NCBI GenBank assembly: GCA_017451295.1
Contig: JAFSPW010000049.1
Coordinates: forward strand, 1 to 63,566
Length of the DNA stretch: 63,566 nucleotides
Source of the DNA: Clostridia bacterium
GTDB lineage: Bacteria > Bacillota > Clostridia > Christensenellales > CAG-138
Direction: 5' to 3'
Part shown: positions 1 through 63,566 of the stretch, piece after piece
How the letters are laid out: each line of letters begins with the position of its first letter
Numbering within the stretch: the stretch's first letter is position 1
Translations under genes and position numbers: made by a program
The notes under the pieces: model-generated
Told to the model about the DNA's origin: nothing
Databases searched by the model: none
The model's input: only the letters and a program-made list of their open reading frames with translations

Positions 1-58
1 ATCGAACTCCTGTTACCGCCGTGAAAGGGCGATGTCTTAACCGCTTGACCACGGGGCC
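1..58 (-). tRNA. tRNA-Glu(TTC), 3' end cut off by window edge
   Basis: Reverse complement reads GGCCCCGTGGTCAAGCGGTTAAGACATCGCCC-TTTCACG-GCGGTAACAGGAGTTCGAT: D arm, anticodon TTC and T loop are visible. Confidence 0.93.
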
Positions 59-63
59 ACACC

Positions 64-140
64 TGGTCGGGGTGAGAGGATTCGAACCTCCGGCCCCATG
101 CTCCCAAAGCACGTGCGCTACCGGACTGCGCTACACCCCG
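64..140 (-). tRNA. tRNA-Pro(TGG)
   Basis: CGGGGTGTAGCGCAGTCCGGTAGCGCACGTGCTTTGGGAGCATGGGGCCGGAGGTTCGAATCCTCTCACCCCGACCA; full cloverleaf with encoded CCA. Confidence 0.96.
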
Positions 141-172
141 TAAAGCGCCACGCAACTTTTTGCGACTGGACA

Positions 173-201
173 AATATACATCATTGCGTACAAAATGTCA
201 A
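173..201 (-). promoter_or_regulatory. sigma70/sigmaA promoter of the tRNA-Pro/tRNA-Glu unit
   Basis: TTGACA-17 nt-TATATT on the minus strand upstream of tRNA-Pro. Confidence 0.7.
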
Positions 202-224
202 TAGCTTTTTTTCGAAATCTTCCA

Positions 225-1748
225 TTACAGCCAGTTGCCGAACAATCCCCGGGCGATAGCCTTGCCGAGTTTTCTACCGGCGGTATTCAAAACCGTGTTG
301 GTGGTGGTCCTGGCAACCTTCTTGGCGGCCTTCACCGTGGCGCTATCCTTCCTTTTGGCGGTGGTCTTCTTCTTTGCCTGCTCCTTTTCCTTGGCCTTGG
401 CGGCTTTTTCCTTTGCCGCCTGCTCCGCTTGCTGCTCCTTTTCCAGCTGAGCCGCCGCCCGTTCCTGCTCCTCCTTCAGCTTTTCATAGGCAGAATACCG
501 GTCCTGTGCCTCCTTATACTCGGTATACAGCATATCCCCGGCGAGAATCCGCTGCCGTGTGGACTCCTGGGCAGGAGCCATGAGACTTTGCGGCGGCAGG
601 ATGTTGGCCCGCTCCACCATGGAGGGAATGCCCTTCACATCGAGGAAGGAGACAAGGGCTTCCCCGGTACCGAGGGTCAGAATCTCCGCCTCTGCATCGA
701 GGTTGGGGTTGGGGCGGAAGGAGGCTGCCGCCGTCTTCACCGCCTTCAATTCCGTGGGGGTATAGGCTCGTAAGCCATGCTGTATGCGATTGCTCAGCTG
801 AGCAAGGACCTGATTAGGAATGTCCGCCGGGCTTTGGCTCACAAAATAGATGCCCACGCCCTTGGAGCGAATCAGCTTCACCAGCTGCACAATCTTATCC
901 AAAAAAGCCTTGGGGGCATCCTGGAACAGCAGATGGGCTTCATCAAAGAAGAACACGGCCTTGGGTTTTTCCGGGTCGCCCACTTCGGGCAAGCGTTCAA
1001 ACAGCTCCGAAACCAGCCAAATCAAAAACGTACTGTAAATCAGCGGACTTTGAATCAGCTTGGTGCTGTCGAGAATATTGAGATACCCCCGGCCGTTCTC
1101 GTCCAGGCGCATCAAGTCCCGAATGGAGATGGAGGGTTCCCCGAAGAAGATATCCCCGCCTTCATCTTCAAGGCGCAGCAATGCCCGTTGAATGGCGCCG
1201 ATGCTCTGCGGGGTCACATTGCCATAGGTGGTGGTAAGCTCGCTCCGATTGTCGGAAACATAGCTCAGCATGGCCCGCAAATCCTTTAAATCAATGAGCT
1301 CGAGGCCGTTGTCGTCCGCCACCCTAAAGACGATATGCAGCACTCCCGTCTGCACTTCGGACAATCCCAACAGTCGTGAGAGCATCATGGGTCCCATGTC
1401 GGAAACCTTGATTCGCACGGGGATGCCCGTTTCGCCGAAGATGTCCCAAAAGGCCACGGGGAAGCCCATATACTTCCAGTCTGCACGAATGTCAAAGCGG
1501 TCGATGCGCTTTTGCATGCCTTCGTTGTCTGCGCCGGGCTCGGCAAGGCCGGAAACGTCGCCCTTTACATCCGCCAAAAAGACGGGCACACCCATGTGGG
1601 AAAAGGCCTCCGCCAGCACCTTCATGGTGACGGTCTTGCCCGTGCCGGTGGCGCCGGTGATGAGGCCGTGGCGGTTGGCCATCTTGGGAAGGAGATTAAT
1701 TTTGTTGCCGTTGCTGTTGGCTACATAGGCCAGCTCTTGTATATACAT
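225..1748 (-). CDS. HerA-like/DUF853 (YjgR-family) P-loop ATPase
   Basis: ANRHGLITGATGTGKT Walker A, FFFDEAHLLF Walker B and LIRSKGVG motifs. Start placed at MYIQEL after a GAGGG RBS. Confidence 0.88.
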   Translation of the reverse strand: MYIQELAYVANSNGNKINLLPKMANRHGLITGATGTGKTVTMKVLAEAFSHMGVPVFLADVKGDVSGLAEPGADNEGMQKRIDRFDIRADWKYMGFPVAFWDIFGETGIPVRIKVSDMGPMMLSRLLGLSEVQTGVLHIVFRVADDNGLELIDLKDLRAMLSYVSDNRSELTTTYGNVTPQSIGAIQRALLRLEDEGGDIFFGEPSISIRDLMRLDENGRGYLNILDSTKLIQSPLIYSTFLIWLVSELFERLPEVGDPEKPKAVFFFDEAHLLFQDAPKAFLDKIVQLVKLIRSKGVGIYFVSQSPADIPNQVLAQLSNRIQHGLRAYTPTELKAVKTAAASFRPNPNLDAEAEILTLGTGEALVSFLDVKGIPSMVERANILPPQSLMAPAQESTRQRILAGDMLYTEYKEAQDRYSAYEKLKEEQERAAAQLEKEQQAEQAAKEKAAKAKEKEQAKKKTTAKRKDSATVKAAKKVARTTTNTVLNTAGRKLGKAIARGLFGNWL

Positions 1749-1884
1749 GGACGAACCCTCCTTGTTTTTCACTCTCCTATAGTACCATCGGCAGCAAAAA
1801 AACACAAGGCGCAGAAAAAATCTGTTGTCCATATTCGCATTTTGCGATATAATACAGTCAATTATTTTGGAGATTTATGTGTAC

Positions 1885-3276
1885 ATGATAGCAAAGCAAA
1901 TCGAACCGGAACGGTTGCAGCGCCAACAGGCCATCTCTCGGCAGGTAAAGGAGCAAATCAGCTCCCGTAGCCCCACCTACTATATCGAGACCTATGGCTG
2001 CCAGATGAACGTCCGAGACTCTCAAACCATTGCTGGGCTGCTCGAACAGATGGGCTATCTGCCTGCCGCCAGCAAGGAAGAAGCCAAGGTGATTCTATTT
2101 AACACCTGCTGCGTTCGGGACCACGCGGAAAAGCGGCTGCTGGCTAACATCGGCGCCCTGAAGGAACGCAAGGATGGGGAGGAAGACCTGATCATCGGCA
2201 TCTGCGGCTGTATGATGCAGCAGCCGGACACGGCCAAAAAGGTTATGAACCGGTTCCCCTTCGTAAACTTCGTATTCGGCACCAATGTGCTGTGGCGGCT
2301 GCCGGAAATCATACAATGCGCCTTGTCCGGCGAAAGGGTCACGGCGACCGAGGAGGAGGGTTTCGCCATCGCAGAGGATCTGCCTGCTCAGCGGGACAGC
2401 CAATATTCCGCCTTTGTGAATATCACCTTCGGCTGCGACAACTTCTGCACCTATTGCATCGTGCCGTATGTCCGGGGCAGGGAGCGGTCCCGTGCGTTAG
2501 TGGATGTGGTGGAGGAGGTGCGCTCCCTTGCCAGCAGCGGCATCAGCGAAGTCACCCTGCTGGGGCAGAATGTGAACTCCTACGGCAAGGGGATGGATGT
2601 GGACTTTGCGGATTTATTGAAGGCTGTGAACGGCGTGGACGGCATCCGGCGCATCCGGTATATGTCCTCCCATCCCAAGGATTTAAGTCCCCGGCTTATG
2701 GAAGCCATCGCCCAGAACAGCAAGGTTTGTCACCACATGCACCTGCCGATGCAGTCCGGGAGCACAGAGATTCTGCGGCGGATGAACCGAAACTATTCCC
2801 GGGAAAAGTATCTGCAGCTCGTGGATAAGCTCAGAACCGTGGTGCCGGATATTGAATTGACCACCGATGTTATCGTCGGTTTTCCCGGGGAAACGGAACA
2901 GGATTTCCTGGACACCCTGTCATTGATGGACCAGGTTGGGTTTTCCGCTGCGTTCACCTTCAAATATTCCCCCAGGAAGGGGACCCGGGCTGCCGACATG
3001 CCGGACCAGATTCCGGAGGCGGTGAAGAAGGAGCGGCTCCAGCGGCTCAACGACCTGCAGACGCGCAAGACAAGAGAAAACAATCAAAAGTATCTCGGCC
3101 ACAGGGGAGAGGTTCTGGTGGAGGGCTTTGACCAGCGGGAGCAAACCCTGCTCTTTGGCAAGCTGGGTACCTTCAAAATGGTGTATTTTCCCGGGGATAA
3201 GGGCCTGCTGGGCACCTATCAGACCGTGACCGTAACGGACACGGCCAAAAACTCCCTATTAGGACAAATGGAGTAA
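1885..3276 (+). CDS. miaB: tRNA-2-methylthio-N6-dimethylallyladenosine synthase MiaB
   Basis: TYGCQMN and NTCCVR (UPF0004), radical-SAM CDNFCTYC, C-terminal TRAM-like region; upstream of mutSL-miaA. Start approximate. Confidence 0.93.
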   Translation: MIAKQIEPERLQRQQAISRQVKEQISSRSPTYYIETYGCQMNVRDSQTIAGLLEQMGYLPAASKEEAKVILFNTCCVRDHAEKRLLANIGALKERKDGEEDLIIGICGCMMQQPDTAKKVMNRFPFVNFVFGTNVLWRLPEIIQCALSGERVTATEEEGFAIAEDLPAQRDSQYSAFVNITFGCDNFCTYCIVPYVRGRERSRALVDVVEEVRSLASSGISEVTLLGQNVNSYGKGMDVDFADLLKAVNGVDGIRRIRYMSSHPKDLSPRLMEAIAQNSKVCHHMHLPMQSGSTEILRRMNRNYSREKYLQLVDKLRTVVPDIELTTDVIVGFPGETEQDFLDTLSLMDQVGFSAAFTFKYSPRKGTRAADMPDQIPEAVKKERLQRLNDLQTRKTRENNQKYLGHRGEVLVEGFDQREQTLLFGKLGTFKMVYFPGDKGLLGTYQTVTVTDTAKNSLLGQME

Positions 3277-3293
3277 ACAGAAAGAGAACGAAC

Positions 3294-5930
3294 ATGAAGA
3301 TAGTGGATGGACTTTCCCCCATGATGCGGCACTACTTGAAGATGAAGGAGCAGTATCCCGATTGCTTCCTGTTCTACCGCCTGGGCGATTTCTACGAAAT
3401 GTTTTTTGAGGATGCCATAGAGGGCAGCAAGCTCATGGAGCTTACCCTGACGGGCCGGGATTGCGGTCTGCAGGAAAGAGCGCCCATGTGCGGCGTGCCC
3501 TATCACAGCGTGGACACCTATGTGCAGCGCCTGATTTCCAAGGGCAAGAAGGTAGCCATCTGCGAGCAGATGGAGGACCCGGCCACCGCCAAGGGACTCG
3601 TAGACCGGGCGGTGATTCGGGTGATTACTCCCGGCACCGTCATTGAGGAAAAGCTGCTGGATGCCGGGAAGAACAACTTCCTGCTCAGCATCTATATGGG
3701 CAAAACCGGCTATGGCTATGCCTATGCGGATGTGTCCACCGGCGAGTTTATGGCCGGAGAAATCACGCCTTTGGAGGCAGATGACCAGCTTGTCAACGAG
3801 ATTGTTCGCATAGGACCCACGGAGTGCATCGCCAACGAGGCCGTGTTTGGGCAGGCGTATATCAAAAAGAAACTGCAGAGTTTGTGCTATTTAGAGAAGC
3901 AGCCGGACAGCATCTTCACCCCGGGGCGAGGGGAGGAGGTGCTAAAAAAGCACTTCGCCGTGGCGGCGCTGGACGGCTTTGGCTGCGCCGGAAAGCCTCT
4001 GGTTATCTCTGCCGCCGGGGCTTTGCTCCAGTATCTGCAGGATACCCAGAAGAACGGCCTCACCCATATACAGAAGCTGGGCATGGTGGTGCCCACGGAC
4101 TATATGCAGATAGATGCCAACACCCGGCGGAACCTCGAGCTGGTGTCCGGTATTCGTACCGGGACGGAAGGGAAAAACACCCTGGTCTACCTGTTGAATA
4201 AGACGAAGACCTCCATGGGGCAGCGGATGCTCAAAAGCTGGATTGACTGCCCCCTGCAAAATATTGCGGACATTGAAGCGCGGCAGCAGGCCGTACAGGA
4301 ATTGTTTGATTCCCCTCGGCTTCGCACCCGGCTGCAGGAGCATCTGGATAATATCTACGACATCCACCGCCTGTGCTCCAAGATTGCCTACGGCACCATC
4401 AACCCGAGGGACTGCATTGCCCTGTCCCGGTCCCTGCGGCAGATTGCCCCCATCAAAGCCCTTTTGGGGGACTGCAGCAGCCCGGAACTAATGCGTATTG
4501 CCGAGGCTTTGGACCCTATGGAGGATACTGCGACGGCCATCGATCAGGCCATTGCCGATGACCCTGCCCCCAATTTGAAGGAAGGCGGTGTCATTCGTAC
4601 CGGCTTTAACCAGGAGGTGGACGAGCTCAGGGATATCTCCGGCGGCGCCAAGAAATGGCTGGATGATGTGTTGACCCGGGAGCGGGAGAACACCGGAATT
4701 AAGAATCTGCGGATTGGCTTTAACAAGGTGTTCGGCTACTACTTGGAGGTGACCAAGTCCTATGTGGACCAGGTACCCTTCTATTATCAGCGCAAGCAAA
4801 CCCTGACCGGTGCCGAACGCTACATCACCCCGGAGCTGAAGGAGATTGAAAACAACATCCTGACCGCCAACGATAGGCTGATTCGGCTGGAAGCGGAGCT
4901 GTATACTAAGCTGCGGGAGTCCCTCCTCTGTGAAACGCCTCGCTTGGAGCAGAATGCCGCGCTGCTAGCCCAGTTGGATGTGCTGGCGAGCTTTGCCCAG
5001 GTGGCCATGACCAACCGCTATGTCTGCCCTAAGATGACGGATGATGGGGTTATCTGCATACAAAACGGCCGTCATCCCATTGTGGAAGGGAGCCTGAAAG
5101 ATGGGTTTATCCCCAACGATGTGCTGCTTGACAGAAAAGACAACCGGCTGCTGATTATCACCGGACCCAACATGGCGGGCAAGAGCACCTATATGCGTAT
5201 GACGGCCCTCATCACCATTATGGCCCACATAGGGTGCTTTGTGCCGGCAGACGAAGCCAGCATTTGCCTGGTGGACCGTATCTTCACCCGCATCGGCGCC
5301 AGCGACGACCTTTCCGCCGGGCAGAGCACCTTTATGGTGGAGATGAGCGAGGTGGCCAATATCCTGAATAATGCCACCAAAAACAGTCTTTTGATTCTGG
5401 ACGAAATCGGCAGAGGCACCAGCACCTATGACGGTCTTTCCATCGCATGGGCGGTGTTGGAGGATATTGCCGATCCGGCAGCCTGCGGTGCAAAAGCCCT
5501 CTTTGCCACCCACTACCATCAGCTTTCCGAGCTGGAAGGACACCTGAGCGGCGTGAAAAACTATCGCATATCCGTAAAGGAGATTGGAGAAGATATCCTC
5601 TTTCTCCACAAGATTGTCCGAGGCAGCGCCGACAAGAGCTTCGGCGTTCAGGTGGCAAGGCTGGCCGGGATTCCCCAGAATGTCATTGCCCGAGCCGGGG
5701 AAATCCTCCAGGATTTAGAGGCCGGACGGCAGGTGATTCGGGATGATTCCTCCTCTGTGGATAATGTGGACAACATGGATAACAGCAAAAATGCTGGGGA
5801 TAACTCGGTGGATAAGGCCGTTTTGGAGGATATTAAGGGGTTGGATTTGGAGAATTTGACGCCTATGATGGCCCTGCAGAAGCTGTATTCCTACCATGAT
5901 GCTTGGAGGGACTTGAAGCATGCTGATTAA
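3294..5930 (+). CDS. mutS: DNA mismatch repair protein MutS
   Basis: RLGDFYEMF mismatch-binding motif, TGPNMAGKST Walker A, DEIGRGT, FATHYH. Confidence 0.97.
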   Translation: MKIVDGLSPMMRHYLKMKEQYPDCFLFYRLGDFYEMFFEDAIEGSKLMELTLTGRDCGLQERAPMCGVPYHSVDTYVQRLISKGKKVAICEQMEDPATAKGLVDRAVIRVITPGTVIEEKLLDAGKNNFLLSIYMGKTGYGYAYADVSTGEFMAGEITPLEADDQLVNEIVRIGPTECIANEAVFGQAYIKKKLQSLCYLEKQPDSIFTPGRGEEVLKKHFAVAALDGFGCAGKPLVISAAGALLQYLQDTQKNGLTHIQKLGMVVPTDYMQIDANTRRNLELVSGIRTGTEGKNTLVYLLNKTKTSMGQRMLKSWIDCPLQNIADIEARQQAVQELFDSPRLRTRLQEHLDNIYDIHRLCSKIAYGTINPRDCIALSRSLRQIAPIKALLGDCSSPELMRIAEALDPMEDTATAIDQAIADDPAPNLKEGGVIRTGFNQEVDELRDISGGAKKWLDDVLTRERENTGIKNLRIGFNKVFGYYLEVTKSYVDQVPFYYQRKQTLTGAERYITPELKEIENNILTANDRLIRLEAELYTKLRESLLCETPRLEQNAALLAQLDVLASFAQVAMTNRYVCPKMTDDGVICIQNGRHPIVEGSLKDGFIPNDVLLDRKDNRLLIITGPNMAGKSTYMRMTALITIMAHIGCFVPADEASICLVDRIFTRIGASDDLSAGQSTFMVEMSEVANILNNATKNSLLILDEIGRGTSTYDGLSIAWAVLEDIADPAACGAKALFATHYHQLSELEGHLSGVKNYRISVKEIGEDILFLHKIVRGSADKSFGVQVARLAGIPQNVIARAGEILQDLEAGRQVIRDDSSSVDNVDNMDNSKNAGDNSVDKAVLEDIKGLDLENLTPMMALQKLYSYHDAWRDLKHAD
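5756..5815 (-). promoter_or_regulatory. Cluster of five DnaA-box-like 9-mers inside the mutS 3' linker
   Basis: TGTGGATAA (5756, perfect), TGTGGACAA (5765), CATGGATAA (5774), TGGGGATAA (5795), GGTGGATAA (5807); all share one orientation. Confidence 0.6.
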
Positions 5931-7848
5931 AGTCTTGCCGCCCCATTTAGCCAACCAAATCGCCGCCGGTGAGGTGGTGGAGCGCCCGGCTTCCGTAGTG
6001 AAGGAATTGGTGGAAAACGCCCTCGATGCCCATGCCACAGCGGTGACCGTGGAGATTGAAGAAGGCGGCCTTGCCTCCATCCGCGTGGCGGACAACGGCA
6101 GCGGTATTGCGGCGGAGGATTGTCCCACGGCCTTTTTGCGCCACGCCACCAGCAAGATAAGCACTCAGGAGGATTTAGCCGCCATCGGCACCCTGGGGTT
6201 CAGGGGAGAGGCCCTGGCCTCCATTGGGGCTGTTTCCCATGTGACCTTGACCAGCCGCACGCCAAACAGCGACTATGGCACCAAGATAGTCTTTGATAAC
6301 GGGGAGCTGATTTCGAGCGAGCCCTGCTCCTGTCTGTTTGGCACCACCATTCAAGTGGACAGCCTCTTTGCTAAGGTCCCGGCCCGGCTGAAGTTTATGC
6401 GGGGCCAGCGGACGGAGGCGAGCTACATCGGCGATTTTATGGCCCGGGTCATTCTCGGGCGCCCAGATGTGGCCTTCCGCTTTATCAACGGCGGCAAAAC
6501 CGTGTATGAGACCTATGGCGACGGGAAGCTGCCCAGCGCCGTGTTCGCTGTATACGGGTCCCAGATAGCCGACAGGCTCCTGCCGCTGTCCTTTGATAAC
6601 GGGTATGTGCATTTGGAGGGGTATATCGGCAATCAGGAGATATCCCGTCCCAACCGTTCCCTGGAGACCATCTTTGTCAACGGCCGCTATATCCGCAGCG
6701 TGGGCTTGTTTTCCGCCATACAAAAGGCATACGACACCCGCATGATGGTGGGCCGGTACCCCTTTGCCCTTATCAACATCACCATCGCCAAGGAGGAGGT
6801 GGACGTGAATGTCCACCCGGCAAAGACGGAGGTTCGGTTTGTGGACCAGGCTCGGGTGGAGTATGCAATCACCAGCGCCTGCGCCCAGGCCCTGCGGGGA
6901 CCCGTGATTCCCGCCGTACATCTGCCCACGCCGCCCCGGCAGCGGGAGGAACAGCCTGTTTACTCTGGTTCACAAGAAAAACCCGCCAGCTCTGCCACGG
7001 TTTCTGCCAGCACGCCCTATACGCAACTGCCAAAGAAGCCCGTGGTGGGGAGCTATACCCAGGCATACAAGGAGCAAATTACCGTGCCGCCTCGCTCCGT
7101 GCTCAGGGAGAGCAGCGCCGGGTATTCCTACAACACCTTCACGCCTAAGGAGCCGCCCAAAGCGAAGGAAACGGCCACGGATACCCCTCAGGTGCCTGTG
7201 TTTGCCGTGGCCGGCAGTCGGCCTGCTGAGCCGGTCATCGGCCAGCGAAAGCCGGAACAAAACCAGATTCCCCTCGATTTTGCCGCCAACATCATCGGCT
7301 GTGCCTTTAGGACCTATTGGATTGTTCAGCATGAGGATGATTTGTATCTAATCGATCAGCATGCCGCCCACGAACGCCGTCTATACGAAGAGTTCACCAG
7401 CCGGGGCGTGGCGGCTGCCTCCCAGGAGCTGCTGCTGCCGCAGCTGGTTACCCTGCAGCCCAGGGAGTTTGAACTGATGCTGCAATGGCAAAACGAGCTG
7501 GAAGAGCTGGGGTATCGGTTTGAACAGGCCGGTACGTTAAGCATCAATCTTACCGCCGTGCCTGTGCTCAACGGCACCGTTTTTGACGGGGATTCCCTTC
7601 ACGAAGCCATCAACGCCATCGGTGAAGCGGGACGGGGCGCCAAGGAAGCCCTGGTACGAGAGAAGATTATCTATGCCTCCTGCAAGCATGCGGTGAAGGG
7701 TGGGGAGGAGCTGCAAAAAGAGGAGATTATCAGCCTTCTGCAGCTGTATGTGCAAAAGGGCATTCCCCTAACCTGTCCCCACGGCCGTCCGGTGGTGGTG
7801 CGGCTTTCCAAGCACGAGCTGGAAAAGATGTTCAAGCGTATCGTATGA
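5920..7848 (+). CDS. mutL: DNA mismatch repair endonuclease MutL
   Basis: IAAGEVVERPASVVKELVEN, GFRGEAL, DQHAAHER endonuclease motif, CPHGRP. Confidence 0.97.
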   Translation: MLIKVLPPHLANQIAAGEVVERPASVVKELVENALDAHATAVTVEIEEGGLASIRVADNGSGIAAEDCPTAFLRHATSKISTQEDLAAIGTLGFRGEALASIGAVSHVTLTSRTPNSDYGTKIVFDNGELISSEPCSCLFGTTIQVDSLFAKVPARLKFMRGQRTEASYIGDFMARVILGRPDVAFRFINGGKTVYETYGDGKLPSAVFAVYGSQIADRLLPLSFDNGYVHLEGYIGNQEISRPNRSLETIFVNGRYIRSVGLFSAIQKAYDTRMMVGRYPFALINITIAKEEVDVNVHPAKTEVRFVDQARVEYAITSACAQALRGPVIPAVHLPTPPRQREEQPVYSGSQEKPASSATVSASTPYTQLPKKPVVGSYTQAYKEQITVPPRSVLRESSAGYSYNTFTPKEPPKAKETATDTPQVPVFAVAGSRPAEPVIGQRKPEQNQIPLDFAANIIGCAFRTYWIVQHEDDLYLIDQHAAHERRLYEEFTSRGVAAASQELLLPQLVTLQPREFELMLQWQNELEELGYRFEQAGTLSINLTAVPVLNGTVFDGDSLHEAINAIGEAGRGAKEALVREKIIYASCKHAVKGGEELQKEEIISLLQLYVQKGIPLTCPHGRPVVVRLSKHELEKMFKRIV

Positions 7849-8774
7849 AGCTGCTGCTGATTTGCGGGCCAACGGCCTGCCATAAGAGTGAAACGGCGCT
7901 GCGCCTGGCAAAGGCCTTTGACGGGGAGATACTCTCCGCCGATTCCGTCGCCGTATATCGAGGCATGGATATCGGTTCCGCCAAGCCCACGAAGCAGGAG
8001 CAGCGGCAAGTGCCCCATCACCTGATTGACATTGCAAGCCCGGACGATGGAGATTTCTCCGTCTCTGCCTTCCAAAAGGCTGCCGATGCTGCCATTGTCG
8101 ACATAAGCAGCCGAAACAAACTCCCCATTTTGGTGGGCGGCAGCGGTCTATACTGCGATGCCGTGCTGGAAAACATGGGCTATGCCTTGCCGAAGGACCC
8201 AGCGTTGCGCGCTGAGCTGGAATCGGAATATGACCGTGACCCTCAGGCTTTCTTTGCCGCCATGGCGGCAGATGACCCGGCAGCAGGGGAGAGACTGCAC
8301 CCAAATGACAAAAAGCGGGTGGTTCGGGCCCGGGAGGTGTACTTGCTTTGCGGCAAGCCCTTCTCCGCCTTCAATACGGATTATCAGCAAGCGCAGCACA
8401 ACAGCCGTTACGATGCCTTGCGTATCGGGCTGAATATGGACAGAGACCTTTTATACGCCGCCATCGAAGGGCGGGTGGACAGGATGATACAGCAGGGACT
8501 TATCCAGGAGGCCAAGGCCCTCTATGATAAGGGCTATGACCGGCAGCTGCCCGCCATGCAGGCTATCGGCTATGCCCAGCTGTTTGCCTATTTTGACCAA
8601 GAAGTGTCCCTAACCCGGGCGATTTTGGATATCAAGCAGGCCACCCGGCGGTTTGCCAAGCGGCAGCTGACCTGGTTTGGGCGGGATGAACGAATCCGTT
8701 GGTTTGATTGTGGAAATTACGAGCAGGCGTACCTTGGTATTTACGCCTATGTAAAGGAGAATTTGAACAAATGA
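7845..8774 (+). CDS. miaA: tRNA dimethylallyltransferase MiaA
   Basis: GPTACHKS P-loop variant, DSVAVYRGMDIGSAKP, VGGSGLY, AKRQLTWF. Confidence 0.95.
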   Translation: MKLLLICGPTACHKSETALRLAKAFDGEILSADSVAVYRGMDIGSAKPTKQEQRQVPHHLIDIASPDDGDFSVSAFQKAADAAIVDISSRNKLPILVGGSGLYCDAVLENMGYALPKDPALRAELESEYDRDPQAFFAAMAADDPAAGERLHPNDKKRVVRAREVYLLCGKPFSAFNTDYQQAQHNSRYDALRIGLNMDRDLLYAAIEGRVDRMIQQGLIQEAKALYDKGYDRQLPAMQAIGYAQLFAYFDQEVSLTRAILDIKQATRRFAKRQLTWFGRDERIRWFDCGNYEQAYLGIYAYVKENLNK

Positions 8775-10030
8775 GCAACATAGATTCCTTGATACAGCAG
8801 GCGGAGGCCCAATTGCAGCCGGCTTTTTCCCGGCAGGAGGCCATTGCCCTTGCCAATCAGAAGCGGGTGCTGGATGCCTTTCGCTCCGTTGGCGTGTCTC
8901 CCCGGAACTTTGCCCCCTCTGAAGGGTACGGCTATGATGATTTGGGTCGGGATGCGCTGGACAGGGTGTTTGCCCAGGCTCTGCAAGCAGAAGATGCTCT
9001 GGTCCGGCCCCAGATTGCCAACGGTACCCATGCCATCTTCCTGGCTCTTAGCGGCCTGTTGGAGCCGGGAGATGTGATTCTGTCCGCCAGCGGTCGTCCC
9101 TATGACACCCTGGAAACGGCTGTAGGTCTCACGGGGAACGCCCCCAACGCTCTTTCCCGCATGGGCATCGGCTTTCAAACGGTGGACTTGCTGGAAGGGG
9201 AGACGCCCTTTGATTTTGAAGCCGTCAGGGAAGGCCTCGTCAATCATCCGGAGGTAAAGCTCGTATACGTCCAGCGTTCAAGGGGGTATGCCTGGCGGGA
9301 AGCCATTTTTGTGGACAGCATGCAGCCGCTCTTTGAACTTGTCAAAGCTCTGCGCCCCGATGTGATTATTGCGGTGGACAACTGCTATGGCGCCTTCACG
9401 CAGGAGAAGGAGCCCACGGCGGTGGGTGCAGATGTGATGATGGGTTCCCTTATCAAAAACTGCGGCGGCGGCATTGCGCCTACGGGCGGCTACATCGCCG
9501 GGCGAAAGGATTTAATAGAGCGCATCAGCTACCGACTGACGGTGCCCGGTTCCGGCCGAGAGGTGGGTTCCTATGCCGCTTCCTACCGACCCTTCTATCA
9601 GGGTCTGTTTATGGCGCCCCATACGGTGCTCCAATGCCTCAAAACCGCCATGCTCTTTGGCCAGGTCTTTGAGGCCTTGGGCTATGATGTGATGCCCAAG
9701 GGAACGGCAAAGCGGTCAGATATTGTGGAGTCCATTCGCTTTGGGAAGCCGGAGGAGCTGGTGGCCTTCTGCAAGGCGGTTCAGTTTGCCTCCCCGGTGG
9801 ACAGCGATGTGACCCCGGAGCCCTGGGATATGCCTGGGTATACGGATAAGGTGATTATGGCGGCGGGCACCTTCATTCAGGGGGCCACCTCAGAGCTCAG
9901 CGCCGACGGCCCCATTCGCCCTCCGTACGCTGTATATATGCAGGGGGGATTGACCTACGAGCACGGCAAACTGGCCCTTATGGAGGTGGCAGAGGCCGTC
10001 ATAAGCCAGAGAGGGGGAGAGGAGAAATGA
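8771..10030 (+). CDS. YnbB-like PLP-dependent enzyme (methionine gamma-lyase/aluminium resistance family)
   Basis: GYGYDDLGRD, QRSRGY, VDNCYG, GSLIKNCGGG and PWDMPGY motifs. ATG at 8771 follows an AAGGAG RBS. Confidence 0.88.
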   Translation: MSNIDSLIQQAEAQLQPAFSRQEAIALANQKRVLDAFRSVGVSPRNFAPSEGYGYDDLGRDALDRVFAQALQAEDALVRPQIANGTHAIFLALSGLLEPGDVILSASGRPYDTLETAVGLTGNAPNALSRMGIGFQTVDLLEGETPFDFEAVREGLVNHPEVKLVYVQRSRGYAWREAIFVDSMQPLFELVKALRPDVIIAVDNCYGAFTQEKEPTAVGADVMMGSLIKNCGGGIAPTGGYIAGRKDLIERISYRLTVPGSGREVGSYAASYRPFYQGLFMAPHTVLQCLKTAMLFGQVFEALGYDVMPKGTAKRSDIVESIRFGKPEELVAFCKAVQFASPVDSDVTPEPWDMPGYTDKVIMAAGTFIQGATSELSADGPIRPPYAVYMQGGLTYEHGKLALMEVAEAVISQRGGEEK

Positions 10031-10323
10031 AAGCCTGTCTGCTGGGCCTGAAGGCCGTTTGCGACGATTGCGGCGCCTGCGAGGAGGACCGCTGCGACCT
10101 GGACCCCAATAAGCTGTGCGATAACTGTTTCAAGTGCCTGGAAATCACCCAGAGCTATCGGGAGATTCCCATCGGCCGCATGCTAATGGACAGCAGCGGC
10201 GGGGGAGAGCTGTACGCTATTCTGGACGATGAACCTCTGGAGCCGGAGATGGATTTGAATCTGGAGCAGGGGGATTCGACGGGAGGTCCGGACGATTTGG
10301 AATGGTATCCTCCCGAAGCGTAA
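10027..10323 (+). CDS. Small Cys-rich hypothetical protein with acidic tail
   Basis: CDDCGAC..CDLDPNKLCDNCFKC; ATGA overlap with the upstream gene and a strong GGAGG RBS. Confidence 0.7.
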   Translation: MKACLLGLKAVCDDCGACEEDRCDLDPNKLCDNCFKCLEITQSYREIPIGRMLMDSSGGGELYAILDDEPLEPEMDLNLEQGDSTGGPDDLEWYPPEA

Positions 10324-11350
10324 TATACTTGGCTGCCTGCCGCCGTCGTTCCGTTTCGATGGCGGCATAATGTTTGCGGGTGGTGTTCACATCCTTGTGG
10401 CCCAGCACATCCGCCACCAGATAGATGTCCCCGCTTTCCTGATACAGCATGGTGCCATAGGTGCTGCGGAGCTTATGCGGCGTAATCTTCTTCAGGGGTG
10501 TTGCTACCTGGGCATATTTTTTCACCAGATTCTCCACCGCCCGCACGCCGATGCGCTTGCGCTGCATGGAGAGGAAGAGGGCTTGTTCGTGGCCCGGCAA
10601 GGTCTCCATGGTTTCCCGCTTCTCTAAATACGCAATCAACGCCTGCCGCACTTCCGGCCCAAAGGAAAGTACCTCCTGATTGCCGCCCTTGCGAGTGACC
10701 AAAAAGGCATCGGAAGCAAAGTCCACATCGTCAATGTCGATGCCCACCAGTTCGCTGATACGTATTCCGGTGCCCAAAAACAGGGTTAAAATGGCCACAT
10801 CCCGCAGCTTTGTAGCCTGATGATACAGCTTTTCCCGTTCGCTCAAGCCCTTGCCGCCCTCTGCAATATCCAGCAAATCCGCCACCTCGTTGGCTTCGAG
10901 GCGGATAATGGCCTTTTCATGAAGCTTGGGCGTGTCCACCAGGGCGGCCGGGTTGTTTTCAATGAGCTGCTGCTTGTGATAATACTTAAAAAATGACCGT
11001 ATAGCGGACAATTTTCGTGCTTTTGCCCGTTCGTTGTTTTCCCGTTCCCTTTGATCTGATCCCGTGTACAGGGACACATGCTCCAAAAAGACTTCAATAT
11101 CCATGGCGGTGATGCTGCCAAAGTCGGCAAGGGTCAGATCGGCGGGAGACTTGCCCTGGAAGTTCGGCAGTTCCTCCACGCAGAATCGAAAGAAATTCCG
11201 CAAATCCACCGCATACCCATATCTGGTCAGCACGCTGGTCTGGGGTTCCATGGCGCGAAAATAACTCCCGGCAAACTTCGGAAGCTCCTGCAGCATGGTC
11301 CTAAGCTTCTGGGTGTAATCTTTTTTCTTTTGGAGGGGGTAATCACTCAT
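10217..11350 (-). CDS. Xer-family tyrosine recombinase (clostridial XerC/XerS-like)
   Basis: RDVAILTLFLGTGIRISEL, RKGG, HKLRSTYGT, LGHKDVNTTRKHY give the catalytic R-K-H-R-H-Y set; N-terminal SAM-like domain. Confidence 0.92.
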   Translation of the reverse strand: MSDYPLQKKKDYTQKLRTMLQELPKFAGSYFRAMEPQTSVLTRYGYAVDLRNFFRFCVEELPNFQGKSPADLTLADFGSITAMDIEVFLEHVSLYTGSDQRERENNERAKARKLSAIRSFFKYYHKQQLIENNPAALVDTPKLHEKAIIRLEANEVADLLDIAEGGKGLSEREKLYHQATKLRDVAILTLFLGTGIRISELVGIDIDDVDFASDAFLVTRKGGNQEVLSFGPEVRQALIAYLEKRETMETLPGHEQALFLSMQRKRIGVRAVENLVKKYAQVATPLKKITPHKLRSTYGTMLYQESGDIYLVADVLGHKDVNTTRKHYAAIETERRRQAAKYITLREDTIPNRPDLPSNPPAPDSNPSPAPEVHRPE

Positions 11351-11366
11351 GGTTATATTTTACATC

Positions 11367-11400
11367 AACTATTCGTTAAAGACAAGTTTAACGAATAGTT
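11367..11400. other. Perfect 14-6-14 palindrome, candidate dif/Xer binding site overlapping the recombinase promoter
   Basis: AACTATTCGTTAAA-GACAAG-TTTAACGAATAGTT, 16 bp upstream of the Xer ATG. Confidence 0.6.
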
Positions 11401-11431
11401 ATTAACAGAATCGTAACAAAAAAGGCCGTTT

Positions 11432-11887
11432 TCAGGCCTTTCGTTGGGAAATTATCTGTTGTGTGGCATCTCTGGCCAGTTTGTCGCAGCGGTTGTTAAA
11501 CTCGTTATCCGCATGACCTTTGACCTTGTGAAACCGAACCTGATGAATCTGTAACAGTTCAATCAATTCTTTCCAAAGATCCTGATTCTCCACAGCGTTT
11601 TTATTGGCGGTTCGCCAGCCGTTGCGCTGCCAGTTATCCAGCCAACGCTTTTCTATGGCGTTACACAGATATGCACTGTCCGTGTATAAATCCACGATGC
11701 ACGATTCCTTAAGGCGCTTTAGCGCCTCGATAGCTGCCGTGACCTCCATACGGTTGTTGGTGGTGTTGTCCTGGCCGCCGGAGCATTCCTTCTGCCGGTT
11801 GCCATACATGAGCACACAGCCCCAGCCGCCCGGTCCCGGATTGCCGGAACAGGCGCCGTCCGTATAGATTATCACTTGCTTCATCAT
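11432..11887 (-). CDS. rnhA: Ribonuclease HI
   Basis: IYTDGACSGNPGPGGWG, TTNNRME, YTDSAY, KVKGHA, NNRCDKLA. Confidence 0.96.
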   Translation of the reverse strand: MMKQVIIYTDGACSGNPGPGGWGCVLMYGNRQKECSGGQDNTTNNRMEVTAAIEALKRLKESCIVDLYTDSAYLCNAIEKRWLDNWQRNGWRTANKNAVENQDLWKELIELLQIHQVRFHKVKGHADNEFNNRCDKLARDATQQIISQRKA

Positions 11888-11896
11888 AATTATATA

Positions 11897-12835
11897 TTAT
11901 ATTATTTCCTGTACTATTTTCTCGTATTCCATAATGCAGTCGATTTGAAGATGCTTCAGGGCGGCTGCACACTCCGTTTGGTTCATTATAGCACTTTTTG
12001 TAAGGAATGTCGATATATTGTCCAAAATTGTCCCGGCGTATGCATCCAGCTCCCGGGCTGCACCCTGGCTGTCCTCCTGCTGCAGGAGCTTTCGGGCATC
12101 GGTGATATCCATAAAGAGCTTACTCAAGCGCTCCGCCGCTTCCAGGGCAGATAGTCCTTGCCCATCATATGTAAGGCTAAAATCCGTCAGCAGGCCGGGC
12201 ACATTCCATATGGTCTGCATGGCCTGTTCCACCGCCTGAGCCTCCTGCCTGTCCCCTGTTAAGGTGATGGCAACGCCCTTTGGATGGATGGAATAGGCGG
12301 TGTTTTCATAGCCTCTGTCCTGAATCTGCTTCTGCACCTGCAAAAGGCTGTCCTGGTCAGCATAGGCTGCTGCAAACACCCGCCAAAAGCCCTGCTTGTC
12401 TTCAAAAATATATCCTCCGGCCCCCAGAGCTTGGATATGCTGGGCTTGCAGATGCGCCTGTTCCGGGTCCGCATATGTGCCCATCTGCAGCAGGTACCAG
12501 GAGCTTTCCGGCAGTTCAAAGGCGATGCTTTCCACTGGCACTGGCGTGGAAATAAGTTCCTGGGGCTGGGCAAACACGGCCTGTGCCGTCGGCGTAGCCT
12601 TGCCCAAAAGCTCGGCAAAGGTTGGGGCAATATACTCGTTTACCAGCTTATCTCCCCAATAGGATGTGGTCAGCAGAAAAATACCCACGCCGCAGCAGAT
12701 CAGCACCAGCAGCACTGACCCGCCCCTGTAGGATGTATGGCTTCCCAGAGAGCTTTGCCTTGATTTGTGTGTCTTAGTCACAGAAAAACACCTCCTGCAC
12801 CTTCTTTTGTTCCAGAATATGCAGCAGGTGTTCAA
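11897..12835 (-). CDS. Membrane-anchored SPOR-like domain protein (true start probably downstream of the ORF start)
   Basis: N-terminal TM helix; WYLLQMGTYADPEQA..GAGGYIF..WRVFAAAY resembles SPOR. Confidence 0.6.
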   Translation of the reverse strand: MNTCCIFWNKRRCRRCFSVTKTHKSRQSSLGSHTSYRGGSVLLVLICCGVGIFLLTTSYWGDKLVNEYIAPTFAELLGKATPTAQAVFAQPQELISTPVPVESIAFELPESSWYLLQMGTYADPEQAHLQAQHIQALGAGGYIFEDKQGFWRVFAAAYADQDSLLQVQKQIQDRGYENTAYSIHPKGVAITLTGDRQEAQAVEQAMQTIWNVPGLLTDFSLTYDGQGLSALEAAERLSKLFMDITDARKLLQQEDSQGAARELDAYAGTILDNISTFLTKSAIMNQTECAAALKHLQIDCIMEYEKIVQEII

Positions 12836-12861
12836 TGAGAACTGTTTCGTTGTGCGGGGGA

Positions 12862-14799
12862 CTATTTCCCCTCTTTTCGCTTGCCGCCCCTGCGGCCAAA
12901 GCCCGCTTTCTCCGGCTTCTTCTGCTCCTCTATCACCTCAAAAGGCGCATCCACCGGCTCCTTCCCCTGTGAAACGGGGCCACCGGTTTGCTCGTCCACC
13001 GGGTCGTAGATGTAGGGTTCCTGGTCCACCGGGCCAAGGGCGATGGCATTGGACACATACTTTTTGATGGTGAAGGTGAAATTGGTCCACTCCCCCACCT
13101 GGCTGTCCACGCTGATGCTCTCCCCCAGCTTGTCCATAATCTGTTTGGCAATGGACAGACCCAAGCCCGTGCCGCCTTCCTTGCGGGATTTGTCGGTCTT
13201 GAAGAAGCGCTCAAAGACATGGACCATATCCTCCGGCGATATGCCGCAGCCGGAATCCCACACGGACACGTGGACATCCATACTGTCCTGCCGGGCAATC
13301 ATACGCACGGTGCCTCCTTCCCCGGCATAGCGCATGGCGTTGTCCAAAAGGATGATGAGTACCTGCTCGATTCTGTCCGGATCGGAGATTACCTCCGGCA
13401 GCTCCGGATCCATATCCAGTTCCAGGTGGATGCCCTTTTGCTGGGCGTTCTGGCGGTAGCTTTGATACACGTCGTCCATGAGCTCCGCCACGCTGAATAC
13501 GGTCTTTTCCATGTATTCCGTTCCGGACTGGAGCCGGGAAAGCTGCAGCATATCCGTAATCAGCCGGCTCATCCGTTCCACCTCATGGAGCATGATGCCG
13601 TAGTACCGCTGCTTCACGGTCTCGTCCTTTATCATGCCGTCAGAAAGGGGTTCCAGCAAGCCACGAATGGCCGTAAGGGGTGTACGCAGCTCGTGGGAGA
13701 TGTTGGCTACATAATCCCGGCGCAGCTTTTCCAGGTTCTCTATCTCCGTTACATCCTTGAAAAGGCCCACCACGCCGGTGCAGTTGCCATCCTCCCCCAT
13801 GACCGGCACGATGGAAATCCATAAAAACTTGTCCCCCGGCAGGGAATACTGCAAGGTGTTGGGTTCCTTCGTTTCCAGCACCCGGCGAAAGGCCTCCCAA
13901 ATCTGGGTGTCCGGCACCAGGTCATGGGGTGTCTTCACCTCCACCGCCCCGAACATCTTCATCAGTGCCGGGTTGTAGTGGGTTAGATTCCCCGTATTAT
14001 CCAACGCTGCCACGCCGTCGGTGAAGCTGGAAAGAATGTACCACAGCTGTCGCTTCTCGCTGTCCAGCTGATAGATGGTCTGGGCAATGGTGTCGCTCAT
14101 GCGGTTCATGGCCCTTGCAAAGAGGCCAAACTCCCCGTGGGCGCTCTCGTCCGCCCGGACGTTATAGTTTCCCCGGGTAAGCTCGATAGCCACCTTGGTC
14201 ATCTCCCCAATGGGCTTATTCACCTCCCGCACCCCGGCCAGGGCCACCACAAGCAGCACCGGCACAATGCACAGCGCTAAGATACGCAGGGCGGAGTTCA
14301 GCTTGGAGAAGGCGGCATCGATGTGCTGAATCTCTCGCAGGAAGATGAGCCCGCCTTCGATTTCCCCGTCAATGCCTCTAAGGGGCTGGCCCACGGCGAT
14401 AGCGTTGCTGTCCTTGGTCAGATGCAGGTCGTTTTTCTTGACGCTCTGCCCCTCTAAGATATCAAACTGGACGCTTTGTATGTAAGCGTTGTTGTATTCC
14501 TGGATGTTGGTTACCGCTTCGATGCCGTTTTGGGTATAGTAAAAATAGTAGTACCGCACGTCTGCCGTACTGCTGACAAAGCCCAAGGAGCGGGCAAAGG
14601 ACGCCCTGCTGGAAAAGATATCGTCACGGGCTTCATAGATGTCCATGGCGGAGCTCATAACCGAGTCCAGGGAATCGAGCTCCAGCTGAATATAGGTCTT
14701 GCGGCCATAAAAGGAGTATGCGCCCAAAATGGCGATTTCAGCCAGCAGCAGCACGAAGATGAACAGCGCCAGCGTTTTGCGAAACAGCAACCCTTTCAT
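12862..14799 (-). CDS. Sensor histidine kinase (HAMP-PAS-HisKA-HATPase, ResE/PhoR-like)
   Basis: ANISHELRTPLT H-box, ILLDNAMRY N-box, DSGCGI, GGTGLGLSIAK, two TM helices. Confidence 0.93.
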   Translation of the reverse strand: MKGLLFRKTLALFIFVLLLAEIAILGAYSFYGRKTYIQLELDSLDSVMSSAMDIYEARDDIFSSRASFARSLGFVSSTADVRYYYFYYTQNGIEAVTNIQEYNNAYIQSVQFDILEGQSVKKNDLHLTKDSNAIAVGQPLRGIDGEIEGGLIFLREIQHIDAAFSKLNSALRILALCIVPVLLVVALAGVREVNKPIGEMTKVAIELTRGNYNVRADESAHGEFGLFARAMNRMSDTIAQTIYQLDSEKRQLWYILSSFTDGVAALDNTGNLTHYNPALMKMFGAVEVKTPHDLVPDTQIWEAFRRVLETKEPNTLQYSLPGDKFLWISIVPVMGEDGNCTGVVGLFKDVTEIENLEKLRRDYVANISHELRTPLTAIRGLLEPLSDGMIKDETVKQRYYGIMLHEVERMSRLITDMLQLSRLQSGTEYMEKTVFSVAELMDDVYQSYRQNAQQKGIHLELDMDPELPEVISDPDRIEQVLIILLDNAMRYAGEGGTVRMIARQDSMDVHVSVWDSGCGISPEDMVHVFERFFKTDKSRKEGGTGLGLSIAKQIMDKLGESISVDSQVGEWTNFTFTIKKYVSNAIALGPVDQEPYIYDPVDEQTGGPVSQGKEPVDAPFEVIEEQKKPEKAGFGRRGGKRKEGK

Positions 14800-14805
14800 C
14801 TTGGC

Positions 14806-15495
14806 TTATTCCAGTTCGAACTTGTACCCTACCCCATAGATGGTTTTGATGCTCCAGCCGAGGCCCGTGGAGTCCAGCTTCGCCCGCAGGCGCTTGATAT
14901 GGGTATCCACCGTCCGGGTCTCCCCGGCAAAGTCATAGCCCCAAACCTTGGAAAGCAGGGTGTCCCGTGTGAACACATGGCCGGGATTGGAAGCCAGCAA
15001 GAACAGGATTTCAATCTCCTTGGGCGTGCAGATGACCGGCTCTCCCCGAAGCATGACCGTATAGCTGTTTAGGTCAATCATCAGGCCGTTTTGCTGGATG
15101 ACATTCTTGCCGGAGTCCTCCGCCCCGGGATGGTTCTCCGTCCGGCGCAGAATGGCCTTAATCCTGGCCACCACCTCACGAGGGCTGAAGGGCTTTACGA
15201 TATAGTCGTCTGCCCCCAGCTCGAGGCCCACAATCTTGTCCACCTCCTCGCCCTTGGCGGTGAGCATGACGATGGGCACCTGGCTCACCTTGCGAATCTC
15301 CCGGCATACGTCGATGCCGGACTTGCCGGGCATCATAATGTCCAGCACGCAAAGGTTCACCGTGCTGTCGGCGGCAGCCACGGCAGAGATGCCGTCGTAG
15401 CAGTCCACAGTTTTGAAGCCTTCCGCTTCCAGATATATTTTTAAAGACTCATGGACGATGGGATCGTCATCAGCGATAAGAATTTTCGTTTCCAT
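14806..15495 (-). CDS. OmpR/PhoB-family response regulator
   Basis: ILIADDD, LDIMMP, GADDYIVKPF, RTVDTHIKRLRAK, TIYGVGYKF. Confidence 0.95.
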   Translation of the reverse strand: METKILIADDDPIVHESLKIYLEAEGFKTVDCYDGISAVAAADSTVNLCVLDIMMPGKSGIDVCREIRKVSQVPIVMLTAKGEEVDKIVGLELGADDYIVKPFSPREVVARIKAILRRTENHPGAEDSGKNVIQQNGLMIDLNSYTVMLRGEPVICTPKEIEILFLLASNPGHVFTRDTLLSKVWGYDFAGETRTVDTHIKRLRAKLDSTGLGWSIKTIYGVGYKFELE

Positions 15496-15600
15496 GGTGT
15501 TGCCTCCCTGTACTATTTGTCCTTGAATTATAGCAGAAAAGGGAAAAAGAGGAAAGAACAGATACGCTTTTTCTGCAATCCGTTTGCAGCAGTGTCACAA

Positions 15601-18288
15601 TTATTCCCCCGTATCGCCCTTTTGTGCATCAGAAAGTGCCTCCCGCAAGGCGGCGGTGGCCTGTTCGAGGTCCGCAGCCGCAGCCGCCTCTCTGGCTCGT
15701 TCCAAAGCCTGGTTCAAGGCATCCATCGTATCCTGAGACAGGGTATCCCCCTGGCTGTTGATAAACGTTTCCGCCTGCTGCACCAGCGCATCCCTTGCCT
15801 CCCTGGCCGCCTTTATGGCATCGTTCACATTGCACACCGGCAGGCTGTTGATATAGGCCTCGGGCGCCTTGTCCGTGCGTACAAAGGTATCCGCAAATAT
15901 CTTTTGAAGCACCTGGTCCGAAAGGTCAAAGAAGGGTGAATCCGGGCGAATGAGCACATAGGTCATCTGCTTTACGGTGCTGGGGTCGCAGGTGGCGGCG
16001 GCCCGACAGTTGCTGTCGGTGCAGATGTTGACGGTCACATGCATATCGCAGTATTCCGAAGGAACGGAGTCATAGTCGAACCAATCCGTAACCGGCGCAA
16101 ACTTTTTTCCGTTATCCTTATATTCGATACAGGCAGCCCCGGCCAGCTTCCCGGATATGGGGCAAACCGTGCGCTCCACCATGCCCAACATGGCAGGGGT
16201 TTCGTTGATGATGGGCCGGTTCTCATGGCCTTCCATGGCCTTTTCCATGAAAGCCTTCCACAAGGCAGCCGCATAGTCGCCGCCGGTGGACCCGGTTTTT
16301 AGCTTGTTGCTGGGCAAATCGTGGCCGATATACACCACCGCCGTGTAGTCGCAGGTCATGCCTGCAAAATAGACGCTGGAGTACTTGGAGTTGGTGCCTG
16401 TCTTCCCTGCCACCGTGAAGCCGGAGAGCTTAGCTTGCTTGCCCGTGCCGCTGTTCACCGCCTCGGTGAGAATGTCCACCAGCTGATAGGCGGTGCTGGC
16501 CTGTTCAAACACCTTCCGGGAGCCGGAGCGCAGCAGGTCTGCATCCAGCACCACCCGGCCGTTTTCGTCCTCCACCCGGGTAAAGGAGATAGGCGCCCAG
16601 TAATACCCATTGTTGGCGATGGCCGCATAGGCGGCGCACATCTGAATGGGGGTGATGCCGGAGGTGCCCAGGGCAAGGCCCGGACCGTCCAGGTTCAGTT
16701 GAGAGGAAGGAATCCCCAAACGCTCCATATATTGGGCAGCGGTATACACCCCCACATGCTCCATGAGCACCCGGGCCGCCACCACATTGAGGCTTTGTGC
16801 CAGCCCCGTCCGCACTGTGGTAAAGCCATAGGTACGGCTGGAAGTCAGCCCGCCGCCGGGATAGCCTTTCTCTGTGCCCCAGCCGGCGATGGTGCCTTCC
16901 GCATTGATGACTACGGAAGCCGGTGAAAGGCCCTTGTCCAGCGCCGGACCATACACGGCCAGGGGCTTGATGCTGGACCCCACCTCCGTAAAGCTGGTGG
17001 CGCGGTTGAGACCCTTACGAATCAGAGGCTCATCCCTGCCGCCCACAATCGCCCGCAGAAAGCCGGTGGATTGGTCAATAATCACCGCTGCTGCCTGGGG
17101 CTCCACGGTCTGTATGGTAACGGTTTCGGAGATTTCCTCCGTCATGGTGGCGGCGTTGGCATCCGCCAGTTCCGGGTAACCGGTAAAGGTGGAGAGGGTT
17201 TGCTGCACCATGTTCTGCAGCTGCGGATCCACGGTGGTATAGATTTTATACCCGCCGGTCCGCAGCTTGTTTTCATAATAGGTTCGGTTCGCCGCCGTAT
17301 CCGCCACGCCGTCCATGGCCATCCAATGGGTGATAACGTCGGAAATGGCGTACTCCACGAAGTAGGCCATGTCGTACATCCGGGCGTTTTCGCTTTCGGG
17401 GAGAATGGAGTCCTGCTCCTCCATGGCAGTTAGATATTGGTCCCTGGTGATATACCCGTTCTGATACATGCGGCCCAGCACCGTGTCCGTCCGGTTCTTG
17501 GTGCGCTCATAGGCGTTCTCGGCCCGGTAATACATGTTCTGCCGGGGGTTATAGAAATAGGGGCTCTGGGTCAGTCCTGCCAGCAGCGCGCACTCCCGAA
17601 TGCTCAGCTCCGAAAGCTCCTTGCCAAAATAGTCCTTGCTGGCGGCCTTCACCCCGTAGTTGGAGCCACCCAGGTAGATGTCGTTCAAGTAGGCCTCTAA
17701 AATCTGGTCCTTGCCGATAACCTTCTCCAGCTGGATAGCCAAATACGCCTCCTGGACCTTCCGCTTGTAGGTGCGCTGGGAGCCCAGAATCTTATTCTTA
17801 ATCAGCTGTTGGGTGATGGTGCTGCCGCCGGAGGAATTGCTGTTGCCCAAAATCTCCAGGACGGCAGAGAACAGCCGCTTAAAGTCCACCCCCTGGTGCT
17901 TATAAAAGCGCACGTCCTCAATGGAAACGAAAGCATTCTTGAGCATATCGGGAATCTCGTTAAAATCTGCCCAATCCCGATACTCCATGGAGGATAGGCT
18001 GGTAATCTCCACCCCATCCTTATCGTATAGATAGCTGGTCCTATCGCTCTTAGTCAGGGCCGAGACCTCCATCACCGGCGTGGAATCCACATAGGCCTTC
18101 CCCACCCCATACACAAGGCCCAGGCCGCCAAAGCCCATGACGAGTATAGCAAACAACAGCAGCTTTAGCCCCATGAACAACACATCCAAGGCAAAGGGGC
18201 GCTGCTTCTTCTGTCCGCTGACAAAGGGGGATTGGCCCTGCTTGAAAAAGATTCTATTCTCCATTTGATTTCGTTGTTCTTTTTTCAT
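15601..18288 (-). CDS. Class A penicillin-binding protein (transglycosylase/transpeptidase)
   Basis: EDVRFYKHQGVD, GGSTITQQLIKN, RKVQE; transpeptidase SSIK, SLN and KTGT motifs. Confidence 0.93.
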   Translation of the reverse strand: MKKEQRNQMENRIFFKQGQSPFVSGQKKQRPFALDVLFMGLKLLLFAILVMGFGGLGLVYGVGKAYVDSTPVMEVSALTKSDRTSYLYDKDGVEITSLSSMEYRDWADFNEIPDMLKNAFVSIEDVRFYKHQGVDFKRLFSAVLEILGNSNSSGGSTITQQLIKNKILGSQRTYKRKVQEAYLAIQLEKVIGKDQILEAYLNDIYLGGSNYGVKAASKDYFGKELSELSIRECALLAGLTQSPYFYNPRQNMYYRAENAYERTKNRTDTVLGRMYQNGYITRDQYLTAMEEQDSILPESENARMYDMAYFVEYAISDVITHWMAMDGVADTAANRTYYENKLRTGGYKIYTTVDPQLQNMVQQTLSTFTGYPELADANAATMTEEISETVTIQTVEPQAAAVIIDQSTGFLRAIVGGRDEPLIRKGLNRATSFTEVGSSIKPLAVYGPALDKGLSPASVVINAEGTIAGWGTEKGYPGGGLTSSRTYGFTTVRTGLAQSLNVVAARVLMEHVGVYTAAQYMERLGIPSSQLNLDGPGLALGTSGITPIQMCAAYAAIANNGYYWAPISFTRVEDENGRVVLDADLLRSGSRKVFEQASTAYQLVDILTEAVNSGTGKQAKLSGFTVAGKTGTNSKYSSVYFAGMTCDYTAVVYIGHDLPSNKLKTGSTGGDYAAALWKAFMEKAMEGHENRPIINETPAMLGMVERTVCPISGKLAGAACIEYKDNGKKFAPVTDWFDYDSVPSEYCDMHVTVNICTDSNCRAAATCDPSTVKQMTYVLIRPDSPFFDLSDQVLQKIFADTFVRTDKAPEAYINSLPVCNVNDAIKAAREARDALVQQAETFINSQGDTLSQDTMDALNQALERAREAAAAADLEQATAALREALSDAQKGDTGE

Positions 18289-18375
18289 GGGACGATTATA
18301 CCATACCGTCCGAATTAAGCAAACAGGAATCCGCTTTGTTCAAAAATCTCTCACAAAAAAATTTTCAAAAACCCC

Positions 18376-18404
18376 TTTACAAATCCGAACAATGCGGTTA
18401 TAAT
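18376..18404 (+). promoter_or_regulatory. Promoter of tRNA-Ala
   Basis: TTTACA-17 nt-TATAAT, 14 bp upstream of the tRNA. Confidence 0.75.
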
Positions 18405-18418
18405 ACTCACCGTTGCGA

Positions 18419-18494
18419 GGGGCATTAGCGCAGTTGGTAGCGCGCCACAATGGCATTGTGGAGGCCAAGGGTTCGACTCCCTTATGCTCCACCA
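18419..18494 (+). tRNA. tRNA-Ala(GGC)
   Basis: GGGGCATTAGCGCAGTTGGTAGCGCGCCACAATGGCATTGTGGAGGCCAAGGGTTCGACTCCCTTATGCTCCACCA; G3-U70 pair and encoded CCA. Confidence 0.96.
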
Positions 18495-18527
18495 GAAAAA
18501 AGCACTGCAAGAGCAGTGCTTTTTTTC
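18495..18527 (+). terminator. Intrinsic terminator after tRNA-Ala
   Basis: GAAAAAAGCACTGC-AAGA-GCAGTGCTTTTTTTC. Confidence 0.8.
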
Positions 18528-18750
18528 AACGAAATCCGTCCTTGCGGACGGGTGAAATCCGCTGCGCGGGTGAAATCGCCTGCGGCGGTGAAATCTGGAG
18601 GACGGATTTCATTTCATCGCGAGCGCAGCGAACGATTTCATCAAAGGTCTCAGCCTTTGATTTCACCTTTTGCCGCAAGGCAAAAGATTTCACTTTGTCC
18701 CGAGGGTTCGAATCCATCTATCAAAACGAAAAATCCATCTTTTTCATACC
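18528..18750 (+). repeat. Structured tRNA-3'-linked element, copy A (core GGTGAAATC)
   Basis: AACGAAATC/GGTGAAATC at 18528, 18551, 18569, 18587; inverted GATTTCAYY at 18605/18610, 18634, 18659, 18686; hairpins between the motifs; near-identical inverted copy at 25924-26157. Confidence 0.9.
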
Positions 18751-18766
18751 ACACAGGTATAAAAAA

Positions 18767-18871
18767 GGGAGAGTCGAACTGGGTGAGGGAGTGAATGAGG
18801 CCCCAGCGGGGCCTAAGGGCCGAACCCTGACCGAGCCCGCAGGCAAGAGGAGACTCTCCCCACCTCCACCA
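18767..18871 (+). repeat. tmRNA-3'-end-derived fold-back element (att-like remnant)
   Basis: GGGAGAGTCGAACT (18767-18780) is identical to 26199-26212. GACTCTCCCCACCTCCACCA (18852-18871) is the last 20 nt of tmRNA in the opposite orientation. A terminator-like hairpin follows. Confidence 0.85.
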
Positions 18872-19091
18872 CAAGTTCCTTACTCAAACCCCTGTCTAAA
18901 AGGCAGTGATTCGGGTAAGGAATTTTTTATTGCTATCTGCAATAGTGTCGATTCCCATAATCCAATAAAAAACCGCTTTGCGCGGGGAGACCATACGCGA
19001 TTTGCAAACCGAAGGGTCTGTCGATCGGTCATTGATTTAAAACGTCCTACCCCTTATAATAACGTTATATATGACAATGGAGGAATGACGA

Positions 19092-19742
19092 GTGAAAGAT
19101 GGTATCATACCGAATCCCAATACGGTACATCCCATTCCGGGCTATGACAAAGAAATCTATGTGAAGCCGACAATTAAGAATTCCAATATCATCGTTGGAG
19201 ATTTTACTTATATCGCTGATTCAGAATTTGAAAGCCACGTTACCCATCATTATGAATGGAACGGCGACAAGTTGATTATTGGCAAGTTCTGTCAGATTGC
19301 TGCTGGCGTCGAGTTTGTAATGAACGGCGCAAACCACCAGATGAATGCCGTATCAACCTTCCCGTTCTATACGCTGGAAGGCTGGGATATGAAACCGCCG
19401 GCAGCTTCCGACATGCCGCTCAAAGGTGATACTATCATCGGCAACGATGTGTGGATCGGGCAGAATGCCGTCATTTTGCCCGGTGTTCATATTGGCGACG
19501 GCGCGATTATCGGCGCAAACAGCATTGTTGGAAGCGACGTATCACCATATACGATCGTTGCAGGAAATCCCGCCACAGAAATTCGTAAACGCTTTGATGA
19601 TGAGTTGATTCAGCTTATGCTGGATTTCAAGTGGTGGGATAAAAGTGTTGGGGAAATCAATCAACTGATTCCGCTGCTCACTTGCGGCAACCTTGAAAAA
19701 GTGAAGGCCGGGATTTCAGAGCGATTACATGAAAAAGTTTGA
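19092..19742 (+). CDS. Vat/CatB-family xenobiotic O-acetyltransferase (streptogramin A acetyltransferase-like)
   Basis: PNPNTVHP..NIIVGDFTY..KLIIGKFCQIA..MNGANHQM..STFPF..KGDTIIGNDVWIG hexapeptide repeats, WWD motif; GGAGG RBS before a GTG start. Confidence 0.9.
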   Translation: MKDGIIPNPNTVHPIPGYDKEIYVKPTIKNSNIIVGDFTYIADSEFESHVTHHYEWNGDKLIIGKFCQIAAGVEFVMNGANHQMNAVSTFPFYTLEGWDMKPPAASDMPLKGDTIIGNDVWIGQNAVILPGVHIGDGAIIGANSIVGSDVSPYTIVAGNPATEIRKRFDDELIQLMLDFKWWDKSVGEINQLIPLLTCGNLEKVKAGISERLHEKV

Positions 19743-20033
19743 CTTAAGTCCCGATAGGTCCACCATAAAAAGCTCGATATTTCGAGCTTTTTCTTTTTCC
19801 TCGAGACACGCATACGCTTCAAGCCATGTTTTTAGAACAAATTCAGAACAAAAATCAGAGAATTATCCCAGCGTCCTTGTTAATCTGGTTCATTGTAGCC
19901 GATGTCGCATTTCTTTCTTTGTCCATATAGTGAGCATAAGTTTTGAAAATTGCTTCTGCTCCAATCAATCAAAGACAGTATATACTCACTATCGACCATT
20001 GCATCATTCTCCGTTCCCGTTACCGATACCCCT

Positions 20034-20474
20034 TCACGCCATCTTTTCTCTTCCAACCAGGTCAATTAAAAGGTCAATGTTATCTGCGTTTGCGTTGAGA
20101 GTGATCAGTTCCTGCATGCCTTCCCCATAGAGGGTGATATGTCCGCCCGTCTGCCCAAAGCGAGTGGAGATGGGGCATACTTTCATGGCGACAATTTGGT
20201 CTTTGCTCACCCGGTTCACCGGAATCTTACCCCGGTAAAGTGTCAGGTCATCGCCCCGCACCTGTATCCACACTCCCCTGGATGGGCAGTCTATGTTGCG
20301 CCCGGCCAGCCATAGGACAATCCAGCCACCCAATACGGCGATGCCAATCTTCCATTGATAAGCCACAATGCATAGGCAGGTCAAAAGGAAAAATGTGCCC
20401 GACATAGTCTTCCAATACCATATGCGTTGATTTCTGACGATAAAGCTGTCTGTCTGAGATCTGTTTTGTTTCAT
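20034..20474 (-). CDS. Hypothetical membrane protein (2 TM helices plus small soluble domain)
   Basis: MKQNRSQ start overlaps the upstream stop (ATGA); hydrophobic hairpin. Confidence 0.6.
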   Translation of the reverse strand: MKQNRSQTDSFIVRNQRIWYWKTMSGTFFLLTCLCIVAYQWKIGIAVLGGWIVLWLAGRNIDCPSRGVWIQVRGDDLTLYRGKIPVNRVSKDQIVAMKVCPISTRFGQTGGHITLYGEGMQELITLNANADNIDLLIDLVGREKMA

Positions 20475-21037
20475 CTGCGCACCGCCTGAATACTGGTCAT
20501 GCCTTCCCTCTGGGTGAAGGAAGCATATTCCTTTGCTCCTGCCGCAAAGGATATAACAATGAGTATGATTCCCAACCACAGCAAAAAACGCTGCAGGCTT
20601 ATCATCTTCCTGCGGAATTGAACCGGATTATCCGGCTTATAGGCAGCTTCTTCGTTCATTTGCCGTAGGGAGTAACTGGTGCAATAGTCGGCATACGCCT
20701 TGCCGAACCGGCACATGTTCCAAAGCTCCCAGATAACATACAGCAAGGGATACAGGATAAATACGCTCCCTATTTGTATTGAAATGGCCTGTGTGCTGCC
20801 CTGGGGAAGAACACGAGCCATCCAGAGATACGACAGACGATTGATCAGGATAAACGCCGGCCAAGCTCCGCCGAGGAAGGCGGCCATACCCTTGTCCCGA
20901 TGCAGTGAGAACCGTCTTTGCACCGGATGATCCGGCTGCGCGGCTTTTAGGCAGCGGATGGTATGACTGCGTAAGGCCACATAGGCAACGAGCAAAACCA
21001 AATGAAATACTGTGTGGGAAACGAGCCAGTCAAACAT
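20471..21037 (-). CDS. Hypothetical multi-pass membrane protein
   Basis: 188-aa ORF with about 4 hydrophobic segments, coupled to the downstream gene. Confidence 0.6.
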   Translation of the reverse strand: MFDWLVSHTVFHLVLLVAYVALRSHTIRCLKAAQPDHPVQRRFSLHRDKGMAAFLGGAWPAFILINRLSYLWMARVLPQGSTQAISIQIGSVFILYPLLYVIWELWNMCRFGKAYADYCTSYSLRQMNEEAAYKPDNPVQFRRKMISLQRFLLWLGIILIVISFAAGAKEYASFTQREGMTSIQAVRR

Positions 21038-21072
21038 ATTCGCTTTTCCATGCTCCTTTACTGGGCTAATGC

Positions 21073-21666
21073 TTATTTCAGAGGCAGAAAATCCCTGATC
21101 GACGGCCTTTCATCGTTGGCTATCTCAAACTCATATAGAACGGTCCCCTGCGAAATCTTGGTCATATTGATGTTCAAAACGGTTCCGTCCGGAGCCAGGG
21201 CGACATACACATCCAAGCCTTCCGTTCGGGAGAGCAGCTGGTTGCTCAACAATTGAGCAAGGGAGAAATCGGGGCTGTAGAACGTGCCAATTCCCATTTC
21301 GCGAATGGTTCCACCGGCAAAATCCTGAGCAAACAAATCCTTTAGCATATACAGGTGTAGAGCAAGCTCTTCCGCCTCGTGAACCTGATTGTCTGCCAAC
21401 ATGGCATCTGTCAGTTCCACCTGTGTATCTATGGTTTCTTCATTCGCTGCCGTGAAAGGATATACATAGTAGGTTCTGATGCCATCCACCAGTTTCCCCA
21501 CATGGATTTCATCATCTTTGTATAGATACACGGTGTAGTTCCCGGTTTCTATAAAGCGCTTTGCTTTACGATAGGCGTCTTTTCAAAAGCGTTGACAACC
21601 CCCAGTACAAAGCAGCAGCGCCATGCTGCACAGAATTGAAGCTATTTTAATGTTCCATCTTCTCAC
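21073..21666 (-). pseudogene. Lipoprotein gene interrupted by an in-frame TGA at codon 28
   Basis: GTG at 21666 reads MRRWNIKIASILCSMALLLCTGGCQRF*KDAYRKAKRFIETGNYTVYLYKDD..., in frame with ORF 21073..21531; TGA at 21583-21585. Confidence 0.65.
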
Positions 21667-22361
21667 TGCTGTTCTCCCCCTTGAAGCCTCATCTGATACA
21701 GCCCGTCTTCACCCTGAATCTCTATGTGCAGTATGCCGTTTGGCCAGAAACCTTCGCATCGCCCATACCAAAATGTCCCTCCTATTTCAGTCAGCCTTTT
21801 TCTCATTTCATCGGTCTCTGGACAGGATATGTTTGCAGAGTCATCATATCCACGAATCACAATGTAGCAGTCAGATGATTTCTTGGTTTTCAATACATCC
21901 ACGGTGTATTTCTCTGCTTTTTCCTGTGCAATTATAATCCCCGCCTTATTCGTGGTAGATGGCATCAACCATCTGTTGCCTCTATGGGCGTAAACCGCCA
22001 GGTCTGTGATTATAGCTGTACCAGACGAGTAGTGAACCTCCGTTTGAATGACACCCAGGGTGCTATTCTCCCCTTCCACGGTTTCCACAATAGTCCCGCC
22101 GCAATAGTATTGGTTAGCATTTTCCAAAGAGGAAAAACCCGCCAAATTTTCTAACGGATGCCCCAAATAATCCATTCCAAAAGTCAGAGCAGAAAAACCG
22201 ATTACTGACCAGTAAACTACCTCAACCCATTTTGGTTTCTTACTCTTTGGAATAAAAACAGTAATGGAAACAATCCATGCTCCAGCCAACAGGATAAAGC
22301 GCATCCACGCAGCCCCTGGCCATCGACTCATGGGCAAAAGACTGGTATATTCATAAAACAT
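21663..22361 (-). CDS. Hypothetical membrane protein with extracytoplasmic C-terminal domain
   Basis: 232-aa ORF with two N-terminal TM helices and a GGAGGG RBS. Confidence 0.7.
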   Translation of the reverse strand: MFYEYTSLLPMSRWPGAAWMRFILLAGAWIVSITVFIPKSKKPKWVEVVYWSVIGFSALTFGMDYLGHPLENLAGFSSLENANQYYCGGTIVETVEGENSTLGVIQTEVHYSSGTAIITDLAVYAHRGNRWLMPSTTNKAGIIIAQEKAEKYTVDVLKTKKSSDCYIVIRGYDDSANISCPETDEMRKRLTEIGGTFWYGRCEGFWPNGILHIEIQGEDGLYQMRLQGGEQQ

Positions 22362-22522
22362 GCAACGTCCCTCCCTATATAAAAGTCATAATAGATGTTT
22401 CCAGCGGTCTCTCTTTCCTCTTTTGCAAAGGCTTTCATCAAATATGACAATCTTGAGGCGTAAAAATCTACTGAAAATTTTAATATATTTTCGTGATGAA
22501 GTAAAGATGTCTAATATAAGAT

Positions 22523-22729
22523 AATGATGTCGCCGCAAAAGCGGCTGATGATGTATCGGCTGAGGCCGAAATGATGCAGCGCGCTTTACGCGCAATGATG
22601 CGATGGTTGCCCTATGTGCCCGCAGGCACACATCATTGCCGAAGGCAACATCATGTGCCAAGCACGCATCATTTGCCCGTCAGGGCAAACATCATTGCAT
22701 AAAGCACGCCGAAGCGTGCTTTTTTCTGG
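22523..22729 (-). repeat. Structured element, copy D (variant core AATGATGY), preceded on the minus strand by CCA plus the tmRNA-type terminator
   Basis: RCATCATK at 22689, 22666, 22648, 22630 and RATGATGY at 22594, 22570, 22547, 22523, with hairpins between; 22701-22729 is identical to 26162-26190. Confidence 0.85.
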
Positions 22730-22829
22730 AAAAGGTAGACCGTTTTGATAGAATTTCCCGGAGGGGGGTGCATCTGTCCTTTAGGGAGGTTCAGCCATGG
22801 TCGAAGGGGATTCACTTTCAAAAGGGGGT

Positions 22830-23591
22830 TCAAAGTGAGCGATTGGACTGCCCCAGCGAACTTGGATTATCGCATATTGGTAATCTGTTAATATACGCTT
22901 TTACGTAATTTATACATGCCTCGACAAAATAGAACCTAAAATCCTCATAGTACAGAGATGTTTCAAAATGGTAATCTGTATTACGTCCGTGATTTGGTAG
23001 CGTTCTGTTTGCTAACAATTTCTCCGTTGTTGAAAATGACGTTAACCAATTCACTTCAGGGTCATCCCCATAAGCAAATAACTGTATTTCCCAGTATTCA
23101 CCATCATGGACAACTCTGTCTCTGACAAATTTAATGATTTCCAGATAATCAGAGATCGTTAGGCTATAACTGTTATCGAATAGAACACCGTTGATATAGT
23201 CAGTATATGATAATAAGCGAAAACGAGACAGAATACAATTCTTCCCTTCGTCACTAAAGCAATTAGCGAATACAGAATAGAACTGCTTTTTCTCTTTTTT
23301 ATCCAAACAACTCAGATGAAATAGTGACTCTAGACACGTTTTAATAAAGACTATTCGCAATCCATCCCGTACAGGCCAAATCTGATCAATCCTTGATGCT
23401 AGAGTTACAAAACGGTATATTTGATTAATCATTTGTCTTGGAATGCGATTGTTCCAATCAAAGCTGTAAATCCACTGAATGAAAGAAAGTGTTTTGCCTT
23501 CATTTTCGAAAAACGGCTTAAAAAATGAAACTAATCCCGCTTCATTTTCTGCTTCGATAGTTGCAAGATCCATAAGGATGCCCATCTCCAT
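22830..23591 (-). CDS. Hypothetical protein, possible HEPN-superfamily RNase
   Basis: 253 aa, AT-rich; helical region with CLESL and an R-x4-H motif (RDRVVH). Confidence 0.6.
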   Translation of the reverse strand: MEMGILMDLATIEAENEAGLVSFFKPFFENEGKTLSFIQWIYSFDWNNRIPRQMINQIYRFVTLASRIDQIWPVRDGLRIVFIKTCLESLFHLSCLDKKEKKQFYSVFANCFSDEGKNCILSRFRLLSYTDYINGVLFDNSYSLTISDYLEIIKFVRDRVVHDGEYWEIQLFAYGDDPEVNWLTSFSTTEKLLANRTLPNHGRNTDYHFETSLYYEDFRFYFVEACINYVKAYINRLPICDNPSSLGQSNRSL

Positions 23592-23605
23592 TCAATATTA
23601 GACTA

Positions 23606-25687
23606 CTAGGACAGCTTCTTTCTTCTACAAACTGGGCAACCCGAGCCATTTGCTCTATTGCAGATTTTAGCTTGCCATTCATGTCCGTATTTGCACAGCC
23701 ACCAAACTGTTTTGCCAGATTTTAGTGTAACTTGAGTTGGTAAAATCATACCATTCCTTGTGGTATTCCATTCAGCAGCAAGATCAGGATTTATTGTTGC
23801 CAAATCATTAAAACCTAGCAGTACTTTATTCCCTGAACAATATGGACAACCAGAACCCTGTGAACGACTCCCGATTGTTGCTTGCCACTCATGTCCTTCG
23901 GAGCATTTCCACCAAACCTTTCGAGTGCTGCCTCGACTAACCATAGTTGGAGACAATTCTCCGTTTTTTGTTGGGTGCCATTCTAAGGCAAGGTTTGGAT
24001 GAGTGGTTTTCAAATCGTTATATCCTTGTAGCACCATTTGGCCTGAACAATATGGACAGCCGTATCCACTACTACGATTTGCAATTTCCATTTTCCACTC
24101 ATGCCCCTCGGAGCATATCCACCAAACCCTTCGATGGCTGCCATGACTAACCTTAGTTGGCGACAATTCTCCGTTTTTTGTTGGGTGCCAATCTAAAGCA
24201 AGGTTTGGATGAGTGGTTTTCAAATCGTTATATCCTTGTAAAACCAGTCGACCCGCACAATAAGGACAGCTGTATCCTTTTCTACGATCACTAACTTTTG
24301 CCTGCCATTCGTGCCCTTTGTCGCATTTCCACCACACCTTTTTTCCTGATGAGTTGGAAACTAATTCAGGGGTCAACAGACCATTTCTCTCATAGTTCCA
24401 TTCATTTGCAATTTCAGGACACTTTGAGACCAAACTATTCGCCTTTTCAGCAATAATATATTGTTCGTATATTCTAGATGCATCTCTTTCAACATCCACA
24501 TCTATCTTCTCAAATCCAATTTGCTCAAGCAGTGCGCCAATAGCCCAGTTTAAAGATTCTTTGTTTGATGATACACGATATTCAATCGTGTTACCAGAAA
24601 CAGAATTCTTATCACTCTCAACAACCGAAATAATACGAATACCTTTTTGAGCAAAGAACGCTATTTTCTTCTTATCATGTTCTTGTTTGTCTTTGTGATA
24701 GTATCTACCATTATGCTCAATCCCTATTCTGTACTTTGGAAGATATATGTCTATTTCTTTTCCGTAATCTGTATTTCTACTCTCTGCTGAAGTTAGCATT
24801 CTACAATAGAACAGAATTGCTTGCTCCGGAAAGGATGTTTTTAGTTCTTGATTACAAATTGGACACCCAGCTCTTCTAAGTGTTCTGCTATCTATACTTG
24901 CCTGCCATTCGTGACCTTTTCTGCATATCCACCAAACTTTCTTACTCGATCCTGCAGTCACATCAGTCGGATCTAGTGTTCCGTTTTTAGTTGGATGCCA
25001 TTCCTCCGCAACATCAGGGCATATTGTAGCTAAGTCATTAAAACCTGCAAGTACCGTATGTCCCGAGCAGACAGGACAACCGTATCCTCTAATAGTTCGC
25101 TTAACTATCGTTTCTTTCCATTCATGCCCTAAGGAGCATTTCCACCATACTCTTTTTTGAGAGCCTGGCGGAACCATTGTTGGTAAAAGCTTTTGGTTCC
25201 TATTATAATTCCATTCTGATGCGATACTTGGATTCGTTGTAGTCAAGTCGTTAAATCCTATCCACACTTTTTGGTTTGCACAGTAAGGACATCCTGTTCC
25301 ACGCTCAGCTCGCTCAACGACCGCCGCTTGCCATTCATGTCCCAAAGAGCATTTCCACCATACTTTTTTGTTGGAACCAGAAGTAATCATTGTAGGCAAT
25401 AAACCATTATTTTTCTCGTAATTCCAGTCACTTGCGACTATTGGATTAGTTGATGCTAAATCGTTAAAGCCTCTTAACACTTTTCGATTTGAGCAATACG
25501 GGCATTTACTTCCCGCTATTGTGCGATTGTGAATTGGGGCCATCCATTCATGACCTTTATTGCAAATCCACCAAACTGTTTTATGCGATCCTGCAGTCAC
25601 ATCAGTTGGCCTTAGTGTTCCGTTTTGGGTTGGATGCCATTCTTTTGCAAGATCAGGATACTCAGAAGCTAATGATTTCTTTTCCAT
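23606..25687 (-). CDS. Zinc-ribbon (DUF4379-like treble-clef) repeat protein with a central PD-(D/E)XK/Vsr-like nuclease domain
   Basis: Eight ~67-aa repeats (EWHPTKNG..GS.KKVWW.C..GHEW.A.I..R..G.GCPYC), four on each side of SFPEQ..EIDIYLP..IGIEHNGRYYH..DKKK. Start is either 25687 or 25708. Confidence 0.85.
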   Translation of the reverse strand: MEKKSLASEYPDLAKEWHPTQNGTLRPTDVTAGSHKTVWWICNKGHEWMAPIHNRTIAGSKCPYCSNRKVLRGFNDLASTNPIVASDWNYEKNNGLLPTMITSGSNKKVWWKCSLGHEWQAAVVERAERGTGCPYCANQKVWIGFNDLTTTNPSIASEWNYNRNQKLLPTMVPPGSQKRVWWKCSLGHEWKETIVKRTIRGYGCPVCSGHTVLAGFNDLATICPDVAEEWHPTKNGTLDPTDVTAGSSKKVWWICRKGHEWQASIDSRTLRRAGCPICNQELKTSFPEQAILFYCRMLTSAESRNTDYGKEIDIYLPKYRIGIEHNGRYYHKDKQEHDKKKIAFFAQKGIRIISVVESDKNSVSGNTIEYRVSSNKESLNWAIGALLEQIGFEKIDVDVERDASRIYEQYIIAEKANSLVSKCPEIANEWNYERNGLLTPELVSNSSGKKVWWKCDKGHEWQAKVSDRRKGYSCPYCAGRLVLQGYNDLKTTHPNLALDWHPTKNGELSPTKVSHGSHRRVWWICSEGHEWKMEIANRSSGYGCPYCSGQMVLQGYNDLKTTHPNLALEWHPTKNGELSPTMVSRGSTRKVWWKCSEGHEWQATIGSRSQGSGCPYCSGNKVLLGFNDLATINPDLAAEWNTTRNGMILPTQVTLKSGKTVWWLCKYGHEWQAKICNRANGSGCPVCRRKKLS

Positions 25688-25923
25688 TTCATCACCCACA
25701 CTAGACAACGTGTATTAATGCTAGAATACCATAATACGGGCATTCTTTCAATATGAGGCAAATATAAAAATGGGTTTAGGGGTTCAAATTGAACGATTAC
25801 CCTCTGTGTCGATCACACCATAAACCATACGCTTCCCTTCCAAACGTAATCCACCTTAATATGATAACAGAAAAACAATAGGATTGCTGCTGTTAAAATA
25901 GCAATCCTATTCTGGCAATGGTG

Positions 25924-26157
25924 TACGAAAAAGATGGATTTGCGTTTTTGACAGATGGATTCAAACCCTCGGGACAAAGTGAAATCTTTTGCCTTGCGGC
26001 AAAAGGTGAAATCAAAGGCTGAGACCTTTGATGAAATCGTTCGCTGCGCTCGCGCTGAAATGAAATCCGTCCTCCACCCCGCGAAGCGGGATTTCACCGC
26101 CGCAGGCGATTTCACCCGCGCAGCGGATTTCACCCGTCCGCAAGGACGGATTTCGTT
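25924..26157 (-). repeat. Structured tRNA-3'-linked element, copy B (behind tmRNA)
   Basis: Near-identical reverse complement of 18528-18750, plus an extra central CCGCTTCGCGG hairpin. Confidence 0.9.
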
Positions 26158-26187
26158 GAAAAAAGCACGCCGAAGCGTGCTTTTTTC
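26158..26187 (-). terminator. Intrinsic terminator after tmRNA
   Basis: GAAAAAAGCACGC-TTCG-GCGTGCTTTTTTC on the minus strand. Confidence 0.8.
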
Positions 26188-26545
26188 TGGTGGAGGTGGG
26201 GAGAGTCGAACTCCCGTCCGAAGATGAGATGACCCAACTTTCTACGAGCGTAGCCGTCGTACAAGTATTCCCCTTGCGGCACTCCCAACGGCGGGATTGC
26301 CGGTCCGGTAGCTTCATAAAGTCCGGTCCGGGGCAAAGCTTACCCGGGTTCGTTCCCTATCCTAAATGACGCCCGAATCCGAGACGATAGGTCTTCTCGG
26401 GCGGACGCTGTACCGCACTTAGGCGGCGACAGGCATTGCGTTGTAGTTGTCTGTTATGTTTAAACAGTTCCCGCTTTTATCGAAGCGCGGGGCTTCGGCT
26501 CGCTTATCCGGCCCTCACTATCCCCGTCGAAACCATTTCACCCCC
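26188..26545 (-). ncRNA. ssrA: tmRNA; predicted tag (A)DNYNAMPVAA* at 26451-26419
   Basis: 5' GGGGGTGAAATGGTTTCGACGGGG, 3' GAGTTCGACTCTCCCCACCTCCACCA with G3-U pair; ATAACA-GAC resume context; tag ends in AA; directly downstream of smpB. Confidence 0.96.
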
Positions 26546-26560
26546 ATGACGGATAGTATA

Positions 26561-27028
26561 TCAGGCTTTGTAGTCCTTCATGCGCCGGTCAATCTCCCGG
26601 CTGGCATCCTTTTCGGCCAAATCGTGCCGCTTATCATAGAGCTTTTTGCCTTTGGCCAAGGCAAGCTCAATCTTCACCTTCCCGTCCTTAAAGTAAGCGG
26701 AAAGGGGAATGAGGCTGTATCCCTGGGCTTGCTGCAAGCCATAGAGCTTGTTAATCTCCCGCTTGTGCACGAGGAGCTTGCGGGTGCGGAAGGGGTCGTG
26801 GTTGAAGATGTTCCCCTGCTCGTAAGGGCTGATATGGACCCCGACAAGCAGCAGCTCCCCGTTTTTTGCCATGGCATAACCGTCCTTCAAGTTCAGCGCC
26901 CCCTTGCGAACGGATTTTACCTCCGTCCCCGTCAGGGCAATGCCGCACTCCAAGGTGTCCTCAATGAAATAATCATGCCGGGCCTTCCGATTCACGGCGG
27001 CCACTTTTATTCCCTTATGGACAGGCAC
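26561..27028 (-). CDS. smpB: SsrA-binding protein SmpB
   Basis: [46 protein letters not shown]. Confidence 0.97.
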
Positions 27029-27044
27029 TTTCCTTCCCTTTCAC

Positions 27045-27085
27045 AAAAAAGCGGCACAGACGAAAGCTCGCTGTGCCGCCCTTTG
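27045..27085 (-). terminator. Intrinsic terminator after secG
   Basis: GCGGCACAG...CTGTGCCGC stem with a T-run on the minus strand. Confidence 0.6.
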
Positions 27086-27094
27086 TCTTTTACA

Positions 27095-27325
27095 TTAACC
27101 CAAGCACATAAGCACCAGTGCCAGCACAGCGATAACGCAAGCACTGATAAGGGTGATCTTCTTCAGCTGAAGATCCTTCTTGGCTTCCCGGCCCTTTACG
27201 CCGAAGGACTCGGTATCACTGCCATAGGCAGAGCCAAGACCGGCAGACTTGCTCTTTTGCATCAGCACGGATACGATCAGTACGATGGACACCAGAACAA
27301 GGATGATCTCGATTGCAAGACTCAT
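27095..27325 (-). CDS. secG: Preprotein translocase subunit SecG
   Basis: Two TM helices, VLMQKSKSAGLGSAYG linker, position between gpmI and smpB; GGAGG RBS. Confidence 0.9.
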   Translation of the reverse strand: MSLAIEIILVLVSIVLIVSVLMQKSKSAGLGSAYGSDTESFGVKGREAKKDLQLKKITLISACVIAVLALVLMCLG

Positions 27326-27404
27326 AAAACTTCCTCCCAAATTGACTGCGATAGCCATTATACCACCTACCTCGCCGCTTGGCAAGGGGTGATTCTGCCC
27401 GGTT

Positions 27405-28952
27405 TTAGCCTTCGATCAGGCTCTTGCCCGTCATCTCTGCGGGCTGGGGCAGACCGATCATCTGCAGCAGCGTAGGGGAAAGGTCGCTGAGCCGGCCGCC
27501 CTGCTGGCGAAGCTTCACCGGGCGATTCTGGGCATCCACATACACTACCGGCACCGGGTTGGTGGTGTGGGCGGTGAAGGGAGCATTCTGCTCATAGTCC
27601 CACATATATTCGCAGTTGCCGTGGTCAGCGGTGATAAGGCAGCTGCCGCCGGTCTTCAAGATGGCGTTGACCACCTTATCGAGGCACTCGTCCACCGCGT
27701 GGATGGCCTTGACGGCTGCTTCCATGACGCCCGTGTGTCCGACCATATCGGGGTTGGCGAAGTTGAGAATCATCATGTCATACTCGCCGCTGAGGATGCG
27801 CTTTTCTGCTTCCTCTGCCACAAGATATGCACTCATCTGAGGCTGCATGTCATAGGTGGGCACCTTGGGAGAAGGAATCAGGCAGCGATCCTCCAAGGGG
27901 TTGGGGGCTTCCACGCCGCCGTTGAAGAAGAAGGTCACATGGGCATACTTCTCCGTTTCGGCGATGCGCAGCTGCTTCTTGCCGTTGGCTGCCAGATACT
28001 GGCCCAGGGTGTTCTGCAGGGTCTGGGGCTTGAAGGCCACGGACAGCTTATCCTCGAAGGTCTTATCATACTGGGTCATGGACACATAGGTAAGGGGGAA
28101 GTACCCATACCGGCGCTCAAAGCCCCTGAAGTCCTCGAAGATATAGGCCCGGGTAATCTCCCTGGCCCTATCCGGCCGGAAGTTAAAGAAGATGACGCTG
28201 TCGTTCGGCTTGACGGTGGCCACCGGCTGACCGTTTTCGGTGATGACGGTGGGCTTGACAAACTCGTCGGAGTCTCCCCTGTCGTAGCTCATCTGCATGG
28301 CATCGTGGCCCGTGGGGGCGGTGAAGCCCTCCCCATAGGTCAAAGCCGCATAAGCCTGCTCCACCCGCTCGAAGCGGTTGTCCCGGTCCATGACATAGTA
28401 TCTGCCGATGACGGTGGCAATCTTGCCTACGCCAATCTCCTCCAGCTTCTTTTCTAAAGCCTCCAGATACCCTTTGCCGCTGCGGGGCGGGGTGTCACGG
28501 CCGTCCATGAAGCAATGGATATACACCTTCTCAAGGCCCTGGCGCTTGGCAAGTTCAATGAGGGCATACAGGTGGCCCAGGGTGCTGTGAACGCCGCCGT
28601 CGGAGCAAAGGCCGAACAGGTGCAAAGCAGAGTCGTTGGCCTTGCAGTTGTCCACCGCCTTCAGGAAGGCAGGGTTCTCAAAGAAGTCGCCGTCCTCGAT
28701 GGACTTGGTGATTCTGGTCAGCTCCTGATACACGATGCGCCCGGCGCCGATGTTCAGGTGACCCACCTCGCTGTTGCCCATCTGCCCGTCCGGAAGACCC
28801 ACATCGAGGCCGCTGGCGCCGATGAGAGTATGGGGGCGGTTGTTCCACAGGTTCATGAAGTGGACGGCGCCATCGGTGAGGATGGCGTTATAGTCTTTTT
28901 CCTCCCGATAGCCGAAGCCGTCAAGGATAATCAATGCAGTAATGGGTTTCAT
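27405..28952 (-). CDS. gpmI: 2,3-bisphosphoglycerate-independent phosphoglycerate mutase
   Basis: ILDGFG, GQMGNSEVGH, SDGGVHS, AETEKYAHVTFF, DMVGHTG, TADHGN. Confidence 0.97.
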   Translation of the reverse strand: MKPITALIILDGFGYREEKDYNAILTDGAVHFMNLWNNRPHTLIGASGLDVGLPDGQMGNSEVGHLNIGAGRIVYQELTRITKSIEDGDFFENPAFLKAVDNCKANDSALHLFGLCSDGGVHSTLGHLYALIELAKRQGLEKVYIHCFMDGRDTPPRSGKGYLEALEKKLEEIGVGKIATVIGRYYVMDRDNRFERVEQAYAALTYGEGFTAPTGHDAMQMSYDRGDSDEFVKPTVITENGQPVATVKPNDSVIFFNFRPDRAREITRAYIFEDFRGFERRYGYFPLTYVSMTQYDKTFEDKLSVAFKPQTLQNTLGQYLAANGKKQLRIAETEKYAHVTFFFNGGVEAPNPLEDRCLIPSPKVPTYDMQPQMSAYLVAEEAEKRILSGEYDMMILNFANPDMVGHTGVMEAAVKAIHAVDECLDKVVNAILKTGGSCLITADHGNCEYMWDYEQNAPFTAHTTNPVPVVYVDAQNRPVKLRQQGGRLSDLSPTLLQMIGLPQPAEMTGKSLIEG

Positions 28953-29707
28953 CAGTAGTTGACCACCTGTGCAAAGTCGTTTGCCTTCAGGGAAGCGCCG
29001 CCGATGAGGCCGCCGTCAATCTCCGGCATGCTCATAAGCTCGGCAGCGTTGCTGGGCTTCATGGAGCCGCCGTACTGGATGCGGACCTGCTGGGCCACGG
29101 CTGCGCCATAGATATCGTCGATGGTCTTGCGAATCACGGCGATGGTGGCGTTGGCATCCTCTTTGGTGGCCGTCTTGCCGGTGCCGATGGCCCAGATGGG
29201 CTCATAGGCGATGACCACCTTGACGGCATCTTCGGGGGCAATGCCCATGAAGGCGGCCCGAGTCTGGCCGCTGACGAAGTCCTCGGTCACGCCGGCTTCC
29301 CGCTGCTCCAGGGTCTCACCCACGCAGATGATGGGGGTGATGCCGTGGGCCAGGGCGGCCTTAGCGCGCTTGTTGACGCCCTCGTCGGTTTCGCCAAAGT
29401 AGGCGCGCCGCTCGCTGTGGCCGATGATGGCGTACTCCACGCCCAGGGCCAGCAGCATGTTGGGGGCGATTTCGCCGGTGTAGGCGCCGTTCTCCTCCCA
29501 GTGGATGTTCTGGCAGCCCAGGTGGATGTTGGTGCCTTCAATCAGCTTATGAACGGGGCACAGGTCCACGAAGGGAGGGCAGATGACCACGTCGCAGGCG
29601 GCATCCTTCACGAGGGGAATCAGCTCCGTCACCAGAGCCTTGGCCTCCTCGGGGGTCTTATTCATCTTCCAGTTTCCGGCAATAATGGGTTTTCTCATGG
29701 TTTTCAT
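28952..29707 (-). CDS. tpiA: Triosephosphate isomerase
   Basis: [37 protein letters not shown]. Confidence 0.97.
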
Positions 29708-29711
29708 CTCC

Positions 29712-30899
29712 TTATTTATCGTTCAGAACAGCCACACCGGGCAGGACCTTGCCCTCCAGGAACTCCAAAGAAGCGCCGCCGCCGGTGGAGATGTGGGTCA
29801 TCTTCTTGGCATAGCCCAGCTTCTTCACGGCGGAAGCGGAATCGCCGCCGCCGATGATGGTGGTGCCTTCGCAGCGGGCGCAGGCTTCCGCCACGGCAGA
29901 GGTGCCCTTAGCAAACTCGGGGAACTCGAACACGCCCATGGGGCCGTTCCAAATCACGGTCTTGGCGCCGATGATTTCCTGAGCAAAGAGCTCCCGGGTC
30001 TTTTCGCCGATGTCCATGCCCATCCAGCCGGCGGGAATCTCGTTGGAGGGAACGGTCTTGTGCTCTGCATCGGCGGCAAACTCCGTCGCCACCACGGTGT
30101 CCACGGGCAGCAGGAGCTTCACGCCCTTCTGCTTGGCCTCTTCGAGCAGCTCCCGAGCTAAATCCAGGCTGTTGCCGTCCAGCAAAGAGGTGCCGATTTC
30201 ATAGCCCTGGGCCTTGAAGAAGGTATAGGCCATACCGCCGCCGATGAGCAGGGTGTCGCACTTATCGAGCAGGTTCTTGATGACGCCAATCTTATCGGAG
30301 ACCTTGGCGCCGCCCAGAATGGCCACAAAGGGGCGCTGAGGGTTCTCCAGGGCTTCGCCCATGATGCCCAGCTCCTTGCCGATGAGGAAGCCGGCCACGG
30401 CGGGCAGATACTCGGCAACGCCGGCGGTGGAGGCGTGGGCACGGTGCACGGTGCCGAAGGCATCGGACACGAAGATGTCCGCGAGGTCAGCCAGCTTCTT
30501 GGCAAACTCGGGGTCGTTGGCCTCCTCTTCCTTCTGGAAGCGGGTGTTCTCGAGGAGCACAATCTCCCCATCCTTCATTTCGGCCACGCACTTTTGGGCA
30601 CTCTCGCCAACGGTGTCGGAAGCAAACTCTACCGGCACGCCGGGAAGCAGCTCGGAAAGCCGCTCTGCCACGGGGGCCAGGGTGTACTTCATGTCCACCT
30701 TGCCCTTGGGACGGCCCAGATGGGAGCAGAGGATGACCTTTGCGCCCTGATTGAGCAGATACTGAATGGTGGGCAGGGCGGCCACGATTCGCTTGTCATC
30801 GGCCACCTTCATGTCCTCGGTGAGAGGCACATTGAAGTCTACCCGGCAAAGCACGCGCTTGCCCTTTACCTGAATGTCTTCAACTGTTTTCTTTGCCAT
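29712..30899 (-). CDS. pgk: Phosphoglycerate kinase
   Basis: [42 protein letters not shown]. Confidence 0.97.
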
Positions 30900-30953
30900 T
30901 GTTGTTTCCTCCTACGATTGGATTATTTGGTATATATGCAGGGCGACGATTCG

Positions 30954-31805
30954 TCACTCCATATCCCCTAAAGCTGGGTTACCGATGGCGTTGACGGTTT
31001 CAATCAACTCCTCCGTGTCCATGGTGCCCAAGTCCTCTTTCACAATGTCGGACACCCGCACCACGCCCCCGTCCTCCGGGGCGAATTTGGGCGGCACCGG
31101 TGCAGCCGTCGGCGCCGGTTCCGGCTTCTCCCCGGCGGGCTTTTTCTCCGGCTCCGGCGGGGTGCTGGTTCTATCCGGCACCTGCTCCTTGAGCACGCTG
31201 CGCTGCTCGATGGTGTAGATGTTTCGCATGAGCTGGCCCGGGTCCCCCGCAGGGTCCGGCAAAGGCTCCTCCACCGGGGCGCTTTGCAGGCAGGTATTCA
31301 GATGCGGCACCTCCGAAAAAAGGTCGGGCAGGGCGGTATTGAGCCTCGCATAGTACTCCGACAGCTTCTTCACATGCTCCTGAGCCTGCTGGGCCTGGGC
31401 CTTCATGGTCTCGTTAAACTGATTCAGCAGCTCCACATAGGCGCTGATGGCCTGGTCCGTATCCTGAATCTTCTTTTGGCTGGTCTGCTCCGCATCCTTC
31501 ACGATGTCCCGGGCGTTCTCATAGGCGGTCTGCACCAGCTCCTCCCCCTGTTTCTGGGAGGCCATATACTCCCGCTGGGCGGCATCATGGATGTCGTCGG
31601 ACTCCTTTTGGGCATCGTCGATAATCCTGGAGGCGGTTTGGGCCGCATCCGTGATGGCCCGGGAGATGGAATGCTCCCGCTGCTGATACTCCTCCAACTG
31701 GGCGGTAAGCTTTTGGATGGTGGTCTGCTGCTGCTCCATCTGTTCCGTCAGCGTTTCCACCTGAAAGGTCAGATCCAGAATCTGTTTCTTTTTGCGAAAG
31801 AACAT
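30954..31805 (-). CDS. Coiled-coil protein (DivIVA-like central region)
   Basis: Long heptad-rich EQ helix (AITDAAQTASRIIDDAQKE) and a Pro-rich tail; coupled to ruvB. Confidence 0.6.
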   Translation of the reverse strand: MFFRKKKQILDLTFQVETLTEQMEQQQTTIQKLTAQLEEYQQREHSISRAITDAAQTASRIIDDAQKESDDIHDAAQREYMASQKQGEELVQTAYENARDIVKDAEQTSQKKIQDTDQAISAYVELLNQFNETMKAQAQQAQEHVKKLSEYYARLNTALPDLFSEVPHLNTCLQSAPVEEPLPDPAGDPGQLMRNIYTIEQRSVLKEQVPDRTSTPPEPEKKPAGEKPEPAPTAAPVPPKFAPEDGGVVRVSDIVKEDLGTMDTEELIETVNAIGNPALGDME

Positions 31806-31806
31806 G

Positions 31807-32841
31807 CTATACCTCCAATTTCATCTGCTGAGGGGGCGTTTGGGGCACCGGGTAATCCAGATGCACATACGCATCCGGCAGCACGATGCGCCCCCGATTG
31901 GTCCTGGCAAGGAAGCCGAGCTTCAATAGATACGGCTCATACACATCCTCGATGGTGCCCGCATCCTCGCCGGTATAGGCCGCAATGGTGTCCAGGCCCA
32001 CCGGTCCGCCTTTGAAAATGGTAATCATGGCGGTAAGCATCCGCCTGTCCACCGCATCGAGGCCCAACTCGTCAATGGCCAGCATGTCAAGGCCTCTCCT
32101 CGCAATATCCAAATCGATTCGTCCCGTGCCCTTCACCTGTGCATAGTCCCGCACCCGCCGCAGCAGGCGGTTGGCAATGCGGGGCGTACCCCGGGACCGG
32201 GAGGCAATCTCCAATGCCCCCTCCTCCTCCATCTCGATGGAAAGGATGTCGGCGCTGCGAACGATAATCTCCTTTAGCTGCTCCGGGGCATAGAGCTGCA
32301 GCTGCTCCTTGATGCCGAACCTGTCGCGCAGAGGGGAACTGAGCATGCCCAAGCGGGTGGTGGCGCCGATAAGGGTGAAGCGAGGCAAATCGAGGCGAAT
32401 GCTCCTGGCTCCCGGCCCCTTGCCGATGACGATATCCAGGGCATAGTCCTCCATGGCCGGATACAAGACCTCCTCCACCGCCGGGTTGAGACGATGGATT
32501 TCGTCGATAAACAGCACATCCCCGGGGGCAAGGTTGGTGAGAATGGCCGCCAAATCCCCCGCATGGCTGATGGCGGGGCCGCTGGTGACCCTTAGGTTCA
32601 CCCCCATCTCGTTGGCAATGATGCCCGCCAGGGTGGTTTTGCCCAAGCCCGGAGGTCCATACAGCAGGGCGTGATCCAAGGACTCTCCCCTGGCCTTGGC
32701 GGCGGCAATGTAGATGGAGATATGCTCCTTCACCTGGCTTTGCCCAATGTACTCGGCCAGGAATCGGGGGCGAAGGCTGTATTCATTTGCCGCATCCTCC
32801 TCCCGCATGGAGGAGGTGATGATTCTATCGTCCTCTTTCAT
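31807..32841 (-). CDS. ruvB: Holliday junction branch migration helicase RuvB
   Basis: [41 protein letters not shown]. Confidence 0.97.
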
Positions 32842-32853
32842 TCTCTGTTCCCT

Positions 32854-33441
32854 TTATCTTGCGAGGCGACGCAGGGCCTTGGTAATCAGCTCCTGCACGT
32901 CCCGGGCTTCCTCCACGGCGGACACCGCCCGAGAAGCCGTCAGCCCGTCGTACCCTAAGGCCGCCAGGGCCTGGACCGCCTCCACCCGAATATCCTCCGC
33001 CACGGGCAGAGCGCTGTTCTTTTGGGCAGCGGGCAAAGGTGCATCCTTCACCTGCTCCTTCAGCTCCAGAATGACCCGCTGGGCCGTCTTTCGGCCCATG
33101 CCACAGACCTGATCAAAGGCGGCGGCGTTCTCCGTAATCACGGCGGCCACCACGTCAGAAGGATCCATGACCGAAAGCACGCTCAAAGCGAGCTTTGGCC
33201 CGATGCGGCTGATGCTGATGAGGCGGCGGAACATATCCCGCTCCTCGGTGGAATAAAACCCGTACAGGGCCTGCACCCCTTCGGCAAGGTGCAGATGGGC
33301 AAAGAGCTTTGCTTCCTCCCCCATGACCAGCCGGTCCAGGGCTTTCTTGGACACGAACAGCTCGTATCCCACGCCGCCGGCTTCCAGCACCGCCCTGTCG
33401 GGCGCCGTTTCCGCCACGATGCCCCGAATATATGCGTACAT
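32854..33441 (-). CDS. ruvA: Holliday junction DNA-binding protein RuvA
   Basis: MYAYIRG, GGVGYE, LYGF, IGPKLAL HhH motifs, ALAALGY. Confidence 0.95.
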   Translation of the reverse strand: MYAYIRGIVAETAPDRAVLEAGGVGYELFVSKKALDRLVMGEEAKLFAHLHLAEGVQALYGFYSTEERDMFRRLISISRIGPKLALSVLSVMDPSDVVAAVITENAAAFDQVCGMGRKTAQRVILELKEQVKDAPLPAAQKNSALPVAEDIRVEAVQALAALGYDGLTASRAVSAVEEARDVQELITKALRRLAR

Positions 33442-33452
33442 ACCCCTGCTCC

Positions 33453-33950
33453 TTACTTGATTCGAAATTCTTCCCTTGCCACCAGCGCCGTGGAGCTGTG
33501 GCACAGGGCGGCGGCCAAGGCATCGGCCGCATCATCGGGCTTAGGGATGGCGTTCAGATTCAGCAGGAGCTTGACCATGTGCTGGACCTGGGACTTATCC
33601 GCATGACCGTTGGCCGTGACGGAGAGCTTAATCTGCATGGGCGTATACTCATACAGCGGCAAGCCCTTCTGCTGGGCGGCCAGAATGGCCACGCCCCGAC
33701 CGGCGCCCACGGAGATGGCGGTGGTGATGTTGTGATAGAAGAACAGTTCCTCAAACACCGCACAGTCGGGCCGATACATCTCCACCAGCTGGCTCACGCC
33801 GTCATACAGGCGTTGGAGCCTTTGGGGAAAGGGATTGCCGGCCTTTGTTTCCACCACGCCATAATCCACGGCCTTCAGGCTGTGACCGTCGGTATCGATG
33901 ACCCCATACCCTAAAAGAGCGTATCCCGGGTCAATTCCCAATATCCGCAT
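33453..33950 (-). CDS. ruvC: Holliday junction resolvase RuvC
   Basis: MRILGIDPG, EELFF, EYTPMQIK, PDDAADALA. Confidence 0.96.
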   Translation of the reverse strand: MRILGIDPGYALLGYGVIDTDGHSLKAVDYGVVETKAGNPFPQRLQRLYDGVSQLVEMYRPDCAVFEELFFYHNITTAISVGAGRGVAILAAQQKGLPLYEYTPMQIKLSVTANGHADKSQVQHMVKLLLNLNAIPKPDDAADALAAALCHSSTALVAREEFRIK

Positions 33951-34022
33951 AGCCACCTCCCCTTGTAACCAGCATACAGTATACCATGTAATTTCTCGGC
34001 AAACAAGATAGAAATGTGTCAA

Positions 34023-34355
34023 TTATACTGTAAACCATGTCTGCATGCACTTGAGCAGAGAAAAAGCCGGGGCTAAGAGCATGCCCCGGTAGATGGCGTG
34101 GATGGGAGTTCGATAGATGTGCAGGGTTTTCTCTGTGGCATACACCAGTATCACCCGCATGGCAAGCAGCGGCGCCGCACTGATAAGGCACACCAGCGCC
34201 GGGTGCAGGGCAAAAAAGCGCAGCATGAAGCGCCTGAGCAGCAGCAATTCAAAGCCGCCCAGAAAGGCCATGGCCCAATGGCTTTTCTCCAGCCAAAAGA
34301 CTTCGCTTAAGACATACAAAAGCCCGCCCACGAGAAATACCGTCAATTCGTCCAT
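34023..34355 (-). CDS. Small hypothetical membrane protein
   Basis: MDELTVFLVGGLLYVLSEVFW..SHWAMAFLGG; hydrophobic throughout. Confidence 0.6.
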   Translation of the reverse strand: MDELTVFLVGGLLYVLSEVFWLEKSHWAMAFLGGFELLLLRRFMLRFFALHPALVCLISAAPLLAMRVILVYATEKTLHIYRTPIHAIYRGMLLAPAFSLLKCMQTWFTV

Positions 34356-34398
34356 GGGCTCAGTATGCCCCAAAAGGGGAATTCCTTGCAGCCGCCGC

Positions 34399-35889
34399 TT
34401 ATTCCGTGGGCAAGGGATGGCTGTTGGCGCTTTTTGGGGTGGGCATGCCGAAGAAGACCGCTTTGCCGTCCTCGTCCCTGCCCTGAGAGATATTTTGGGG
34501 CGCCTTAAGCAGCAAAAGGGAATCATAGCGGCGGGTGCGGCTATTATAAAGAGTCATGGTCTCCCCGGCTTTGAGGGAGAAGGAGGCGTGCCATTCCCCC
34601 TCCGATCTATCCTTGCCCGAGAGGAACACCAGCACATATGCCCCGGGCTCCACCGTAAGGGAGGGCAAGGCCCACTTTTCCAAGTCCTCCACACAATCGC
34701 TTAGATAGTATCCCCTGGTGTCCACCGGCGCCGTGCCCTGGTTATACAGCTCCACAAAATCCGGACGGTCCCCGTCCTGGTCCATGATGCTGTATCGGTT
34801 GTCAATCAACACTTCATTGATGACCAACGCCTGGGTGCCGTCATCTGGCTGAGGTTCCAGCGATGAAGTCATATCCCCGTCCACGGGAGCCATGCCGGGG
34901 GTGGGCAGCAGGCAGTAGGTCCAAACGCCCTGACTGTCCACGGCGTAGGAAACATCCTTGGGCAGGGCCGGAATCGTCAGCGTAAAGAGGGGTTCCTGCC
35001 GGCTGTCCGTCAGTATTAGCTCCTCCCCCTGGCTGGAAAGGCCCAGGTCCAAGCGCACATGCCCCGGGGCGGTGCATGCCCCCTCGCCGCAGCAAAGAAT
35101 CAACCGTTCCCCCGGCTGCAGGTCCCTATCCGGCAGGGGGATATACGCCTTTTGGCTGTCCCCCAGGCAGAAACGGCTAAGCTCGATGGGTTCGTTTCCC
35201 GGGTTATATAGCTCCACCCAATCGGAATGGGCGGGACAGCCCTCAGCAATAAGGCTTTCTTCATTCCCCGTGACCACCTCGCAGACAAGCGGCATATTGC
35301 CGGTGCCGTCAAAGGCGGTGTCGTTGCTCAGTTTATCCAGATAGGAGATGGCAGGGCGCTCCGCCGCAATGGAGCCGTTCTCCGCCTTGGGCGTGGGCAG
35401 CTCGCAATAGCCATAGGTGCCGTCGTCCCGGCGGGCATAGGAAACATCGCCGATCAGCTCCGGCACCGTCAGGGAGGACAGGGTCTGCATGTGGGTGTCC
35501 AAAAGATACAGGGTCTCTCCACTCTTTTTCAGGTGAAAGCCGAGACACCCCTCCTGCTGGGTGTCGTTGGCGAGCAACAGCAGCAGTTCCCCGGGGGCAA
35601 GAGTCACCTCCGGCAGGGGGCTGGCCTTCTTGGCATCCTGCTCATCATCGGAAAGATAGAGTCCCCCCAGGTGGATTTCCTGCTGGGACACGTTTTTCAG
35701 CTCCACCCAGTCGGGGCTGCCCAGCACCGGGTCCCGGTAGCTTTGCCGGTTGCTGGTGACCACTTCGTTTATCACCAGCGCTTCCCCTATGGATAGGGAG
35801 GGCTTTGCCTGCTGACAGGCAGCAAGCGGCAAAACGGCTGCCAGGGCAAGGCTGCCGCTGATTAATCTATTCCAAAAAGGTCTTGCCAT
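34399..35889 (-). CDS. Lipoprotein with three lamin-tail domains
   Basis: LAAC lipobox; three repeats of LVINEV...DWVEL.N...YLSD...PTP. Confidence 0.8.
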   Translation of the reverse strand: MARPFWNRLISGSLALAAVLPLAACQQAKPSLSIGEALVINEVVTSNRQSYRDPVLGSPDWVELKNVSQQEIHLGGLYLSDDEQDAKKASPLPEVTLAPGELLLLLANDTQQEGCLGFHLKKSGETLYLLDTHMQTLSSLTVPELIGDVSYARRDDGTYGYCELPTPKAENGSIAAERPAISYLDKLSNDTAFDGTGNMPLVCEVVTGNEESLIAEGCPAHSDWVELYNPGNEPIELSRFCLGDSQKAYIPLPDRDLQPGERLILCCGEGACTAPGHVRLDLGLSSQGEELILTDSRQEPLFTLTIPALPKDVSYAVDSQGVWTYCLLPTPGMAPVDGDMTSSLEPQPDDGTQALVINEVLIDNRYSIMDQDGDRPDFVELYNQGTAPVDTRGYYLSDCVEDLEKWALPSLTVEPGAYVLVFLSGKDRSEGEWHASFSLKAGETMTLYNSRTRRYDSLLLLKAPQNISQGRDEDGKAVFFGMPTPKSANSHPLPTE

Positions 35890-36542
35890 ATGTCCTCCTG
35901 CGTGTGTCCTTGAGACAGTTCCCGGTGGACAGCCGCCACCCCTTCTTCCCCCATGAGGGCCAACAGCTCTCGGGCGCTACATTCCCGTTCTTCATCTAAA
36001 ATGCCCAATTCTTTGCCCTTGCCCGGCAGCATCTGCTCACAAAAGGCAGCCGACAGGGCTTCATCCGCCGCCTCTGAAAGGGTCACGCCCCCGGCGTCAC
36101 AGGCATACCAGGCACACACATGCTGGTATTCATGGCAAAGGGTGTAGGCCATGGCCTCCGGTCGCAGGGCGCTTAGGATGATTTGGGGCTCTCCCTCCGG
36201 CGGCAGGGGCGTATACCCAAAGGTTTTAGAGGGCAGATAGGTGACCAGCAGCTGCAGCTTCTGCCCGGCTGCAGCCTCCATAAGGGGCAAAGCCGGCATC
36301 CATTCCTCCTCGAGCTGTGTTCCCAGTTCTCGGGCTACATCCTCATCCAGGGCATGGACAGCGGCCCATACCTTCACATGTTCCCCCTCCCATTGGGGAA
36401 AGAACATCTCCTCCCCCGGGGTCTTGCCAAACAGCACGGAAAAGGTCGTATACGCCGCCTCCTCCGTTTCCTCCTCTACGGAAGGAATGGGCGCACAGCC
36501 CAGCACCAGCAGCAGCGCCAGCAGCCAGATACTACGCCGCAT
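35862..36542 (-). CDS. Putative lipoprotein with HExxH metallopeptidase-like motif
   Basis: VLGC lipobox; CHEYQH followed by DEALS. Confidence 0.6.
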   Translation of the reverse strand: MRRSIWLLALLLVLGCAPIPSVEEETEEAAYTTFSVLFGKTPGEEMFFPQWEGEHVKVWAAVHALDEDVARELGTQLEEEWMPALPLMEAAAGQKLQLLVTYLPSKTFGYTPLPPEGEPQIILSALRPEAMAYTLCHEYQHVCAWYACDAGGVTLSEAADEALSAAFCEQMLPGKGKELGILDEERECSARELLALMGEEGVAAVHRELSQGHTQEDIWQDLFGID

Positions 36543-37419
36543 GGCTCAGATACAGCCCGTTCAGCGCCAGGCACACCCCCACCAGCAGGTTCACCCCGTT
36601 GGGTCCCTGGGCGGTGCGGGTGGCGGCGGCGGTCAAGCTGGTGTAGGGCACATCGGAGAATAAACAGCGAAGGAGGCTAAACACATCCTCCCCCACCAGT
36701 CCTTCCCCCGCTTGCAGCAAATGCACCGTGCCGCTGTCGTTGGTGTTGGCAACGGCGGCGGAAGCAGCGATTCTGGTCAGGTTCAATACGGAGGTATACT
36801 TTCGTCCCAAGGCATAGGATAAGCAGGAGAAGCAGGCCATATACCCGCAAAGCAGGGCGTCGCTGGCGGGAACGGCACCGCCGCCAAAGCCGGAACAGGC
36901 GCCTGCCGCCTGGGCCACGGCCTCCTCGCTCCAATCGAAGAAAGCAGCGCTTAAATCCTCCAGGGGCCGCCGCAGGTTGCTGAGCTCCGGCGCTAAATCC
37001 GGGGAAATCACCAGCAAGGACAGGTCCTCGCTGGAAGCGTGGCGCTCCAGAACCGGCAATAGATGCCGATACCGAATGGGCAGGTCGAGCGGAATAAACA
37101 AATTGACCATGCTCTCCAAAGCTAAATCCACATCCTCCGCCAGGGTCACATCCACGGTGAACTCCTTCTCGGGAATGCCGATGCCTTCCTTGTCCAGGAG
37201 CACGTCCATCCCCGCCTTGAGCCCCAGGGCCACGAAGGACTGCACGCCGCTGACCTTGCAGGAAAAGGGCAGCAGGGCGCCGCTGCGAAGGACGCAGACC
37301 AACCCAAAGGAAGCCTGTATATCCAGCCGGTCGCCAGACACATAGGCCACCCTGCCCGTATAGGCTCCCTCCCTTAGATAGGTGTGGAGCCGCTTACAAA
37401 TCTGTTGTGCCGTTTCCAT
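36532..37419 (-). CDS. DUF2877 (AllH-like) family protein, divergent
   Basis: GFGGGAVPASDALLCGY resembles the G.G.GLTPSGDD.L.G motif; C-terminal GVNLLVG. Confidence 0.5.
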   Translation of the reverse strand: METAQQICKRLHTYLREGAYTGRVAYVSGDRLDIQASFGLVCVLRSGALLPFSCKVSGVQSFVALGLKAGMDVLLDKEGIGIPEKEFTVDVTLAEDVDLALESMVNLFIPLDLPIRYRHLLPVLERHASSEDLSLLVISPDLAPELSNLRRPLEDLSAAFFDWSEEAVAQAAGACSGFGGGAVPASDALLCGYMACFSCLSYALGRKYTSVLNLTRIAASAAVANTNDSGTVHLLQAGEGLVGEDVFSLLRCLFSDVPYTSLTAAATRTAQGPNGVNLLVGVCLALNGLYLSHAA

Positions 37420-37515
37420 ATAATCCCTCTACTTTGCATCGCAAAAGATAGGCTAAGTTTAGCCTAAGGGAACCCTGACTGTAAATGATTTTTGGCTGAA
37501 TTTACGCTTTGTTCA

Positions 37516-38037
37516 TCAGACCGGATGGAAGGGCGACGTCTGGGCAATCTCCATGGTCAGCTGCTGCACGTCCACTTCCGACAGAATTTCGCTATAGATG
37601 CGGGTATCCCCCACCGGCAGTGTCAAATCCCCTTCGGCGGTGTGCAGACGCCCAAAGCCCACCATCTTCTCGTTCTCATCGTAGAAGTACACATAGGCTT
37701 CCCCCGTCAGCGTGGCGGAGAAGCCGTTGGTGCACACGCCATCCAGATACGTATACCCATCCAGCTCATAGACCCGTATGCGGGAGAAGGTGAGATAATA
37801 GGTGAAATAATGATTCTCTGCATCCAAAATGGGGATGCCGTTGCGATCCGTTTCCCAGCTCTCCCCCATCACCGGTTCAAAGGTGAGCTGCTCCGGTGCC
37901 TGGGTGGGCTCCGGGGTGGCATCTGATGCAGCGCTTGGCCGAGGGGACTCCGGGTCGGTATAGGAAAGCCAGGCATCCTGCCGCACGCAGCCCAGCAGCA
38001 GTAGCCACATGGCAACAACCAGCAGCTTTTTGCTCAC
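37516..38037 (-). CDS. Hypothetical lipoprotein
   Basis: GTG start after GGAGG; KKLLVVAMWLLLLGC lipobox and Pro/Thr linker. The longer upstream ORF extension is antisense shadow of arcC. Confidence 0.7.
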   Translation of the reverse strand: MSKKLLVVAMWLLLLGCVRQDAWLSYTDPESPRPSAASDATPEPTQAPEQLTFEPVMGESWETDRNGIPILDAENHYFTYYLTFSRIRVYELDGYTYLDGVCTNGFSATLTGEAYVYFYDENEKMVGFGRLHTAEGDLTLPVGDTRIYSEILSEVDVQQLTMEIAQTSPFHPV

Positions 38038-38178
38038 AGAAGATGCCTCCTTTCCCGTTTTATGAAAGCATAGCACAAAAACAGCCTCATAGCAAGCTTC
38101 CTCGTTGACAGGCGTTTTTTTCTGCTCTATACTGATTTTAAGGTAAGCACAAAAACTTTTTTGCAGGGGGTATGAAGT

Positions 38179-39123
38179 ATGAAACGCATCGTCATCGCCC
38201 TGGGCGGCAACGCCCTCCAGGAAGCCGGACAGCCCGCCACCGCCGAAGCTCAGCTTCAGGTGGTAGAAAGCACCGCCGCCTACATTGCGGACATCATCGC
38301 CGCCGGTTATCAGGTGGTGGTGGCCCATGGCAACGGACCCCAGGTGGGCCGCATCGTGTTGCAGAACGAGGCCGCCAACGCCATCACGCCCGCCCTGCCC
38401 TTCGATGTTTGCGGCGCCATGAGCCAGGGCTACATCGGCTATCACATCCAGCAGGGGCTTTCCAAGGTCCTGCGTGCGCGGGGCATTCAAAAGAGCGTGG
38501 TCACCCTGGTGACCCAGGTGGTGGTGGATAAGGACGACCCTAAGTTTCAGAACCCCACGAAGCCCATCGGCCCCTTCTATTCCAAGGAGGAAGCTGAGGC
38601 TCTCACGAAAGAGAAGGGCTATGTTATGAAGGAGGACGCCGGTCGAGGCTATCGCCGGGTGGTGGCTTCCCCCCTGCCGGTCCGCATCGTGGAGCTGGAT
38701 GCCGTAAAGGCCTTGGAGCAAGCCGGCTTCGTGGTGGTCACCGTGGGCGGCGGCGGTATCCCCGTGGTGGAGGATGAATATGGCAACCTCACGGGTACGG
38801 CGGCGGTCATCGACAAGGACCTGGCCAGCGAAAAACTGGCGGAGGACTTGGATGCCGATGCCCTGGTCATCCTGACGGCGGTGGAAACCGTGGCCATCAA
38901 CTATAAGAAGCCGAACCAGCAGGAGCTTTCTGCCATGACCGTGAAAGAGGCGGAGCAGTACGCCGCCGAGGGTCAGTTCGCCCCCGGTTCCATGCTGCCC
39001 AAGGTGGAGGCGGCGGTGAAGTTTGCCAAGAGCAAGCCCGGCCGCAAGTGCATCATCACCTCCCTTGAAAAGGCAGTGGATGCCCTGCAGGGCCGTGCCG
39101 GCACCGTGGTAACCCTAAACTAA
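38179..39123 (+). CDS. arcC: Carbamate kinase
   Basis: IALGGNAL, HGNGPQVG, PTKPIGPFY, RRVVASPLP, AVIDKD, GSMLPK. Confidence 0.95.
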   Translation: MKRIVIALGGNALQEAGQPATAEAQLQVVESTAAYIADIIAAGYQVVVAHGNGPQVGRIVLQNEAANAITPALPFDVCGAMSQGYIGYHIQQGLSKVLRARGIQKSVVTLVTQVVVDKDDPKFQNPTKPIGPFYSKEEAEALTKEKGYVMKEDAGRGYRRVVASPLPVRIVELDAVKALEQAGFVVVTVGGGGIPVVEDEYGNLTGTAAVIDKDLASEKLAEDLDADALVILTAVETVAINYKKPNQQELSAMTVKEAEQYAAEGQFAPGSMLPKVEAAVKFAKSKPGRKCIITSLEKAVDALQGRAGTVVTLN

Positions 39124-39126
39124 GAC

Positions 39127-39172
39127 TTATCCACACAATCCACACTATCCACAGTTTTCCGACTTATCCACA
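39127..39172 (+). promoter_or_regulatory. Intergenic DnaA-box cluster
   Basis: TTATCCACA (39127), CAATCCACA (39136), CTATCCACA (39145), TTATCCACA (39164), all co-oriented. Confidence 0.75.
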
Positions 39173-39202
39173 TTTTGACCAATTTTATAAGGAGGATACC
39201 CC

Positions 39203-40477
39203 ATGAAACCCTATGCCGACCTAACCAAAGCCCAACAGCAAGCGGAATTAGTTGCCCTGCAGGAACAGTATCAGCAGATAAAGGCCCGGGGGCTCAGCCT
39301 GAACATGGCTCGGGGCAAGCCCTCATCTGAGCAGCTGGACATTGTCAACGGCATGCTGACCACGCTGTCTGCCGGTTCAGACTGCTATGACGGAAAGCTG
39401 GACGTGCGTAACTATGGGGAGCTCATGGGCATTCCCAGCGCCCGGGCGCTGTTTGCGGACATCCTCGATACCGTGCCGGAGAAGATTATGGTGGGGGGCA
39501 GCGCCTCGCTGCAGCTCATGTTCGATTTAATCAGCAAGGCCTACACCCACGGTCTGCTCCATTCCCCCACGCCCTGGGCAAAGCTCGATACGGTGAAGTT
39601 CCTTTGCCCCGCCCCGGGCTATGACCGGCATTTTACCGTCAGCAGCACGTTTGGCATGGAGCTTGTGTATGTGCCCATGACAGAGAACGGGCCGGACATG
39701 GACAAGGTGGAGGAGCTTGTCCAGGACCCCACCGTGAAGGGTATCTGGTGCGTGCCCAAGTATTCCAATCCCGACGGCATCATCTATTCCAAAGACACCA
39801 TCGAGCGGTTTATCCATCTTCAACCGGCCGCCCCGGACTTTACCATCATGTGGGACAACGCGTATTGCATCCACGAGGTCATCGGGGACTATGTGCCCTT
39901 CCCGGATATCCTGTCGCTGGCGGCGCAGGCGGGCACGGAGGATATGTTCTATGAGTTTGCCTCCACCAGCAAGATTACCTTCCCCGGTGCCGGTATCTCC
40001 TGCATGGCGGCCAGCGTGGACAACATACAGTACATTCAACGGATTCTCTCCGCCCAGATCATCAGCTACGACAAGGTGAACCAGCTGCGGCATGTGAAGT
40101 ATTTGAAGGACAAAGCCCACACCCTGGAGCTGATGCAAGAGCACGCCAAGGTTTTAGGTCCCAAGTTCCAGGCCGTATTAGACGCCCTGGACAGGGAGAT
40201 TGCGCCGCTCAACATCGCCACCTGGCGCCGTCCCAAGGGCGGCTACTTCGTCAGCTTCTATGCCATGCCCGGCACCGCCAAGCGCATCTTCGCCCTGTGC
40301 AAGGAGGCGGGCTTGGTCATGACCAACGCCGGTGCCACCTATCCCTATGGCAAGGACCCCGCGGACAGCAACCTGCGTATCGCCCCCTCCTATCCGCCCC
40401 TGCAGGATTTACAGCAAGCCATGGAAATCTTCTGCCTGTGCACCAAGATAGCCGCCCTGGAAAAGCTGCTTGGCTAA
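39203..40477 (+). CDS. PLP-dependent aminotransferase class I/II (Rv3722c/AspAT Ic-like)
   Basis: LNMARGKPS, PGYDRHF, VPKYSNPDG, WDNAY, STSKITFPGAG, LRIAPS. Confidence 0.9.
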   Translation: MKPYADLTKAQQQAELVALQEQYQQIKARGLSLNMARGKPSSEQLDIVNGMLTTLSAGSDCYDGKLDVRNYGELMGIPSARALFADILDTVPEKIMVGGSASLQLMFDLISKAYTHGLLHSPTPWAKLDTVKFLCPAPGYDRHFTVSSTFGMELVYVPMTENGPDMDKVEELVQDPTVKGIWCVPKYSNPDGIIYSKDTIERFIHLQPAAPDFTIMWDNAYCIHEVIGDYVPFPDILSLAAQAGTEDMFYEFASTSKITFPGAGISCMAASVDNIQYIQRILSAQIISYDKVNQLRHVKYLKDKAHTLELMQEHAKVLGPKFQAVLDALDREIAPLNIATWRRPKGGYFVSFYAMPGTAKRIFALCKEAGLVMTNAGATYPYGKDPADSNLRIAPSYPPLQDLQQAMEIFCLCTKIAALEKLLG

Positions 40478-40532
40478 GACACAAACGCAAAAAAAGAGCC
40501 GGTGATACTATCGGGTCTTCCATCAAAGCATA

Positions 40533-40572
40533 CAATTCGGAGAGAGTGAAAGCTCTCTCCGATTGTTATTTT
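40533..40572. terminator. Terminator hairpin between convergent genes
   Basis: TCGGAGAGAG-TGAAAG-CTCTCTCCGA stem. Confidence 0.6.
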
Positions 40573-40587
40573 TACGATTGCCGACAG

Positions 40588-41856
40588 CTATGCCCAGATG
40601 AGCCAGAGGTATACATACCCGGTCATCACCGCAACTAAGGTGTAGGGCAGGCCGATTCGCATAAACTCTGCAAACGACACCTGATATCCTTCTTTTCTCA
40701 GCATTCCCACTGCGGCGATATTCGCAGATGCACCGATAGGCGTGACGTTTCCGCCTAAGGTAGCGCCGGACAGCAGCCCGAAGTACAGAAGATACGGCTC
40801 CATCCCCAGCGCTGCCGTTACAGCCGTCAGAACAGGCAGCATCGTCGCCACATACGGGATATTATCAACGAAGGCGGAAATAAGCACCGATCCCCAGACT
40901 ACGATTGTGTATAACAGGAAGATGTTGTTGCCGCCGAATGTTACAATCAGCCTTGCAAAATCATCGATGATGCCAACATTTGTGAGTCCGCCTATTACGA
41001 CAAACAATCCTGTAAGAAGCCCCAGCGTTTCAAAGTCCAGATTCTGTATGGCCTCGATGGCATTATGTGCATCTCTGGCTTGAATGAAATCAATCAGGAT
41101 CGTGACAACTGCCAATGAACAGCAGATAACGCCATTGATTATCTGCGGTGCATCCGGGATGAATGAAGCGGTAATGAGAGCCGCAACCATCAAAAGCAGC
41201 ATTACGGTCGGAACATAGTTGCTGACGGAAGTTTTCTCTGTTGCTGATACCGGCGCCTTGTCTTTGCGGAACAAATACATCATGACCGGCACGGTAGCGA
41301 GCGCTCCGAGTTCTACGGCAAAGAAGATGCCGGGCCGTCCGTTCATCCAAAAGAAATCCATGAAGTTCATGTTCGCATAGTCGCCTAACATGATGGATGT
41401 TGTATCCCCGACAAGCGTTGCAGCGCCCTGCAGATTGGAGGACACTGCAATAGAAAGAATCATGCCCACGGGGCTCATCTTTAGCTTTTTGCAAATGGCC
41501 ATCCCCACGGGAGCAACCATCAGGACCGTGGCAACGTTGTCGATGAATGCCGAGATTACGCCGGCAAAGAGAGACATCAGTATGGTTACCCACATAACAT
41601 TTTTAGATTTTCCCAGCAGGATGTCTGCCAAAAGGTTCGGCATGCGGGAATCAATGAAATAATAAACGATAATCATTGTTCCCGCTATCATCAGCAAAAC
41701 ATTCCAGTTGATCGTTGACAGCAGATTGTTCAGGGGCAATATGCCTGAAATCAGAAAAATCGCCGCCACAGACAGAGCGTAAATCGGCCTGTATTTTGGC
41801 TTGGCGATCATAAGTACATACATCAAAGCAAACAGGACTAAAGCAAGAATCTTCAT
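40588..41856 (-). CDS. ArsB/NhaD/SLC13-type ion transporter permease
   Basis: SAFIDNVATV, SNLQGAATLVGD, SAFVDNIP, LGGNVTPIGASAN; about 12 TM helices. Confidence 0.88.
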   Translation of the reverse strand: MKILALVLFALMYVLMIAKPKYRPIYALSVAAIFLISGILPLNNLLSTINWNVLLMIAGTMIIVYYFIDSRMPNLLADILLGKSKNVMWVTILMSLFAGVISAFIDNVATVLMVAPVGMAICKKLKMSPVGMILSIAVSSNLQGAATLVGDTTSIMLGDYANMNFMDFFWMNGRPGIFFAVELGALATVPVMMYLFRKDKAPVSATEKTSVSNYVPTVMLLLMVAALITASFIPDAPQIINGVICCSLAVVTILIDFIQARDAHNAIEAIQNLDFETLGLLTGLFVVIGGLTNVGIIDDFARLIVTFGGNNIFLLYTIVVWGSVLISAFVDNIPYVATMLPVLTAVTAALGMEPYLLYFGLLSGATLGGNVTPIGASANIAAVGMLRKEGYQVSFAEFMRIGLPYTLVAVMTGYVYLWLIWA

Positions 41857-41868
41857 CTTATTCCTCCG

Positions 41869-41970
41869 TCAACACCTGTGGGAATATTGAGAATTATGGG
41901 GCATTTGATTCATGCCGTAGATAAAGAACGCCAATCCGCCGAGCAATGTGAATACGGAAAAGATACTCAT
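41869..41970 (-). pseudogene. Truncated N-terminus of a Na/Pi cotransporter (NptA/YjbB-like)
   Basis: MSIFSVFTLLGGLAFFIYGMNQM then an abrupt unrelated tail and stop; GGAGG RBS. Confidence 0.6.
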
Positions 41971-42003
41971 AGATGCCTCCGAATGTAGTGTTGCAAAATG
42001 AAC

Positions 42004-42125
42004 AAAAAAAACTTTTACCACAACCAAAGCTGTGGTAAAAGTCTTGCTGCTTCGAACAGATTCCGGGGAAAATCCCGTACTGACGGAATATGTTGCGCGC
42101 TTGCGCCAGCTACTCCCTAATACCT
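42004..42125 (-). promoter_or_regulatory. yybP-ykoY (Mn2+) riboswitch with overlapping terminator
   Basis: Minus strand reads TAGGGAGTAGC...CCGTCAGTACGGG..CCCGG...AGCAAGAC, then CTTTTACCACA-loop-TGTGGTAAAAG-T8; TTGACA at 42156-42161. Confidence 0.8.
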
Positions 42126-42227
42126 ATAGTATCATATAACACTTTAGCGTCATTTTGTCAAGAAAGAGCGCCGGGCGACGGCAGTCAAAAAGTGCAATGT
42201 ACCGCTCCTCTGCAAAGCTGTGCGCTA

Positions 42228-42581
42228 TCAATCGGCGCTTTGATTCTTTTTTGCTGTATTTACCGAGTAAACAAGCATTCTACGAAGGGAGCCGCACATA
42301 TGAATGAGCCCAGATACTGTATCCGATGGTGCAAGCTCTGCCTTCTGCATGAGCTCCAACCAGTATTCTGTTTCATAGCACTCTTTCAATGCAATTTGCA
42401 GTTTTACTATGAAATCCGCTCTGCTGTGGGCATAGTTTGCCTCACGAATATTTGCTCCAATACTGGTGGCGGAACGTTCCAACTGATTGACAAGGGAATA
42501 ATGTCCTTTTATAGTATCACACAGTTTCAATATATTAACGGAAAAATCCATTGAGAGTGCGGCAAGTTTGCTTTCAGCCAT
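42228..42581 (-). CDS. Four-helix-bundle protein (TIGR02436/23S-IVP family, Avd-like fold)
   Basis: LVNQLERSATSIGANIREA..AHSRADFIVKLQIALKECYETEYWLEL signature; GAGGTGA RBS. Confidence 0.92.
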   Translation of the reverse strand: MAESKLAALSMDFSVNILKLCDTIKGHYSLVNQLERSATSIGANIREANYAHSRADFIVKLQIALKECYETEYWLELMQKAELAPSDTVSGLIHMCGSLRRMLVYSVNTAKKNQSAD

Positions 42582-42629
42582 AGAAGTCACCTCATGAACA
42601 TCATATCACACGAAATGTAAGGGAACAAC

Positions 42630-42807
42630 GGTGAAATCGCGGCCCCGGCCGCGGTGAAATCAACGGCCAATGCCATTGGTGAAATCCTCTCACTTCGTCC
42701 TCGGGTGAAATGAAATCCGTCCCGCACCCCGCGAAGCGGGATTTCACCGCGAAGCGATTTCGCCCACCGAAGGTGGATTTCACCCGTCCGAAAGGACGGA
42801 TTTCGTT
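42630..42807 (-). repeat. Structured tRNA-3'-linked element, copy C (behind tRNA-Leu, upstream of the four-helix-bundle gene)
   Basis: GATTTCRYY at 42799, 42776, 42756, 42740 and GGTGAAAT(C/G) at 42704, 42678, 42653, 42630; hairpins differ in sequence from A/B but remain paired. Confidence 0.9.
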
Positions 42808-42847
42808 GAAAAAAGCACTTTTGTCTATCGACAAAAGTGCTTTTTTC
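42808..42847 (-). terminator. Intrinsic terminator after tRNA-Leu
   Basis: GAAAAAAGCACTTTTGTC-loop-GACAAAAGTGCTTTTTTC. Confidence 0.8.
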
Positions 42848-42848
42848 T

Positions 42849-42932
42849 TGGTGCGGTGGACGAGACTTGAACTCGTACGCACGGAGCACACGCACCTCAA
42901 ACGTGCCTGTCTGCCAATTCCAGCACCACCGC
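42849..42932 (-). tRNA. tRNA-Leu(GAG)
   Basis: GCGGTGGTGCTGGAATTGGCAGACAGGCACGTTTGAGGTGCGTGTGCTCCGTGCGTACGAGTTCAAGTCTCGTCCACCGCACCA; long variable arm; TTGACA-17-TATAAT promoter at 42944-42972. Confidence 0.96.
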
Positions 42933-43013
42933 GTACTTGATGGATTATACTGTAGTCGGGGGCTTTTGTCAATGGTTGGTGTAAAAACTTTTTTTCGACA
43001 CATACTAAAGCCC

Positions 43014-44210
43014 ATGAAATATGTTTTGCTATGTATCCTGCTGCTACTTTGCACAGGCTGTAAATCCACCACCAAGATAGCCGATGCCACCGCCCCCACG
43101 GCGGCGGCGACCCACTCCCCTGCCCCTACGGCGTATAGCCTCACCAGAGTGGAGGTACAGCTCACGGCGGGCAAGGATACGCTCACCTATACCCTTTGGG
43201 ACCTGGGGCTTAGGCAGAAGGATGGAAAACGGACCCTTGATGCGGCTGTGTTTTCTGCCCTCTGTGAGAAGCTGAATACTGCCTACGGTCAAAGCAGCAC
43301 GGATGCCGCCCTGACCACAACGCCCGACAGCGCCGAAGCTTTCTCCATTCAGGCCGAGCAGGACGGGTATCAGGTCGATACCCAAGCCCTGCGGCAAGCC
43401 ATCCTTGCCTATGAGCCGGGGCAGGTCATCGAGCTTACCATGGAGCCGGTGAAAGCCAGCATAACGGCGGCGGACCTGCAGCAGCGCTACGGGCTCATAT
43501 CGCAGTTTACCACCTCCTTCTCCGGCTCCACCCTGTCAAAAAAGAACCGGGTCAAGAACATGGCCCTGGCGGTGGAGCGGATCAACGGCCAGGTGATAAA
43601 GCCCGGGGAGGAGTTTAGCATGAACAAGACCATTCTCGATAGAACCAAGCAAAACGGCTACTACAAAGCCGCCGCCATTCGGGACGGCACCTATGTCCAG
43701 GAGTACGGCGGCGGGGTCTGCCAGGTGTCCAGCACCCTGTGCAATGCGGCGCTCATGGCAGACCTGCAGATTACGGAGCGGCACCACCACTCCTGGCCCA
43801 TGCACTATGTTCCCATCGGCCGGGATGCCACCATCGCCACCGGCTATAAGGACTTTACCTTTGTGAACTCCACAGCGGGGGATCTGCTGATTCGGGCCCG
43901 GATGGACGAGAAGAAGAAGACCCTCACCGTAGAGCTCTACGGCGAACTGCCCACGGACTTTGCCTATATAGAGGTCGTGTCGGAAAAGACAGGCTCCCTT
44001 CCCGGCAAGGGCAGCAAAACCATGCTGGACGAGAGCCTGCCCGCCGGTTCCAAGGTGGAGGAAAAGAAAGCCCGGCAGGGAAAAACCTCCGTCACCTATA
44101 AGGATTATTACGACAGCAACGGGCAGAAGATAAAGCGGGAAGTAGCCTGGAAGGACACCTATCCTTCCATCGAAGGGCTCGTGTACGTGTCCGCCGACCT
44201 GTATCATTGA
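43014..44210 (+). CDS. VanW-family lipoprotein (with a G5-like C-terminus)
   Basis: CTGC lipobox; NRVKNM, PGEEFS.N, GGGVCQVSSTL.NA, ERHHHS..YVP.GRDAT. Confidence 0.88.
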   Translation: MKYVLLCILLLLCTGCKSTTKIADATAPTAAATHSPAPTAYSLTRVEVQLTAGKDTLTYTLWDLGLRQKDGKRTLDAAVFSALCEKLNTAYGQSSTDAALTTTPDSAEAFSIQAEQDGYQVDTQALRQAILAYEPGQVIELTMEPVKASITAADLQQRYGLISQFTTSFSGSTLSKKNRVKNMALAVERINGQVIKPGEEFSMNKTILDRTKQNGYYKAAAIRDGTYVQEYGGGVCQVSSTLCNAALMADLQITERHHHSWPMHYVPIGRDATIATGYKDFTFVNSTAGDLLIRARMDEKKKTLTVELYGELPTDFAYIEVVSEKTGSLPGKGSKTMLDESLPAGSKVEEKKARQGKTSVTYKDYYDSNGQKIKREVAWKDTYPSIEGLVYVSADLYH

Positions 44211-44262
44211 CGAACGCCAGCCATAGGGGTATACTTTAGAAAAAAGAACGGAGCATATCCAT

Positions 44263-45048
44263 ATGATACTCATTCGCGGGGCCGGTGATATGGCCAGCGG
44301 CATCGCGCTTAGGCTCTACCGCTCAGGCTTTACCCTGGCTATGACGGACCTACAGCACCCCACCTCCATCCGCCGCACGGTGTGCTTTAGCGAGGCTATC
44401 CCCCTGGGCACCTGCCAGGTGGAGGGTATAAAGGCGCAGCGGGCCGATACCGTTAGGGAGGTACAGGCGCTTTTTCAGCAGGGCATCATCCCCGTCCTGC
44501 CCGACGATGCAGGCACCGCCCTCGGCCTCCTGTCCCCCGATGCGCTCATCGACGCCCGCCTAATGAAAGTGAACCTCGGCACCGCCATCACCCAAGCCCC
44601 CATCGTCATCGGCATCGGTCCGGGCTTTATGGCAGGGGTGGACTGCCACGCCGTCGTGGAGACCCAACGGGGCCACTACCTGGGCCGGGTCATCTATGAA
44701 GGCGCCGCCGCCCCAAACACGGGCATTCCCGGCCTCATCGGCGGCTATGGCATCGAGCGACTCATCAAAGCCCCCTGCGAAGGCATCTTCACCCCCTGTC
44801 GTCAAATAGGGGATACGGTGGAAAAAGGGGATATTGTGGCCTATGTGGACCATGAGCCCGTCAAAGCCCAAATTGGCGGCATCCTCCGGGGCATCCTGCC
44901 CGAAGGCACGCCCGTATACCCGGGCATGAAAAGCGGAGACGTGGACCCCCGCTGTGAGATAGACCATTGCCGCTGCGCCTCGGACAAGGCCCTTTCCGTC
45001 GCCGGCGGCGCCCTCGAAGCCCTGCTCCACTTTGGGTACAGAGAGTAA
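44263..45048 (+). CDS. Selenium-dependent molybdenum hydroxylase system protein YqeB/EF2563 family
   Basis: IRGAGDMASG, IRRTVCFSEA, ETQRGHYLGRV, GMKSGDVDPR, SDKALSVAGG. Confidence 0.88.
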   Translation: MILIRGAGDMASGIALRLYRSGFTLAMTDLQHPTSIRRTVCFSEAIPLGTCQVEGIKAQRADTVREVQALFQQGIIPVLPDDAGTALGLLSPDALIDARLMKVNLGTAITQAPIVIGIGPGFMAGVDCHAVVETQRGHYLGRVIYEGAAAPNTGIPGLIGGYGIERLIKAPCEGIFTPCRQIGDTVEKGDIVAYVDHEPVKAQIGGILRGILPEGTPVYPGMKSGDVDPRCEIDHCRCASDKALSVAGGALEALLHFGYRE

Positions 45049-45080
45049 AAAAGAACCACCCGCCATGGGTGGTTTTTGCT
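45047..45080. terminator. Bidirectional terminator between the yqeB-like gene and mntP
   Basis: AAAAAAGAACCACCC-GCCAT-GGGTGGTTTTTG. Confidence 0.65.
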
Positions 45081-45082
45081 TG

Positions 45083-45649
45083 TCAAAAGCCGATGATTCC
45101 CAGGTGCTCCAGCAGAATCTTGATGCCGAGGAGTATCAGCATGATGCCGCCCAAAAGTTCGGCGGTCTGCTTATACCTGGTGCCAAAGATGCTGCCAATC
45201 TTCACGCCCAGGGCGGAAAGAAGGAAGGTGGTGCAGCCGATATAGACGACGGCCGGCCCGATGGCCACATTCAGGAAGGCGAAGGTGACCCCCACGGCAA
45301 GCGCATCGATGCTCGTGGCTACCGCCAGCGGCAGCATGACGAAAAACCCCAACGAGGCGTTTATGTGCTCCGGGTCCTTGTCAAAGGATTCCCGGACCAT
45401 GTTGGCCCCGATGAGCCCCAGCAGCACGAAGGCAATCCAATGGTCCACGGCGGCGATATAGGCCGAAAAGCGGCTGCCGAGCAGGTAGCCCATAAGCGGC
45501 ATCAGCGCCTGGAACGCCCCGAACCACAGCCCCACCAGCAGCGCATGCTTAGAATTGATGCGGCCGATGGAAAGTCCCTTGCACACCGCCACGGCAAAGG
45601 CGTCCATGGAGAGCCCCACCGCCAGCATACCAAGCTCAATAAACGACAT
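45083..45649 (-). CDS. mntP: Manganese efflux pump MntP family
   Basis: LSMDAFAVAV.KG, FQALMPL.G, DHWIAF, ATSIDALAVG, AELLGG.ILI. Confidence 0.9.
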   Translation of the reverse strand: MSFIELGMLAVGLSMDAFAVAVCKGLSIGRINSKHALLVGLWFGAFQALMPLMGYLLGSRFSAYIAAVDHWIAFVLLGLIGANMVRESFDKDPEHINASLGFFVMLPLAVATSIDALAVGVTFAFLNVAIGPAVVYIGCTTFLLSALGVKIGSIFGTRYKQTAELLGGIMLILLGIKILLEHLGIIGF

Positions 45650-45790
45650 ACCCTCGCTCCTTAACAAACTATGGAGCATGCTACCAAATATGCCTGAGAA
45701 AAGCAAGAGACATCCTGTGTTTTTTTGGTATACCGATTGACGATATACGATATATCTGGTAGTATACTCCCAGAAACGGAGGATTTTTCC

Positions 45791-46648
45791 ATGGCAAAAC
45801 CAGTAAAGATAACCGCCGACAGTCCCTGTGATATCGGCAAAATGCTGCAAGCCCGCTACGATGTGGGCCTCATTCCCCTCCATGTCTCCATGAATAACGT
45901 GGAGTATCTGGACGGGGTGAACATCACCAACGACATGATCTACGACAACTGGCACAAGACCGGTTCTTTGCCCAAGACCAGCGCCGTCAGCGTGGGCGAA
46001 TATGAGGATGCCTTCGAGGAGTATCTCAACGCGGGCTATGAAGTGATTCATTTCTCCCTGGGCTCCGGCCTCTCCGTCACCCATCAAAGCGCCGTCACCG
46101 CCGCTGAGGAGCTTTCCGGGGTCTATGTTATCGACAGCCGTTCCCTGTCCACGGGCATCAGCCTGCTTATCTGCGAAGCGGGGGAACGGGTGAAAGAGGG
46201 CAAGGATGCGAAGACCATCGTCGATGAAATCAACGCGCTGACCATGAACAACTGCGCCACCTTCATTCTCGATACCCTGGACTTTCTGCATGCCGGCGGC
46301 CGCTGCTCGTCGCTTGCCCACATGGGTGCCAATCTTATGAGCATCAAGCCCAGCATCAAGGTGGTCAACGCCGAAAACGGCAGCATGGTCGTGGGCAAGA
46401 AATACTTCGGGAAGCTGAAAAAATGCATCCTCCAGTATATCCACGACCAGCTGGCCGACAGGACCGACATCGTTCGGGACCGCATCTTCATCACCCACTC
46501 GGGCTTCCCCGAGGAGGACATCGCCTGGATGAAGCAAGAGGTAGAAAAGTATGGTCCCTGGGGCGAGGTCATCGTCACCACCGCCGGGTGCACCATCTCC
46601 TCCCATTGCGGGCCGGGGTGCATCGGGGTCCTGTTCCTGACCAAATAA
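45791..46648 (+). CDS. DegV family fatty-acid-binding protein
   Basis: ITADSPCD, PKTSA, SGLS.T.QSA, IDSRSLS.G, L.AGGR, ISSHCGPG. Confidence 0.92.
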   Translation: MAKPVKITADSPCDIGKMLQARYDVGLIPLHVSMNNVEYLDGVNITNDMIYDNWHKTGSLPKTSAVSVGEYEDAFEEYLNAGYEVIHFSLGSGLSVTHQSAVTAAEELSGVYVIDSRSLSTGISLLICEAGERVKEGKDAKTIVDEINALTMNNCATFILDTLDFLHAGGRCSSLAHMGANLMSIKPSIKVVNAENGSMVVGKKYFGKLKKCILQYIHDQLADRTDIVRDRIFITHSGFPEEDIAWMKQEVEKYGPWGEVIVTTAGCTISSHCGPGCIGVLFLTK

Positions 46649-46664
46649 CACAGACAGTTTACAG

Positions 46665-46797
46665 GAAAGGGCTGTTAAAAGAGTCCTGTCATCCCGAGCG
46701 TAGCCGAGGGATCTAAGAAACACTTGCGTGAATCTTAGATTTCTCCACTCGCTTTGCTCGGTCGAAATGACAATTTGACTTTTTTAACAGCCCTTTC
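46665..46797. mobile_element. MITE/REP-like palindromic element
   Basis: 21-bp terminal IRs GAAAGGGCTGTTAAAAGAGTC / GACTTTTTTAACAGCCCTTTC (1 mismatch) around TGTCATCCCGAGCG..GGATCT...AGATTTCTCC..CGAAATGACA. Confidence 0.7.
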
Positions 46798-46851
46798 TTT
46801 TCAACAGGCTTCCCCTGCGGTATACTATGGTAGGTAATTTAGGAGGTTGTC

Positions 46852-49176
46852 ATGCTTCTTTCCATCGTATATATGCTTTTCTATGCGGTCTGCGGCCTGA
46901 TTTTAGGGCTGCGGCTGCCCGTTGTATCTTCCTCCCTCAGCCGCCGCGTGTGGCTGGGACTCGTGCTGGGGCTCTTTGGCAGCATCTGGTGCCCGAGCCT
47001 GTTTAGCTTTTTGCTGGGCCGCTTTGCCGCCCTGAGCCATGTTTTGGGCGCCCTGGCGATGGCCGCCCTGACTGCCGCCGCCCTGTTCTTTTTTCCAAGG
47101 CAAAGGCTATGGCTGGACAAAAGCACCCTCTACTCGCTGCTCTGGCTATTGCCCCTGTTTATAATCGGTGCCGGTCTTTTCTCCACCCACATCCTTGAAC
47201 CCAAGGCGGACGGGGTCTATGTGGGCCAGACCACCTATGGGGACCTGGCGATGCACCTCGGCTTTATCACCAGCCTTGGCACCCAGGGCACCTTCCCGCC
47301 GGAGTACAGCATCTTCCCCGGCCATGCGGTAAACTACCCCTTCTTGTGCGAGGTCCCGAGCGCGAGTCTGTATATGATGGGCTGTCCGCTGCGCTGGGCG
47401 TATCTTATCCCGGCCCTGTACGCCTATGTGCTGGTGCTGCTCGGGGTATACTTTACGGCAAGAGCCATTCTCAAGGGCACCCGGGCAACGCTCCTTGCGG
47501 TATACCTGTTCTTCATCGGCGGGGGCTTCGGCTTTGCCTACTTCCTCGACGGGCTAAAGGGCGCTTCCACGGTCGCAAAGCTCATCAACGAAGGCTTTGC
47601 CACCAACCTTTCCGCCCTGCTCAACGGCTTCTATGTGACCCCCACCAACCTGCCCCGCATCGGGCTTCGGTGGGTGAACCCCATTGTGGACATGCTCATC
47701 CCCCAGCGGGCCACCCTCTTTGGCTGGGCGTTTGTGTTCCCCTGCCTGTATCTGTTGCTGCGGTTCACCTTTGAAAGGGATAGTAAGGCCCTGTGGCTGC
47801 TCATCCCCCTTTCGGGCGGCCTGCCCCTTATCCACACGCATTCCTTCCTCGCGCTGGGCATCGTGAGCGGCGTATACTGCCTGATGGATGTATTCCGCCG
47901 GTTCGAGAAAAAGCGGCTAATCAACTGGGCCATCTACGGCCTTGCCGCCATCCTCCTCGCCGCCCCGCAGCTGTTTGCCTTCGCCTTCCGTCAGGCCGGG
48001 GAAAGCGGCATGGTTCAGCTCCATTTCAACTGGGCCAACGAGTTTGACGGCTTTCTCTGGTTCTACGTCAAAAACCTGGGCTGGCTGTTTTTGCTGCTGC
48101 CGTTTGCGCTGCTGCTGCTTAGCCGCAGGTACCGGCATATGGCCGCCGGGTTCCTGGTGCTCTGGCTACTCTCGGAACTGGTCATCTTCCAGCCCAACAC
48201 CTACGACAACAACAAGCTCATCTTCCTTAGCTTCTTCTGCCTGTGCGTGCTGAGCGCTAAGCTCCTTACCTTGCTCTTCTCCCGGCTAAATGTAGCCATC
48301 GGCGGCACAAACGCCCAGCGAGCCGCCGCCCTGCATACCATCAGCCTCGTGCTGCTTTGCGGCATATCGGTGTTCCTTCTCTCCGGCTTTAAGGGGCGCT
48401 ATATGGACCAAATCTATTGGACCCAGGCGGGGATTTTGACCGTGGTCTTCTGCCTGCTGCTGCTCCTGTACTGCCAGTTGCGGCTGCTTATTACCGGCGT
48501 TCACCTGCCCCAAGCGCTGCTTACCGGCGCCTTAGGCTTTTGCGCGCTAAGTTACCTACTCTACCGCCTCTATACGAGCCCGGAGGAAACGACCCTGTCG
48601 GTCTCTGTCTACTTTGGCATCGGCTGCGTGCTCCTTACTGTGGGGCTGCTGGTACTGCATGCCCTTCCGCTGCTTAAGACAAAGCGCTGGCCCAGGGCCG
48701 GGGCGTATCTCTCCGCCACTTTGCTGAGCTTCCTTTTGGGCTTCTCCCTGTTCCTCTCAGGGCCATTGACCATTTTGCGGGAGATGAAGAGCTCCTATCG
48801 CATGTTCGGCAACGAGGATTTAGCCGCCGCCGCCTTTATTAAGGAGCAGACGGAGCCCGACGCCCTGTTCCTGACGGACGACAGCTGGCACCTGAACCCC
48901 GTGTCCGTGCTCACCGGCCGCAGTATCCTCTGCGGGCCGGATCTGTTCCTCTACTATCACGGCATCGACACCTACGCCCGGCACCAGCAGGTGGCCATGA
49001 TGCTCGATGCCCCCGGGGAGAACGAAGACCTGTTTCGGCAGTATGGCGTACAGTATGTATACATCGGCAACTCCGAGCGCAGCAACCACCGGCCGGACGA
49101 GGCCTGGTTCGCTGCCCACGCAGAGTGTATCTATGACCAAGACGGCATCCGCATCTATGCCCTGGGGGATGTATGA
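46852..49176 (+). CDS. Large polytopic membrane protein, probable GT-C-fold glycosyltransferase
   Basis: More than 15 TM helices, GDLAMHL and NYPF loop motifs, PQRA.LFG, C-terminal soluble LTGRS..YGVQYVYIG domain. Confidence 0.65.
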   Translation: MLLSIVYMLFYAVCGLILGLRLPVVSSSLSRRVWLGLVLGLFGSIWCPSLFSFLLGRFAALSHVLGALAMAALTAAALFFFPRQRLWLDKSTLYSLLWLLPLFIIGAGLFSTHILEPKADGVYVGQTTYGDLAMHLGFITSLGTQGTFPPEYSIFPGHAVNYPFLCEVPSASLYMMGCPLRWAYLIPALYAYVLVLLGVYFTARAILKGTRATLLAVYLFFIGGGFGFAYFLDGLKGASTVAKLINEGFATNLSALLNGFYVTPTNLPRIGLRWVNPIVDMLIPQRATLFGWAFVFPCLYLLLRFTFERDSKALWLLIPLSGGLPLIHTHSFLALGIVSGVYCLMDVFRRFEKKRLINWAIYGLAAILLAAPQLFAFAFRQAGESGMVQLHFNWANEFDGFLWFYVKNLGWLFLLLPFALLLLSRRYRHMAAGFLVLWLLSELVIFQPNTYDNNKLIFLSFFCLCVLSAKLLTLLFSRLNVAIGGTNAQRAAALHTISLVLLCGISVFLLSGFKGRYMDQIYWTQAGILTVVFCLLLLLYCQLRLLITGVHLPQALLTGALGFCALSYLLYRLYTSPEETTLSVSVYFGIGCVLLTVGLLVLHALPLLKTKRWPRAGAYLSATLLSFLLGFSLFLSGPLTILREMKSSYRMFGNEDLAAAAFIKEQTEPDALFLTDDSWHLNPVSVLTGRSILCGPDLFLYYHGIDTYARHQQVAMMLDAPGENEDLFRQYGVQYVYIGNSERSNHRPDEAWFAAHAECIYDQDGIRIYALGDV

Positions 49177-50096
49177 ACCGGCTGCTTCGCTTTCTGATAC
49201 CCTGCGCGATGCTCCTTTTCGCTGTTTGCCTTGCCATAACCCCTCATACGAAAGCGCCATCAACTACGCCGCTACTGCAGGGCGTAGAGCGCATGGAAGC
49301 GGGGGACTATGCCGCCGCCCGTGCCATTTTGGAAGAGGCCCTGGAGCAGCAGCCACAGGACGCCGCCTTGCAGGCCGCCCTTGCCGACTGCCTGTTTTTG
49401 GAGCAGGAGCAGGCTCAAAGGGAGCTCGAACAGGAGCTAATGGCGCTCAGCTTCCCCGCCGCTTTGGAGAAAATAAACAAGCTGAAAGCAGCCGACCCAA
49501 AATCGGTAAGGCTCACCTATCTTGAGCAGCAGACCCGCCGCCGGTATGAAGAGGAAACGCTGCAAAACGCCCTGTCCCTTTGCGACCGGGAAGCCTATGC
49601 TGAGGCTCTGTCGCTGCTAAACGAAGCGTTGACCTTTCTCGATTCTAAGCCTCTTAGGGACATGGAGGCCTATGTGCAAAGCTCCTATCCGCATCCCCTT
49701 TTGGCTCTCGGTCTCATGCCGGCCCCGGGGCTTACACTCGTGCCCTCGGAGGCGTATGGGCCGTTTAGTCTCCCACAGGGCTATGTGGAGGCGGACCTTC
49801 ACGGGGCATACGCGCGCTTTACCGCCACCCTTTGGATGCCGGAAGATATGCAGCCCACGGCCTTTCAAACCGGGGCAAGGCTCAGTATTTATGCTGACGG
49901 GGAGCTTCTGCAAGAGCATACCCTAAGCGAAGCGGAAAGAGGCCCCATTGAGCTCGATGTAGATATGACCGGGGTACAAACCCTGCGCCTAAGCTGGACG
50001 AGCCTCGGCGCGAACGGGCAAAAAAACTGGGGGCAGATGGCCACCCTAAACAATCCTCTCTTGCATCCGGTGCCTCTGCCCAAGCCCAGTATATAA
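49173..50096 (+). CDS. Secreted TPR plus NPCBM/NEW2-like domain protein
   Basis: Signal anchor, TPR-like helices, L.GAYARFTATL...IYADGELL...LDVDMTGVQTLRL. Confidence 0.65.
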   Translation: MNRLLRFLIPCAMLLFAVCLAITPHTKAPSTTPLLQGVERMEAGDYAAARAILEEALEQQPQDAALQAALADCLFLEQEQAQRELEQELMALSFPAALEKINKLKAADPKSVRLTYLEQQTRRRYEEETLQNALSLCDREAYAEALSLLNEALTFLDSKPLRDMEAYVQSSYPHPLLALGLMPAPGLTLVPSEAYGPFSLPQGYVEADLHGAYARFTATLWMPEDMQPTAFQTGARLSIYADGELLQEHTLSEAERGPIELDVDMTGVQTLRLSWTSLGANGQKNWGQMATLNNPLLHPVPLPKPSI

Positions 50097-50102
50097 TTCT
50101 TC

Positions 50103-52121
50103 TTAAAATCTTAATATTTCGAGCTTGTTTTCCCTTTGCAGCCGGGGCTGTTTTTTCTGCTCTATCAGCCGGGGCTGGTTCGTCTGGGGCTGGGCCTTCT
50201 CCTGCGGATGCACGGGCGCAAAGGCACGGGTGCCGTCGTTTGAAAGGAGCACGCCGCGTTGGGGCCGCCTAAAGGCCTTTGTCCCTTCATCCCCTTTGGG
50301 AGCAAAGACAGCCGTGTCCCCCTCGGCCTCCGCCTCCCTTTGGGGAACTGGCCCAAAAGCCGCCGTATCCCCCTCGGGGTTCTGTTTAGGGGCTCTCTGC
50401 TCCTCCGTCTCCATCCCCTGCCCGTACCGTAGGCGAATGGGCCGGGTATAGCCAAACTGGGCATGGACGGGGTCTATGTCCTCCCTGTCCTCCCGCTTCA
50501 CGAGCCGCCCGCTCACCGGGTCCTCCCTGAGGGCGGGGAGCTGCTCAAGAACGTTCTCCTCCGCCACATAAAAGAGGATGGACAGCAGCAGGAACAGCCC
50601 CATGAGCACGAGAGCAGCCACCGTCACCCGGCGAAAGAGGGTCGCATAGCGCTCGGTATCATAGATGGTGCCGGTCGTGTCGATGGTGGTGCCGGGCCGA
50701 ATCTGGGGCTGTGCCGTGGCCTGGGGCGCCATGAGGCTCGACAGATCCAGGCTCATGGGCACGGTGGCGTACTGGGTTTGGGCCGGGTCCTGGGCCGTGA
50801 GCACGAACGTGAGGCTCCTCGTGCCCTCCGGCAGAACCAGCTCCTTTTCAAAGCTGGTGGTGCCGGTGCTCAGGGTCTCGTACTCGTTCACCACGCCTTT
50901 ATAGTAGTCCCCCTCGGTAATCACCGCCTGGGTGATGGGCACCTGGGACCGGTTCTCGATTTCAAAGAGCACCTTAAGCTGCCAGCTGCCGTCGCCCAGT
51001 TGTGCATGGTCCCTCAGCACCACGGACAGGCGAATATCCACCTGATCCGAGGACACAAAGGGCAGCACCGGGTAGCTTTGGGGGCTGTGCACCGTGCAGT
51101 CTGCCCCGAGGGCATCCTTGCCCTTTGCCGTGAAGGAGATATTCCGCAGCTGCCCCGCCGCCACCGCCGAAGGCACCGTGCAGGAAAGGGTCCGGCTCTC
51201 CCCCGCGTTGAGGCTGGGAACCTCGCCGATGCGGGTGCCGATTTCATCCGTCAGCACGAGGTTCGTCACCGGGTGGGTCCCGGCGTTTGTGAGCGTGATC
51301 TGAAACAGCGTCCCCTCCTTTGTGGCGGGATACTGCTCCACCTCCATCTGTACCTCCGTTTTTAGCGCCGCCACCGTAAAGGCGGTCTCGAGTTTCACCT
51401 CGGATTCAAGCCCCCGCACCGTATACTTTGCCAGAGGCTGCAGGGTGAGTCCCCCCTCCTTCATGGTAAGCTCTGCAGAAACGCTCATCTGCTGCCCCGC
51501 AAGCAGCGTATCCTTCTCAAGCGGAATGCCCACAAGCCCCGAGCCCGCGTCCTGCAGGGTGATATTGGTCATGTCAAACTTCGTATCGTTTTTTAGCGTA
51601 TAGGTCACAGAGAACCCGTCCCCCTCGCGCACCAGCGGCGTGTCCGTGGCGACTAAAAGGGTCAGTACCGGCTCGATAAACCGCTCCACCGTCGCGGATA
51701 CACTCAAACTGTGGTCGGTGACGATGGGGTTTTCCCGGTTGACATCCTCGGCAATATAGGTAAACAGCTGCCAGGAGAGGGTGAAGGCAAGGGGCCTATC
51801 AAAGTCCCCCTCCCCGATGAACACGTTCTCGAGCGTAAATTCGAGCACATCGTTCCCGGGGATGGTCACCTGCTCAGAGATGAGCTTCGGCTCCGAAAGT
51901 ACGTCCCCGCTTAAGCTCAGGTTCTCGGCCGTATACGGCTCGTCCAGGGTGTTTTTGAGCGTGAAGCGGAAGAAGCTCATCTCCCCCGGGGCACTCAGCA
52001 GGCACTCCGGGTCCGTCTCCACCTGTGCCGTCAGCGGCTCCGTCGCAGAATAGGCGGGCATGGCCCAGCTCATTAGGCTCAGGCACAGGGCCAAAATAAG
52101 TGCAATTCTCCTATTTTTCAC
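50103..52121 (-). CDS. Surface protein with Ig-like (DUF11-like) repeats and a C-terminal TM helix
   Basis: Signal peptide, repeated F/Y.L.N.G...TN..L.D beta motifs, TM helix then a disordered tail. GTG start approximate. Confidence 0.65.
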   Translation of the reverse strand: MKNRRIALILALCLSLMSWAMPAYSATEPLTAQVETDPECLLSAPGEMSFFRFTLKNTLDEPYTAENLSLSGDVLSEPKLISEQVTIPGNDVLEFTLENVFIGEGDFDRPLAFTLSWQLFTYIAEDVNRENPIVTDHSLSVSATVERFIEPVLTLLVATDTPLVREGDGFSVTYTLKNDTKFDMTNITLQDAGSGLVGIPLEKDTLLAGQQMSVSAELTMKEGGLTLQPLAKYTVRGLESEVKLETAFTVAALKTEVQMEVEQYPATKEGTLFQITLTNAGTHPVTNLVLTDEIGTRIGEVPSLNAGESRTLSCTVPSAVAAGQLRNISFTAKGKDALGADCTVHSPQSYPVLPFVSSDQVDIRLSVVLRDHAQLGDGSWQLKVLFEIENRSQVPITQAVITEGDYYKGVVNEYETLSTGTTSFEKELVLPEGTRSLTFVLTAQDPAQTQYATVPMSLDLSSLMAPQATAQPQIRPGTTIDTTGTIYDTERYATLFRRVTVAALVLMGLFLLLSILFYVAEENVLEQLPALREDPVSGRLVKREDREDIDPVHAQFGYTRPIRLRYGQGMETEEQRAPKQNPEGDTAAFGPVPQREAEAEGDTAVFAPKGDEGTKAFRRPQRGVLLSNDGTRAFAPVHPQEKAQPQTNQPRLIEQKKQPRLQRENKLEILRF

Positions 52122-52752
52122 GAATATCCTCCGGCCGATACTCCCGGCCCACCACCTTGCCGGTAAGGGTCCCCCGGCTAAGGTCAAACAGGGCGTCCCT
52201 GAGCCTTTGACTGCCTCTGCTGTCAACCGCCACCTTACAGTAGACCGCCTCCCTGTACTCGGCCTCTACCTTCGCCCCCCGGCGCATAAGCTCCTGTTCA
52301 AACCGTGCCCACTGCTCATAGGGGACGGTGTAGTCGATGAGGTCGCAGGGCACCATCTCTACGGGTCCGGCGGCGGCAATAGCCTGAGCACAGGCCTTGG
52401 AATACGCCCGCACGAGCCCGCCGGTGCCGAGCAGCACGCCGCCAAAGTAGCGGGTCACCACGACTAAAACATCCGTCACCCCGGCCCCTCGTAGGGCCTC
52501 CATCATGGGCAGGCCCGCCGTGCCGCCCGGCTCCCCGTCGTCGCTAAAGCGGGCAATCTCCCCCTTCTTGCCCAAGGAATAGGCATAGCAATGGTGCCGG
52601 GCGTCCCAATACTGCTTCCTTAGCGCGGCCAGATATTCGCCGACCTCGCTCTCCCGGGCAAGGGGATAGCAGTTGCCGATGAATTTGGACTTGTTTATCT
52701 CCAGCATACAGCTGCCGGCGCCCTTCACCGTGCGATAGGTCTCATCGGCCAT
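52111..52752 (-). CDS. YigZ/IMPACT family protein
   Basis: KSKFIG, DARHHCYAY, SDDGEPGGTAG, VVTRYFGGVLLGTGGLVRAY. Confidence 0.92.
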   Translation of the reverse strand: MADETYRTVKGAGSCMLEINKSKFIGNCYPLARESEVGEYLAALRKQYWDARHHCYAYSLGKKGEIARFSDDGEPGGTAGLPMMEALRGAGVTDVLVVVTRYFGGVLLGTGGLVRAYSKACAQAIAAAGPVEMVPCDLIDYTVPYEQWARFEQELMRRGAKVEAEYREAVYCKVAVDSRGSQRLRDALFDLSRGTLTGKVVGREYRPEDIREK

Positions 52753-52773
52753 GGGGGTAGGTGCTTCCTTTCT

Positions 52774-53946
52774 TTATCTTAGCTTCTCCAGAAAAGTGCT
52801 GATGGCGGTACGCTTCACCTTCATGGCGCCCACGGGGCAAAACTCCTGGCAGCAAAAGCAGCGAATGCAGACGGAATAGTCCACCTTCGGCTTGCCGTCC
52901 ACCATGGCAATCGCCCGGGCGGGGCAAACATTCGCGCACTGCTTGCAGCCGATGCAGCTATTATCCTCCGCCTTCGGCCTTGGCTGCATGGCCGCCTTGA
53001 TGACGGCGCCGGTCAGCTTCCCCACAAGGCTCCGGTTGTCCCCCCGAAAGAGCAGATCCCGCCGCTCGATGACGGTCTGAAAGTCCGGGCAGATAAAGTC
53101 TTGCCAGCCCTCGCTGATGCTCAGCTCCTCAGCGGTATCGGGAATCAGCCCCCGTTCGTAGGCCGCCTGCAGCGTGGGCACATCCTTTCGATTAAGGCCG
53201 ATAAGGTTCGAGAGCACCAAATCGAGCTTGTGCGGCGATTGCGAGGCCGCCACCAGCCCCATAAACCGGGGCGTTCCCTGGGAGGGGCCGTTGCCCTCCA
53301 TGGCCATGACCCCGTCGCAGATGGTGAGCACCGGGTGAAAATAGCTATCAAGGTCCACGAGCATCCTCGCAAAGTCTTCCGGGTTGGGGTAGCGATAGTG
53401 ATACTCGGGCTTGTCCGTGCCGGGAATGGCGCCGAACATGTTCTTGGCACCCCCGGTCATGCCCATCATGCCGTGGGTCTTGAGCTTGCAAAAGTCGATG
53501 ATATAGTCGCAGTCGTCCAGATACGCCGTATACGTGAACCGGCGCATAACCTTCCCCTCGGGGTAGGTCCCCTCCTTGATCGCCGTGTTTTGGTTCAGCT
53601 TCGCCCCGGCGGCAAGGCAATCCGTCAGCCCCGTGGCGGCATAGACCCGCTTTAGGTATGGGAGTGAGAAGGGACCCCCGGGGCTGTCGCCGATGGTCAC
53701 CTCGGCGCCCCGGTCCCTAAGAAGCTCCGTGAGCGCACACAGCAGCGCCGGGTGGGTCGTCGCCGCCTTCTCGGGCTTAAGTAAGGTGAGTAGGTTCGCT
53801 TTTATCACCACCCTGTCCCCGGGCTTTATAAAGCTAAGCCCGCCGAGAGGCTCCAAAACCGCCTCTAAAGCCACCTTGCAGGCGGAGGGTTCGTAGCTTC
53901 GGCAGGGGACGAGGGACACATCTACGGGGCGTACAGCAGCTTTCAT
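52774..53946 (-). CDS. DUF362 domain protein with a C-terminal 2x[4Fe-4S] ferredoxin domain
   Basis: VVIKANL, TTHP, IGDSPG, KLKTH..TG.AKN.FG, EGNGPS.G; CIGCKQCANVCP and CIRCFCCQEFCP. Confidence 0.9.
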   Translation of the reverse strand: MKAAVRPVDVSLVPCRSYEPSACKVALEAVLEPLGGLSFIKPGDRVVIKANLLTLLKPEKAATTHPALLCALTELLRDRGAEVTIGDSPGGPFSLPYLKRVYAATGLTDCLAAGAKLNQNTAIKEGTYPEGKVMRRFTYTAYLDDCDYIIDFCKLKTHGMMGMTGGAKNMFGAIPGTDKPEYHYRYPNPEDFARMLVDLDSYFHPVLTICDGVMAMEGNGPSQGTPRFMGLVAASQSPHKLDLVLSNLIGLNRKDVPTLQAAYERGLIPDTAEELSISEGWQDFICPDFQTVIERRDLLFRGDNRSLVGKLTGAVIKAAMQPRPKAEDNSCIGCKQCANVCPARAIAMVDGKPKVDYSVCIRCFCCQEFCPVGAMKVKRTAISTFLEKLR

Positions 53947-53955
53947 GGCAGTTTG

Positions 53956-55311
53956 TTACAGGCCGATGATGACCTTGGCGATGGAGAAGAAGGTAAGGAG
54001 CGAGAGCGCATCCACGACCGTGGTAATGAACGGGCTCGCCATGACCGCCGGGTCAAAGCCGAGCTTCTTTGCAAACATCGGCAGCGTGCAGCCGATGAAC
54101 TTGGCGATTGTGACGGTGACCGTCAGCGTGATGGACACGGACAGGGACACGAGCAGCCCCACTCTGTCAAGCAGCATCAGCTTCAAAAAGCTGATAACTG
54201 CGAGACTGATGCCGCAGAGCACCGCCACCCGAATCTCCTTCCAGATGACGGTCAGGATGTCCCCAAAGTCGATTTCGTTTAGGGACAGACCCCGGATGAT
54301 GGTGACGGAAGCCTGGCTGCCGGAGTTGCCGCCGGTGTCCATGAGCATGGGGATATAGGCCGTGAGCACGAGCTGCGCCGCGAGCGCATTTTCAAAGCTC
54401 GTGATGATGAGCCCCGTGAAGGTGGCCGAGACCATCAGCAGCATCAACCAGGGGATACGGTGCTTGTAGATCTCCCACACGCCGGTCTTGAGGTACGGCT
54501 TATCGGAAGGCGTGATAGCGGCCATCTTCTCGATATCCTCCGTGGCCTCCTCTTCCATAACGTCCATGGCGTCGTCCACCGTGACCATGCCGACGAGCCG
54601 CCCCTCCCCGTCTACGACGGGCATGGCGGTGAGGTCGTACTTCTTAAACTTCTGGGCCACGGTCTCCTGATCGTCGAGCGTGTTCACGCTGATGACATTC
54701 GTGTCCATCACATCCGCCACGTGCTCGTCGTCCTGTGAAAGAATGAGCGTGCGGATGGACACGATGCCCATGAGGGTCCTATCCCCCCCGGTGACGAAGC
54801 AGTCGTTGATGGTCTCTTTTTCAAGGCCGGTCCGGCGAATGGTCTTTATGGCGTCCGCCACGGTGTAGGTGATGCCCAGCTCCACAAACTCCGTGGTCAT
54901 GATGCTGCCGGCGCTGTCCTCTGGGTAGTTCAATAGCTCGTTGATGAGCTTTCTCGTGTCCGGGTCCGCCTGGCTTAAAATGCGCTTGACGACGTTGGCG
55001 GGCATCTCCTCCACGAGGTCCACGGCATCGTCAATATACAGTTCGTCGATGACTTCCTTTAGCTCCGTATCCGAAAAGCGGGTGATGAGCAGCTGCTGCT
55101 GGTCCGCATCGAGCTCCGCAAACGTCTCTGCCGCGAGCTCCTTTGGCAGCAACCGAAACAGCAGCGGCAGCGCTTCGGGCGAAAGCTCCGCAAAAATTGC
55201 GGCAATATCCGCCGCATTCAAGGTCACAAGGATATCCTTGATGGTGGGATAGCGCTTGTGCTCTAAGAGGGATTGTATGGTGATTTCCAGCGAATAGGTT
55301 TTTTCCGACAT
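53956..55311 (-). CDS. mgtE: Magnesium transporter MgtE
   Basis: YPEDSAGSIMT CBS pair, PMLMDTGGNSGSQ, DPAVMASPFITTVVD. Confidence 0.95.
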   Translation of the reverse strand: MSEKTYSLEITIQSLLEHKRYPTIKDILVTLNAADIAAIFAELSPEALPLLFRLLPKELAAETFAELDADQQQLLITRFSDTELKEVIDELYIDDAVDLVEEMPANVVKRILSQADPDTRKLINELLNYPEDSAGSIMTTEFVELGITYTVADAIKTIRRTGLEKETINDCFVTGGDRTLMGIVSIRTLILSQDDEHVADVMDTNVISVNTLDDQETVAQKFKKYDLTAMPVVDGEGRLVGMVTVDDAMDVMEEEATEDIEKMAAITPSDKPYLKTGVWEIYKHRIPWLMLLMVSATFTGLIITSFENALAAQLVLTAYIPMLMDTGGNSGSQASVTIIRGLSLNEIDFGDILTVIWKEIRVAVLCGISLAVISFLKLMLLDRVGLLVSLSVSITLTVTVTIAKFIGCTLPMFAKKLGFDPAVMASPFITTVVDALSLLTFFSIAKVIIGL

Positions 55312-55375
55312 GGGCGGCCTCCTTCCTTTGGTGTTCTTTGGGAAAAACCAGAAGCGAGGCACAAAGAGGCATCGG

Positions 55376-55468
55376 TTATATGCGGCGGCACACCATGGCG
55401 TGTAGATGGTCTATGCTGCGTATATGGCCGGTTGATCCGCTTGTGCCGCTGCTACTGCCAGCATCCAT
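55376..55468 (-). CDS. Putative 30-aa leader peptide upstream of mgtE (MDAGSSSGTSGSTGHIRSIDHLHAMVCRRI)
   Basis: Strong GAGAGGTGA RBS 5 nt before ATG; lies between a TTGACA-18-TAAAAT promoter (55520-55549) and mgtE. Confidence 0.55.
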   Translation of the reverse strand: MDAGSSSGTSGSTGHIRSIDHLHAMVCRRI

Positions 55469-55676
55469 GGTGTTCACCTCTCTTTTTTGGAAATGTAGGG
55501 GACTTGCCCCATCCTAAAAATTTTACAACCTGGGCTTGCCCCTTGTCAACCATAAAATATCCCTCTGTCCGCTCTTAGCAATTATGAACGAATTATCGGA
55601 AACCGAGAGCCGCCGGGGCCTCTATACTTTTTTTAGCGGGCAACCACCGCCAAACATTTTATAGGAGGAAAAAAAT

Positions 55677-56189
55677 ATGAAACCCATCACCCTGTACACC
55701 GCCAACTGCCGGGAAAAGCCGTACAACACCGTCTACCCCATCAAACGAGAGATACGCACGCTAACCGATTTGCAGGAGGCCGCCCAATTTGACCAGGTCT
55801 TTGCCGCCTATCGGGGCAACCACCGCTCCATATCGGACTTTCTGTCTTCCGACTGCCTGCCCTTTGACCTTGACAACGACCATTCGGAGAAGGAAAGCGA
55901 GTGGAAGACCCCCAAAGATGTTGCAACCGCCTTTTCGGGCGTGCCGTTCTATGTTATCTACAGCCGCCACCATATGCAGCAGAAGGGAAAGTACGGCCCA
56001 AGGCCCCGCTTCCACGTTCTCTTCCCCATCGAGCCTGTCACCAATAGGGACGAGTATCGGGCGCTGAAGGAAGCGGTCCTTTCCTACTTCCCGTACTTTG
56101 ATACCGGCGCGAAGGACGCGGCCCGGTTTTTCTATGGCGTAAAGGACCCGGTGGTGGAAGTGTATGGAGGCGAAGCGAATGAATCTTAA
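55677..56189 (+). CDS. Phage-type primase N-terminal (prim-pol-like) domain as a separate ORF
   Basis: LYTANC..YP, DCLPFDLDNDHSE, YSRHH..K....RPRFHVLFP, FDTGAKDAARF; typical of clostridial prophage primase N-termini. Confidence 0.75.
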   Translation: MKPITLYTANCREKPYNTVYPIKREIRTLTDLQEAAQFDQVFAAYRGNHRSISDFLSSDCLPFDLDNDHSEKESEWKTPKDVATAFSGVPFYVIYSRHHMQQKGKYGPRPRFHVLFPIEPVTNRDEYRALKEAVLSYFPYFDTGAKDAARFFYGVKDPVVEVYGGEANES

Positions 56190-57972
56190 CACCTTTATGG
56201 CAAATAGCGCCGTGGCTCATGAGCCGCCCGCCGTGCCTGAACAGAAGCCCGCCGCCGTCCGTCCGGCAGAGAAGCCCATACCAGAGGGGCAGCGCAACAG
56301 CACCCTCTCCCACCTTGCCGGGAAGCTCATTTTGCGCTACGGCAACACACAGGAGGCCGGGAAAATCTTCCTTGAGAAGGCAAAGGCGTGCGACCCGCCG
56401 CTGCCTCTAAATGAGCTTCGATCCATTTGGCGGAGCGCCGTAAAGTTCGGGCAAACGGTCTCTGCCCATGAAAGCTACATTCCGCCCGAGCAGTACAGCG
56501 ACCCCACCTGCTGCAAGCCCGACGACTATACGGATGTGGGCCAGGCCTACGCTTTTAGTAAGCAATGCCGGGACTTTGTGCGCTACTCCCCCGCCACGGA
56601 CTACATCGTCTATGACGGCATCTGCTGGCGGGAATCGAAGCCCCGTTCCCAGAAGGCCATGCAGCAGTTCACCGATGCCCAGCTTGCCGAAGCGGACCTG
56701 TGGCTGCAGCAGATAGAAGCGCGCCTCACTTCTACCGGCGCAAGCGCCCTTTTGGAGCAGCGGGGCAAGAAGGCCGAGGACTATATGACCCCGGAGCAAA
56801 AAGCCGCCTACGCCGCCTATCAGGACGCCCAGGCCTACCGCAAGTTCGTGCTCCAGCGCCGGGACTCGAAGTATCAGATGGCGACCCTGCGCGAAGCACG
56901 GCCGATGGTGGAGATAGACTATCGGGAGCTCGATAAGGACGGGTTTTTGCTCAACACCCCGGCGTATACGGTGGATTTGCGGCTCGGCATGGAGGGAAAG
57001 CGGGACCACAGGGCGGAGGACTTTCTCACCAAGTGCACCGCCGTCACGCCCGGGGAGGAGGGAGCGGCGCTGTGGGAGGAGGCGCTTATGGCCTTCTTCT
57101 CAGAGGATGAGCAAATGATAGCCTATGTGCAGCGGATTGCGGGGCTTGCCATCATCGGGCATGTGTACATCGAGGCCCTGATCATCGCCCACGGGGACGG
57201 CAAGAACGGCAAATCCACCTTCTGGAACGTGCTTTCGCGGGTCCTGGGCGACTACAGCGGCAGCATCTCCGCCGACGCCCTGACCGTGGGCTGCAAGCGA
57301 AACGTGAAGCCGGAGCTCGCGGAGACGAAGGGCAAGCGGCTGCTGATTGTGGCGGAATTGGAGGAGGGCATGCGGCTAAACACCTCCGTTGTGAAGCAAT
57401 TTTGCTCCACGGACGAGATACTCGCCGAGAAGAAGTACAAGGATCCCTTCACCTTCACGCCCACGCACACGCTCGTGCTCTATACGAACCATCTGCCAAA
57501 GGTCGGCGCCAACGACCCCGGCACCTGGCGCAGGCTCATCGTGGTGCCGTTCACCGCCCATATGCAGGGCAGCGGGGACATCAAAAACTATGCCGACTAT
57601 CTGTTTGAGAACGCCGGTCCCGCCATCCTCGCCTGGATGATAGAGGGCGCAAGGCTCGTCATAGCGGAACACTTTCACATCCAGCAGCCCAATTCCGTGC
57701 AGGCGGCCACGGAGCAGTACCGGCTAAATAGCGACTGGCTGGAGGGTTTTCTCGATGAGTGCTGTGAAATAGATGAAAGCTACTCGGCTAGCTCCGGGGA
57801 ACTCTACACGGCCTATCGGGCCTACTGCGCCCGCACCGGCGAGTATGCCCGGACCAGAATCGACTTCTGTGCCGCTATCGACCTTGCCGGGTTTACGAGA
57901 GAAAAGACCAGAAAAGGCCGCTTTGTAAACGGCCTTCGGCTGCGAAGCGACCTCCCCTTCCCCCATGTGTGA
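56176..57972 (+). CDS. Phage/plasmid primase-helicase, P4/D5 family (PriCT-1, D5_N and SF3 helicase domains)
   Basis: IPEGQRNSTL, CDPPL, GDGKNGKSTF Walker A, ELEEG, LYTNHLP, GTWRRL.VVPF. Confidence 0.9.
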   Translation, partial: RMNLNTFMANSAVAHEPPAVPEQKPAAVRPAEKPIPEGQRNSTLSHLAGKLILRYGNTQEAGKIFLEKAKACDPPLPLNELRSIWRSAVKFGQTVSAHESYIPPEQYSDPTCCKPDDYTDVGQAYAFSKQCRDFVRYSPATDYIVYDGICWRESKPRSQKAMQQFTDAQLAEADLWLQQIEARLTSTGASALLEQRGKKAEDYMTPEQKAAYAAYQDAQAYRKFVLQRRDSKYQMATLREARPMVEIDYRELDKDGFLLNTPAYTVDLRLGMEGKRDHRAEDFLTKCTAVTPGEEGAALWEEALMAFFSEDEQMIAYVQRIAGLAIIGHVYIEALIIAHGDGKNGKSTFWNVLSRVLGDYSGSISADALTVGCKRNVKPELAETKGKRLLIVAELEEGMRLNTSVVKQFCSTDEILAEKKYKDPFTFTPTHTLVLYTNHLPKVGANDPGTWRRLIVVPFTAHMQGSGDIKNYADYLFENAGPAILAWMIEGARLVIAEHFHIQQPNSVQAATEQYRLNSDWLEGFLDECCEIDESYSASSGELYTAYRAYCARTGEYARTRIDFCAAIDLAGFTREKTRKGRFVNGLRLRSDLPFPHV

Positions 57973-58064
57973 CGCATGTGACGCTCAATACATAAAACTA
58001 GTATAGGGCGATTTTTAATTTTTAATCTAAAAAAAAGTTAGGAAATGAGCGTCACGTGCGTCAC
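57969..58064. other. Origin-like inverted repeat after the primase gene
   Basis: GTGACGCATGTGACGCTCA ... AT-rich core ... TGAGCGTCACGTGCGTCAC. Confidence 0.6.
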
Positions 58065-58780
58065 GCTTTAGCGATGCGGACGGCCTTGTCCGGGTAGTTG
58101 GTGATGATGCCGATGTTGTACTTAGCGCAAAGGGCCATGGTCTGCTCATCGTTCACCGTCCAGGGGTTGATGCCGATGCCCGCCTGCAGCGACCCCTCGA
58201 TCAGCCCCGGCAGCAGGAGCGTGCGATAATGGGGATGGATGAACTTAGCCCCGAGACTCGCGGCGTACTTCCAGGGTTCATAGAGCCCGTCGCTGTAGAG
58301 GATGCCGAAAGGGGACTTCGGGGACAGGGCCTTGAGCTCCATCAGCGTATAGTGGTTAAAGGAGGAGTAGATGAGGCGGCCCGTCATGTGCTTCTGTTCT
58401 TCCAGCTTCAAGAGCTTCTCGACGATGCCCGGGTATAAGGCCTCATCCGTCTTTATCTCCACATTTATGACGTGGGAGGTGTTTTGAATTAGGTCATACA
58501 CTTCCCCAAGGGTGGGAATCCGTGCGCCCGAAAAGCCCTCCATGCCATTGGAGGCGTTGAGGGCCTTTAGCTCCTGCAAAGTGAAGCTCCCCACCGAGCC
58601 GGTGCCGTTGGTGGTTCTATCCACCCGCTCGTCGTGGATGACGACCAGCTCCCCGTCAAGGCTTAGGTGTACGTCGAGTTCAAACCCGTCCGCACCCATA
58701 TCCATGGCAAGCCGGAAGGCTTCCAGCGTGTTCTCCGGCGCATAGCCCGATGCGCCCCGGTGAGCTAAGATGAGCGACAT
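58061..58780 (-). CDS. Glycerophosphodiester phosphodiesterase
   Basis: AHRGASGYAPENT, ELDVH, HDERVDRTT, NVEIK, WTVN, IITNYPD. Confidence 0.93.
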   Translation of the reverse strand: MSLILAHRGASGYAPENTLEAFRLAMDMGADGFELDVHLSLDGELVVIHDERVDRTTNGTGSVGSFTLQELKALNASNGMEGFSGARIPTLGEVYDLIQNTSHVINVEIKTDEALYPGIVEKLLKLEEQKHMTGRLIYSSFNHYTLMELKALSPKSPFGILYSDGLYEPWKYAASLGAKFIHPHYRTLLLPGLIEGSLQAGIGINPWTVNDEQTMALCAKYNIGIITNYPDKAVRIAKA

Positions 58781-58812
58781 AGTCCGCCTCCTGTGTCTGT
58801 TTTTCGCTAATT

Positions 58813-60174
58813 TTACTGCTTTTTCCGCTTTGCCAGGGCTTTTTTGGCCCTTTTCATACCCGCGGGGGACACGGCCTGCTGCAAAACGGCCTCGTGGAAC
58901 TGCTCCTCCCGGCGGCTTAGGGCATCGACCTTGCTCGGCTGGATATCCCCGGACTTGGTGAGCGCCCACTTTGTGAGCATGGGGCCGACAAGCTCATAGA
59001 TGAGCACGCTAAAGAGGATGATATTCTTGATGAGAGCGCCGTCCGTCGTGCCGAGGCTGGCGGCGGTGACGCACATGCCGAGCGCCACGCCCGCTTGCGG
59101 CAGGAGCGTGATGCCGAGATACTTCTTCACCTTCTCGTCACAGCCCGTGGCGCCTGAGCTAACATAGGCGCCAAGGTACTTGCCAAGCGAGCGCGCAAGG
59201 ATATATGTGATGCCGACTAAAATGGCGTAGCGGTTAGAAAGAATCCCCAAGTCAAGCTCTGCGCCGCTTAACACGAAGAACAGCGCAAACAGCGGGGCGG
59301 TCCATTTGTCCGCCCGTTCCATCAGATCGTGGGCGAGCGGGCAGATGTTGCAGAACACGGTGCCAAGCATCATGCACACCAATAGCGTGGAAAAGCCCAC
59401 CTGCACGGGGCCGATTTGAAATTTCACCATGGAGAGCCCGACCGTGAGCACCACGAAGGCGATGGTGAGCGAAAGGCGGTTGGAGTTAGAAAAGAACGTG
59501 CGTTCGAGCTGCGTCAGCACCCAGCCCATGAGCGCGCCAAGAAGGAGCGAGGCCGTAATCTCGATGAGCGGCTCAACAAGAATCCCCACGATGTCCGTGC
59601 TGCCGGTGACCATGGCGCTTGCCATGCCGAAGCTGATAGCAAACACCACAAGGCCCACCGCATCGTCAAGGGCCACCACGGGCAAGAGGATATCCGTCAG
59701 CTTCCCCTTCGCCTTATACTGCCGCACGACCATGAGCGTGGCCGCCGGGGCGGTGGCCGTGGCGATGGCGCCCAAGACGATGGCGGCTTCCACGGAGAGC
59801 ATCTTAGGCAGGACAAGGTGGAGAACCAGCAACGCCCCGTCCACCAAAATGGTGGCGGTGAGGGCCTGCGCGATGCCGACGGTCACGGCCTGCTTGCCGA
59901 TGGTCTTTAGCTGGGAAAGCAAAAACTCGTTGCCGATGGAGAAGGCGATAAAGCCCAGGGCCGTGTTCGTGATGGCGGAATAGTTTTCCACCTCCGCCAC
60001 GGAAGAAAAGCCGAGCCCGGGTATATGGAGCCGCCCCAAAAAGGTGGGGCCGACCAAGAGACCTGCGATCAAGAACGCCGTCACATCCGGCAGGTGCAGA
60101 TGCAAGAGCTTAAACACACGGGTCATCAGCAGCCCAATCAACAAAGCGAGGGCGCATGAAAGCAGCGCAACCAT
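58813..60174 (-). CDS. Cation:proton antiporter (CPA family)
   Basis: ALGFIAF.IG.EF, ATAPAAT, VALDDA, LPQAGVALG. Confidence 0.9.
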   Translation of the reverse strand: MVALLSCALALLIGLLMTRVFKLLHLHLPDVTAFLIAGLLVGPTFLGRLHIPGLGFSSVAEVENYSAITNTALGFIAFSIGNEFLLSQLKTIGKQAVTVGIAQALTATILVDGALLVLHLVLPKMLSVEAAIVLGAIATATAPAATLMVVRQYKAKGKLTDILLPVVALDDAVGLVVFAISFGMASAMVTGSTDIVGILVEPLIEITASLLLGALMGWVLTQLERTFFSNSNRLSLTIAFVVLTVGLSMVKFQIGPVQVGFSTLLVCMMLGTVFCNICPLAHDLMERADKWTAPLFALFFVLSGAELDLGILSNRYAILVGITYILARSLGKYLGAYVSSGATGCDEKVKKYLGITLLPQAGVALGMCVTAASLGTTDGALIKNIILFSVLIYELVGPMLTKWALTKSGDIQPSKVDALSRREEQFHEAVLQQAVSPAGMKRAKKALAKRKKQ

Positions 60175-60216
60175 AAACTAAACCTCCTGTGCTATCGCAC
60201 AAAGGTGTATCTTAGC

Positions 60217-60522
60217 CTATTGCGGCGGCAAAGTCAAGTCCGGCGACTGGGTCGGGGTAAAATACTGCACCTCGGGGACGGGTGTCTGCACCTGGGGCTC
60301 GGCCGTGGGGGTGGGCTCCGTGCTCTTGGGCGCCACGTACCCTTCCGCCTTCAGGAAAAAGAGCGTGTTATCCCAGATGGCGGTCAGGTGCTCGCTGGTA
60401 GAAAAGACCCAGGCCGAGAGGTTCCCGGAGATGAAGCCCTTTTCGTTCACCTTTACGAGGGCGAAAAAGCCCACCGCCAGCACGAGAACGACGGTGCCGA
60501 TGGCTCTTGTCAATGTTTTCAT
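60217..60522 (-). CDS. Small membrane-anchored hypothetical protein
   Basis: N-terminal TM helix, Pro/Thr-rich tail, AGGAAG RBS. Confidence 0.6.
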   Translation of the reverse strand: MKTLTRAIGTVVLVLAVGFFALVKVNEKGFISGNLSAWVFSTSEHLTAIWDNTLFFLKAEGYVAPKSTEPTPTAEPQVQTPVPEVQYFTPTQSPDLTLPPQ

Positions 60523-60577
60523 GTTCGCTTACTTCCTTTTATAAACGGTATGCATAGTGTATCACAGGGGCGGCAGA

Positions 60578-61756
60578 CTAATCAAAAAGATTGTGTGAAA
60601 TAGTCATGACCTCCGTGTTACGGATGGCCGTGTCCATGAGCGGCTCAAAGTCCACGAGCGCTTCGCTCTCGCGGAGCTTTTGCACGCTCGGCCTTGTCAC
60701 CGGGTGCTGGGGCACGAACACCGTGCAGCAGTCCTCATAGGGCAAAATGGAGGTTTCAAACGTGCCGATGCGCTGGGCGCGGTCGATAATCTCCTCCTTG
60801 TCAAAGCCGATGAGGGGACGGAACACCGGCATGTCCACCGCATCGTTGGTGACGGCGAGGCTCTCGATGGTTTGGCTTGCCACCTGCCCAAGGGACTCCC
60901 CGGTGATCAGCGCCTGAGCGCCGCAATCTTTGGCAATTCGCTCGGCAATCTTCATCATCAGCCGCCGCATGAGGACCGTCGTTTCGCTCGATGGGCACTT
61001 ATCATAGATGGTGGTCTGAATCTCTGTGAAGGGGACGAGATAGAGGTCAAAGCTCCCGGCGTATTGGGAGACGATTTTGGCAAGCTCCACGACCTTGTCC
61101 CTTGCCCGCTCGCTCGTGTAGGGGTAGCTGTAAAAGTGCACGGCGGCTAAGCTCACGCCGCGCTTGGCGATCATGTACCCGGCGACGGGGCTGTCGATGC
61201 CGCCGGAAATCAGCAGCATTGCCTTGCCGTTGGTCCCCACGGGCATACCCCCGGCGCAGGGCAGTTCCCCGGTATACACAAACGCAAGATCCTGCCGGAT
61301 TTCGACCGTGACCGGCACCTTAGGGCAGTGCACGTCCACCTTCAGGTTTTCATAGGCCGTGAGCAGCTCATGCCCGAGCTCCCGGCAAAGCTGCTCGGAA
61401 GTCAGGGGGAAGCGCTTGTCCGCGCGGCGAGCAAAGACCTTGAAGGTGGCTCCGTCCTTGGCATAGGGCGCCATCAGGGCAATGGCCGCCTTGGTAATCT
61501 CCCCAAAGTCCTTCTCACAGCAGGCGGCGATGCACACGGAGTGGATGCCGAACACCTTTTGGAGGCGCTTTGCGTACTCGTCCATATTCTCTTCGGGTAA
61601 GTCGTACACGAAGATACGGCCCTGCTCCCGCACCACCCGGGGGTGGGCGTCTGAGAGCACTTCTTCAATCTTCTCGACCAACTTTCGCTCAAAGTAGGGG
61701 CGGTTGAGGCCCTTTAGGTGAATCTCGGCATATTTTACGACCAAGGCGCTGTTCAT
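60578..61756 (-). CDS. thiI: tRNA 4-thiouridine synthase ThiI
   Basis: EIHLKGLNR, THUMP domain, SGGIDSPVA PP-loop, TGESLGQVASQT, PYEDCC. Confidence 0.95.
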   Translation of the reverse strand: MNSALVVKYAEIHLKGLNRPYFERKLVEKIEEVLSDAHPRVVREQGRIFVYDLPEENMDEYAKRLQKVFGIHSVCIAACCEKDFGEITKAAIALMAPYAKDGATFKVFARRADKRFPLTSEQLCRELGHELLTAYENLKVDVHCPKVPVTVEIRQDLAFVYTGELPCAGGMPVGTNGKAMLLISGGIDSPVAGYMIAKRGVSLAAVHFYSYPYTSERARDKVVELAKIVSQYAGSFDLYLVPFTEIQTTIYDKCPSSETTVLMRRLMMKIAERIAKDCGAQALITGESLGQVASQTIESLAVTNDAVDMPVFRPLIGFDKEEIIDRAQRIGTFETSILPYEDCCTVFVPQHPVTRPSVQKLRESEALVDFEPLMDTAIRNTEVMTISHNLFD

Positions 61757-61758
61757 GT

Positions 61759-62904
61759 TTATCTTCTCCTATATCTTCTTAAAAATTTTACCTGTTCAAC
61801 AATAGCTTCCGACACGGTGTCCATCTCCTCCTGGGTGTTAAAGGGGCAGAGGCTAAAGCGGATGGCGCCCTCCTGCCGGGGACCTATGATACCGGCGGCG
61901 GTCAGAATCCGGTTCTTCCCCGCCTTGTGGGCCGCACAGGCGGAGCCCGTGGACACGCAGATATCAAACTGCTCAAGGGCGTGCAGCAGCACCTCGCCGC
62001 GAACGCCGAGAAAGGAGAGGCTCAGAATGTGGGGCGCGGCTACATCCGGCGACGGGCCGTTGAGAAGCACATCGGGTATGCTCATTAGGTTCGTATAGAG
62101 CCGTTGCTTGCACGCGCGCATGTTCTGCCGCCAGGCGGTTAGGTTCTGCTCATAGACCTGCTCCGCCGCCGCCATGCCCAAAATGCCCGGCACGTTCAGG
62201 GTACCCGAGCGCAGGTTCCCCTCCTGCCCGCCGCCGATTTGCCCGCCGCCAAAGCGGGCGCCGCTGCGGTGGTAGAGGAAGCCGATGCCCTTGGGGGCGT
62301 GGAACTTGTGGGCGGAGACGGAATAAAAGTCCATGTCAAGGCCACGGCTGTCCACCTTGAGATACGCCTGTACGCCGTCCACATGGAAAACCGCACGCGG
62401 CGCCAAGGCGCGAATGAGGCGGGCGGCGGCGTTCACATCCGTCACGGTGCCAAGCTCGTTGTTCACATGCATCATGGACACGAGGGCCGTATCCTCCGTC
62501 AGGGCCGCCCTAAGGGCCTGCAAATCCGGATACCCCTGCTCACTCACAGGCAGGATGACGATCGTTGTGTCGGGGCTGTTTTCAAGAGACAGCACCGCCT
62601 CATACACGGACGGGTGCTCCACCGCCGTGGTGATGATGCGCTTTTTTCCCCGCCAACCCTTAAGGCTCCCGAAGATGGCGGTGTTGTTGCTCTCGGTGCC
62701 GCCGGAGGTGAAGATGAGCTGTTCCCGCCTGACCCCGAGGGGCCGACTAAGGGCGGCACGGGCTTGGTCCACCCTCTTTTCGGTACGGGAGCCCAGGGCA
62801 TAGGCGGCTGCGGGGTTGAAAAACCCGTCCGTCATGGCCTGATAGGCCGCATCCGCCGCCTGGGGCAGAACCCGGGTAGTGGCGCTGTTATCTAAATAAA
62901 TCAT
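61759..62904 (-). CDS. Cysteine desulfurase (IscS/NifZ-like partner of ThiI)
   Basis: IYLDNSATT, FTSGGTESNN, HVNNELG, SAHKFHAPKG, STGSAC. Confidence 0.93.
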   Translation of the reverse strand: MIYLDNSATTRVLPQAADAAYQAMTDGFFNPAAAYALGSRTEKRVDQARAALSRPLGVRREQLIFTSGGTESNNTAIFGSLKGWRGKKRIITTAVEHPSVYEAVLSLENSPDTTIVILPVSEQGYPDLQALRAALTEDTALVSMMHVNNELGTVTDVNAAARLIRALAPRAVFHVDGVQAYLKVDSRGLDMDFYSVSAHKFHAPKGIGFLYHRSGARFGGGQIGGGQEGNLRSGTLNVPGILGMAAAEQVYEQNLTAWRQNMRACKQRLYTNLMSIPDVLLNGPSPDVAAPHILSLSFLGVRGEVLLHALEQFDICVSTGSACAAHKAGKNRILTAAGIIGPRQEGAIRFSLCPFNTQEEMDTVSEAIVEQVKFLRRYRRR

Positions 62905-63137
62905 ACAAAGGCCTTTCTGTGCTTTTTGTGGTATAGCTATCCTATGCAAGGGGGCTTAGGCCCGTCACCCGTGGGCCGCCCCTATTTATACCATATAAAT
63001 GGAAAAGGCACAACGAATACGGCCCACCTAAAACACGATTGTTTACACATTCGTCATCTATCGGCAACAAAACCGATACAAACCTTCCGTATAATTTATT
63101 ATGTTTCTATGTGAAATTTTGTCAAGGAGGACATTGT

Positions 63138-63566
63138 ATGATTTGTAAAGAGTGCGGGGCCTATAACCCCGACCATGCCGCCTTCTGCAAGGTCTGCGCC
63201 GCAAATCTGAAGGAACAGCAGGACATGCCCGAGGCCGAAGAAAAGGCCGAGGAGCAGCAAGCGCCCCGGCCCGAGAAGGGCAGCGTGCAGGCGCCGGATT
63301 TCTCCGCCCCGAAGAACAGAACCTTTGCGCCGATGGCAAAGGAAGCCGCCGAGGAAGCGGAAGAGGACGTGGAAGTGGAAGAAACCGAGCCCGAGCAGGA
63401 AGCCCCTACAGCCAAGAGCCGGTTGTCCCGCCGCAGCTTTGCTAAAACCCCCGTCGCTGACGAAGAGGACGACGAGTATGACGACGACGATGAATATGAC
63501 GACGATGATGAATATAACGAAGACGAGGACGAGGACGAGGATGTGAAGCCCGCCCGCAAGTCTTCC
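63138..63566 (+). CDS. Zinc-ribbon N-terminal protein with acidic low-complexity region (runs off the window)
   Basis: AAGGAGG RBS; MICKECGAYNPDHAAFCKVCAANL, then E/D-rich repeats. Confidence 0.8.
   Translation, partial: MICKECGAYNPDHAAFCKVCAANLKEQQDMPEAEEKAEEQQAPRPEKGSVQAPDFSAPKNRTFAPMAKEAAEEAEEDVEVEETEPEQEAPTAKSRLSRRSFAKTPVADEEDDEYDDDDEYDDDDEYNEDEDEDEDVKPARKSS

Follow-up and report, generated by a model that had tools for sequence, protein, structure and literature searches.

The palindromic elements behind three stable-RNA genes in the analysed stretch of a Clostridia bacterium genome (63,566 nt, referred to as the window) look like copies of a gut-Clostridia palindromic repeat that settles past terminators, especially those of tRNA genes, rather than a novel system for capturing genes. 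At their core is Gut-1, a motif already catalogued as Rfam RF01706. Gut-1 arrays form a dispersed repeat that is patchy between genomes, with copies nearly identical both within one genome and between genera; the linkage to tRNA genes is real for one lineage of the family, not general.

The window contains three homologous elements, copies A (18527–18697, + strand), B (25978–26158, - strand) and C (42629–42808, - strand), located 30–45 nt past tRNA-Ala, tmRNA and tRNA-Leu, respectively. Their orientation relative to the RNA gene is identical, and each follows the 3' CCA and a terminator composed of an A-run, a hairpin and a T-run. For coordinates and supporting evidence see Table 1. The common architecture reported in the initial annotation was confirmed: GGTGAAATC occurs 13 times in the window, always inside A, B or C, compared with 0.55 occurrences expected by chance and a maximum of three over 100 shuffles. 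The layout of four forward linkers followed by inverted ones, with short GC-rich hairpins in between, is as described there; the count of four inverted linkers, however, becomes five when the ATTTCATTTCA doublet is split, and the fourth hairpin is present in B and C but missing from A. The hairpin sequences of A and B are unlike those of C, yet pairing is preserved, as the annotation had noted for what is indeed a real family with conserved hairpin structure. The fourth copy mentioned there, D, exists as well and combines the same architecture with a different linker motif. An alignment revealed a tail of about 55 nt with a T-arm-like GAGGGTTCGAATCC common to A and B. The terminator had been taken for the tRNA's or tmRNA's own. 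It does stand after the CCA, but it is part of the repeated unit, with an identical sequence in copies B, D, C49 and C75.

Table 1. Features of the repeat copies and their surroundings in the window.
Feature	Position	Strand	Evidence
tRNA-Ala(GGC), precedes copy A	18419–18494	+	ARAGORN; Rfam tRNA 66.7 bits
Copy A terminator (A-run/hairpin/T-run, bidirectional-looking)	18495–18526	+	Sequence; homologous terminators elsewhere with compensatory stem changes
Copy A first half = Gut-1 array; linkers AACGAAATC and 3x GGTGAAATC, three hairpins	18527–18599	+	RF01706 67.4 bits (cut-off 50)
Copy A centre GGACGGATTTC (complement of start GAAATCCGTCC) and inverted second half	18600–18697	+	Opposite-strand Gut-1 34.9 bits, under cut-off
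Tail with T-arm-like GAGGGTTCGAATCC, A-rich/T-rich end; common to A, B, C49, C75	18698–18749	+	Alignment; similar tails in other genomes
Hairpin unit (~100 nt) ending in 20-nt tmRNA 3'-end copy, inverted relative to tmRNA gene	18768–18871	+	Sequence comparison
Low-GC segment between inverted copies A and B	18872–25919	.	GC 39–51% vs backbone 55–62%
Copy D, linker ATGATG/CATCAT	22523–22700	-	Gut-1 35.9 bits, under cut-off; sequence
Copy D terminator, same sequence as that of B	22701–22727	-	Sequence; junction 22709/26181 in an X1 contig
Copy B tail, inverted second half and centre	25920–26085	-	154 nt 95% complementary to A
Copy B first half = Gut-1 array	26086–26158	-	RF01706 69.7 bits; 75 nt 100% complementary to A
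Copy B terminator	26159–26187	-	Sequence; identical in C49, C75, D
tmRNA (ssrA), tag DNYNAMPVAA	26188–26545	-	ARAGORN; Rfam
PF05635 gene (23S rRNA intervening-sequence protein family), directly 3' of copy C	42228–42590	-	Pfam 84.5 bits
Copy C centre and inverted second half	42629–42735	-	Opposite-strand Gut-1 30.8 bits
Copy C first half = Gut-1 array	42736–42808	-	RF01706 69.6 bits
Copy C terminator with a long hairpin; terminators of other genera are homologous	42809–42848	-	Sequence comparison
tRNA-Leu(GAG), precedes copy C	42849–42932	-	ARAGORN

The first halves of A, B and C match the Gut-1 model over its whole length (positions 1–77 of 77) and above its gathering score of 50 bits. Copy D and the second halves (30.8–34.9 bits, on the opposite strand) stay under this cut-off. 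The initial annotation had recognised no named family, a claim that this match overturns and against which the annotation itself had set such an Rfam hit. As in Gut-1, three hairpins are joined by GUGAAAU in the first halves, whereas the inverted second half and an 11-nt complement between start and centre are additions to a model that represents one half only. Gut-1 was listed as a likely RNA, or noncoding RNA candidate, by Weinberg et al. in 2010 and given there as restricted to the human gut (PMC2864571); we found it in MAGs labelled goat, sheep, roe deer, cattle, water buffalo and horse. Nor does the Rfam model describe the sister subfamilies with other linkers, the linkage to tRNA genes, the tail or the terminator that the unit carries. 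With respect to the orientation of RF01706, our loop statistics suggest that the stable hairpin caps are on the opposite strand.

Pairing is perfectly Watson-Crick in 193 of 213 distinct stems. Single interior non-Watson-Crick pairs comprise four G-T and four C-A, hence no G-T excess among these eight events. The linker is conserved across the GAAAT arrays, which contain 239 distinct hairpins, 204 of them closed by a 5'C-G3' pair. On one strand, first-half loops are of the type T..C in 47 of 66 cases and never G..A; on the same strand, second-half loops are G..A in 42 of 62 cases and T..C once. The stable loop type, C(GNA)G or C(GNNA)G, changes strand between the halves, from the bottom strand in the first to the top strand in the second. 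Since the polarity is mirrored in this way, no single transcript carries all stable loops. d(GNA) loops closed by C:G are a very stable form of DNA (PMC3201870, PMC13037366). The 11-nt start/centre complement has been retained through seven different sequences and covaries, with both sides changed at 7 of 11 pairs. Folded as RNA, the element is far more stable than its shuffles (z = -7.6). Altogether, the stem and loop statistics seem to lean against selection at the RNA level.

This 1.67-Mb MAG holds 20 Gut-1 matches, many of them at contig ends. Within the same family, the motif was detected in 53 of 151 genomes and 21 of 50 genera; as 29 candidates were scored in each genome, the top genomes contain at least 29 matches. 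The linker is uniform within one element, and subfamilies switch it jointly on both halves (GTGAAAT, ATGATAT, ATGATG, GCGATAT, GTGAATT). At least 12 near-identical copies of the CGATAT-type sister subfamily are located 2–30 nt past protein-gene stop codons in this genome, each with its own GC hairpin and T-run, and about 30 GAATT-type arrays were found. Upstream of half-only arrays, a same-strand open frame ends within 200 nt in 34 of 46 cases. Compared with L032 and L117, which lie behind other tRNAs in a genome of another genus (G114), the first half of C has 2 differences in 103 positions; within the genus, tmRNA plus smpB are only 77–87% identical. None of nine genus relatives carries an array behind tmRNA, none of nine carries one behind tRNA-Leu, and both flanks vary among them. 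Inverted repeats of the MITE type were observed as convergent arrays at both ends, enclosing about 370 nt of other modules at locus L054, and as the 11-nt inverted repeat that bounds the first half. A PF05635-like ORF follows 9 of 48 full palindromes.

In one lineage, 25 of 56 elements stand directly behind tRNA or tmRNA 3' ends, covering 13 RNA identities. Of the 21 elements that lack a full tRNA, at least 9 nevertheless have, by our own reading, a fragment resembling an acceptor strand plus CCA in front of them. The proposed enrichment at the 3' ends of tRNA genes thus holds for this lineage but not for the CGATAT-type copies past stop codons. Locus L045, behind tRNA-Val, consists of three tandem units; ahead of two of them stands a 20-nt copy of the tRNA 3' end beginning inside the T-loop, so that a direct repeat is present at the far side of the insert. 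The tmRNA 3'-end repeat in the window occurs in the inverted position only, and repeats of the tRNA-Ala and tRNA-Leu 3' ends are absent from the window (up to 3 mismatches in 18 nt). A comparison of tmRNA and tRNA-Leu with relatives placed the insertion point right after the CCA and not in the T-loop. The unit common to A, B, C49 and C75 stands behind four RNAs whose 3' ends differ, and hence has no specificity for an att core.

The DNA behind A/B and behind C is low in GC. Between A and B it encodes a hexapeptide transferase, several ORFs without a Pfam family and a DUF4379-repeat protein, and it includes copy D. The hairpin unit of about 100 nt that lies directly 3' of tmRNA in all nine relatives read is displaced beside A here. 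Judged from the sequence, the 7-kb segment between A and B seems to have been flipped by recombination between these inverted repeats, and the displaced unit marks this putative inversion. The RtT RNA (RF00391) of E. coli is a set of repeats behind tyrT, each ending in a copy of the tRNA 3' end. It is these tmRNA-end units, not the Gut-1 arrays, that resemble RtT in being arranged in tandem behind a stable-RNA gene and in repeating about 20 nt of the gene's 3' end at the end of each unit; the RF00391 match, however, is weak and non-significant (15.2 bits, cut-off 45, E = 2.7). A 3.5-kb segment bounded by the identical terminators of B and D is missing from one metagenome contig (DNA run X1), which joins 22709 to 26181 and lacks precisely the B cassette. 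Units stacked with intervening genes were found in the window (B, two genes, D) and at L173. For the gene capture suggested in the initial annotation, such cassette-like stacking is circumstantial only. Its accessory cargo is borne out by the low-GC island in the window, but not by the other genomes, where the ORFs scanned behind 11 of 12 tRNA-linked loci include holA/comEC and parB/rsmG.

As the annotation had stated, integrase, transposase and reverse transcriptase domains are absent from the ORFs between A and B and adjoining C. PF00589 has only four matches in this genome, and the sole one in the window (10217–11350) lies among housekeeping genes. An integrase-family gene is found within 3 kb at only 1 of the 12 tRNA-linked loci of other genomes. 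Y1_Tnp (PF01797) gave no match in this genome (75% complete). Across the 151 genomes the overlap with Gut-1 is weak (both 24, Gut-1 only 29, PF01797 only 31, neither 67), and the 29 of 53 Gut-1-positive genomes without PF01797 include the high-copy genomes G142, G030, G050, G122, G094 and G068. In a non-systematic look, no target-site duplication was noticed between filled and empty sites and no autonomous relative or parent IS was met. Replication or transfer genes did not adjoin the copies examined.

REP/BIME elements of enterobacteria are multi-copy extragenic palindromes past gene ends, organised in mosaics of alternating orientation; they are recombination substrates and may terminate or stabilise transcripts. 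Correia and RUP-type elements are MITEs with structured ends. We consider it somewhat more probable than not that the elements described here are a mosaic DNA repeat of this REP/BIME/MITE-like kind, which carries its own terminator and is also a recombination substrate. They share with REP/BIME the many extragenic palindromic copies just past gene ends and the mosaics, in alternating orientation and with other motifs. REP hairpins, however, are conserved in sequence, whereas in the present elements conservation lies in the linker and the hairpins are variable, a reversal that counts against the DNA-repeat reading. There is also no link to a RAYT/Y1 transposase, and one lineage prefers tRNA/tmRNA 3' ends. 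Like MITEs and other stem-loop repeat families (PMC2267715), the elements are small and non-autonomous, have inverted ends, are near-identical within a genome and patchy between genomes, and break short-read assemblies. Unlike in MITEs, the inverted "ends" are hairpin arrays of 75–100 nt, and neither a target-site duplication nor a parent IS was identified.

Based on these comparisons we propose the following organisation. The family would be a modular palindromic DNA repeat that gut Clostridia (Oscillospiraceae and relatives) carry in many copies. Its basic module, the Gut-1 array, would be built from short GC-rich perfect mini-hairpins strung on one conserved linker motif of 7–9 nt. Two inverted modules would act like long structured terminal inverted repeats, which abut (A, B, C, D) or enclose other repeat modules, and the unit would bring its own intrinsic terminator. 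The family sits immediately past terminators or stop codons, in one lineage past tRNA/tmRNA CCA ends or displaced copies of them. Probably the element acts as DNA, in the form of single-strand hairpins or cruciforms with C(GNA)G or C(GNNA)G caps, and the uniform linker is a putative site for a trans-acting protein. Copies would spread and be homogenised by copy-and-paste or recombination, not by RNA-level selection. As side effects, the copies may add termination or insulation and may recombine, as the putative A/B inversion and the B/D-bounded segment missing from one contig suggest. The weak overlap of Gut-1 with Y1 and the failure to find a mobilising enzyme count against a DNA repeat. The tight tie to tRNA 3' ends and their displaced fragments, moreover, suggests site-specific events, for which a plain REP model has no explanation.

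The retained 11-nt complement, together with the fixed orientation after an upstream gene or terminator, resembles selection on a folded single strand, possibly RNA. Gut-1 as a structured RNA, arising by read-through of the tRNA, tmRNA or mRNA terminator or working as a multi-hairpin cluster for termination or 3' protection, nevertheless appears fairly unlikely to us. The hairpins and the start/centre helix would then be RNA structure, in line with the covariation, the fold stability, the earlier listing as likely RNA and the position of the arrays, half-only ones included, behind upstream frames. Close-set clusters of at least two hairpins less than 15 nt apart near a gene end, with a drop in RNA-seq signal, have been reported as joint intrinsic terminators past stop codons (PMC8355165), and the linkers of 7–9 nt in A, B and C are within this spacing. 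Against an RNA, wobble pairs are nearly absent, all linkers carry one motif, which is more than base pairing alone requires, and the element stands behind a strong terminator. The sense-strand loops of the first half would be UNC/UNNC, to our knowledge not a stable class of RNA loops, and the loop polarity flips in the second half. Near-identical copies with patchy presence also suit a repeat better than a gene. Signals on single-stranded DNA that diverge from the centre (ssi-like priming or hairpin-promoter sites), left by or serving a plasmid, phage or conjugative element, would explain the stable loops on divergent strands of the two halves; such mini-hairpins are present in the phage G4 origin, RSF1010 ssiA and phage N4 early promoters (PMC13037366). 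With dozens of copies per chromosome behind ordinary genes and the missing replication and transfer genes, this is very improbable.

It is unlikely, in our view, that terminator and palindrome form a boundary module of DNA integrating at tRNA/tmRNA 3' ends, similar to attC. Each cassette would bring a tRNA 3'-end copy, the terminator and the palindrome, repeated events would stack cassettes, and the palindrome (a folded single strand or a protein-binding array) would be a putative recombination or arm site. The tandem units of L045, the acceptor-strand-like fragments, the gene-bracketing stacks, the exact absence of the B cassette from one contig the low GC behind A/B and C and the variable flanks of tmRNA and tRNA-Leu among relatives are consistent with such events. 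The units also resemble integron attC sites as imperfect palindromes, thought to be folded single strands at cassette boundaries, that sometimes bracket genes. However, no IntI adjoins them, their ends misfit the attC consensus in a comparison by eye, and they are anchored past terminators or tRNAs, with most copies bracketing no gene. The unit shared behind different RNA 3' ends, the insertion right after the CCA, the scarcity of integrase-family genes and the core genes behind several loci argue against this module as well. Furthermore, sister subfamilies occur at dozens of ordinary gene ends, and a classical arm-site model gives the perfect GC hairpins between the motifs no role.

While a mosaic DNA repeat remains our preferred reading, the units could, though this is quite doubtful, mark the boundaries in a cassette system that is anchored at tDNA and works without a classical integron integrase, in which a putative protein (perhaps the PF05635 four-helix-bundle protein, whose gene is often a neighbour of the units) would read the uniform linker of arrays folded as single-stranded DNA mini-hairpins. 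In that case, the sequences behind tRNA and tmRNA genes would be places where gene cassettes can be stacked, inverted or lost.

At each of the three RNA genes the CCA end is followed by a terminator (A-run, hairpin, T-run) and then by a palindromic element, termed A behind tRNA-Ala, B behind the tmRNA and C behind tRNA-Leu, in an identical orientation relative to the gene. Aligned in gene orientation, the three copies show a mean column identity of 77% over 345 columns, the fourth hairpin being missing from copy A. All 13 occurrences of the motif GGTGAAATC in the window fall within A, B or C, whereas 0.55 would be expected by chance and 100 shuffled sequences gave at most 3. The shared build, the alignment and a motif count far above the shuffles confirm the elements as real, as the initial annotation had proposed. 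The terminator of a fourth copy, D, which has a different linker, is identical in sequence to that of B.

Features of the window, and contigs of the same genome that carry GCGATAT-type copies
Feature	Position	Strand	Remarks
Tyrosine recombinase (PF00589)	10217-11350	-	103.9 bits; amid RNase H, MiaA, Met gamma-lyase
tRNA-Ala	18419-18494	+	ARAGORN
tmRNA-end unit	18768-18871	+	adjoins copy A; inverted relative to tmRNA
Copy D	22523-22700	-	build as A, B and C; linker ATGATG/CATCAT
DUF4379 protein	23606-25708	-	700 aa; eight treble-clef zinc-finger repeats; 556 bits
tmRNA	26188-26545	-	ARAGORN
PF05635 gene (23S rRNA intervening-sequence protein family)	42228-42590	-	directly after copy C
tRNA-Leu	42849-42932	-	ARAGORN
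GCGATAT-type copies			contigs C6, C13, C21, C74, C81, C91, C94, C95, C106, C108, C110 and others

An Rfam scan of the window identified the first halves of A, B and C as Gut-1 (RF01706) with 67.4-69.7 bits (cut-off 50 bits), the matches spanning model positions 1-77 of 77. The second halves match on the opposite strand with 31-35 bits, under the cut-off. The initial annotation had recognized no named family and had set the comparison with Rfam beforehand as one point on which this view could fail; with Gut-1 returned, it had to be given up. A scan of the other repeat modules at 11 loci found no further Rfam family. Gut-1 entered Rfam around 2010 as a gut-metagenome 'RNA' of orphan status, and we know of no role for it. 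Its description presents it as a likely noncoding RNA found in human-gut metagenome sequence only (Weinberg et al. 2010, PMC2864571). Our results place Gut-1 in named MAG lineages, namely Oscillospiraceae and further Clostridia from the guts of humans and animals, and show that it forms one half of a larger palindromic unit, which has a terminator of its own.

On balance we favor, with some reserve, a reading of these units as a mosaic DNA repeat resembling REP, BIME or MITE sequences, composed of a Gut-1 module and a terminator and located at the ends of transcription units, with one lineage tied to tRNA and tmRNA genes. The Gut-1 array, a row of short GC-rich hairpins joined by one linker motif, would be the module of this repeat; the unit would bring its terminator along and settle where transcription units end, in one lineage at tRNA/tmRNA 3' ends. 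Stem-loop repeat families are a well-known class (PMC2267715). The elements have a recurrent internal design. The first linker and the 5' arm of the first hairpin, together 11 nt, pair exactly with the 11 nt at the centre, a complement present in 61 elements, with 7 arm sequences and 3 variants of the linker, and absent from a shuffled control. In a set of 44 rows both sides had changed at 7 of the 11 pairs; pairing is 100% in this set by construction, because the rows were chosen for the exact complement. A looser search gave 45 exact, 9 one-mismatch and 3 two-mismatch cases with about 5 true exceptions, the other high-mismatch rows being, by reading, internal linkers caught by the loose start pattern. 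Within any one element the linkers are of one motif throughout. Pairing does not demand such uniformity, which points to either a sequence-specific factor or growth through duplication.

Evidence exists that Gut-1 proliferates in the manner of a DNA repeat and does not behave like a conserved RNA gene. The MAG to which the window belongs (1.67 Mb, 114 contigs, completeness 75%) contains 20 Gut-1 matches (E <= 0.001), 7 of them over the cut-off and many at contig ends, a count limited by the incompleteness of the MAG and by this placement of the repeats. A same-family sample yielded matches in 53 of 151 genomes and 21 of 50 genera, with at least 29 in the richest (29 candidates were scored per genome). 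In a pattern scan of species-representative genomes, the carriers came from human and animal guts and were mostly labeled Clostridia, Eubacteriales, Oscillospiraceae, Ruminococcaceae, Acutalibacteraceae, Faecousia or Christensenellaceae.

A motif-array scan revealed sister subfamilies with unchanged grammar and the linkers ATGATAT, ATGATG, GCGATAT and GTGAATT. Of the GCGATAT subfamily the window's own genome contains 12 or more near-identical copies, located 2-30 nt past stop codons, each of which opens with its own GC hairpin and T-run. Arrays with a GAATT linker number about 30 in this genome. Copies of both types, many at contig ends, probably fragment the assembly. In a genus relative (G142) the arrays form the outer parts of longer mosaics built from other hairpin modules, and at locus L054 a stretch of about 370 nt lies between two convergent arrays. 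The window's compact palindromes follow the same design, except that their arrays have next to nothing between them. The first half of copy C (42706-42808) differs at only 2 of 103 positions (~98% identity) from two loci of a genome of another genus (G114), where they lie behind tRNA-Glu (L032) and tRNA-Ser (L117). A third locus of G114 (L118) has the first half of L032 except for one loop base. By contrast, tmRNA plus smpB are only 77-87% identical inside the genus, and as a sequence comparison the near-identity of copy C suggests recent horizontal spread.

The link to tRNA genes holds for one lineage. In the window's own genome, which has 40 tRNA/tmRNA genes, A, B, C, the copies on contigs C49 and C75 and an ATGATAT-type copy on C112 lie 30-47 nt past such a gene. 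Across all loci examined, 25 of the 56 elements with the start/centre feature and sufficient upstream sequence have a same-strand tRNA or tmRNA within 120 nt upstream, with 13 RNA identities, a proportion biased by the origin of the other-genome loci from the top of score-ranked lists. By reading, at least 9 of 21 elements without an upstream tRNA are preceded by an acceptor-strand-plus-CCA-like fragment. At locus L045 (G092:C12, 1-960) tRNA-Val is followed by three Gut-1 units in tandem, each about 275 nt long; a 20-nt copy of the tRNA-Val 3' end, starting in the T-loop, precedes two of them, and a 35-nt tail is common to all three. On contig C78 an ATGATG-type element (1890-2120, +) follows a tRNA-3'-end-like sequence (…GGTTCGAGCCCTACCTGGGGAGCCA), and ARAGORN finds no tRNA on this contig. 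Direct repeats of the tRNA-Ala or tRNA-Leu 3' ends were not found within the window. The enrichment at tRNA/tmRNA 3' ends claimed initially thus stands for this lineage but does not extend to other subfamilies (0 of the 12 GCGATAT-type copies listed).

None of nine genus relatives has an array behind the tmRNA. Instead, all nine (among loci L131-L140) have 1-3 tandem units of about 150 nt there, each a terminator plus a ~100-nt hairpin whose 3' arm copies the last 20-25 nt of the tmRNA and whose 5' arm is their reverse complement. Such a tmRNA-end unit, which adjoins copy A in the window, may be a small separate element targeting the tmRNA end; against RtT (RF00391) it scores a non-significant 15.2 bits. 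A and B are inverted repeats of each other (75 nt at 100%, 154 nt at 95%). From these repeats and the inverted unit beside A we infer that recombination between A and B flipped the intervening segment. At the tRNA-Leu locus the window's genome diverges from its relatives directly past the CCA, and none of the nine has an array or a PF05635 gene there. A contig from gut-metagenome DNA (X1) joins 22709 to 26181, skipping 3471 nt with B and two genes, and a second metagenome DNA contig joins 22592 to 25910. Judging from these junctions, related strains lack the segment carrying copy B and two genes (22592-26181).

The initial annotation regarded the elements as heading accessory cargo, and its idea of a gene-capture structure corresponds to a boundary module of tDNA-anchored cassettes. 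The GC content between A and B is 39-51%, compared with 55-62% in the backbone, and 47% in the 41-43-kb stretch behind C. The ORFs of the A-B segment encode a hexapeptide transferase, five proteins without a Pfam family and the DUF4379-repeat protein, whose gene has internal DNA repeats of 210-213 nt. As the initial annotation stated, no integrase, transposase or reverse transcriptase domain was found in these ORFs or in the ORF after C. In other genomes the genes behind the element are not consistently accessory: 20 ORFs from 11 of 12 tRNA-linked loci include holA/comEC, parB/rsmG, a peptidase, transporters, methyltransferases, a surface protein, an HTH protein and one integrase-family gene. 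This mixture makes cargo a feature of the window and not of the family, and we consider the cassette reading quite unlikely. A PF05635-like ORF starts within 250 nt past 9 of 48 full palindromes and 6 of the 22 tRNA-linked ones. These genes often begin with MAESKL (L058, L070, L149, L181, L197, L198, L209 and others) and adjoin palindromes behind different tRNAs in different genomes; the family is also encoded within rRNA intervening sequences. The Y1 transposase family PF01797 has no match in the window's genome (75% complete). In the sample of 151 genomes, Gut-1 and PF01797 occur together in 24, Gut-1 alone in 29, PF01797 alone in 31 and neither in 67, and six high-copy Gut-1 genomes are without PF01797. 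The Gut-1-only genomes and the absence from the window's genome rule out RAYT/IS200 as an obligatory partner. Of four PF00589 matches in the latter, the one in the table, which lies in a housekeeping neighborhood outside the interval initially annotated, is probably a chromosomal Xer-type enzyme.

A genuine RNA, as a read-through trailer or as a terminator made of clustered hairpins (cf. PMC8355165), appears unlikely. Copy A folds far more stably than shuffles as DNA and RNA and on both strands (z -5.5 to -7.6), local hairpins being mixed with long-range GAAATC/GATTTC pairing. Any palindrome would yield such folds, which therefore count neither for nor against the rod with side hairpins proposed in the initial annotation. 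Perfect Watson-Crick pairing is found in 193 of 213 distinct stems, and single interior non-Watson-Crick pairs are G-T (4) and C-A (4). A 5'C-G3' pair closes 204 of the 239 hairpins. Read on the upstream tRNA's strand, loops of first-half hairpins are T..C in 47 of 66 and never G..A, and those of second-half hairpins G..A in 42 of 62 and T..C in one. The C(GNA)G and C(GNNA)G caps sit on each array's strand opposite to the Rfam orientation and, since loop polarity flips at the centre, are never all on one transcript. The orientation of arrays relative to ORFs is a weak criterion, since long open frames occur on both strands of GC-rich DNA. We compared contigs of the metatranscriptomes X15 and X17 and of the DNA runs X1 and X2 with 18300-26700. 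For X15 and X17 the tmRNA (26168-26448) has mean word depths of 283.6 and 87.3, the copy-B bin 0.84 and 1.67 and copy A 0-1.6, contig values that leave strand and level unreadable and may stem from DNA. C:G-closed d(GNA) loops are unusually stable in DNA (PMC3201870) and similar mini-hairpins occur at single-strand initiation sites (PMC13037366); that the elements are divergent single-strand DNA signals is highly improbable in our view.

The literature searched contained no published account of Gut-1 arrays as a palindromic tRNA-end repeat and, as far as these searches reach, the element grammar and its tRNA preference are undescribed. Gut-1 loci should not be tallied as sRNA genes absent transcript evidence. 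At tRNA loci the repeats cause breaks in short-read MAG assemblies. They also border a 7-kb island, putatively inverted, and a segment of 3.5 kb behind the tmRNA that is present in some strains and absent from others, which bears on genome plasticity. The grammar is unusual in combining a conserved linker with variable, perfect mini-hairpins, polar C(GNA)G caps and a start/centre complement that covaries, and it offers a concrete starting point in the search for the protein or process behind the elements.

Follow-up and report, generated by a model that had tools for sequence, protein, structure and literature searches.

Copy D, an array of short words and hairpins in the window (the whole stretch of 63,566 nt analysed here), is a genuine, selected relative of the Gut-1 motif (Rfam RF01706) in which the core word has been swapped. 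As an orphan copy, it stands at the head of one of the units stacked at a tRNA/tmRNA end, with a lineage-specific gene for a 232-aa protein as cargo. On balance, we favour the reading that D is a DNA-level recognition array of the kind that heads small units stacked behind tRNA and tmRNA genes, and that its word would be read by a cognate partner.

Gut-1 has been present in Rfam since 2010 as an RNA without known function, at that time from gut metagenome reads only. The reading of such matches is altered by the findings that the catalogued motif represents half of a mirror-symmetric module, that this module exists in many word variants missed by the Rfam model, and that it lies between terminators and predicted promoters behind tRNA genes and multiplies within genomes. 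Read in this way, Gut-1 matches resemble mobile DNA more than small RNA genes. The match between word types and protein clades (see below) also gives the large PF05635 family, whose function is unknown, a concrete candidate ligand. Units carrying defence and other accessory genes may be an exchange route among uncultured gut and rumen Clostridia.

Organization of copy D

The features are listed in Table 1. Array D was read along the minus strand, i.e. in the direction leading away from the CCA and the terminator. On the plus strand, its words start at 22524, 22548, 22571 and 22595 (ATGATG) and at 22631, 22649, 22667 and 22690 (CATCAT). These positions bear out the initial annotation, which had described four forward and four inverted motifs with hairpin spacers. 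The same applies to the forward spacing of 23-18-18 nt, which it had noticed in both D and copy A (GAAATC starts at 18531, 18554, 18572 and 18590), and to the spacing of the inverted motifs, which is 24-23-24 nt in D and 29-25-27 nt in the second block of copy A. The "stutter" reported for the first inverted motif is present as well. It arises because the centre is complementary to unit 1: a 12-base segment (22601-22612) is the complement of the first word plus the 5' arm of hairpin 1, with one mismatch.

Table 1. Coordinates of copy D, its parts and related features in the window
Feature	Position	Strand	Description
Copy A	18521-18749	+	Gut-1 double array plus tail, directly behind tRNA-Ala and terminator
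First gene behind array D	21663-22361	-	232-aa protein, without Pfam family
Spacer between array D and first cargo gene	22362-22522	-	AT-rich; presumed site of predicted cargo promoter
Copy D array	22523-22697	-	ATGATG words x4 and inverted x4, differing small hairpins between them
Distal block of D	22523-22600	-	Inverted words x4 (minus-strand type CATCATT); three hairpins, all different; spacing 24-23-24
Centre of D	22601-22630	-	Fourth hairpin (22615-22630), then 12-base segment (22601-22612)
Proximal block of D	22625-22697	-	Forward words CAATGATG, AATGATG, CATGATG, AATGATG; three different hairpins; spacing 23-18-18
Head of D unit	22701-22729	-	CCA, A-run, GC hairpin, shortened T-run; intrinsic-terminator type; 29-mer
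Units between tmRNA terminator and D	22730-26161	-	Two units, stacked
First unit behind tmRNA terminator	26164-25923	-	A-type array, tail ending in CCA
Copy C	42629-42808	-	Gut-1 double array behind tRNA-Leu and terminator, followed by four-helix-bundle gene (42228-42590)

Six of the ten exact AATGATG sites of the window fell inside 22523-22696. Since the total of ten is close to the mean of shuffled sequences (10.3), it is the clustering that is non-random and not the word count. None of 200 shuffles folded as well as the D region, either on the minus strand (z = -5.15) or on the plus strand (z = -3.93). A -35/-10 or an extended -10 element could be read by eye directly after the array in other copies. 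The 232-aa protein encoded behind D was present, among 201 genomes of the bacterial family, in the window genome only.

The head of the D unit is a 29-mer (22701-22729) identical to positions 26162-26190 at the tmRNA end, and the identity ends exactly there. This identity had been pointed out initially together with the lack of a tRNA, and both hold (ARAGORN found no tRNA beside D). A particular link to the tmRNA does not: the 29-mer also occurred behind tRNA-Ser on contig C75, and its 24-base terminator core behind tRNA-Ala on contig C49. The 29-mer is therefore the generic head of the element family and no tmRNA-specific duplication.

In two ruminant-gut DNA runs (X5 and X9), summed contig depth over 22455-22731 was about 10-fold that of the flanks, which fits a repeat common to several genomes.

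Relationship to Gut-1

Copies A to C are true matches of the Gut-1 model (67.4 to 69.7 bits). D had been considered to have no obvious primary-sequence similarity to them in its core; this needs correction, since the model aligned to its proximal block from 1 to 77 of 77 positions, forming each of the three stems at a score of 35.9 bits (E-values of 1.8e-5 on 451 nt and 1.5e-5 genome-wide), and its first word (CAATGA...) is common to D and A-C. The score of D lies below the curated gathering score of 50 bits because its word is UGAUG, the word of the model being UGAAAU. Structurally, D displayed what characterises Gut-1 over the full model length, namely four copies of a single short word with three small hairpins among them, at the same spacing.

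The distal block of copy A matched the model on the opposite strand (34.9 bits). As both halves of this copy match on opposite strands, the element has a two-fold pseudo-symmetry, an unusual trait in an RNA gene, and the Rfam model covers one half of a mirror-symmetric element. Across the bacterial family, 34 of 101 genomes and 19 of 50 genera contained matches; a single genome had as many as 34, and they sometimes formed tandem runs.

In the original description (Weinberg et al. 2010, PMC2864571), Gut-1 was known from human-gut metagenome reads only, was taken for a non-coding RNA and was graded "certainly RNA" in a table. The literature searched for the name yielded, besides that paper, one 2026 structure-prediction benchmark only. 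Elements described here differ from the published motif in that they are twice the model length and include a mirror block, a unit-1-complementary centre and a terminator head. They also occur in assembled genomes behind tRNA genes, whereas that paper deals with gut metagenome reads interpreted as RNA.

Other assignments were rejected. A k-turn or C/D-box reading of UGAUG gave weak matches to snoRNA families, far under their cut-offs, and inspection of the flanks showed no fit to a k-turn. Since the units are not identical repeats, the CRISPR and type III antitoxin kinds were ruled out as well.

D-type arrays in other genomes and word variants

At least seven further D-type arrays were found: one in the window genome (contig C78) and six in other gut or rumen Clostridia. 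The latter comprise five, among the matches listed, in Ruminococcus, Ruminococcaceae or Clostridia assemblies from gut or rumen, and one in genome G100. The loose D-type pattern used to scan genome contigs gave 5 true arrays among the 120 matches listed, the rest being mostly due to chance. Three of the eight arrays found stood behind complete tRNA genes (Ser, Leu and Arg), three behind a CCA or a tRNA 3' fragment only (the window copy, C78 and L113), and seven behind a terminator composed of A-run, hairpin and T-run. The initial annotation had named a lack of association with tDNA ends in other genomes as the outcome that would count against its proposal; the arrays found at such ends run the other way. 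When the eight arrays were aligned, words were constant and 13 of 49 predicted pairs stayed paired through changes on both sides. The hairpins are under selection.

The window genome is a 1.67-Mb draft in 114 contigs, 75% complete. It contained 67 arrays of D geometry with at least seven words (GTGAAAT, ATGATG, TGATAT, CGATAT, ATGAATTG, ATGATTTG and AATGAAGAC), in agreement with the earlier proposal of subfamilies that carry swapped motifs on one scaffold. Types E (CGATAT, 24 arrays) and F (ATGAATTG, some mixed with ATGATTTG, 27 arrays) were the most abundant, followed by A (7), G (4), D (2), H (AATGAAGAC, 2) and a single TGATAT array. Relatives added the words GTTATAT, GTGAAGT, ATGAAG and GCTAAAT. 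A TGA or CGA start was common to all word types, and the centre was the complement of unit 1 in types D, A, E and TGATAT. Across genera the word was kept and the spacers diverged, as is typical of sites that have a reader.

A contig end lay within 250 nt of 15 of the 24 E-type and 15 of the 27 F-type arrays, and such zones make up 3.4% of the genome; like other repeats, the arrays thus interrupt the assembly. Scans of three congeners, 95 to 97% complete, did not find the exact E and F patterns, except for a single match to the E pattern in G091, where the spacers do not resemble hairpins. This indicates that the E and F families expanded in the lineage of the window genome. None of the 24 E and 27 F arrays was scored at a tRNA gene, in an adjacency count with short windows that undercounts tRNA neighbours. 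No target site duplication was evident at the six E copies with enough flanking DNA. Likewise, no recurrent protein or ORF was detected beside the 67 arrays, the clusters obtained being translations of neighbouring repeats.

Some individual locations may be mentioned. E and F arrays (e.g. C108:5155-5300 and C82:14760-14929) began directly after the stop codon of a gene, with GC hairpins. The TGATAT-type array stood directly behind the second tRNA of a tRNA-6S RNA-tRNA row (L024 on contig C112, 2483-2932). The start of an H-type array (C8:1300-1446) was abutted by a weak C-terminal fragment of a tyrosine recombinase (20.7 bits, one stop codon).

Association with tRNA and tmRNA ends

Three units follow one another behind the tmRNA gene of the window. 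The first is the A-type unit of Table 1. The second consists of a terminator, followed by the genes for proteins of 700 and 253 aa and by a tail with CCA at its end, and the third of a terminator, array D and the 232-aa orphan gene. The 700-aa protein (23606-25708, minus strand) is made up of eight repeats of the treble-clef zinc finger DUF4379 (E = 3.3e-171); the underlying DNA repeats measure 210 to 213 nt.

Five of the seven A arrays of the window genome began 34 to 45 nt behind a tRNA or tmRNA gene (tRNA-Ala twice, tRNA-Ser, tRNA-Leu and tmRNA), the other two being located at contig ends. These five were always directly behind a CCA and a terminator of one family, and the units were 95 to 100% alike at five different genes. 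Their landing site is therefore a generic 3' end and no particular gene. Near-identical A units behind five different tRNA/tmRNA genes are unexplained by an ordinary gene-specific integrase.

Similar stacks were encountered elsewhere. On contig C78, a D array and an SDH protease gene came behind a tRNA 3' fragment and a terminator; CCAAAG and a second copy of this terminator then preceded a further array, behind which a restriction-modification pair was encoded, consisting of an EcoRI-like methylase with a GmrSD/HNH nuclease. Genome G092 harboured three cargo-less tandem units of about 275 nt behind tRNA-Val, each composed of terminator, array and tail, and the first two ended in a 20-nt copy of the tRNA-Val 3' end. 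Units were thus bracketed by direct repeats of the target 3' end, i.e. the 20-nt copies in G092 and, in the window, CCA plus terminator (the 29-mer being the generic head). Other loci showed the orders tRNA-array-array-gene and tRNA-array-GNAT-array-tRNA. Tails contained a T-arm-like stretch ending in CCA.

The region from tRNA-Ala to tmRNA varies completely among congeners: it spans 15 to 18 kb there, has other content and lacks arrays, and it offered no clean boundary of an insertion. For one E and one F array, the flanks mapped to different contigs in three congeners, so that synteny is broken there and no clean pair of filled and empty sites was obtained. The A-type scan of viral contigs yielded at least 8 true double arrays among the 119 loci listed. 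Nearly all of them were at host tRNA flanks and one was not beside a tRNA; none was placed inside a phage genome. Two contig joints were set aside: 22696>26159 (one contig, side 24) is explicable by the 29-mer repeat, and 25915>22742 occurred in one low-depth contig.

Four-helix-bundle proteins of family PF05635

The gene beside copy C encodes a PF05635 protein (84.5 bits), whose closest solved chain is PDB 2rld (E = 1.7e-19). Such genes stood directly behind the arrays of copy C, of the D-type loci L084, L121, L158 and L346, and also of L331. Directly behind D itself there was none, this place being taken by the gene for the 232-aa protein. In the 75%-complete window genome, only two PF05635 genes were detected, beside one A and one E array, for 67 arrays with at least seven words. 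No four-helix-bundle gene of the D clade was present in this assembly, nor a cognate one for the D, F, G, H and TGATAT arrays.

As read by eye, hairpin-spaced arrays, with further words, preceded 11 of the 28 four-helix-bundle genes examined in the family's genomes, and at least 12 other genes were preceded by contiguous heptamer runs. A hand count of genomes, which are related and thus not independent, gave 18 with both Gut-1 and PF05635, 8 with PF05635 only, 16 with Gut-1 only and 59 with neither; PF05635 was thus missing from 16 of the 34 Gut-1-positive genomes.

A co-variation of core type with the phylogeny of adjacent four-helix-bundle proteins had been predicted initially, and the check gave the predicted result. 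On a tree of 32 of these proteins, word type required 18 changes (minimum 16, shuffle mean 22.1), and none of 1000 shuffles reached 18 or fewer. The five A-type proteins formed one clade (98/95) and the three D-type proteins another (90/51). This match is what a cognate reader predicts; co-inheritance by linkage alone could give the same. As array and gene are physically linked, co-variation by itself is no proof that the protein reads the word. The word is probably read by a cognate four-helix-bundle protein.

PF05635 also includes Avd of diversity-generating retroelements and the proteins of 23S rRNA intervening sequences, to which the products of the gene beside copy C and of those beside many other arrays are thereby related. 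In contrast to Avd, no reverse transcriptase was found in the window genome and the genes lie behind tRNA genes with word arrays; unlike those of intervening sequences, they are not located in an rRNA insert, nor are they in a retroelement.

Many of the PF05635 genes without arrays (L333 to L362) were preceded by purine-rich contiguous heptamer runs (e.g. AATTAGG, AGTAATA and GTGAAGG), which followed directly on the stop codon of the upstream gene. Some of these runs formed inverted sets around a hairpin, behind tRNA-Trp or tRNA-Cys.

Recombinases in the window genome

Neither a reverse transcriptase nor a serine recombinase was found in the window genome, and Y1 transposases (PF01797) gave no match in this 75%-complete assembly. 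Matches to PF00589 were located in the window (10217-11350) and on contigs C69, C71 and C8. Only two full tyrosine recombinases were present, neither beside arrays, and none of the PF00589 matches corresponded to an integrase in or beside an intact array unit. The window recombinase (377 aa, minus strand) lies among the housekeeping genes miaA, methionine gamma-lyase and RNase H, 7 kb from the tRNA-Ala stack. No recombinase or transposase was observed beside any array.

Nature and proposed role of the arrays

The array probably acts as DNA. Its mirror symmetry, its position between terminator and predicted promoter, its multi-copy spread, its near-pure Watson-Crick stems and its mirrored loops point to this. 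In 48 non-redundant arrays, stems comprised 1043 Watson-Crick, 6 G-T and 4 A-C pairs, in a census that penalises non-Watson-Crick pairs and may therefore undercount wobble pairs. Among the loops of the first block, TTC (31 of 121) and TGC (12 of 121) were dominant, and on the same strand GAA (21 of 103) and GCA (8 of 103) among those of the second, i.e. loop make-up is polar and mirrored between blocks. C-GNA-G triloops are unusually stable in DNA. Arrays sit between a terminator of intrinsic type and the predicted promoter region of the cargo. In contigs from RNA libraries, the tmRNA was covered deeply, cargo genes thinly and array D not at all, bearing in mind that contigs cannot show absence. 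The co-variation of the hairpins fits RNA equally with folded DNA.

Copy D is built on the scaffold of copies A to C, in which the terminator head is followed by four forward words with hairpins between them, then by a unit-1-complementary centre and by four inverted words; ATGATG replaces TGAAAT in D. According to the reading we favour, the module would most likely act as DNA, with palindromes possibly extruded or folded in a single strand, and not as a stable small RNA. Units accrue one after the other, immediately downstream of the CCA that closes a tRNA or tmRNA gene. A terminator of its own opens each unit, and many close with a tRNA-3'-like tail that would restore the landing site for the next. 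In some lineages, arrays may also multiply as scattered intergenic repeats. The heptamer word would be the recognition element of a family-specific partner, for which the Avd-like PF05635 protein, often encoded by the first gene behind the array, is the best candidate. A more elaborate version, which we regard as rather unlikely, is a hitherto undescribed integron-like platform of gut Clostridia for accessory genes at tRNA/tmRNA CCA ends. Units composed of terminator, array, optional cargo and tRNA-like tail would insert serially at any tRNA 3' end, the folded-DNA arrays would serve as recognition sites, and Avd-like adaptors with swappable word specificity would direct or license the process without a resident integrase.

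Following the Rfam view, the element might instead be a structured non-coding RNA, produced by read-through from tRNA or tmRNA genes or from its own promoter, whose hairpins expose UGAUG or UGAAAU as unpaired linkers that bind, or act as a sponge for, an RNA-binding protein, possibly an Avd-like one. We consider this unlikely. Avd proteins do bind RNA in diversity-generating retroelements, the hairpins co-vary, the D region has the strong predicted folds given above, and PMC2864571 grades Gut-1 as certainly RNA. However, the array begins right behind the A-run/hairpin/T-run terminator and stops before the predicted cargo promoter, its two blocks match the model on opposite strands with mirrored loops, and only 10 of 1053 pairs are not Watson-Crick. 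Moreover, the elements are multi-copy, break assemblies and expanded in the window lineage only. Equally improbable, in our opinion, are words that act as arm-type sites of an attP-like site, in integrase-less elements moved in trans by a tyrosine integrase at the tRNA/tmRNA 3' end, with the four-helix-bundle gene as frequent cargo or accessory factor. This would account for the tandem accumulation of units, for their bracketing by direct tRNA 3' copies (20 nt in G092, CCA plus terminator in the window and C78) and for the tails with a T-arm-like stretch ending in CCA. In addition, a 275-nt unit drawn as a circle places forward and inverted word blocks on either side of the core, just as lambda arm sites flank the attP core, and the window does encode a 377-aa tyrosine recombinase. 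Yet that enzyme lies among housekeeping genes and no integrase adjoins any array. The A unit, 95 to 100% identical, is found exactly at the CCA of five different genes, which leaves no room for a single attB. E and F arrays do not lie at tRNA genes (0 of 24 and 0 of 27 by the above count), and arm sites need no co-varying hairpin spacers.

We hold it very unlikely that there is no sequence-specific reader at all, i.e. that forward and inverted words pair in a folded single strand to form branched junctions and are kept uniform by slippage or gene conversion, in a selfish repeat of the REP/BIME or MITE kind. Predicted folds do pair forward with inverted words and leave the hairpins as branches, copies are numerous and dispersed, and their expansion concerns the window lineage only. 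Contigs from other samples also skip stretches between words, a weak indication (joints 18594>18659 and 26020>26091). Against this, all words share a TGA or CGA start and are conserved across genera while spacers diverge, word type tracks the clades of the four-helix-bundle proteins, and no Y1 transposase of the RAYT type was found in the 75%-complete window genome.

Comparison with known systems

REP/BIME elements and REPINs, which are moved by RAYT transposases, resemble the present arrays as intergenic short palindromes in direct and inverted sets, located behind genes near terminators and multiplied in lineage-specific bursts. REP copies, however, share their hairpin sequence, whereas here hairpins differ within one array and only the linker word is constant; the window genome also lacks a detectable Y1 transposase.

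The arm sites of lambda attP and the integrase-less "cis-mobilisable" elements at tRNA genes likewise display words of 7 to 10 bp in both orientations near a core shared with the tRNA 3' end, and the latter elements accrete in tandem as units bracketed by core copies. In contrast, the units described here have no integrase in or beside them, one unit type is found behind five tRNA/tmRNA genes, the spacers are hairpins, and in cargo-bearing units the two word blocks are on the same side of the core.

As in integrons, where attC sites separate cassettes, small accessory genes that are poor in promoters are lined up at a single landing site, with structure-defined imperfect palindromes between them, and the cargo is of a similar nature, including acetyltransferases, defence genes and orphan genes. 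By inspection, the organization is different: eight words and seven hairpins instead of R''-L''/L'-R', no IntI and no attI, a tRNA 3' end as landing site, and cargo with its own predicted promoter.

The heptads of the omega repressor (Inc18 plasmids) and the parC/ParR iterons offer a further parallel, since words of 7 to 11 bp in direct and inverted orientation are read there cooperatively by a small protein from an adjacent gene. There, the words adjoin one another or follow at even distances with no hairpins in between, ribbon-helix-helix proteins and not four-helix bundles act as readers, and the function (partition, repression) is known.

Inverted A arrays and short tmRNA-end units

Copy A (18521-18749) and the A array at 25923-26164 are near-identical inverted copies (95 to 100% identity), 7.2 kb apart. 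Recombination between them could invert the whole cargo segment, which would explain the misplaced copy of the tmRNA end at 18852-18874.

This copy belongs to a unit of about 110 nt (18770-18875), which stands behind tRNA-Ala in inverted orientation. In units of this type, the 3' end copies that of the tmRNA or of tRNA-Ala up to the CCA, the 5' end is its complement, and a terminator follows each unit. They were also observed at L171 of genome G067 (17400-18330 and 160-290), and three to four of them occurred in tandem behind the tmRNA gene of a congener.

Follow-up and report, generated by a model that had tools for sequence, protein, structure and literature searches.

A four-helix-bundle gene linked to inverted short-word arrays behind tRNA genes of gut Clostridia: a candidate integrase-free cassette

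The window considered here is a stretch of 63,566 nucleotides from a Clostridia bacterium (contig JAFSPW010000049.1, assembly GCA_017451295.1). The locus of interest lies on the minus strand and reads, in order, tRNA-Leu, terminator hairpin, Gut-1 array, inverted copy of the array, promoter with ribosome site, and a gene of the PF05635 family; the array is referred to as element C. The tRNA gene, tRNA-Leu(GAG), occupies 42849..42932 (ARAGORN) and has a perfect promoter (TTGACA, 17-nt spacer, TATAAT; 42972-42944) among the calls of a consensus scan. The cassette begins directly behind its CCA end. Between tRNA and array stands an 18-bp hairpin (42809..42848) with an A run on one side and a T run on the other, in the manner of bidirectional terminators; it is visible in the fold and absent from the list of a simple terminator scan. 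The same hairpin and A/T-run layout follows the CCA in 55 related loci with an upstream tRNA, among the loci listed. Because native tRNA-Leu sites without a cassette carry a similar hairpin too, this one may belong either to the host or to the cassette.

The forward half of the array (42736..42808) matches the Rfam family Gut-1 (RF01706; 69.6 bits, E 6e-14, cut-off 50). It consists of the words CGAAAT, GTGAAAT, GCGAAAT and GTGAAAT, with three small GC-rich hairpins in between. A central hairpin and the inverted half follow (42629..42735), the words now reading ATTTCAC or ATTTCAT between hairpins. On the plus strand the inverted half is itself a Gut-1 match (42629-42716), at 30.8 bits and thus below the cut-off of 50; its words start, on that strand, at 42631, 42654, 42679, 42705 and 42710. 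The window holds 13 copies of GGTGAAATC against 0.55 expected, a number reached in none of 100 shuffles. No part of the window matches rRNA, and element C lies behind tRNA-Leu, not in a 23S rRNA helix. Nor do the terminal inverted repeats enclose the open reading frame (ORF), as both halves are upstream of it. Neighbouring genes encode an aminotransferase, a CitMHS transporter and VanW, with no integrase among them; in a check for cargo, the CitMHS homologues of four genus relatives were found at other places, and none of them is preceded by an array, a tRNA or a four-helix-bundle gene.

The four-helix-bundle gene (42228..42581, 117 amino acids) had been given a GTG start at 42590 by the ORF lister. 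This codon sits within the ribosome site GAGGTGA (42593-42587), and the start was therefore reassigned to ATG 42581. The 48 nt ahead of it (42582-42629) contain, as read from the sequence, a promoter composed of TTGTTC (42628-42623), a 17-nt spacer and an extended -10, TG-n-TATGAT (42608-42600). The promoter is missing from the calls of the consensus scan because its -35 matches the consensus at just 3/6 positions; this -35 begins 2 nt past the last word of the array. Conservation in relatives supports the view that the gene's own extended -10 promoter is real: a -10 with at least a 5/6 match occurs in the same spacer in 60 of 74 related loci, with the TG extension in 41 of the 60, and where the -35 match is 4/6 or better it begins no more than 5 nt from the end of a word in 29 of 34 loci. 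The distance from last word to start codon is likewise steady (median 49 nt, interquartile range 44-53). The original prediction had placed a terminator, element C, 48 nt bearing TG-n-TATGAT and GAGGTGA, and the ORF behind tRNA-Leu, and each of these parts is present in that order. A promoter-like site on the plus strand, antisense within the gene (42487-42515, 11/12), was treated as chance; by eye it is unconserved in one relative (L046). A search of the leader downstream of the gene for known riboswitches returned none, the sole match being a sub-threshold SSRC10.

The protein matches PF05635 (23S_rRNA_IVP) over profile positions 6-104 of 106 (84.5 bits, cut-off 33.8, E 7e-24) and TIGR02436 (96.5 bits, cut-off 24, E 1e-27). 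PF05635 is a large family with crystallised members, yet to our knowledge it has been without an assigned function since the 1990s. The AlphaFold model (pLDDT 94.6) has helices at residues 2-23, 28-48, 54-80 and 86-115, and its best structural matches are 2RLD chains A-E (TM 0.81-0.87, with 39% identity at 0.87) and 2GSC chains A-E (TM 0.82-0.86). It also matches the Avd structures 4DWL and 8UB7 at a TM of about 0.8, with sequence identity of about 11%. The model thus supports the four-helix bundle of the pentamer-forming IVP and Avd proteins, much as had been anticipated from the sequence. Both 2RLD and 2GSC were solved as chains A-E, and for Xcc0516 a toroidal homopentameric form is reported (PMC4990558). 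In a preprint account of a diversity-generating retroelement (DGR) complex, all five Avd protomers touch one stem-loop RNA with a UNCG loop cap, and flipped-out bases lie between protomers. By analogy with its crystallised relatives, element C's protein is most likely to assemble as a ring of five subunits. Proteins of the family are near neutral (median net charge +2, and 0 for that of element C), compared with +4 to +8 for DGR Avd-type proteins in the same survey.

Element C has relatives in its own genome. Copy A (18495..18693, plus strand; Gut-1 67.4 bits) comprises a hairpin, a forward half and an inverted half directly behind tRNA-Ala, and shares 75% identity with element C across some 165 nt. 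Copy B (25979..26187, minus strand; 69.7 bits) lies directly behind the tmRNA gene and is 83% identical. Copy D (22524..22727, minus strand), a weak Gut-1 match of 35.9 bits, uses the words ATGATGT in the forward half and ACATCAT-type words in the inverted half, and sits behind a protein gene rather than a tRNA. All three are gene-less. Gene and element had been proposed to form a core unit of which A, B and D are protein-less copies, and indeed the unit is recurrent and these three are of the same kind. An array stands just upstream of each of this genome's two PF05635 genes, and that of the second uses the word TCGATAT. Only one of the 20 Gut-1-like matches in the genome has an adjacent four-helix-bundle gene, and the word families GTGAATT, ATGATGT and ATGATAT have no matching gene in this 75%-complete assembly.

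The association extends well beyond one genome. Within 151 genomes of one Clostridia family, arrays of the hairpin-word or tandem-heptamer kind flank 49 of 68 PF05635 loci and 203 of 1879 control ORFs; for hairpin-type arrays alone the counts are 28/68 and 45/1879. In a second set of 75 related loci from other species, with proteins 66-80% identical, at least three inverted words occur within 330 nt upstream in 70. The co-occurrence and adjacency that the original prediction called for are thus found. Two simpler detectors were set aside: counts of 6-mers in the flanks separated weakly (at least 7 copies in 31/68 loci and 51/1879 controls) and were replaced by array callers because the heptamers are degenerate, while the best inverted-repeat score (at least 30 in 14/63 loci and 6/500 controls) was undiscriminating and was dropped because ordinary terminators score equally high. 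A tRNA gene lies upstream on the same strand in 55 of the 75 related loci, representing 14 amino-acid identities, and the junction falls right behind the CCA. The inverted half contains four words in 38 of the 75 loci, five in 15 and three in 13. In operon-embedded relatives (L031, L033 and L067), inverted and forward arrays instead bracket the gene. The cassette is present in some relatives and absent from others: all nine orthologous tRNA-Leu(GAG) sites examined in the genus are free of array and gene. Gut-1 occurs in 53 of the 151 family genomes, and also in metagenome-assembled genomes labelled animal gut. Thirty genomes have both Gut-1 and PF05635, 23 Gut-1 only, 10 PF05635 only and 88 neither. 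Since 23 of the 53 Gut-1-positive genomes, some of them 96 to 98% complete, have no PF05635 gene, arrays persist in the absence of the protein, which counts against their dependence on it.

The protein and the words vary together. On the protein tree, 26 word labels require 26 changes, whereas none of 200 shuffles needs fewer than 39; judged from these labels, every clade of the protein uses a word of its own. Of 116 alignment columns, residue 4 best predicts a G or an A as the first base of the word (68/69). In the pooled set, G-first words accompany Ser in 78 cases, Pro in 4 and Asn in 1, and A-first words accompany Asn in 42 and Asp in 12, so that 136 of 137 tips fit. The rule recurs in the xTGAAAT, xTGAAGT, xTGATGT and ATGATAT families. 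Independent switches of word and residue 4 are few: 7 to 8 on the best trees and 3 to 4 on well-supported branches, the latter all in one direction (sign test p 0.125 to 0.25). Words are identical within an array and across genera, whereas the intervening stems differ freely. Such change in step across gut Clostridia suggests that the protein reads its own array. The codon for residue 4 is about 60 nt from the array, however, and so a semblance of co-evolution could also arise if array and 5' gene end were exchanged together as a block. An informative case here is an A-word subclade (L157, L126) that branches within the G-word proteins: the neighbouring base is that of its G sisters, and the word has changed at 6/8 positions. 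Similarity of the whole array, 0.644 with the G sisters as against 0.615 with the main A clade, was too close to use, and the neighbouring base was used instead.

The original prediction had cast the protein as the cognate reader of the repeated motif. This is upheld indirectly, by the clade-specific words, the co-variation of word base 1 with residue 4, the mostly four to five words per half and the precedent of Avd; binding of the array as such is inferred. It had also supposed that a reverse transcriptase or HUH enzyme acts in trans, and this part finds no support. Neither RVT_1 nor Y1_Tnp (PF01797), the latter diagnostic of REP/BIME-RAYT systems, has a match in the 75%-complete genome, and RVT_1 is absent from 25 of 40 PF05635-positive genomes of the family. 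No template and variable repeat pair of the DGR kind was seen around the gene. With no integrase nearby, the locus also departs from tRNA-targeting islands, and a search downstream of the gene for a duplicate of the tRNA 3' end (last 30 nt) found nothing above background (median score 8 vs 8 in 51 loci, with one outlier).

In the stems, pairs are Watson-Crick in 1521 of 1540 cases, with 6 G.T and 5 A.C among the others. Such near-pure stems give no sign of a strand-specific RNA, and the bound form may be DNA or RNA; for a G.U strand test of RNA as opposed to DNA, pairs other than Watson-Crick are too scarce. Three RNA libraries (two studies) yielded contigs that cover the array sequence, but these are assembled contigs and may include DNA carry-over. 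The gene body lies outside the coverage of these contigs, which carry no starts, ends, strand or level and have no bearing on expression.

In our opinion, and with confidence a little better than even, these observations are best explained by a cassette that is docked behind the CCA of a tRNA gene and encodes a word-reading ring protein. It would comprise the A/T-flanked hairpin, the forward array, the inverted array, the extended -10 promoter and the four-helix-bundle gene, with no integrase, and element C would be such a cassette docked exactly behind the CCA of tRNA-Leu. The pentameric ring would recognise the 7-nt words of its own array family in single-stranded form, one word per protomer, with the small hairpins looped out. 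Its first effect would be control of its own gene's expression, a role we propose because the last word abuts the -35 of that gene's promoter. Probably this contact also helps to maintain or copy the cassette, and gene-less arrays (A, B, D and others) would be left-over copies or copies served in trans. Against this account stand the near-neutral charge of the proteins, the arrays and word families that lack a matching gene, the small number of independent switches, the possible exchange of blocks and the near-pure Watson-Crick stems.

A rather unlikely but substantial competitor holds that gene and arrays travel together while the protein reads no words at all. The arrays would then be the structural ends of a selfish cassette resembling an intervening sequence, their hairpins acted on by RNase III or by host recombination or replication; the protein would have some other role, and the Ser/Asn pattern would stem from block exchange. 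The Coxiella intervening sequence gives this a model, for tandem heptamers precede its S23p ORF, RNase III cuts its 28-bp terminal stem in vitro, and the authors who described it doubt that the protein is made. The arrays that bracket the gene in L031, L033 and L067 fit it as well, as do the 23 genomes that keep arrays without the gene, and so does the Ser4 codon of the G sisters (TCx), from which Asn lies at least two changes away, as expected of block replacement. Pairing alone, however, would let each word pair drift, whereas the words stay constant within arrays and across genera while the stems vary. Several word families coexist in one genome, so that a single host factor fails to explain the specificity. 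Where the cassette is docked at a tRNA, as here, both halves precede the gene's promoter and cannot excise the ORF from its transcript. In the nested A-word subclade, moreover, the array context is still that of the G sisters, evidence against a wholesale import out of the main A clade.

Two further explanations carry far less weight. That the array stands alone, as a small RNA or as a trailer element at the 3' side of the tRNA, with the gene an unrelated neighbour, strikes us as very improbable. Gut-1 was described as a likely non-coding RNA (PMC2864571), most copies in this genome have no gene beside them, and the RNA-library contigs do cover the array, subject to the same possible carry-over; but the adjacency recurs at a fixed distance in 70 of 75 related loci, the words are clade-specific, the stems have no G.U strand bias, and the array, with no promoter ahead of it, starts right behind a strong hairpin with a T run. 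Least credible of all is an Avd orphaned from a decayed DGR. Although the fold is that of Avd, the scarcity of RVT_1 described above speaks against it, and the true DGR-type genes (L086-L088) look quite different: they adjoin a reverse transcriptase, score below the Pfam cut-off, encode more positively charged proteins and form separate long branches, and two have AAC-rich repeats.

The word-reading cassette thus remains our preferred account, and it ties PF05635 and Gut-1, an orphan since 2010, into one unit in which a residue-to-base correspondence is addressable by two point mutations. If the protein does read words, it offers a new small scaffold for sequence-specific recognition of nucleic acids, and a way into the question of how a cassette that has no recombinase arrives at precisely the end of so many different tRNA genes. 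Tentatively, and with the balance of our expectation against it, we extend this to PF05635 proteins outside DGRs in general: they may be ring-shaped, sequence-specific word readers with an evolvable code, in which base 1 is read by residue 4 (G by Ser or Pro, A by Asn or Asp) and the middle bases perhaps by residues around 46-55. With their arrays they would constitute an undescribed class of integrase-free mobile cassettes that dock at exact tRNA 3' ends, behind terminators, between operon genes and inside rRNA helices. If true, rRNA intervening sequences, the orphan Gut-1 motif and bacterial heptamer-repeat arrays would have one account. We found no published description of this type of cassette in the literature.

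Small oligomers that read arrays of short words are familiar from other systems. The Omega repressor of pSM19035 reads heptads in DNA upstream of promoters, and TRAP of Bacillus reads RNA triplets arranged round its ring. Both serve as working analogies, of autoregulation as well as of a subunit that takes a single word; their folds are unrelated (ribbon-helix-helix and a beta-sandwich ring, respectively), and neither has inter-word hairpins or a mobile cassette. Gut-1 itself, which the forward half matches over its full length at a score above the family cut-off, has been classed by Weinberg et al. (2010, PMC2864571) as an orphan non-coding RNA from human gut metagenomes only; in the loci described above it makes up one half of an inverted pair, found at tRNA and terminator ends and linked to a protein gene. 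The closest relatives are Avd and the ORF-bearing intervening sequences of 23S rRNA. Avd shares the four-helix-bundle fold, and its pentamer is described as binding stem-loop RNA with bases between protomers; element C's protein differs in its low identity, its much lower charge and its lack of a reverse transcriptase, template repeat or variable repeat. The intervening sequences (Coxiella, Leptospira and others) likewise pair a small PF05635-family gene with short repeats and with arms in inverted orientation, are lodged next to or inside a gene for a stable RNA, lack a transposase or integrase, and are sporadic; that of Coxiella has tandem heptamers upstream of the ORF and the 28-bp stem at its ends. 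Element C, by comparison, sits behind a tRNA, has both halves upstream of the gene, words interleaved with mini-hairpins and a promoter of its own, a layout that does not require excision by RNase III.

The four-helix-bundle gene and the array element beside it (element C) lie behind a tRNA-Leu(GAG) gene (42849-42932, minus strand). In the order of the minus strand, the tRNA is followed by an 18-bp hairpin (42809-42848) with an A run on one side and a T run on the other. Next comes the Rfam family Gut-1, matched over its full length at 42736-42808 (69.6 bits; the cut-off is 50), and after a central hairpin Gut-1 is matched again, less strongly and on the opposite strand to the first (42629-42716; 30.8 bits). 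A spacer of 48 nt then leads to the gene, which runs from an ATG at 42581 to a stop at 42228 and encodes 117 amino acids. The two Gut-1 matches read in opposite directions, which makes the element a pair of half arrays in inverted orientation, each with four to five copies of a 7-nt ‘word’, GTGAAAT in the forward half and ATTTCAC in the inverted half, parted by small GC-rich hairpins, every stem of which is different. For the 9-mer GGTGAAATC, 0.55 occurrences would be expected in the window and 13 are present; it is from the copy bearing the last word that the 48 nt to the start codon are counted. These 48 nt contain TTGTTC, a 17-nt spacer, TG-n-TATGAT and GAGGTGA. This is the layout that the original prediction gave, and all of its parts were located on the minus strand. 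The protein matches PF05635 (7e-24) and TIGR02436 (1e-27). A GTG at 42590, the start chosen by the ORF lister, was rejected because it falls within the ribosome site. Inside the gene, on the plus strand, there is also a near-consensus promoter-like site that points towards the array (42487-42515; TTGACA-17-TATAGT, 11/12); by eye, the related locus L046 does not conserve it.

Genes of this family recur beside such arrays. Among 151 family genomes, including the genome that holds the window (G000), Gut-1 occurs in 53 and PF05635 in 40 (69 matches). Thirty genomes have both, 23 have Gut-1 only, 10 have PF05635 only and 88 have neither, counts to which we attach no p-value weight since the genomes are related and not independent. 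The flanks of all 68 PF05635 loci were compared with those of 1879 control ORFs of G000 by a hairpin-array caller (at least three copies of a word, spaced 13-34 nt apart, with intervening hairpins) and a tandem caller (TRF repeats of about 7 nt). With both callers, arrays flank 49/68 PF05635 loci and 203/1879 controls; for hairpin-type arrays alone, the figures are 28/68 and 45/1879. Most of the loci missed by the callers display degenerate arrays by eye (e.g. L024, L036, L041, L042, L053, L079 and L084), and contig ends truncate four. Three layouts occur. In one, represented by this locus and by L028, L032, L046, L050 and L065, a tRNA or terminator is followed by hairpin, forward half, inverted half, promoter and gene. 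In another, the two halves bracket the gene (inverted half, gene, forward half) between operon genes and without a promoter (L031 and L033, from the same genus as G000, and L067). The third comprises plain tandem-heptamer counterparts of both.

Closer relatives of the protein repeat the pattern. Scanning one genome per species, we collected 80 loci whose proteins are 66-80% identical to this one, out of at least 580 matching stretches overall; their source MAGs are labelled Oscillospiraceae, Acutalibacteraceae, Christensenellaceae, Faecousia, Ruminococcus and others. In 70 of the 75 loci that have 330 nt of upstream sequence, inverted words (ATTTCA[CT]) occur at least three times upstream, and in 73 the commonest upstream 7-mer is a word of this family. 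The inverted half has four words in 38 loci, five in 15 and three in 13. A same-strand tRNA, of 14 amino-acid identities in all, lies upstream in 55/75, its end 159-420 nt (mostly 222-284 nt) away, and in most loci the junction reads CCA, then immediately an A run, a hairpin of variable sequence, a T run and CAAC[GT]AAAT. The start codon lies at a median distance of 49 nt from the last word (IQR 44-53). A -10 hexamer (at least 5/6 match) occurs in this spacer in 60/74 loci, with a TG extension in 41 of the 60; a -35 (at least 4/6 match) is present in 34, and in 29 of these begins no more than 5 nt from the end of the last word. Such recurrence next to the last word indicates that the promoter belongs to the cassette (hairpin, arrays, promoter and gene), and since the arrays are upstream of this promoter, they lie outside the gene's own mRNA. 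Together, the 70/75 close relatives and the 49/68 surveyed loci bear out the proposal that gene and element form one unit. Subsets of the related cassettes have in common the gene directly after the four-helix-bundle gene (L110/L116/L122/L123; L111/L118; L112/L114; L131/L136/L044), which suggests that variable second genes travel with the cassette; others end in a terminator.

The G000 assembly (1.67 Mb, 114 contigs, 75% complete) contains 20 Gut-1-like matches, seven above the cut-off. Six of these lie within about 45 nt after genes called by ARAGORN (tmRNA, tRNA-Leu, two tRNA-Ala, tRNA-Ser and tRNA-Gln) and a seventh, by eye, follows a tRNA-like 3' end on contig C78. All share one architecture, with different word families: GTGAAAT, ATGATGT, GTGAATT, ATGATAT and GCGATAT/TCGATAT. 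Both PF05635 genes in G000 are linked to arrays; the second, cut off by the end of contig C49, follows an inverted array pair with the word TCGATAT/ATATCGA at a distance of about 20 nt. Of the 20 Gut-1-like matches, one has a gene. Elsewhere in the family, 23 of the 53 Gut-1-positive genomes have no PF05635 match, including three (G031, G068 and G093) that are 96-98% complete and have 9 to 14 Gut-1 matches each, so gene-less arrays persist on their own, which speaks against their depending on the protein; they may be kept as relics or through some other process. The gene-less GTGAAAT copies have an additional conserved tail of about 60 nt past the inverted half (18694-18750 and 25940-25978, and on contigs C49 and C75), which includes the T-arm-like GGTTCGAATCC; the gene-bearing copy has no such tail. 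Six to seven near-identical gene-less GTGAATT elements (contigs C29, C41, C59, C62, C70 and C106; L007, L008, L011, L012, L014, L015 and L020) have the reversed order, inverted half then forward half, which is the bracketing layout minus the gene. Several are at contig ends, which suggests that the assembly is broken by them.

The genus has 16 other genomes, and in 9 of them the site of the orthologous tRNA-Leu(GAG) (2 mismatches) was inspected. None of the nine has an array or a four-helix-bundle gene there; a terminator hairpin is followed by other genes, and in four the next gene is a convergent aspartate aminotransferase, which in the window comes only after another 2.3 kb (39203-40477). 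Specific to this lineage, therefore, is the stretch that runs from the array and gene through a leader and a 52-aa ORF to a CitMHS transporter. Two genus members have cassettes at other sites, 69-71% identical in DNA; the G142 cassette lies behind a tRNA-Arg, and the G091 gene is broken by stops. No duplicate of the last 30 nt of the tRNA was found downstream of the gene (at 51 loci the median score is 8, as it is in controls), nor any integrase among neighbouring genes. The cassette comes and goes, then, but bears none of the signs of an integrase island. Between tRNA-Leu and the aminotransferase (40478-42848), the genus has a gene-gain hotspot that likewise lacks an integrase. Nothing intervenes in four genomes; one has a kinase-like gene there, two have a sodium:solute-symporter-like gene and another two a small unknown gene, and the window has the cassette plus the CitMHS transporter, whose homologues sit elsewhere in relatives. 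Directly past the four-helix-bundle gene (42003-42160, minus strand), a TTGACA-17-TATATG-type promoter, seen by eye at about 42160-42130, precedes a structured leader of roughly 120 nt that ends in a 17-bp terminator (42045-42008); the 52-aa ORF and the transporter (40588-41856) follow. Rfam gives only a sub-threshold match for this leader (SSRC10, 29.4 bits against 56), and contigs of other organisms in sequencing runs match it also. It could be an unclassified attenuator or riboswitch.

The element may act as RNA or as DNA. It folds far better than shuffles either way (z -6.75 as RNA, -7.84 as DNA). Watson-Crick pairs make up 1521 of 1540 stem pairs, with 6 G.T and 5 A.C, and the excess of G.T over A.C that would mark a one-strand RNA is not seen among them. 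As the halves are mirror images, word and loops are the same in both but fall on opposite strands, and no promoter was found ahead of the array. Array sequence is covered in three RNA libraries of two studies, but by assembled contigs, in which DNA carry-over is possible.

Words are identical within an array and conserved across genera, and the stems between them are unrelated, which slippage or pairing alone does not explain. As several word families coexist in one genome, a reader of the words should be family-specific. Words and protein clades correspond almost one to one: mapped on the tree of 52 labelled proteins, 26 word labels require 26 changes, where 25 is the minimum and none of 200 shuffles needs fewer than 39. 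Co-inheritance alone could explain this match. Among 116 alignment columns in 69 close relatives of clear state, residue 4 best predicts the first base of the word: Ser accompanies G-first words in 36/37 and Asn A-first words in 32/32. Other word families repeat the rule: N-termini of ESKL type pair with GTGAAGT, GTGATGT, GCTAAAT and GTTATAT, and those of ENKL or NDKL type with ATGAAGT, ATGATGT and ATGATAT. In a pooled set of 137 distinct proteins, including 80 metagenome loci, residue 4 is Ser (78), Pro (4) or Asn (1) with G-first words and Asn (42) or Asp (12) with A-first words; the GCGATAT family (Gln or Thr) was left out because its word register is unclear. Residue 7 (Arg or Ala) and residues 46-55, the signature helix of the family, also track the words, with fewer contrasts. 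The trees contain 7 to 8 switches of word state, 3 to 4 of them on well-supported branches and in one direction, for which the sign test is underpowered (p 0.125 to 0.25). One A-word subclade (L126, L145, L152, L157 and L169) is nested among G-word proteins, and the base after its words is A, as in its G sisters (15/20 and 19/24), and not C as in the main A clade (21/22). The words of this subclade thus seem to have been altered where they stood, and no foreign array brought in; in L157 and L126, 6/8 words have changed.

The original prediction had called the protein Avd-like, after the accessory protein of diversity-generating retroelements (DGRs), and proposed it as cognate to the element. 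The AlphaFold model (pLDDT 94.6, four helices) agrees in fold; by affiliation the protein belongs to the 23S rRNA intervening-sequence protein (IVP) branch, since Foldseek ranks 2RLD (chains A-E, TM 0.81-0.87, about 39% identity) and 2GSC (chains A-E, TM 0.82-0.86) above Avd (8UB7 and 4DWL, TM about 0.8, 11% identity). Three DGR modules (L086-L088, in G109, G122 and G129) serve as a contrast set for the cassette proteins. Their true Avd genes are below the Pfam cut-off, an RT adjoins all three, and AAC-rich repeats lie downstream of L086 and L087. The DGR-type proteins have net charges of +4 to +8; IVP-type survey proteins are near neutral (median +2) and this protein is at 0. In cryo-EM work on the Bordetella phage DGR, a structural precedent, one UNCG-tetraloop-capped stem-loop is in contact with each of the five protomers of Avd, with flipped-out bases in crevices between them (bioRxiv 10.1101/2023.10.23.563531). 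Four to five words per half array fit a five-membered ring; they would also fit a 28-35-bp stem. The original interpretation is partly supported: it is credible that the protein is the cognate reader of the element, and we infer that it binds it. The proposed RT or HUH partner acting in trans is not supported: RVT_1 and Y1 HUH transposase have no match in G000, where 75% completeness leaves absence unproven, and RVT_1, present in 41/151 family genomes, is missing from 25 of the 40 that are PF05635-positive, some of them rated 95-97% complete.

In the literature, Gut-1 figures only as an orphan motif of human gut metagenomes, described as a non-coding RNA (PMC2864571), and a figure legend in PMC10910872 lists ‘23S rRNA IVP’ among CRISPR adaptation module-associated proteins. 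Full-text literature searches found no paper in which word arrays or tRNA ends are tied to PF05635 genes that lie outside rRNA. The nearest described system is the ORF-bearing 23S rRNA intervening sequence. That of Coxiella, according to PMC4990558, has tandem heptamers upstream of its S23p ORF and a 28-bp terminal stem that is cleaved by RNase III in vitro; its mobility is there a hypothesis only. Like the cassette, it places short repeated words upstream of a PF05635-family ORF, and we class the cassette as a variant of that type of element.
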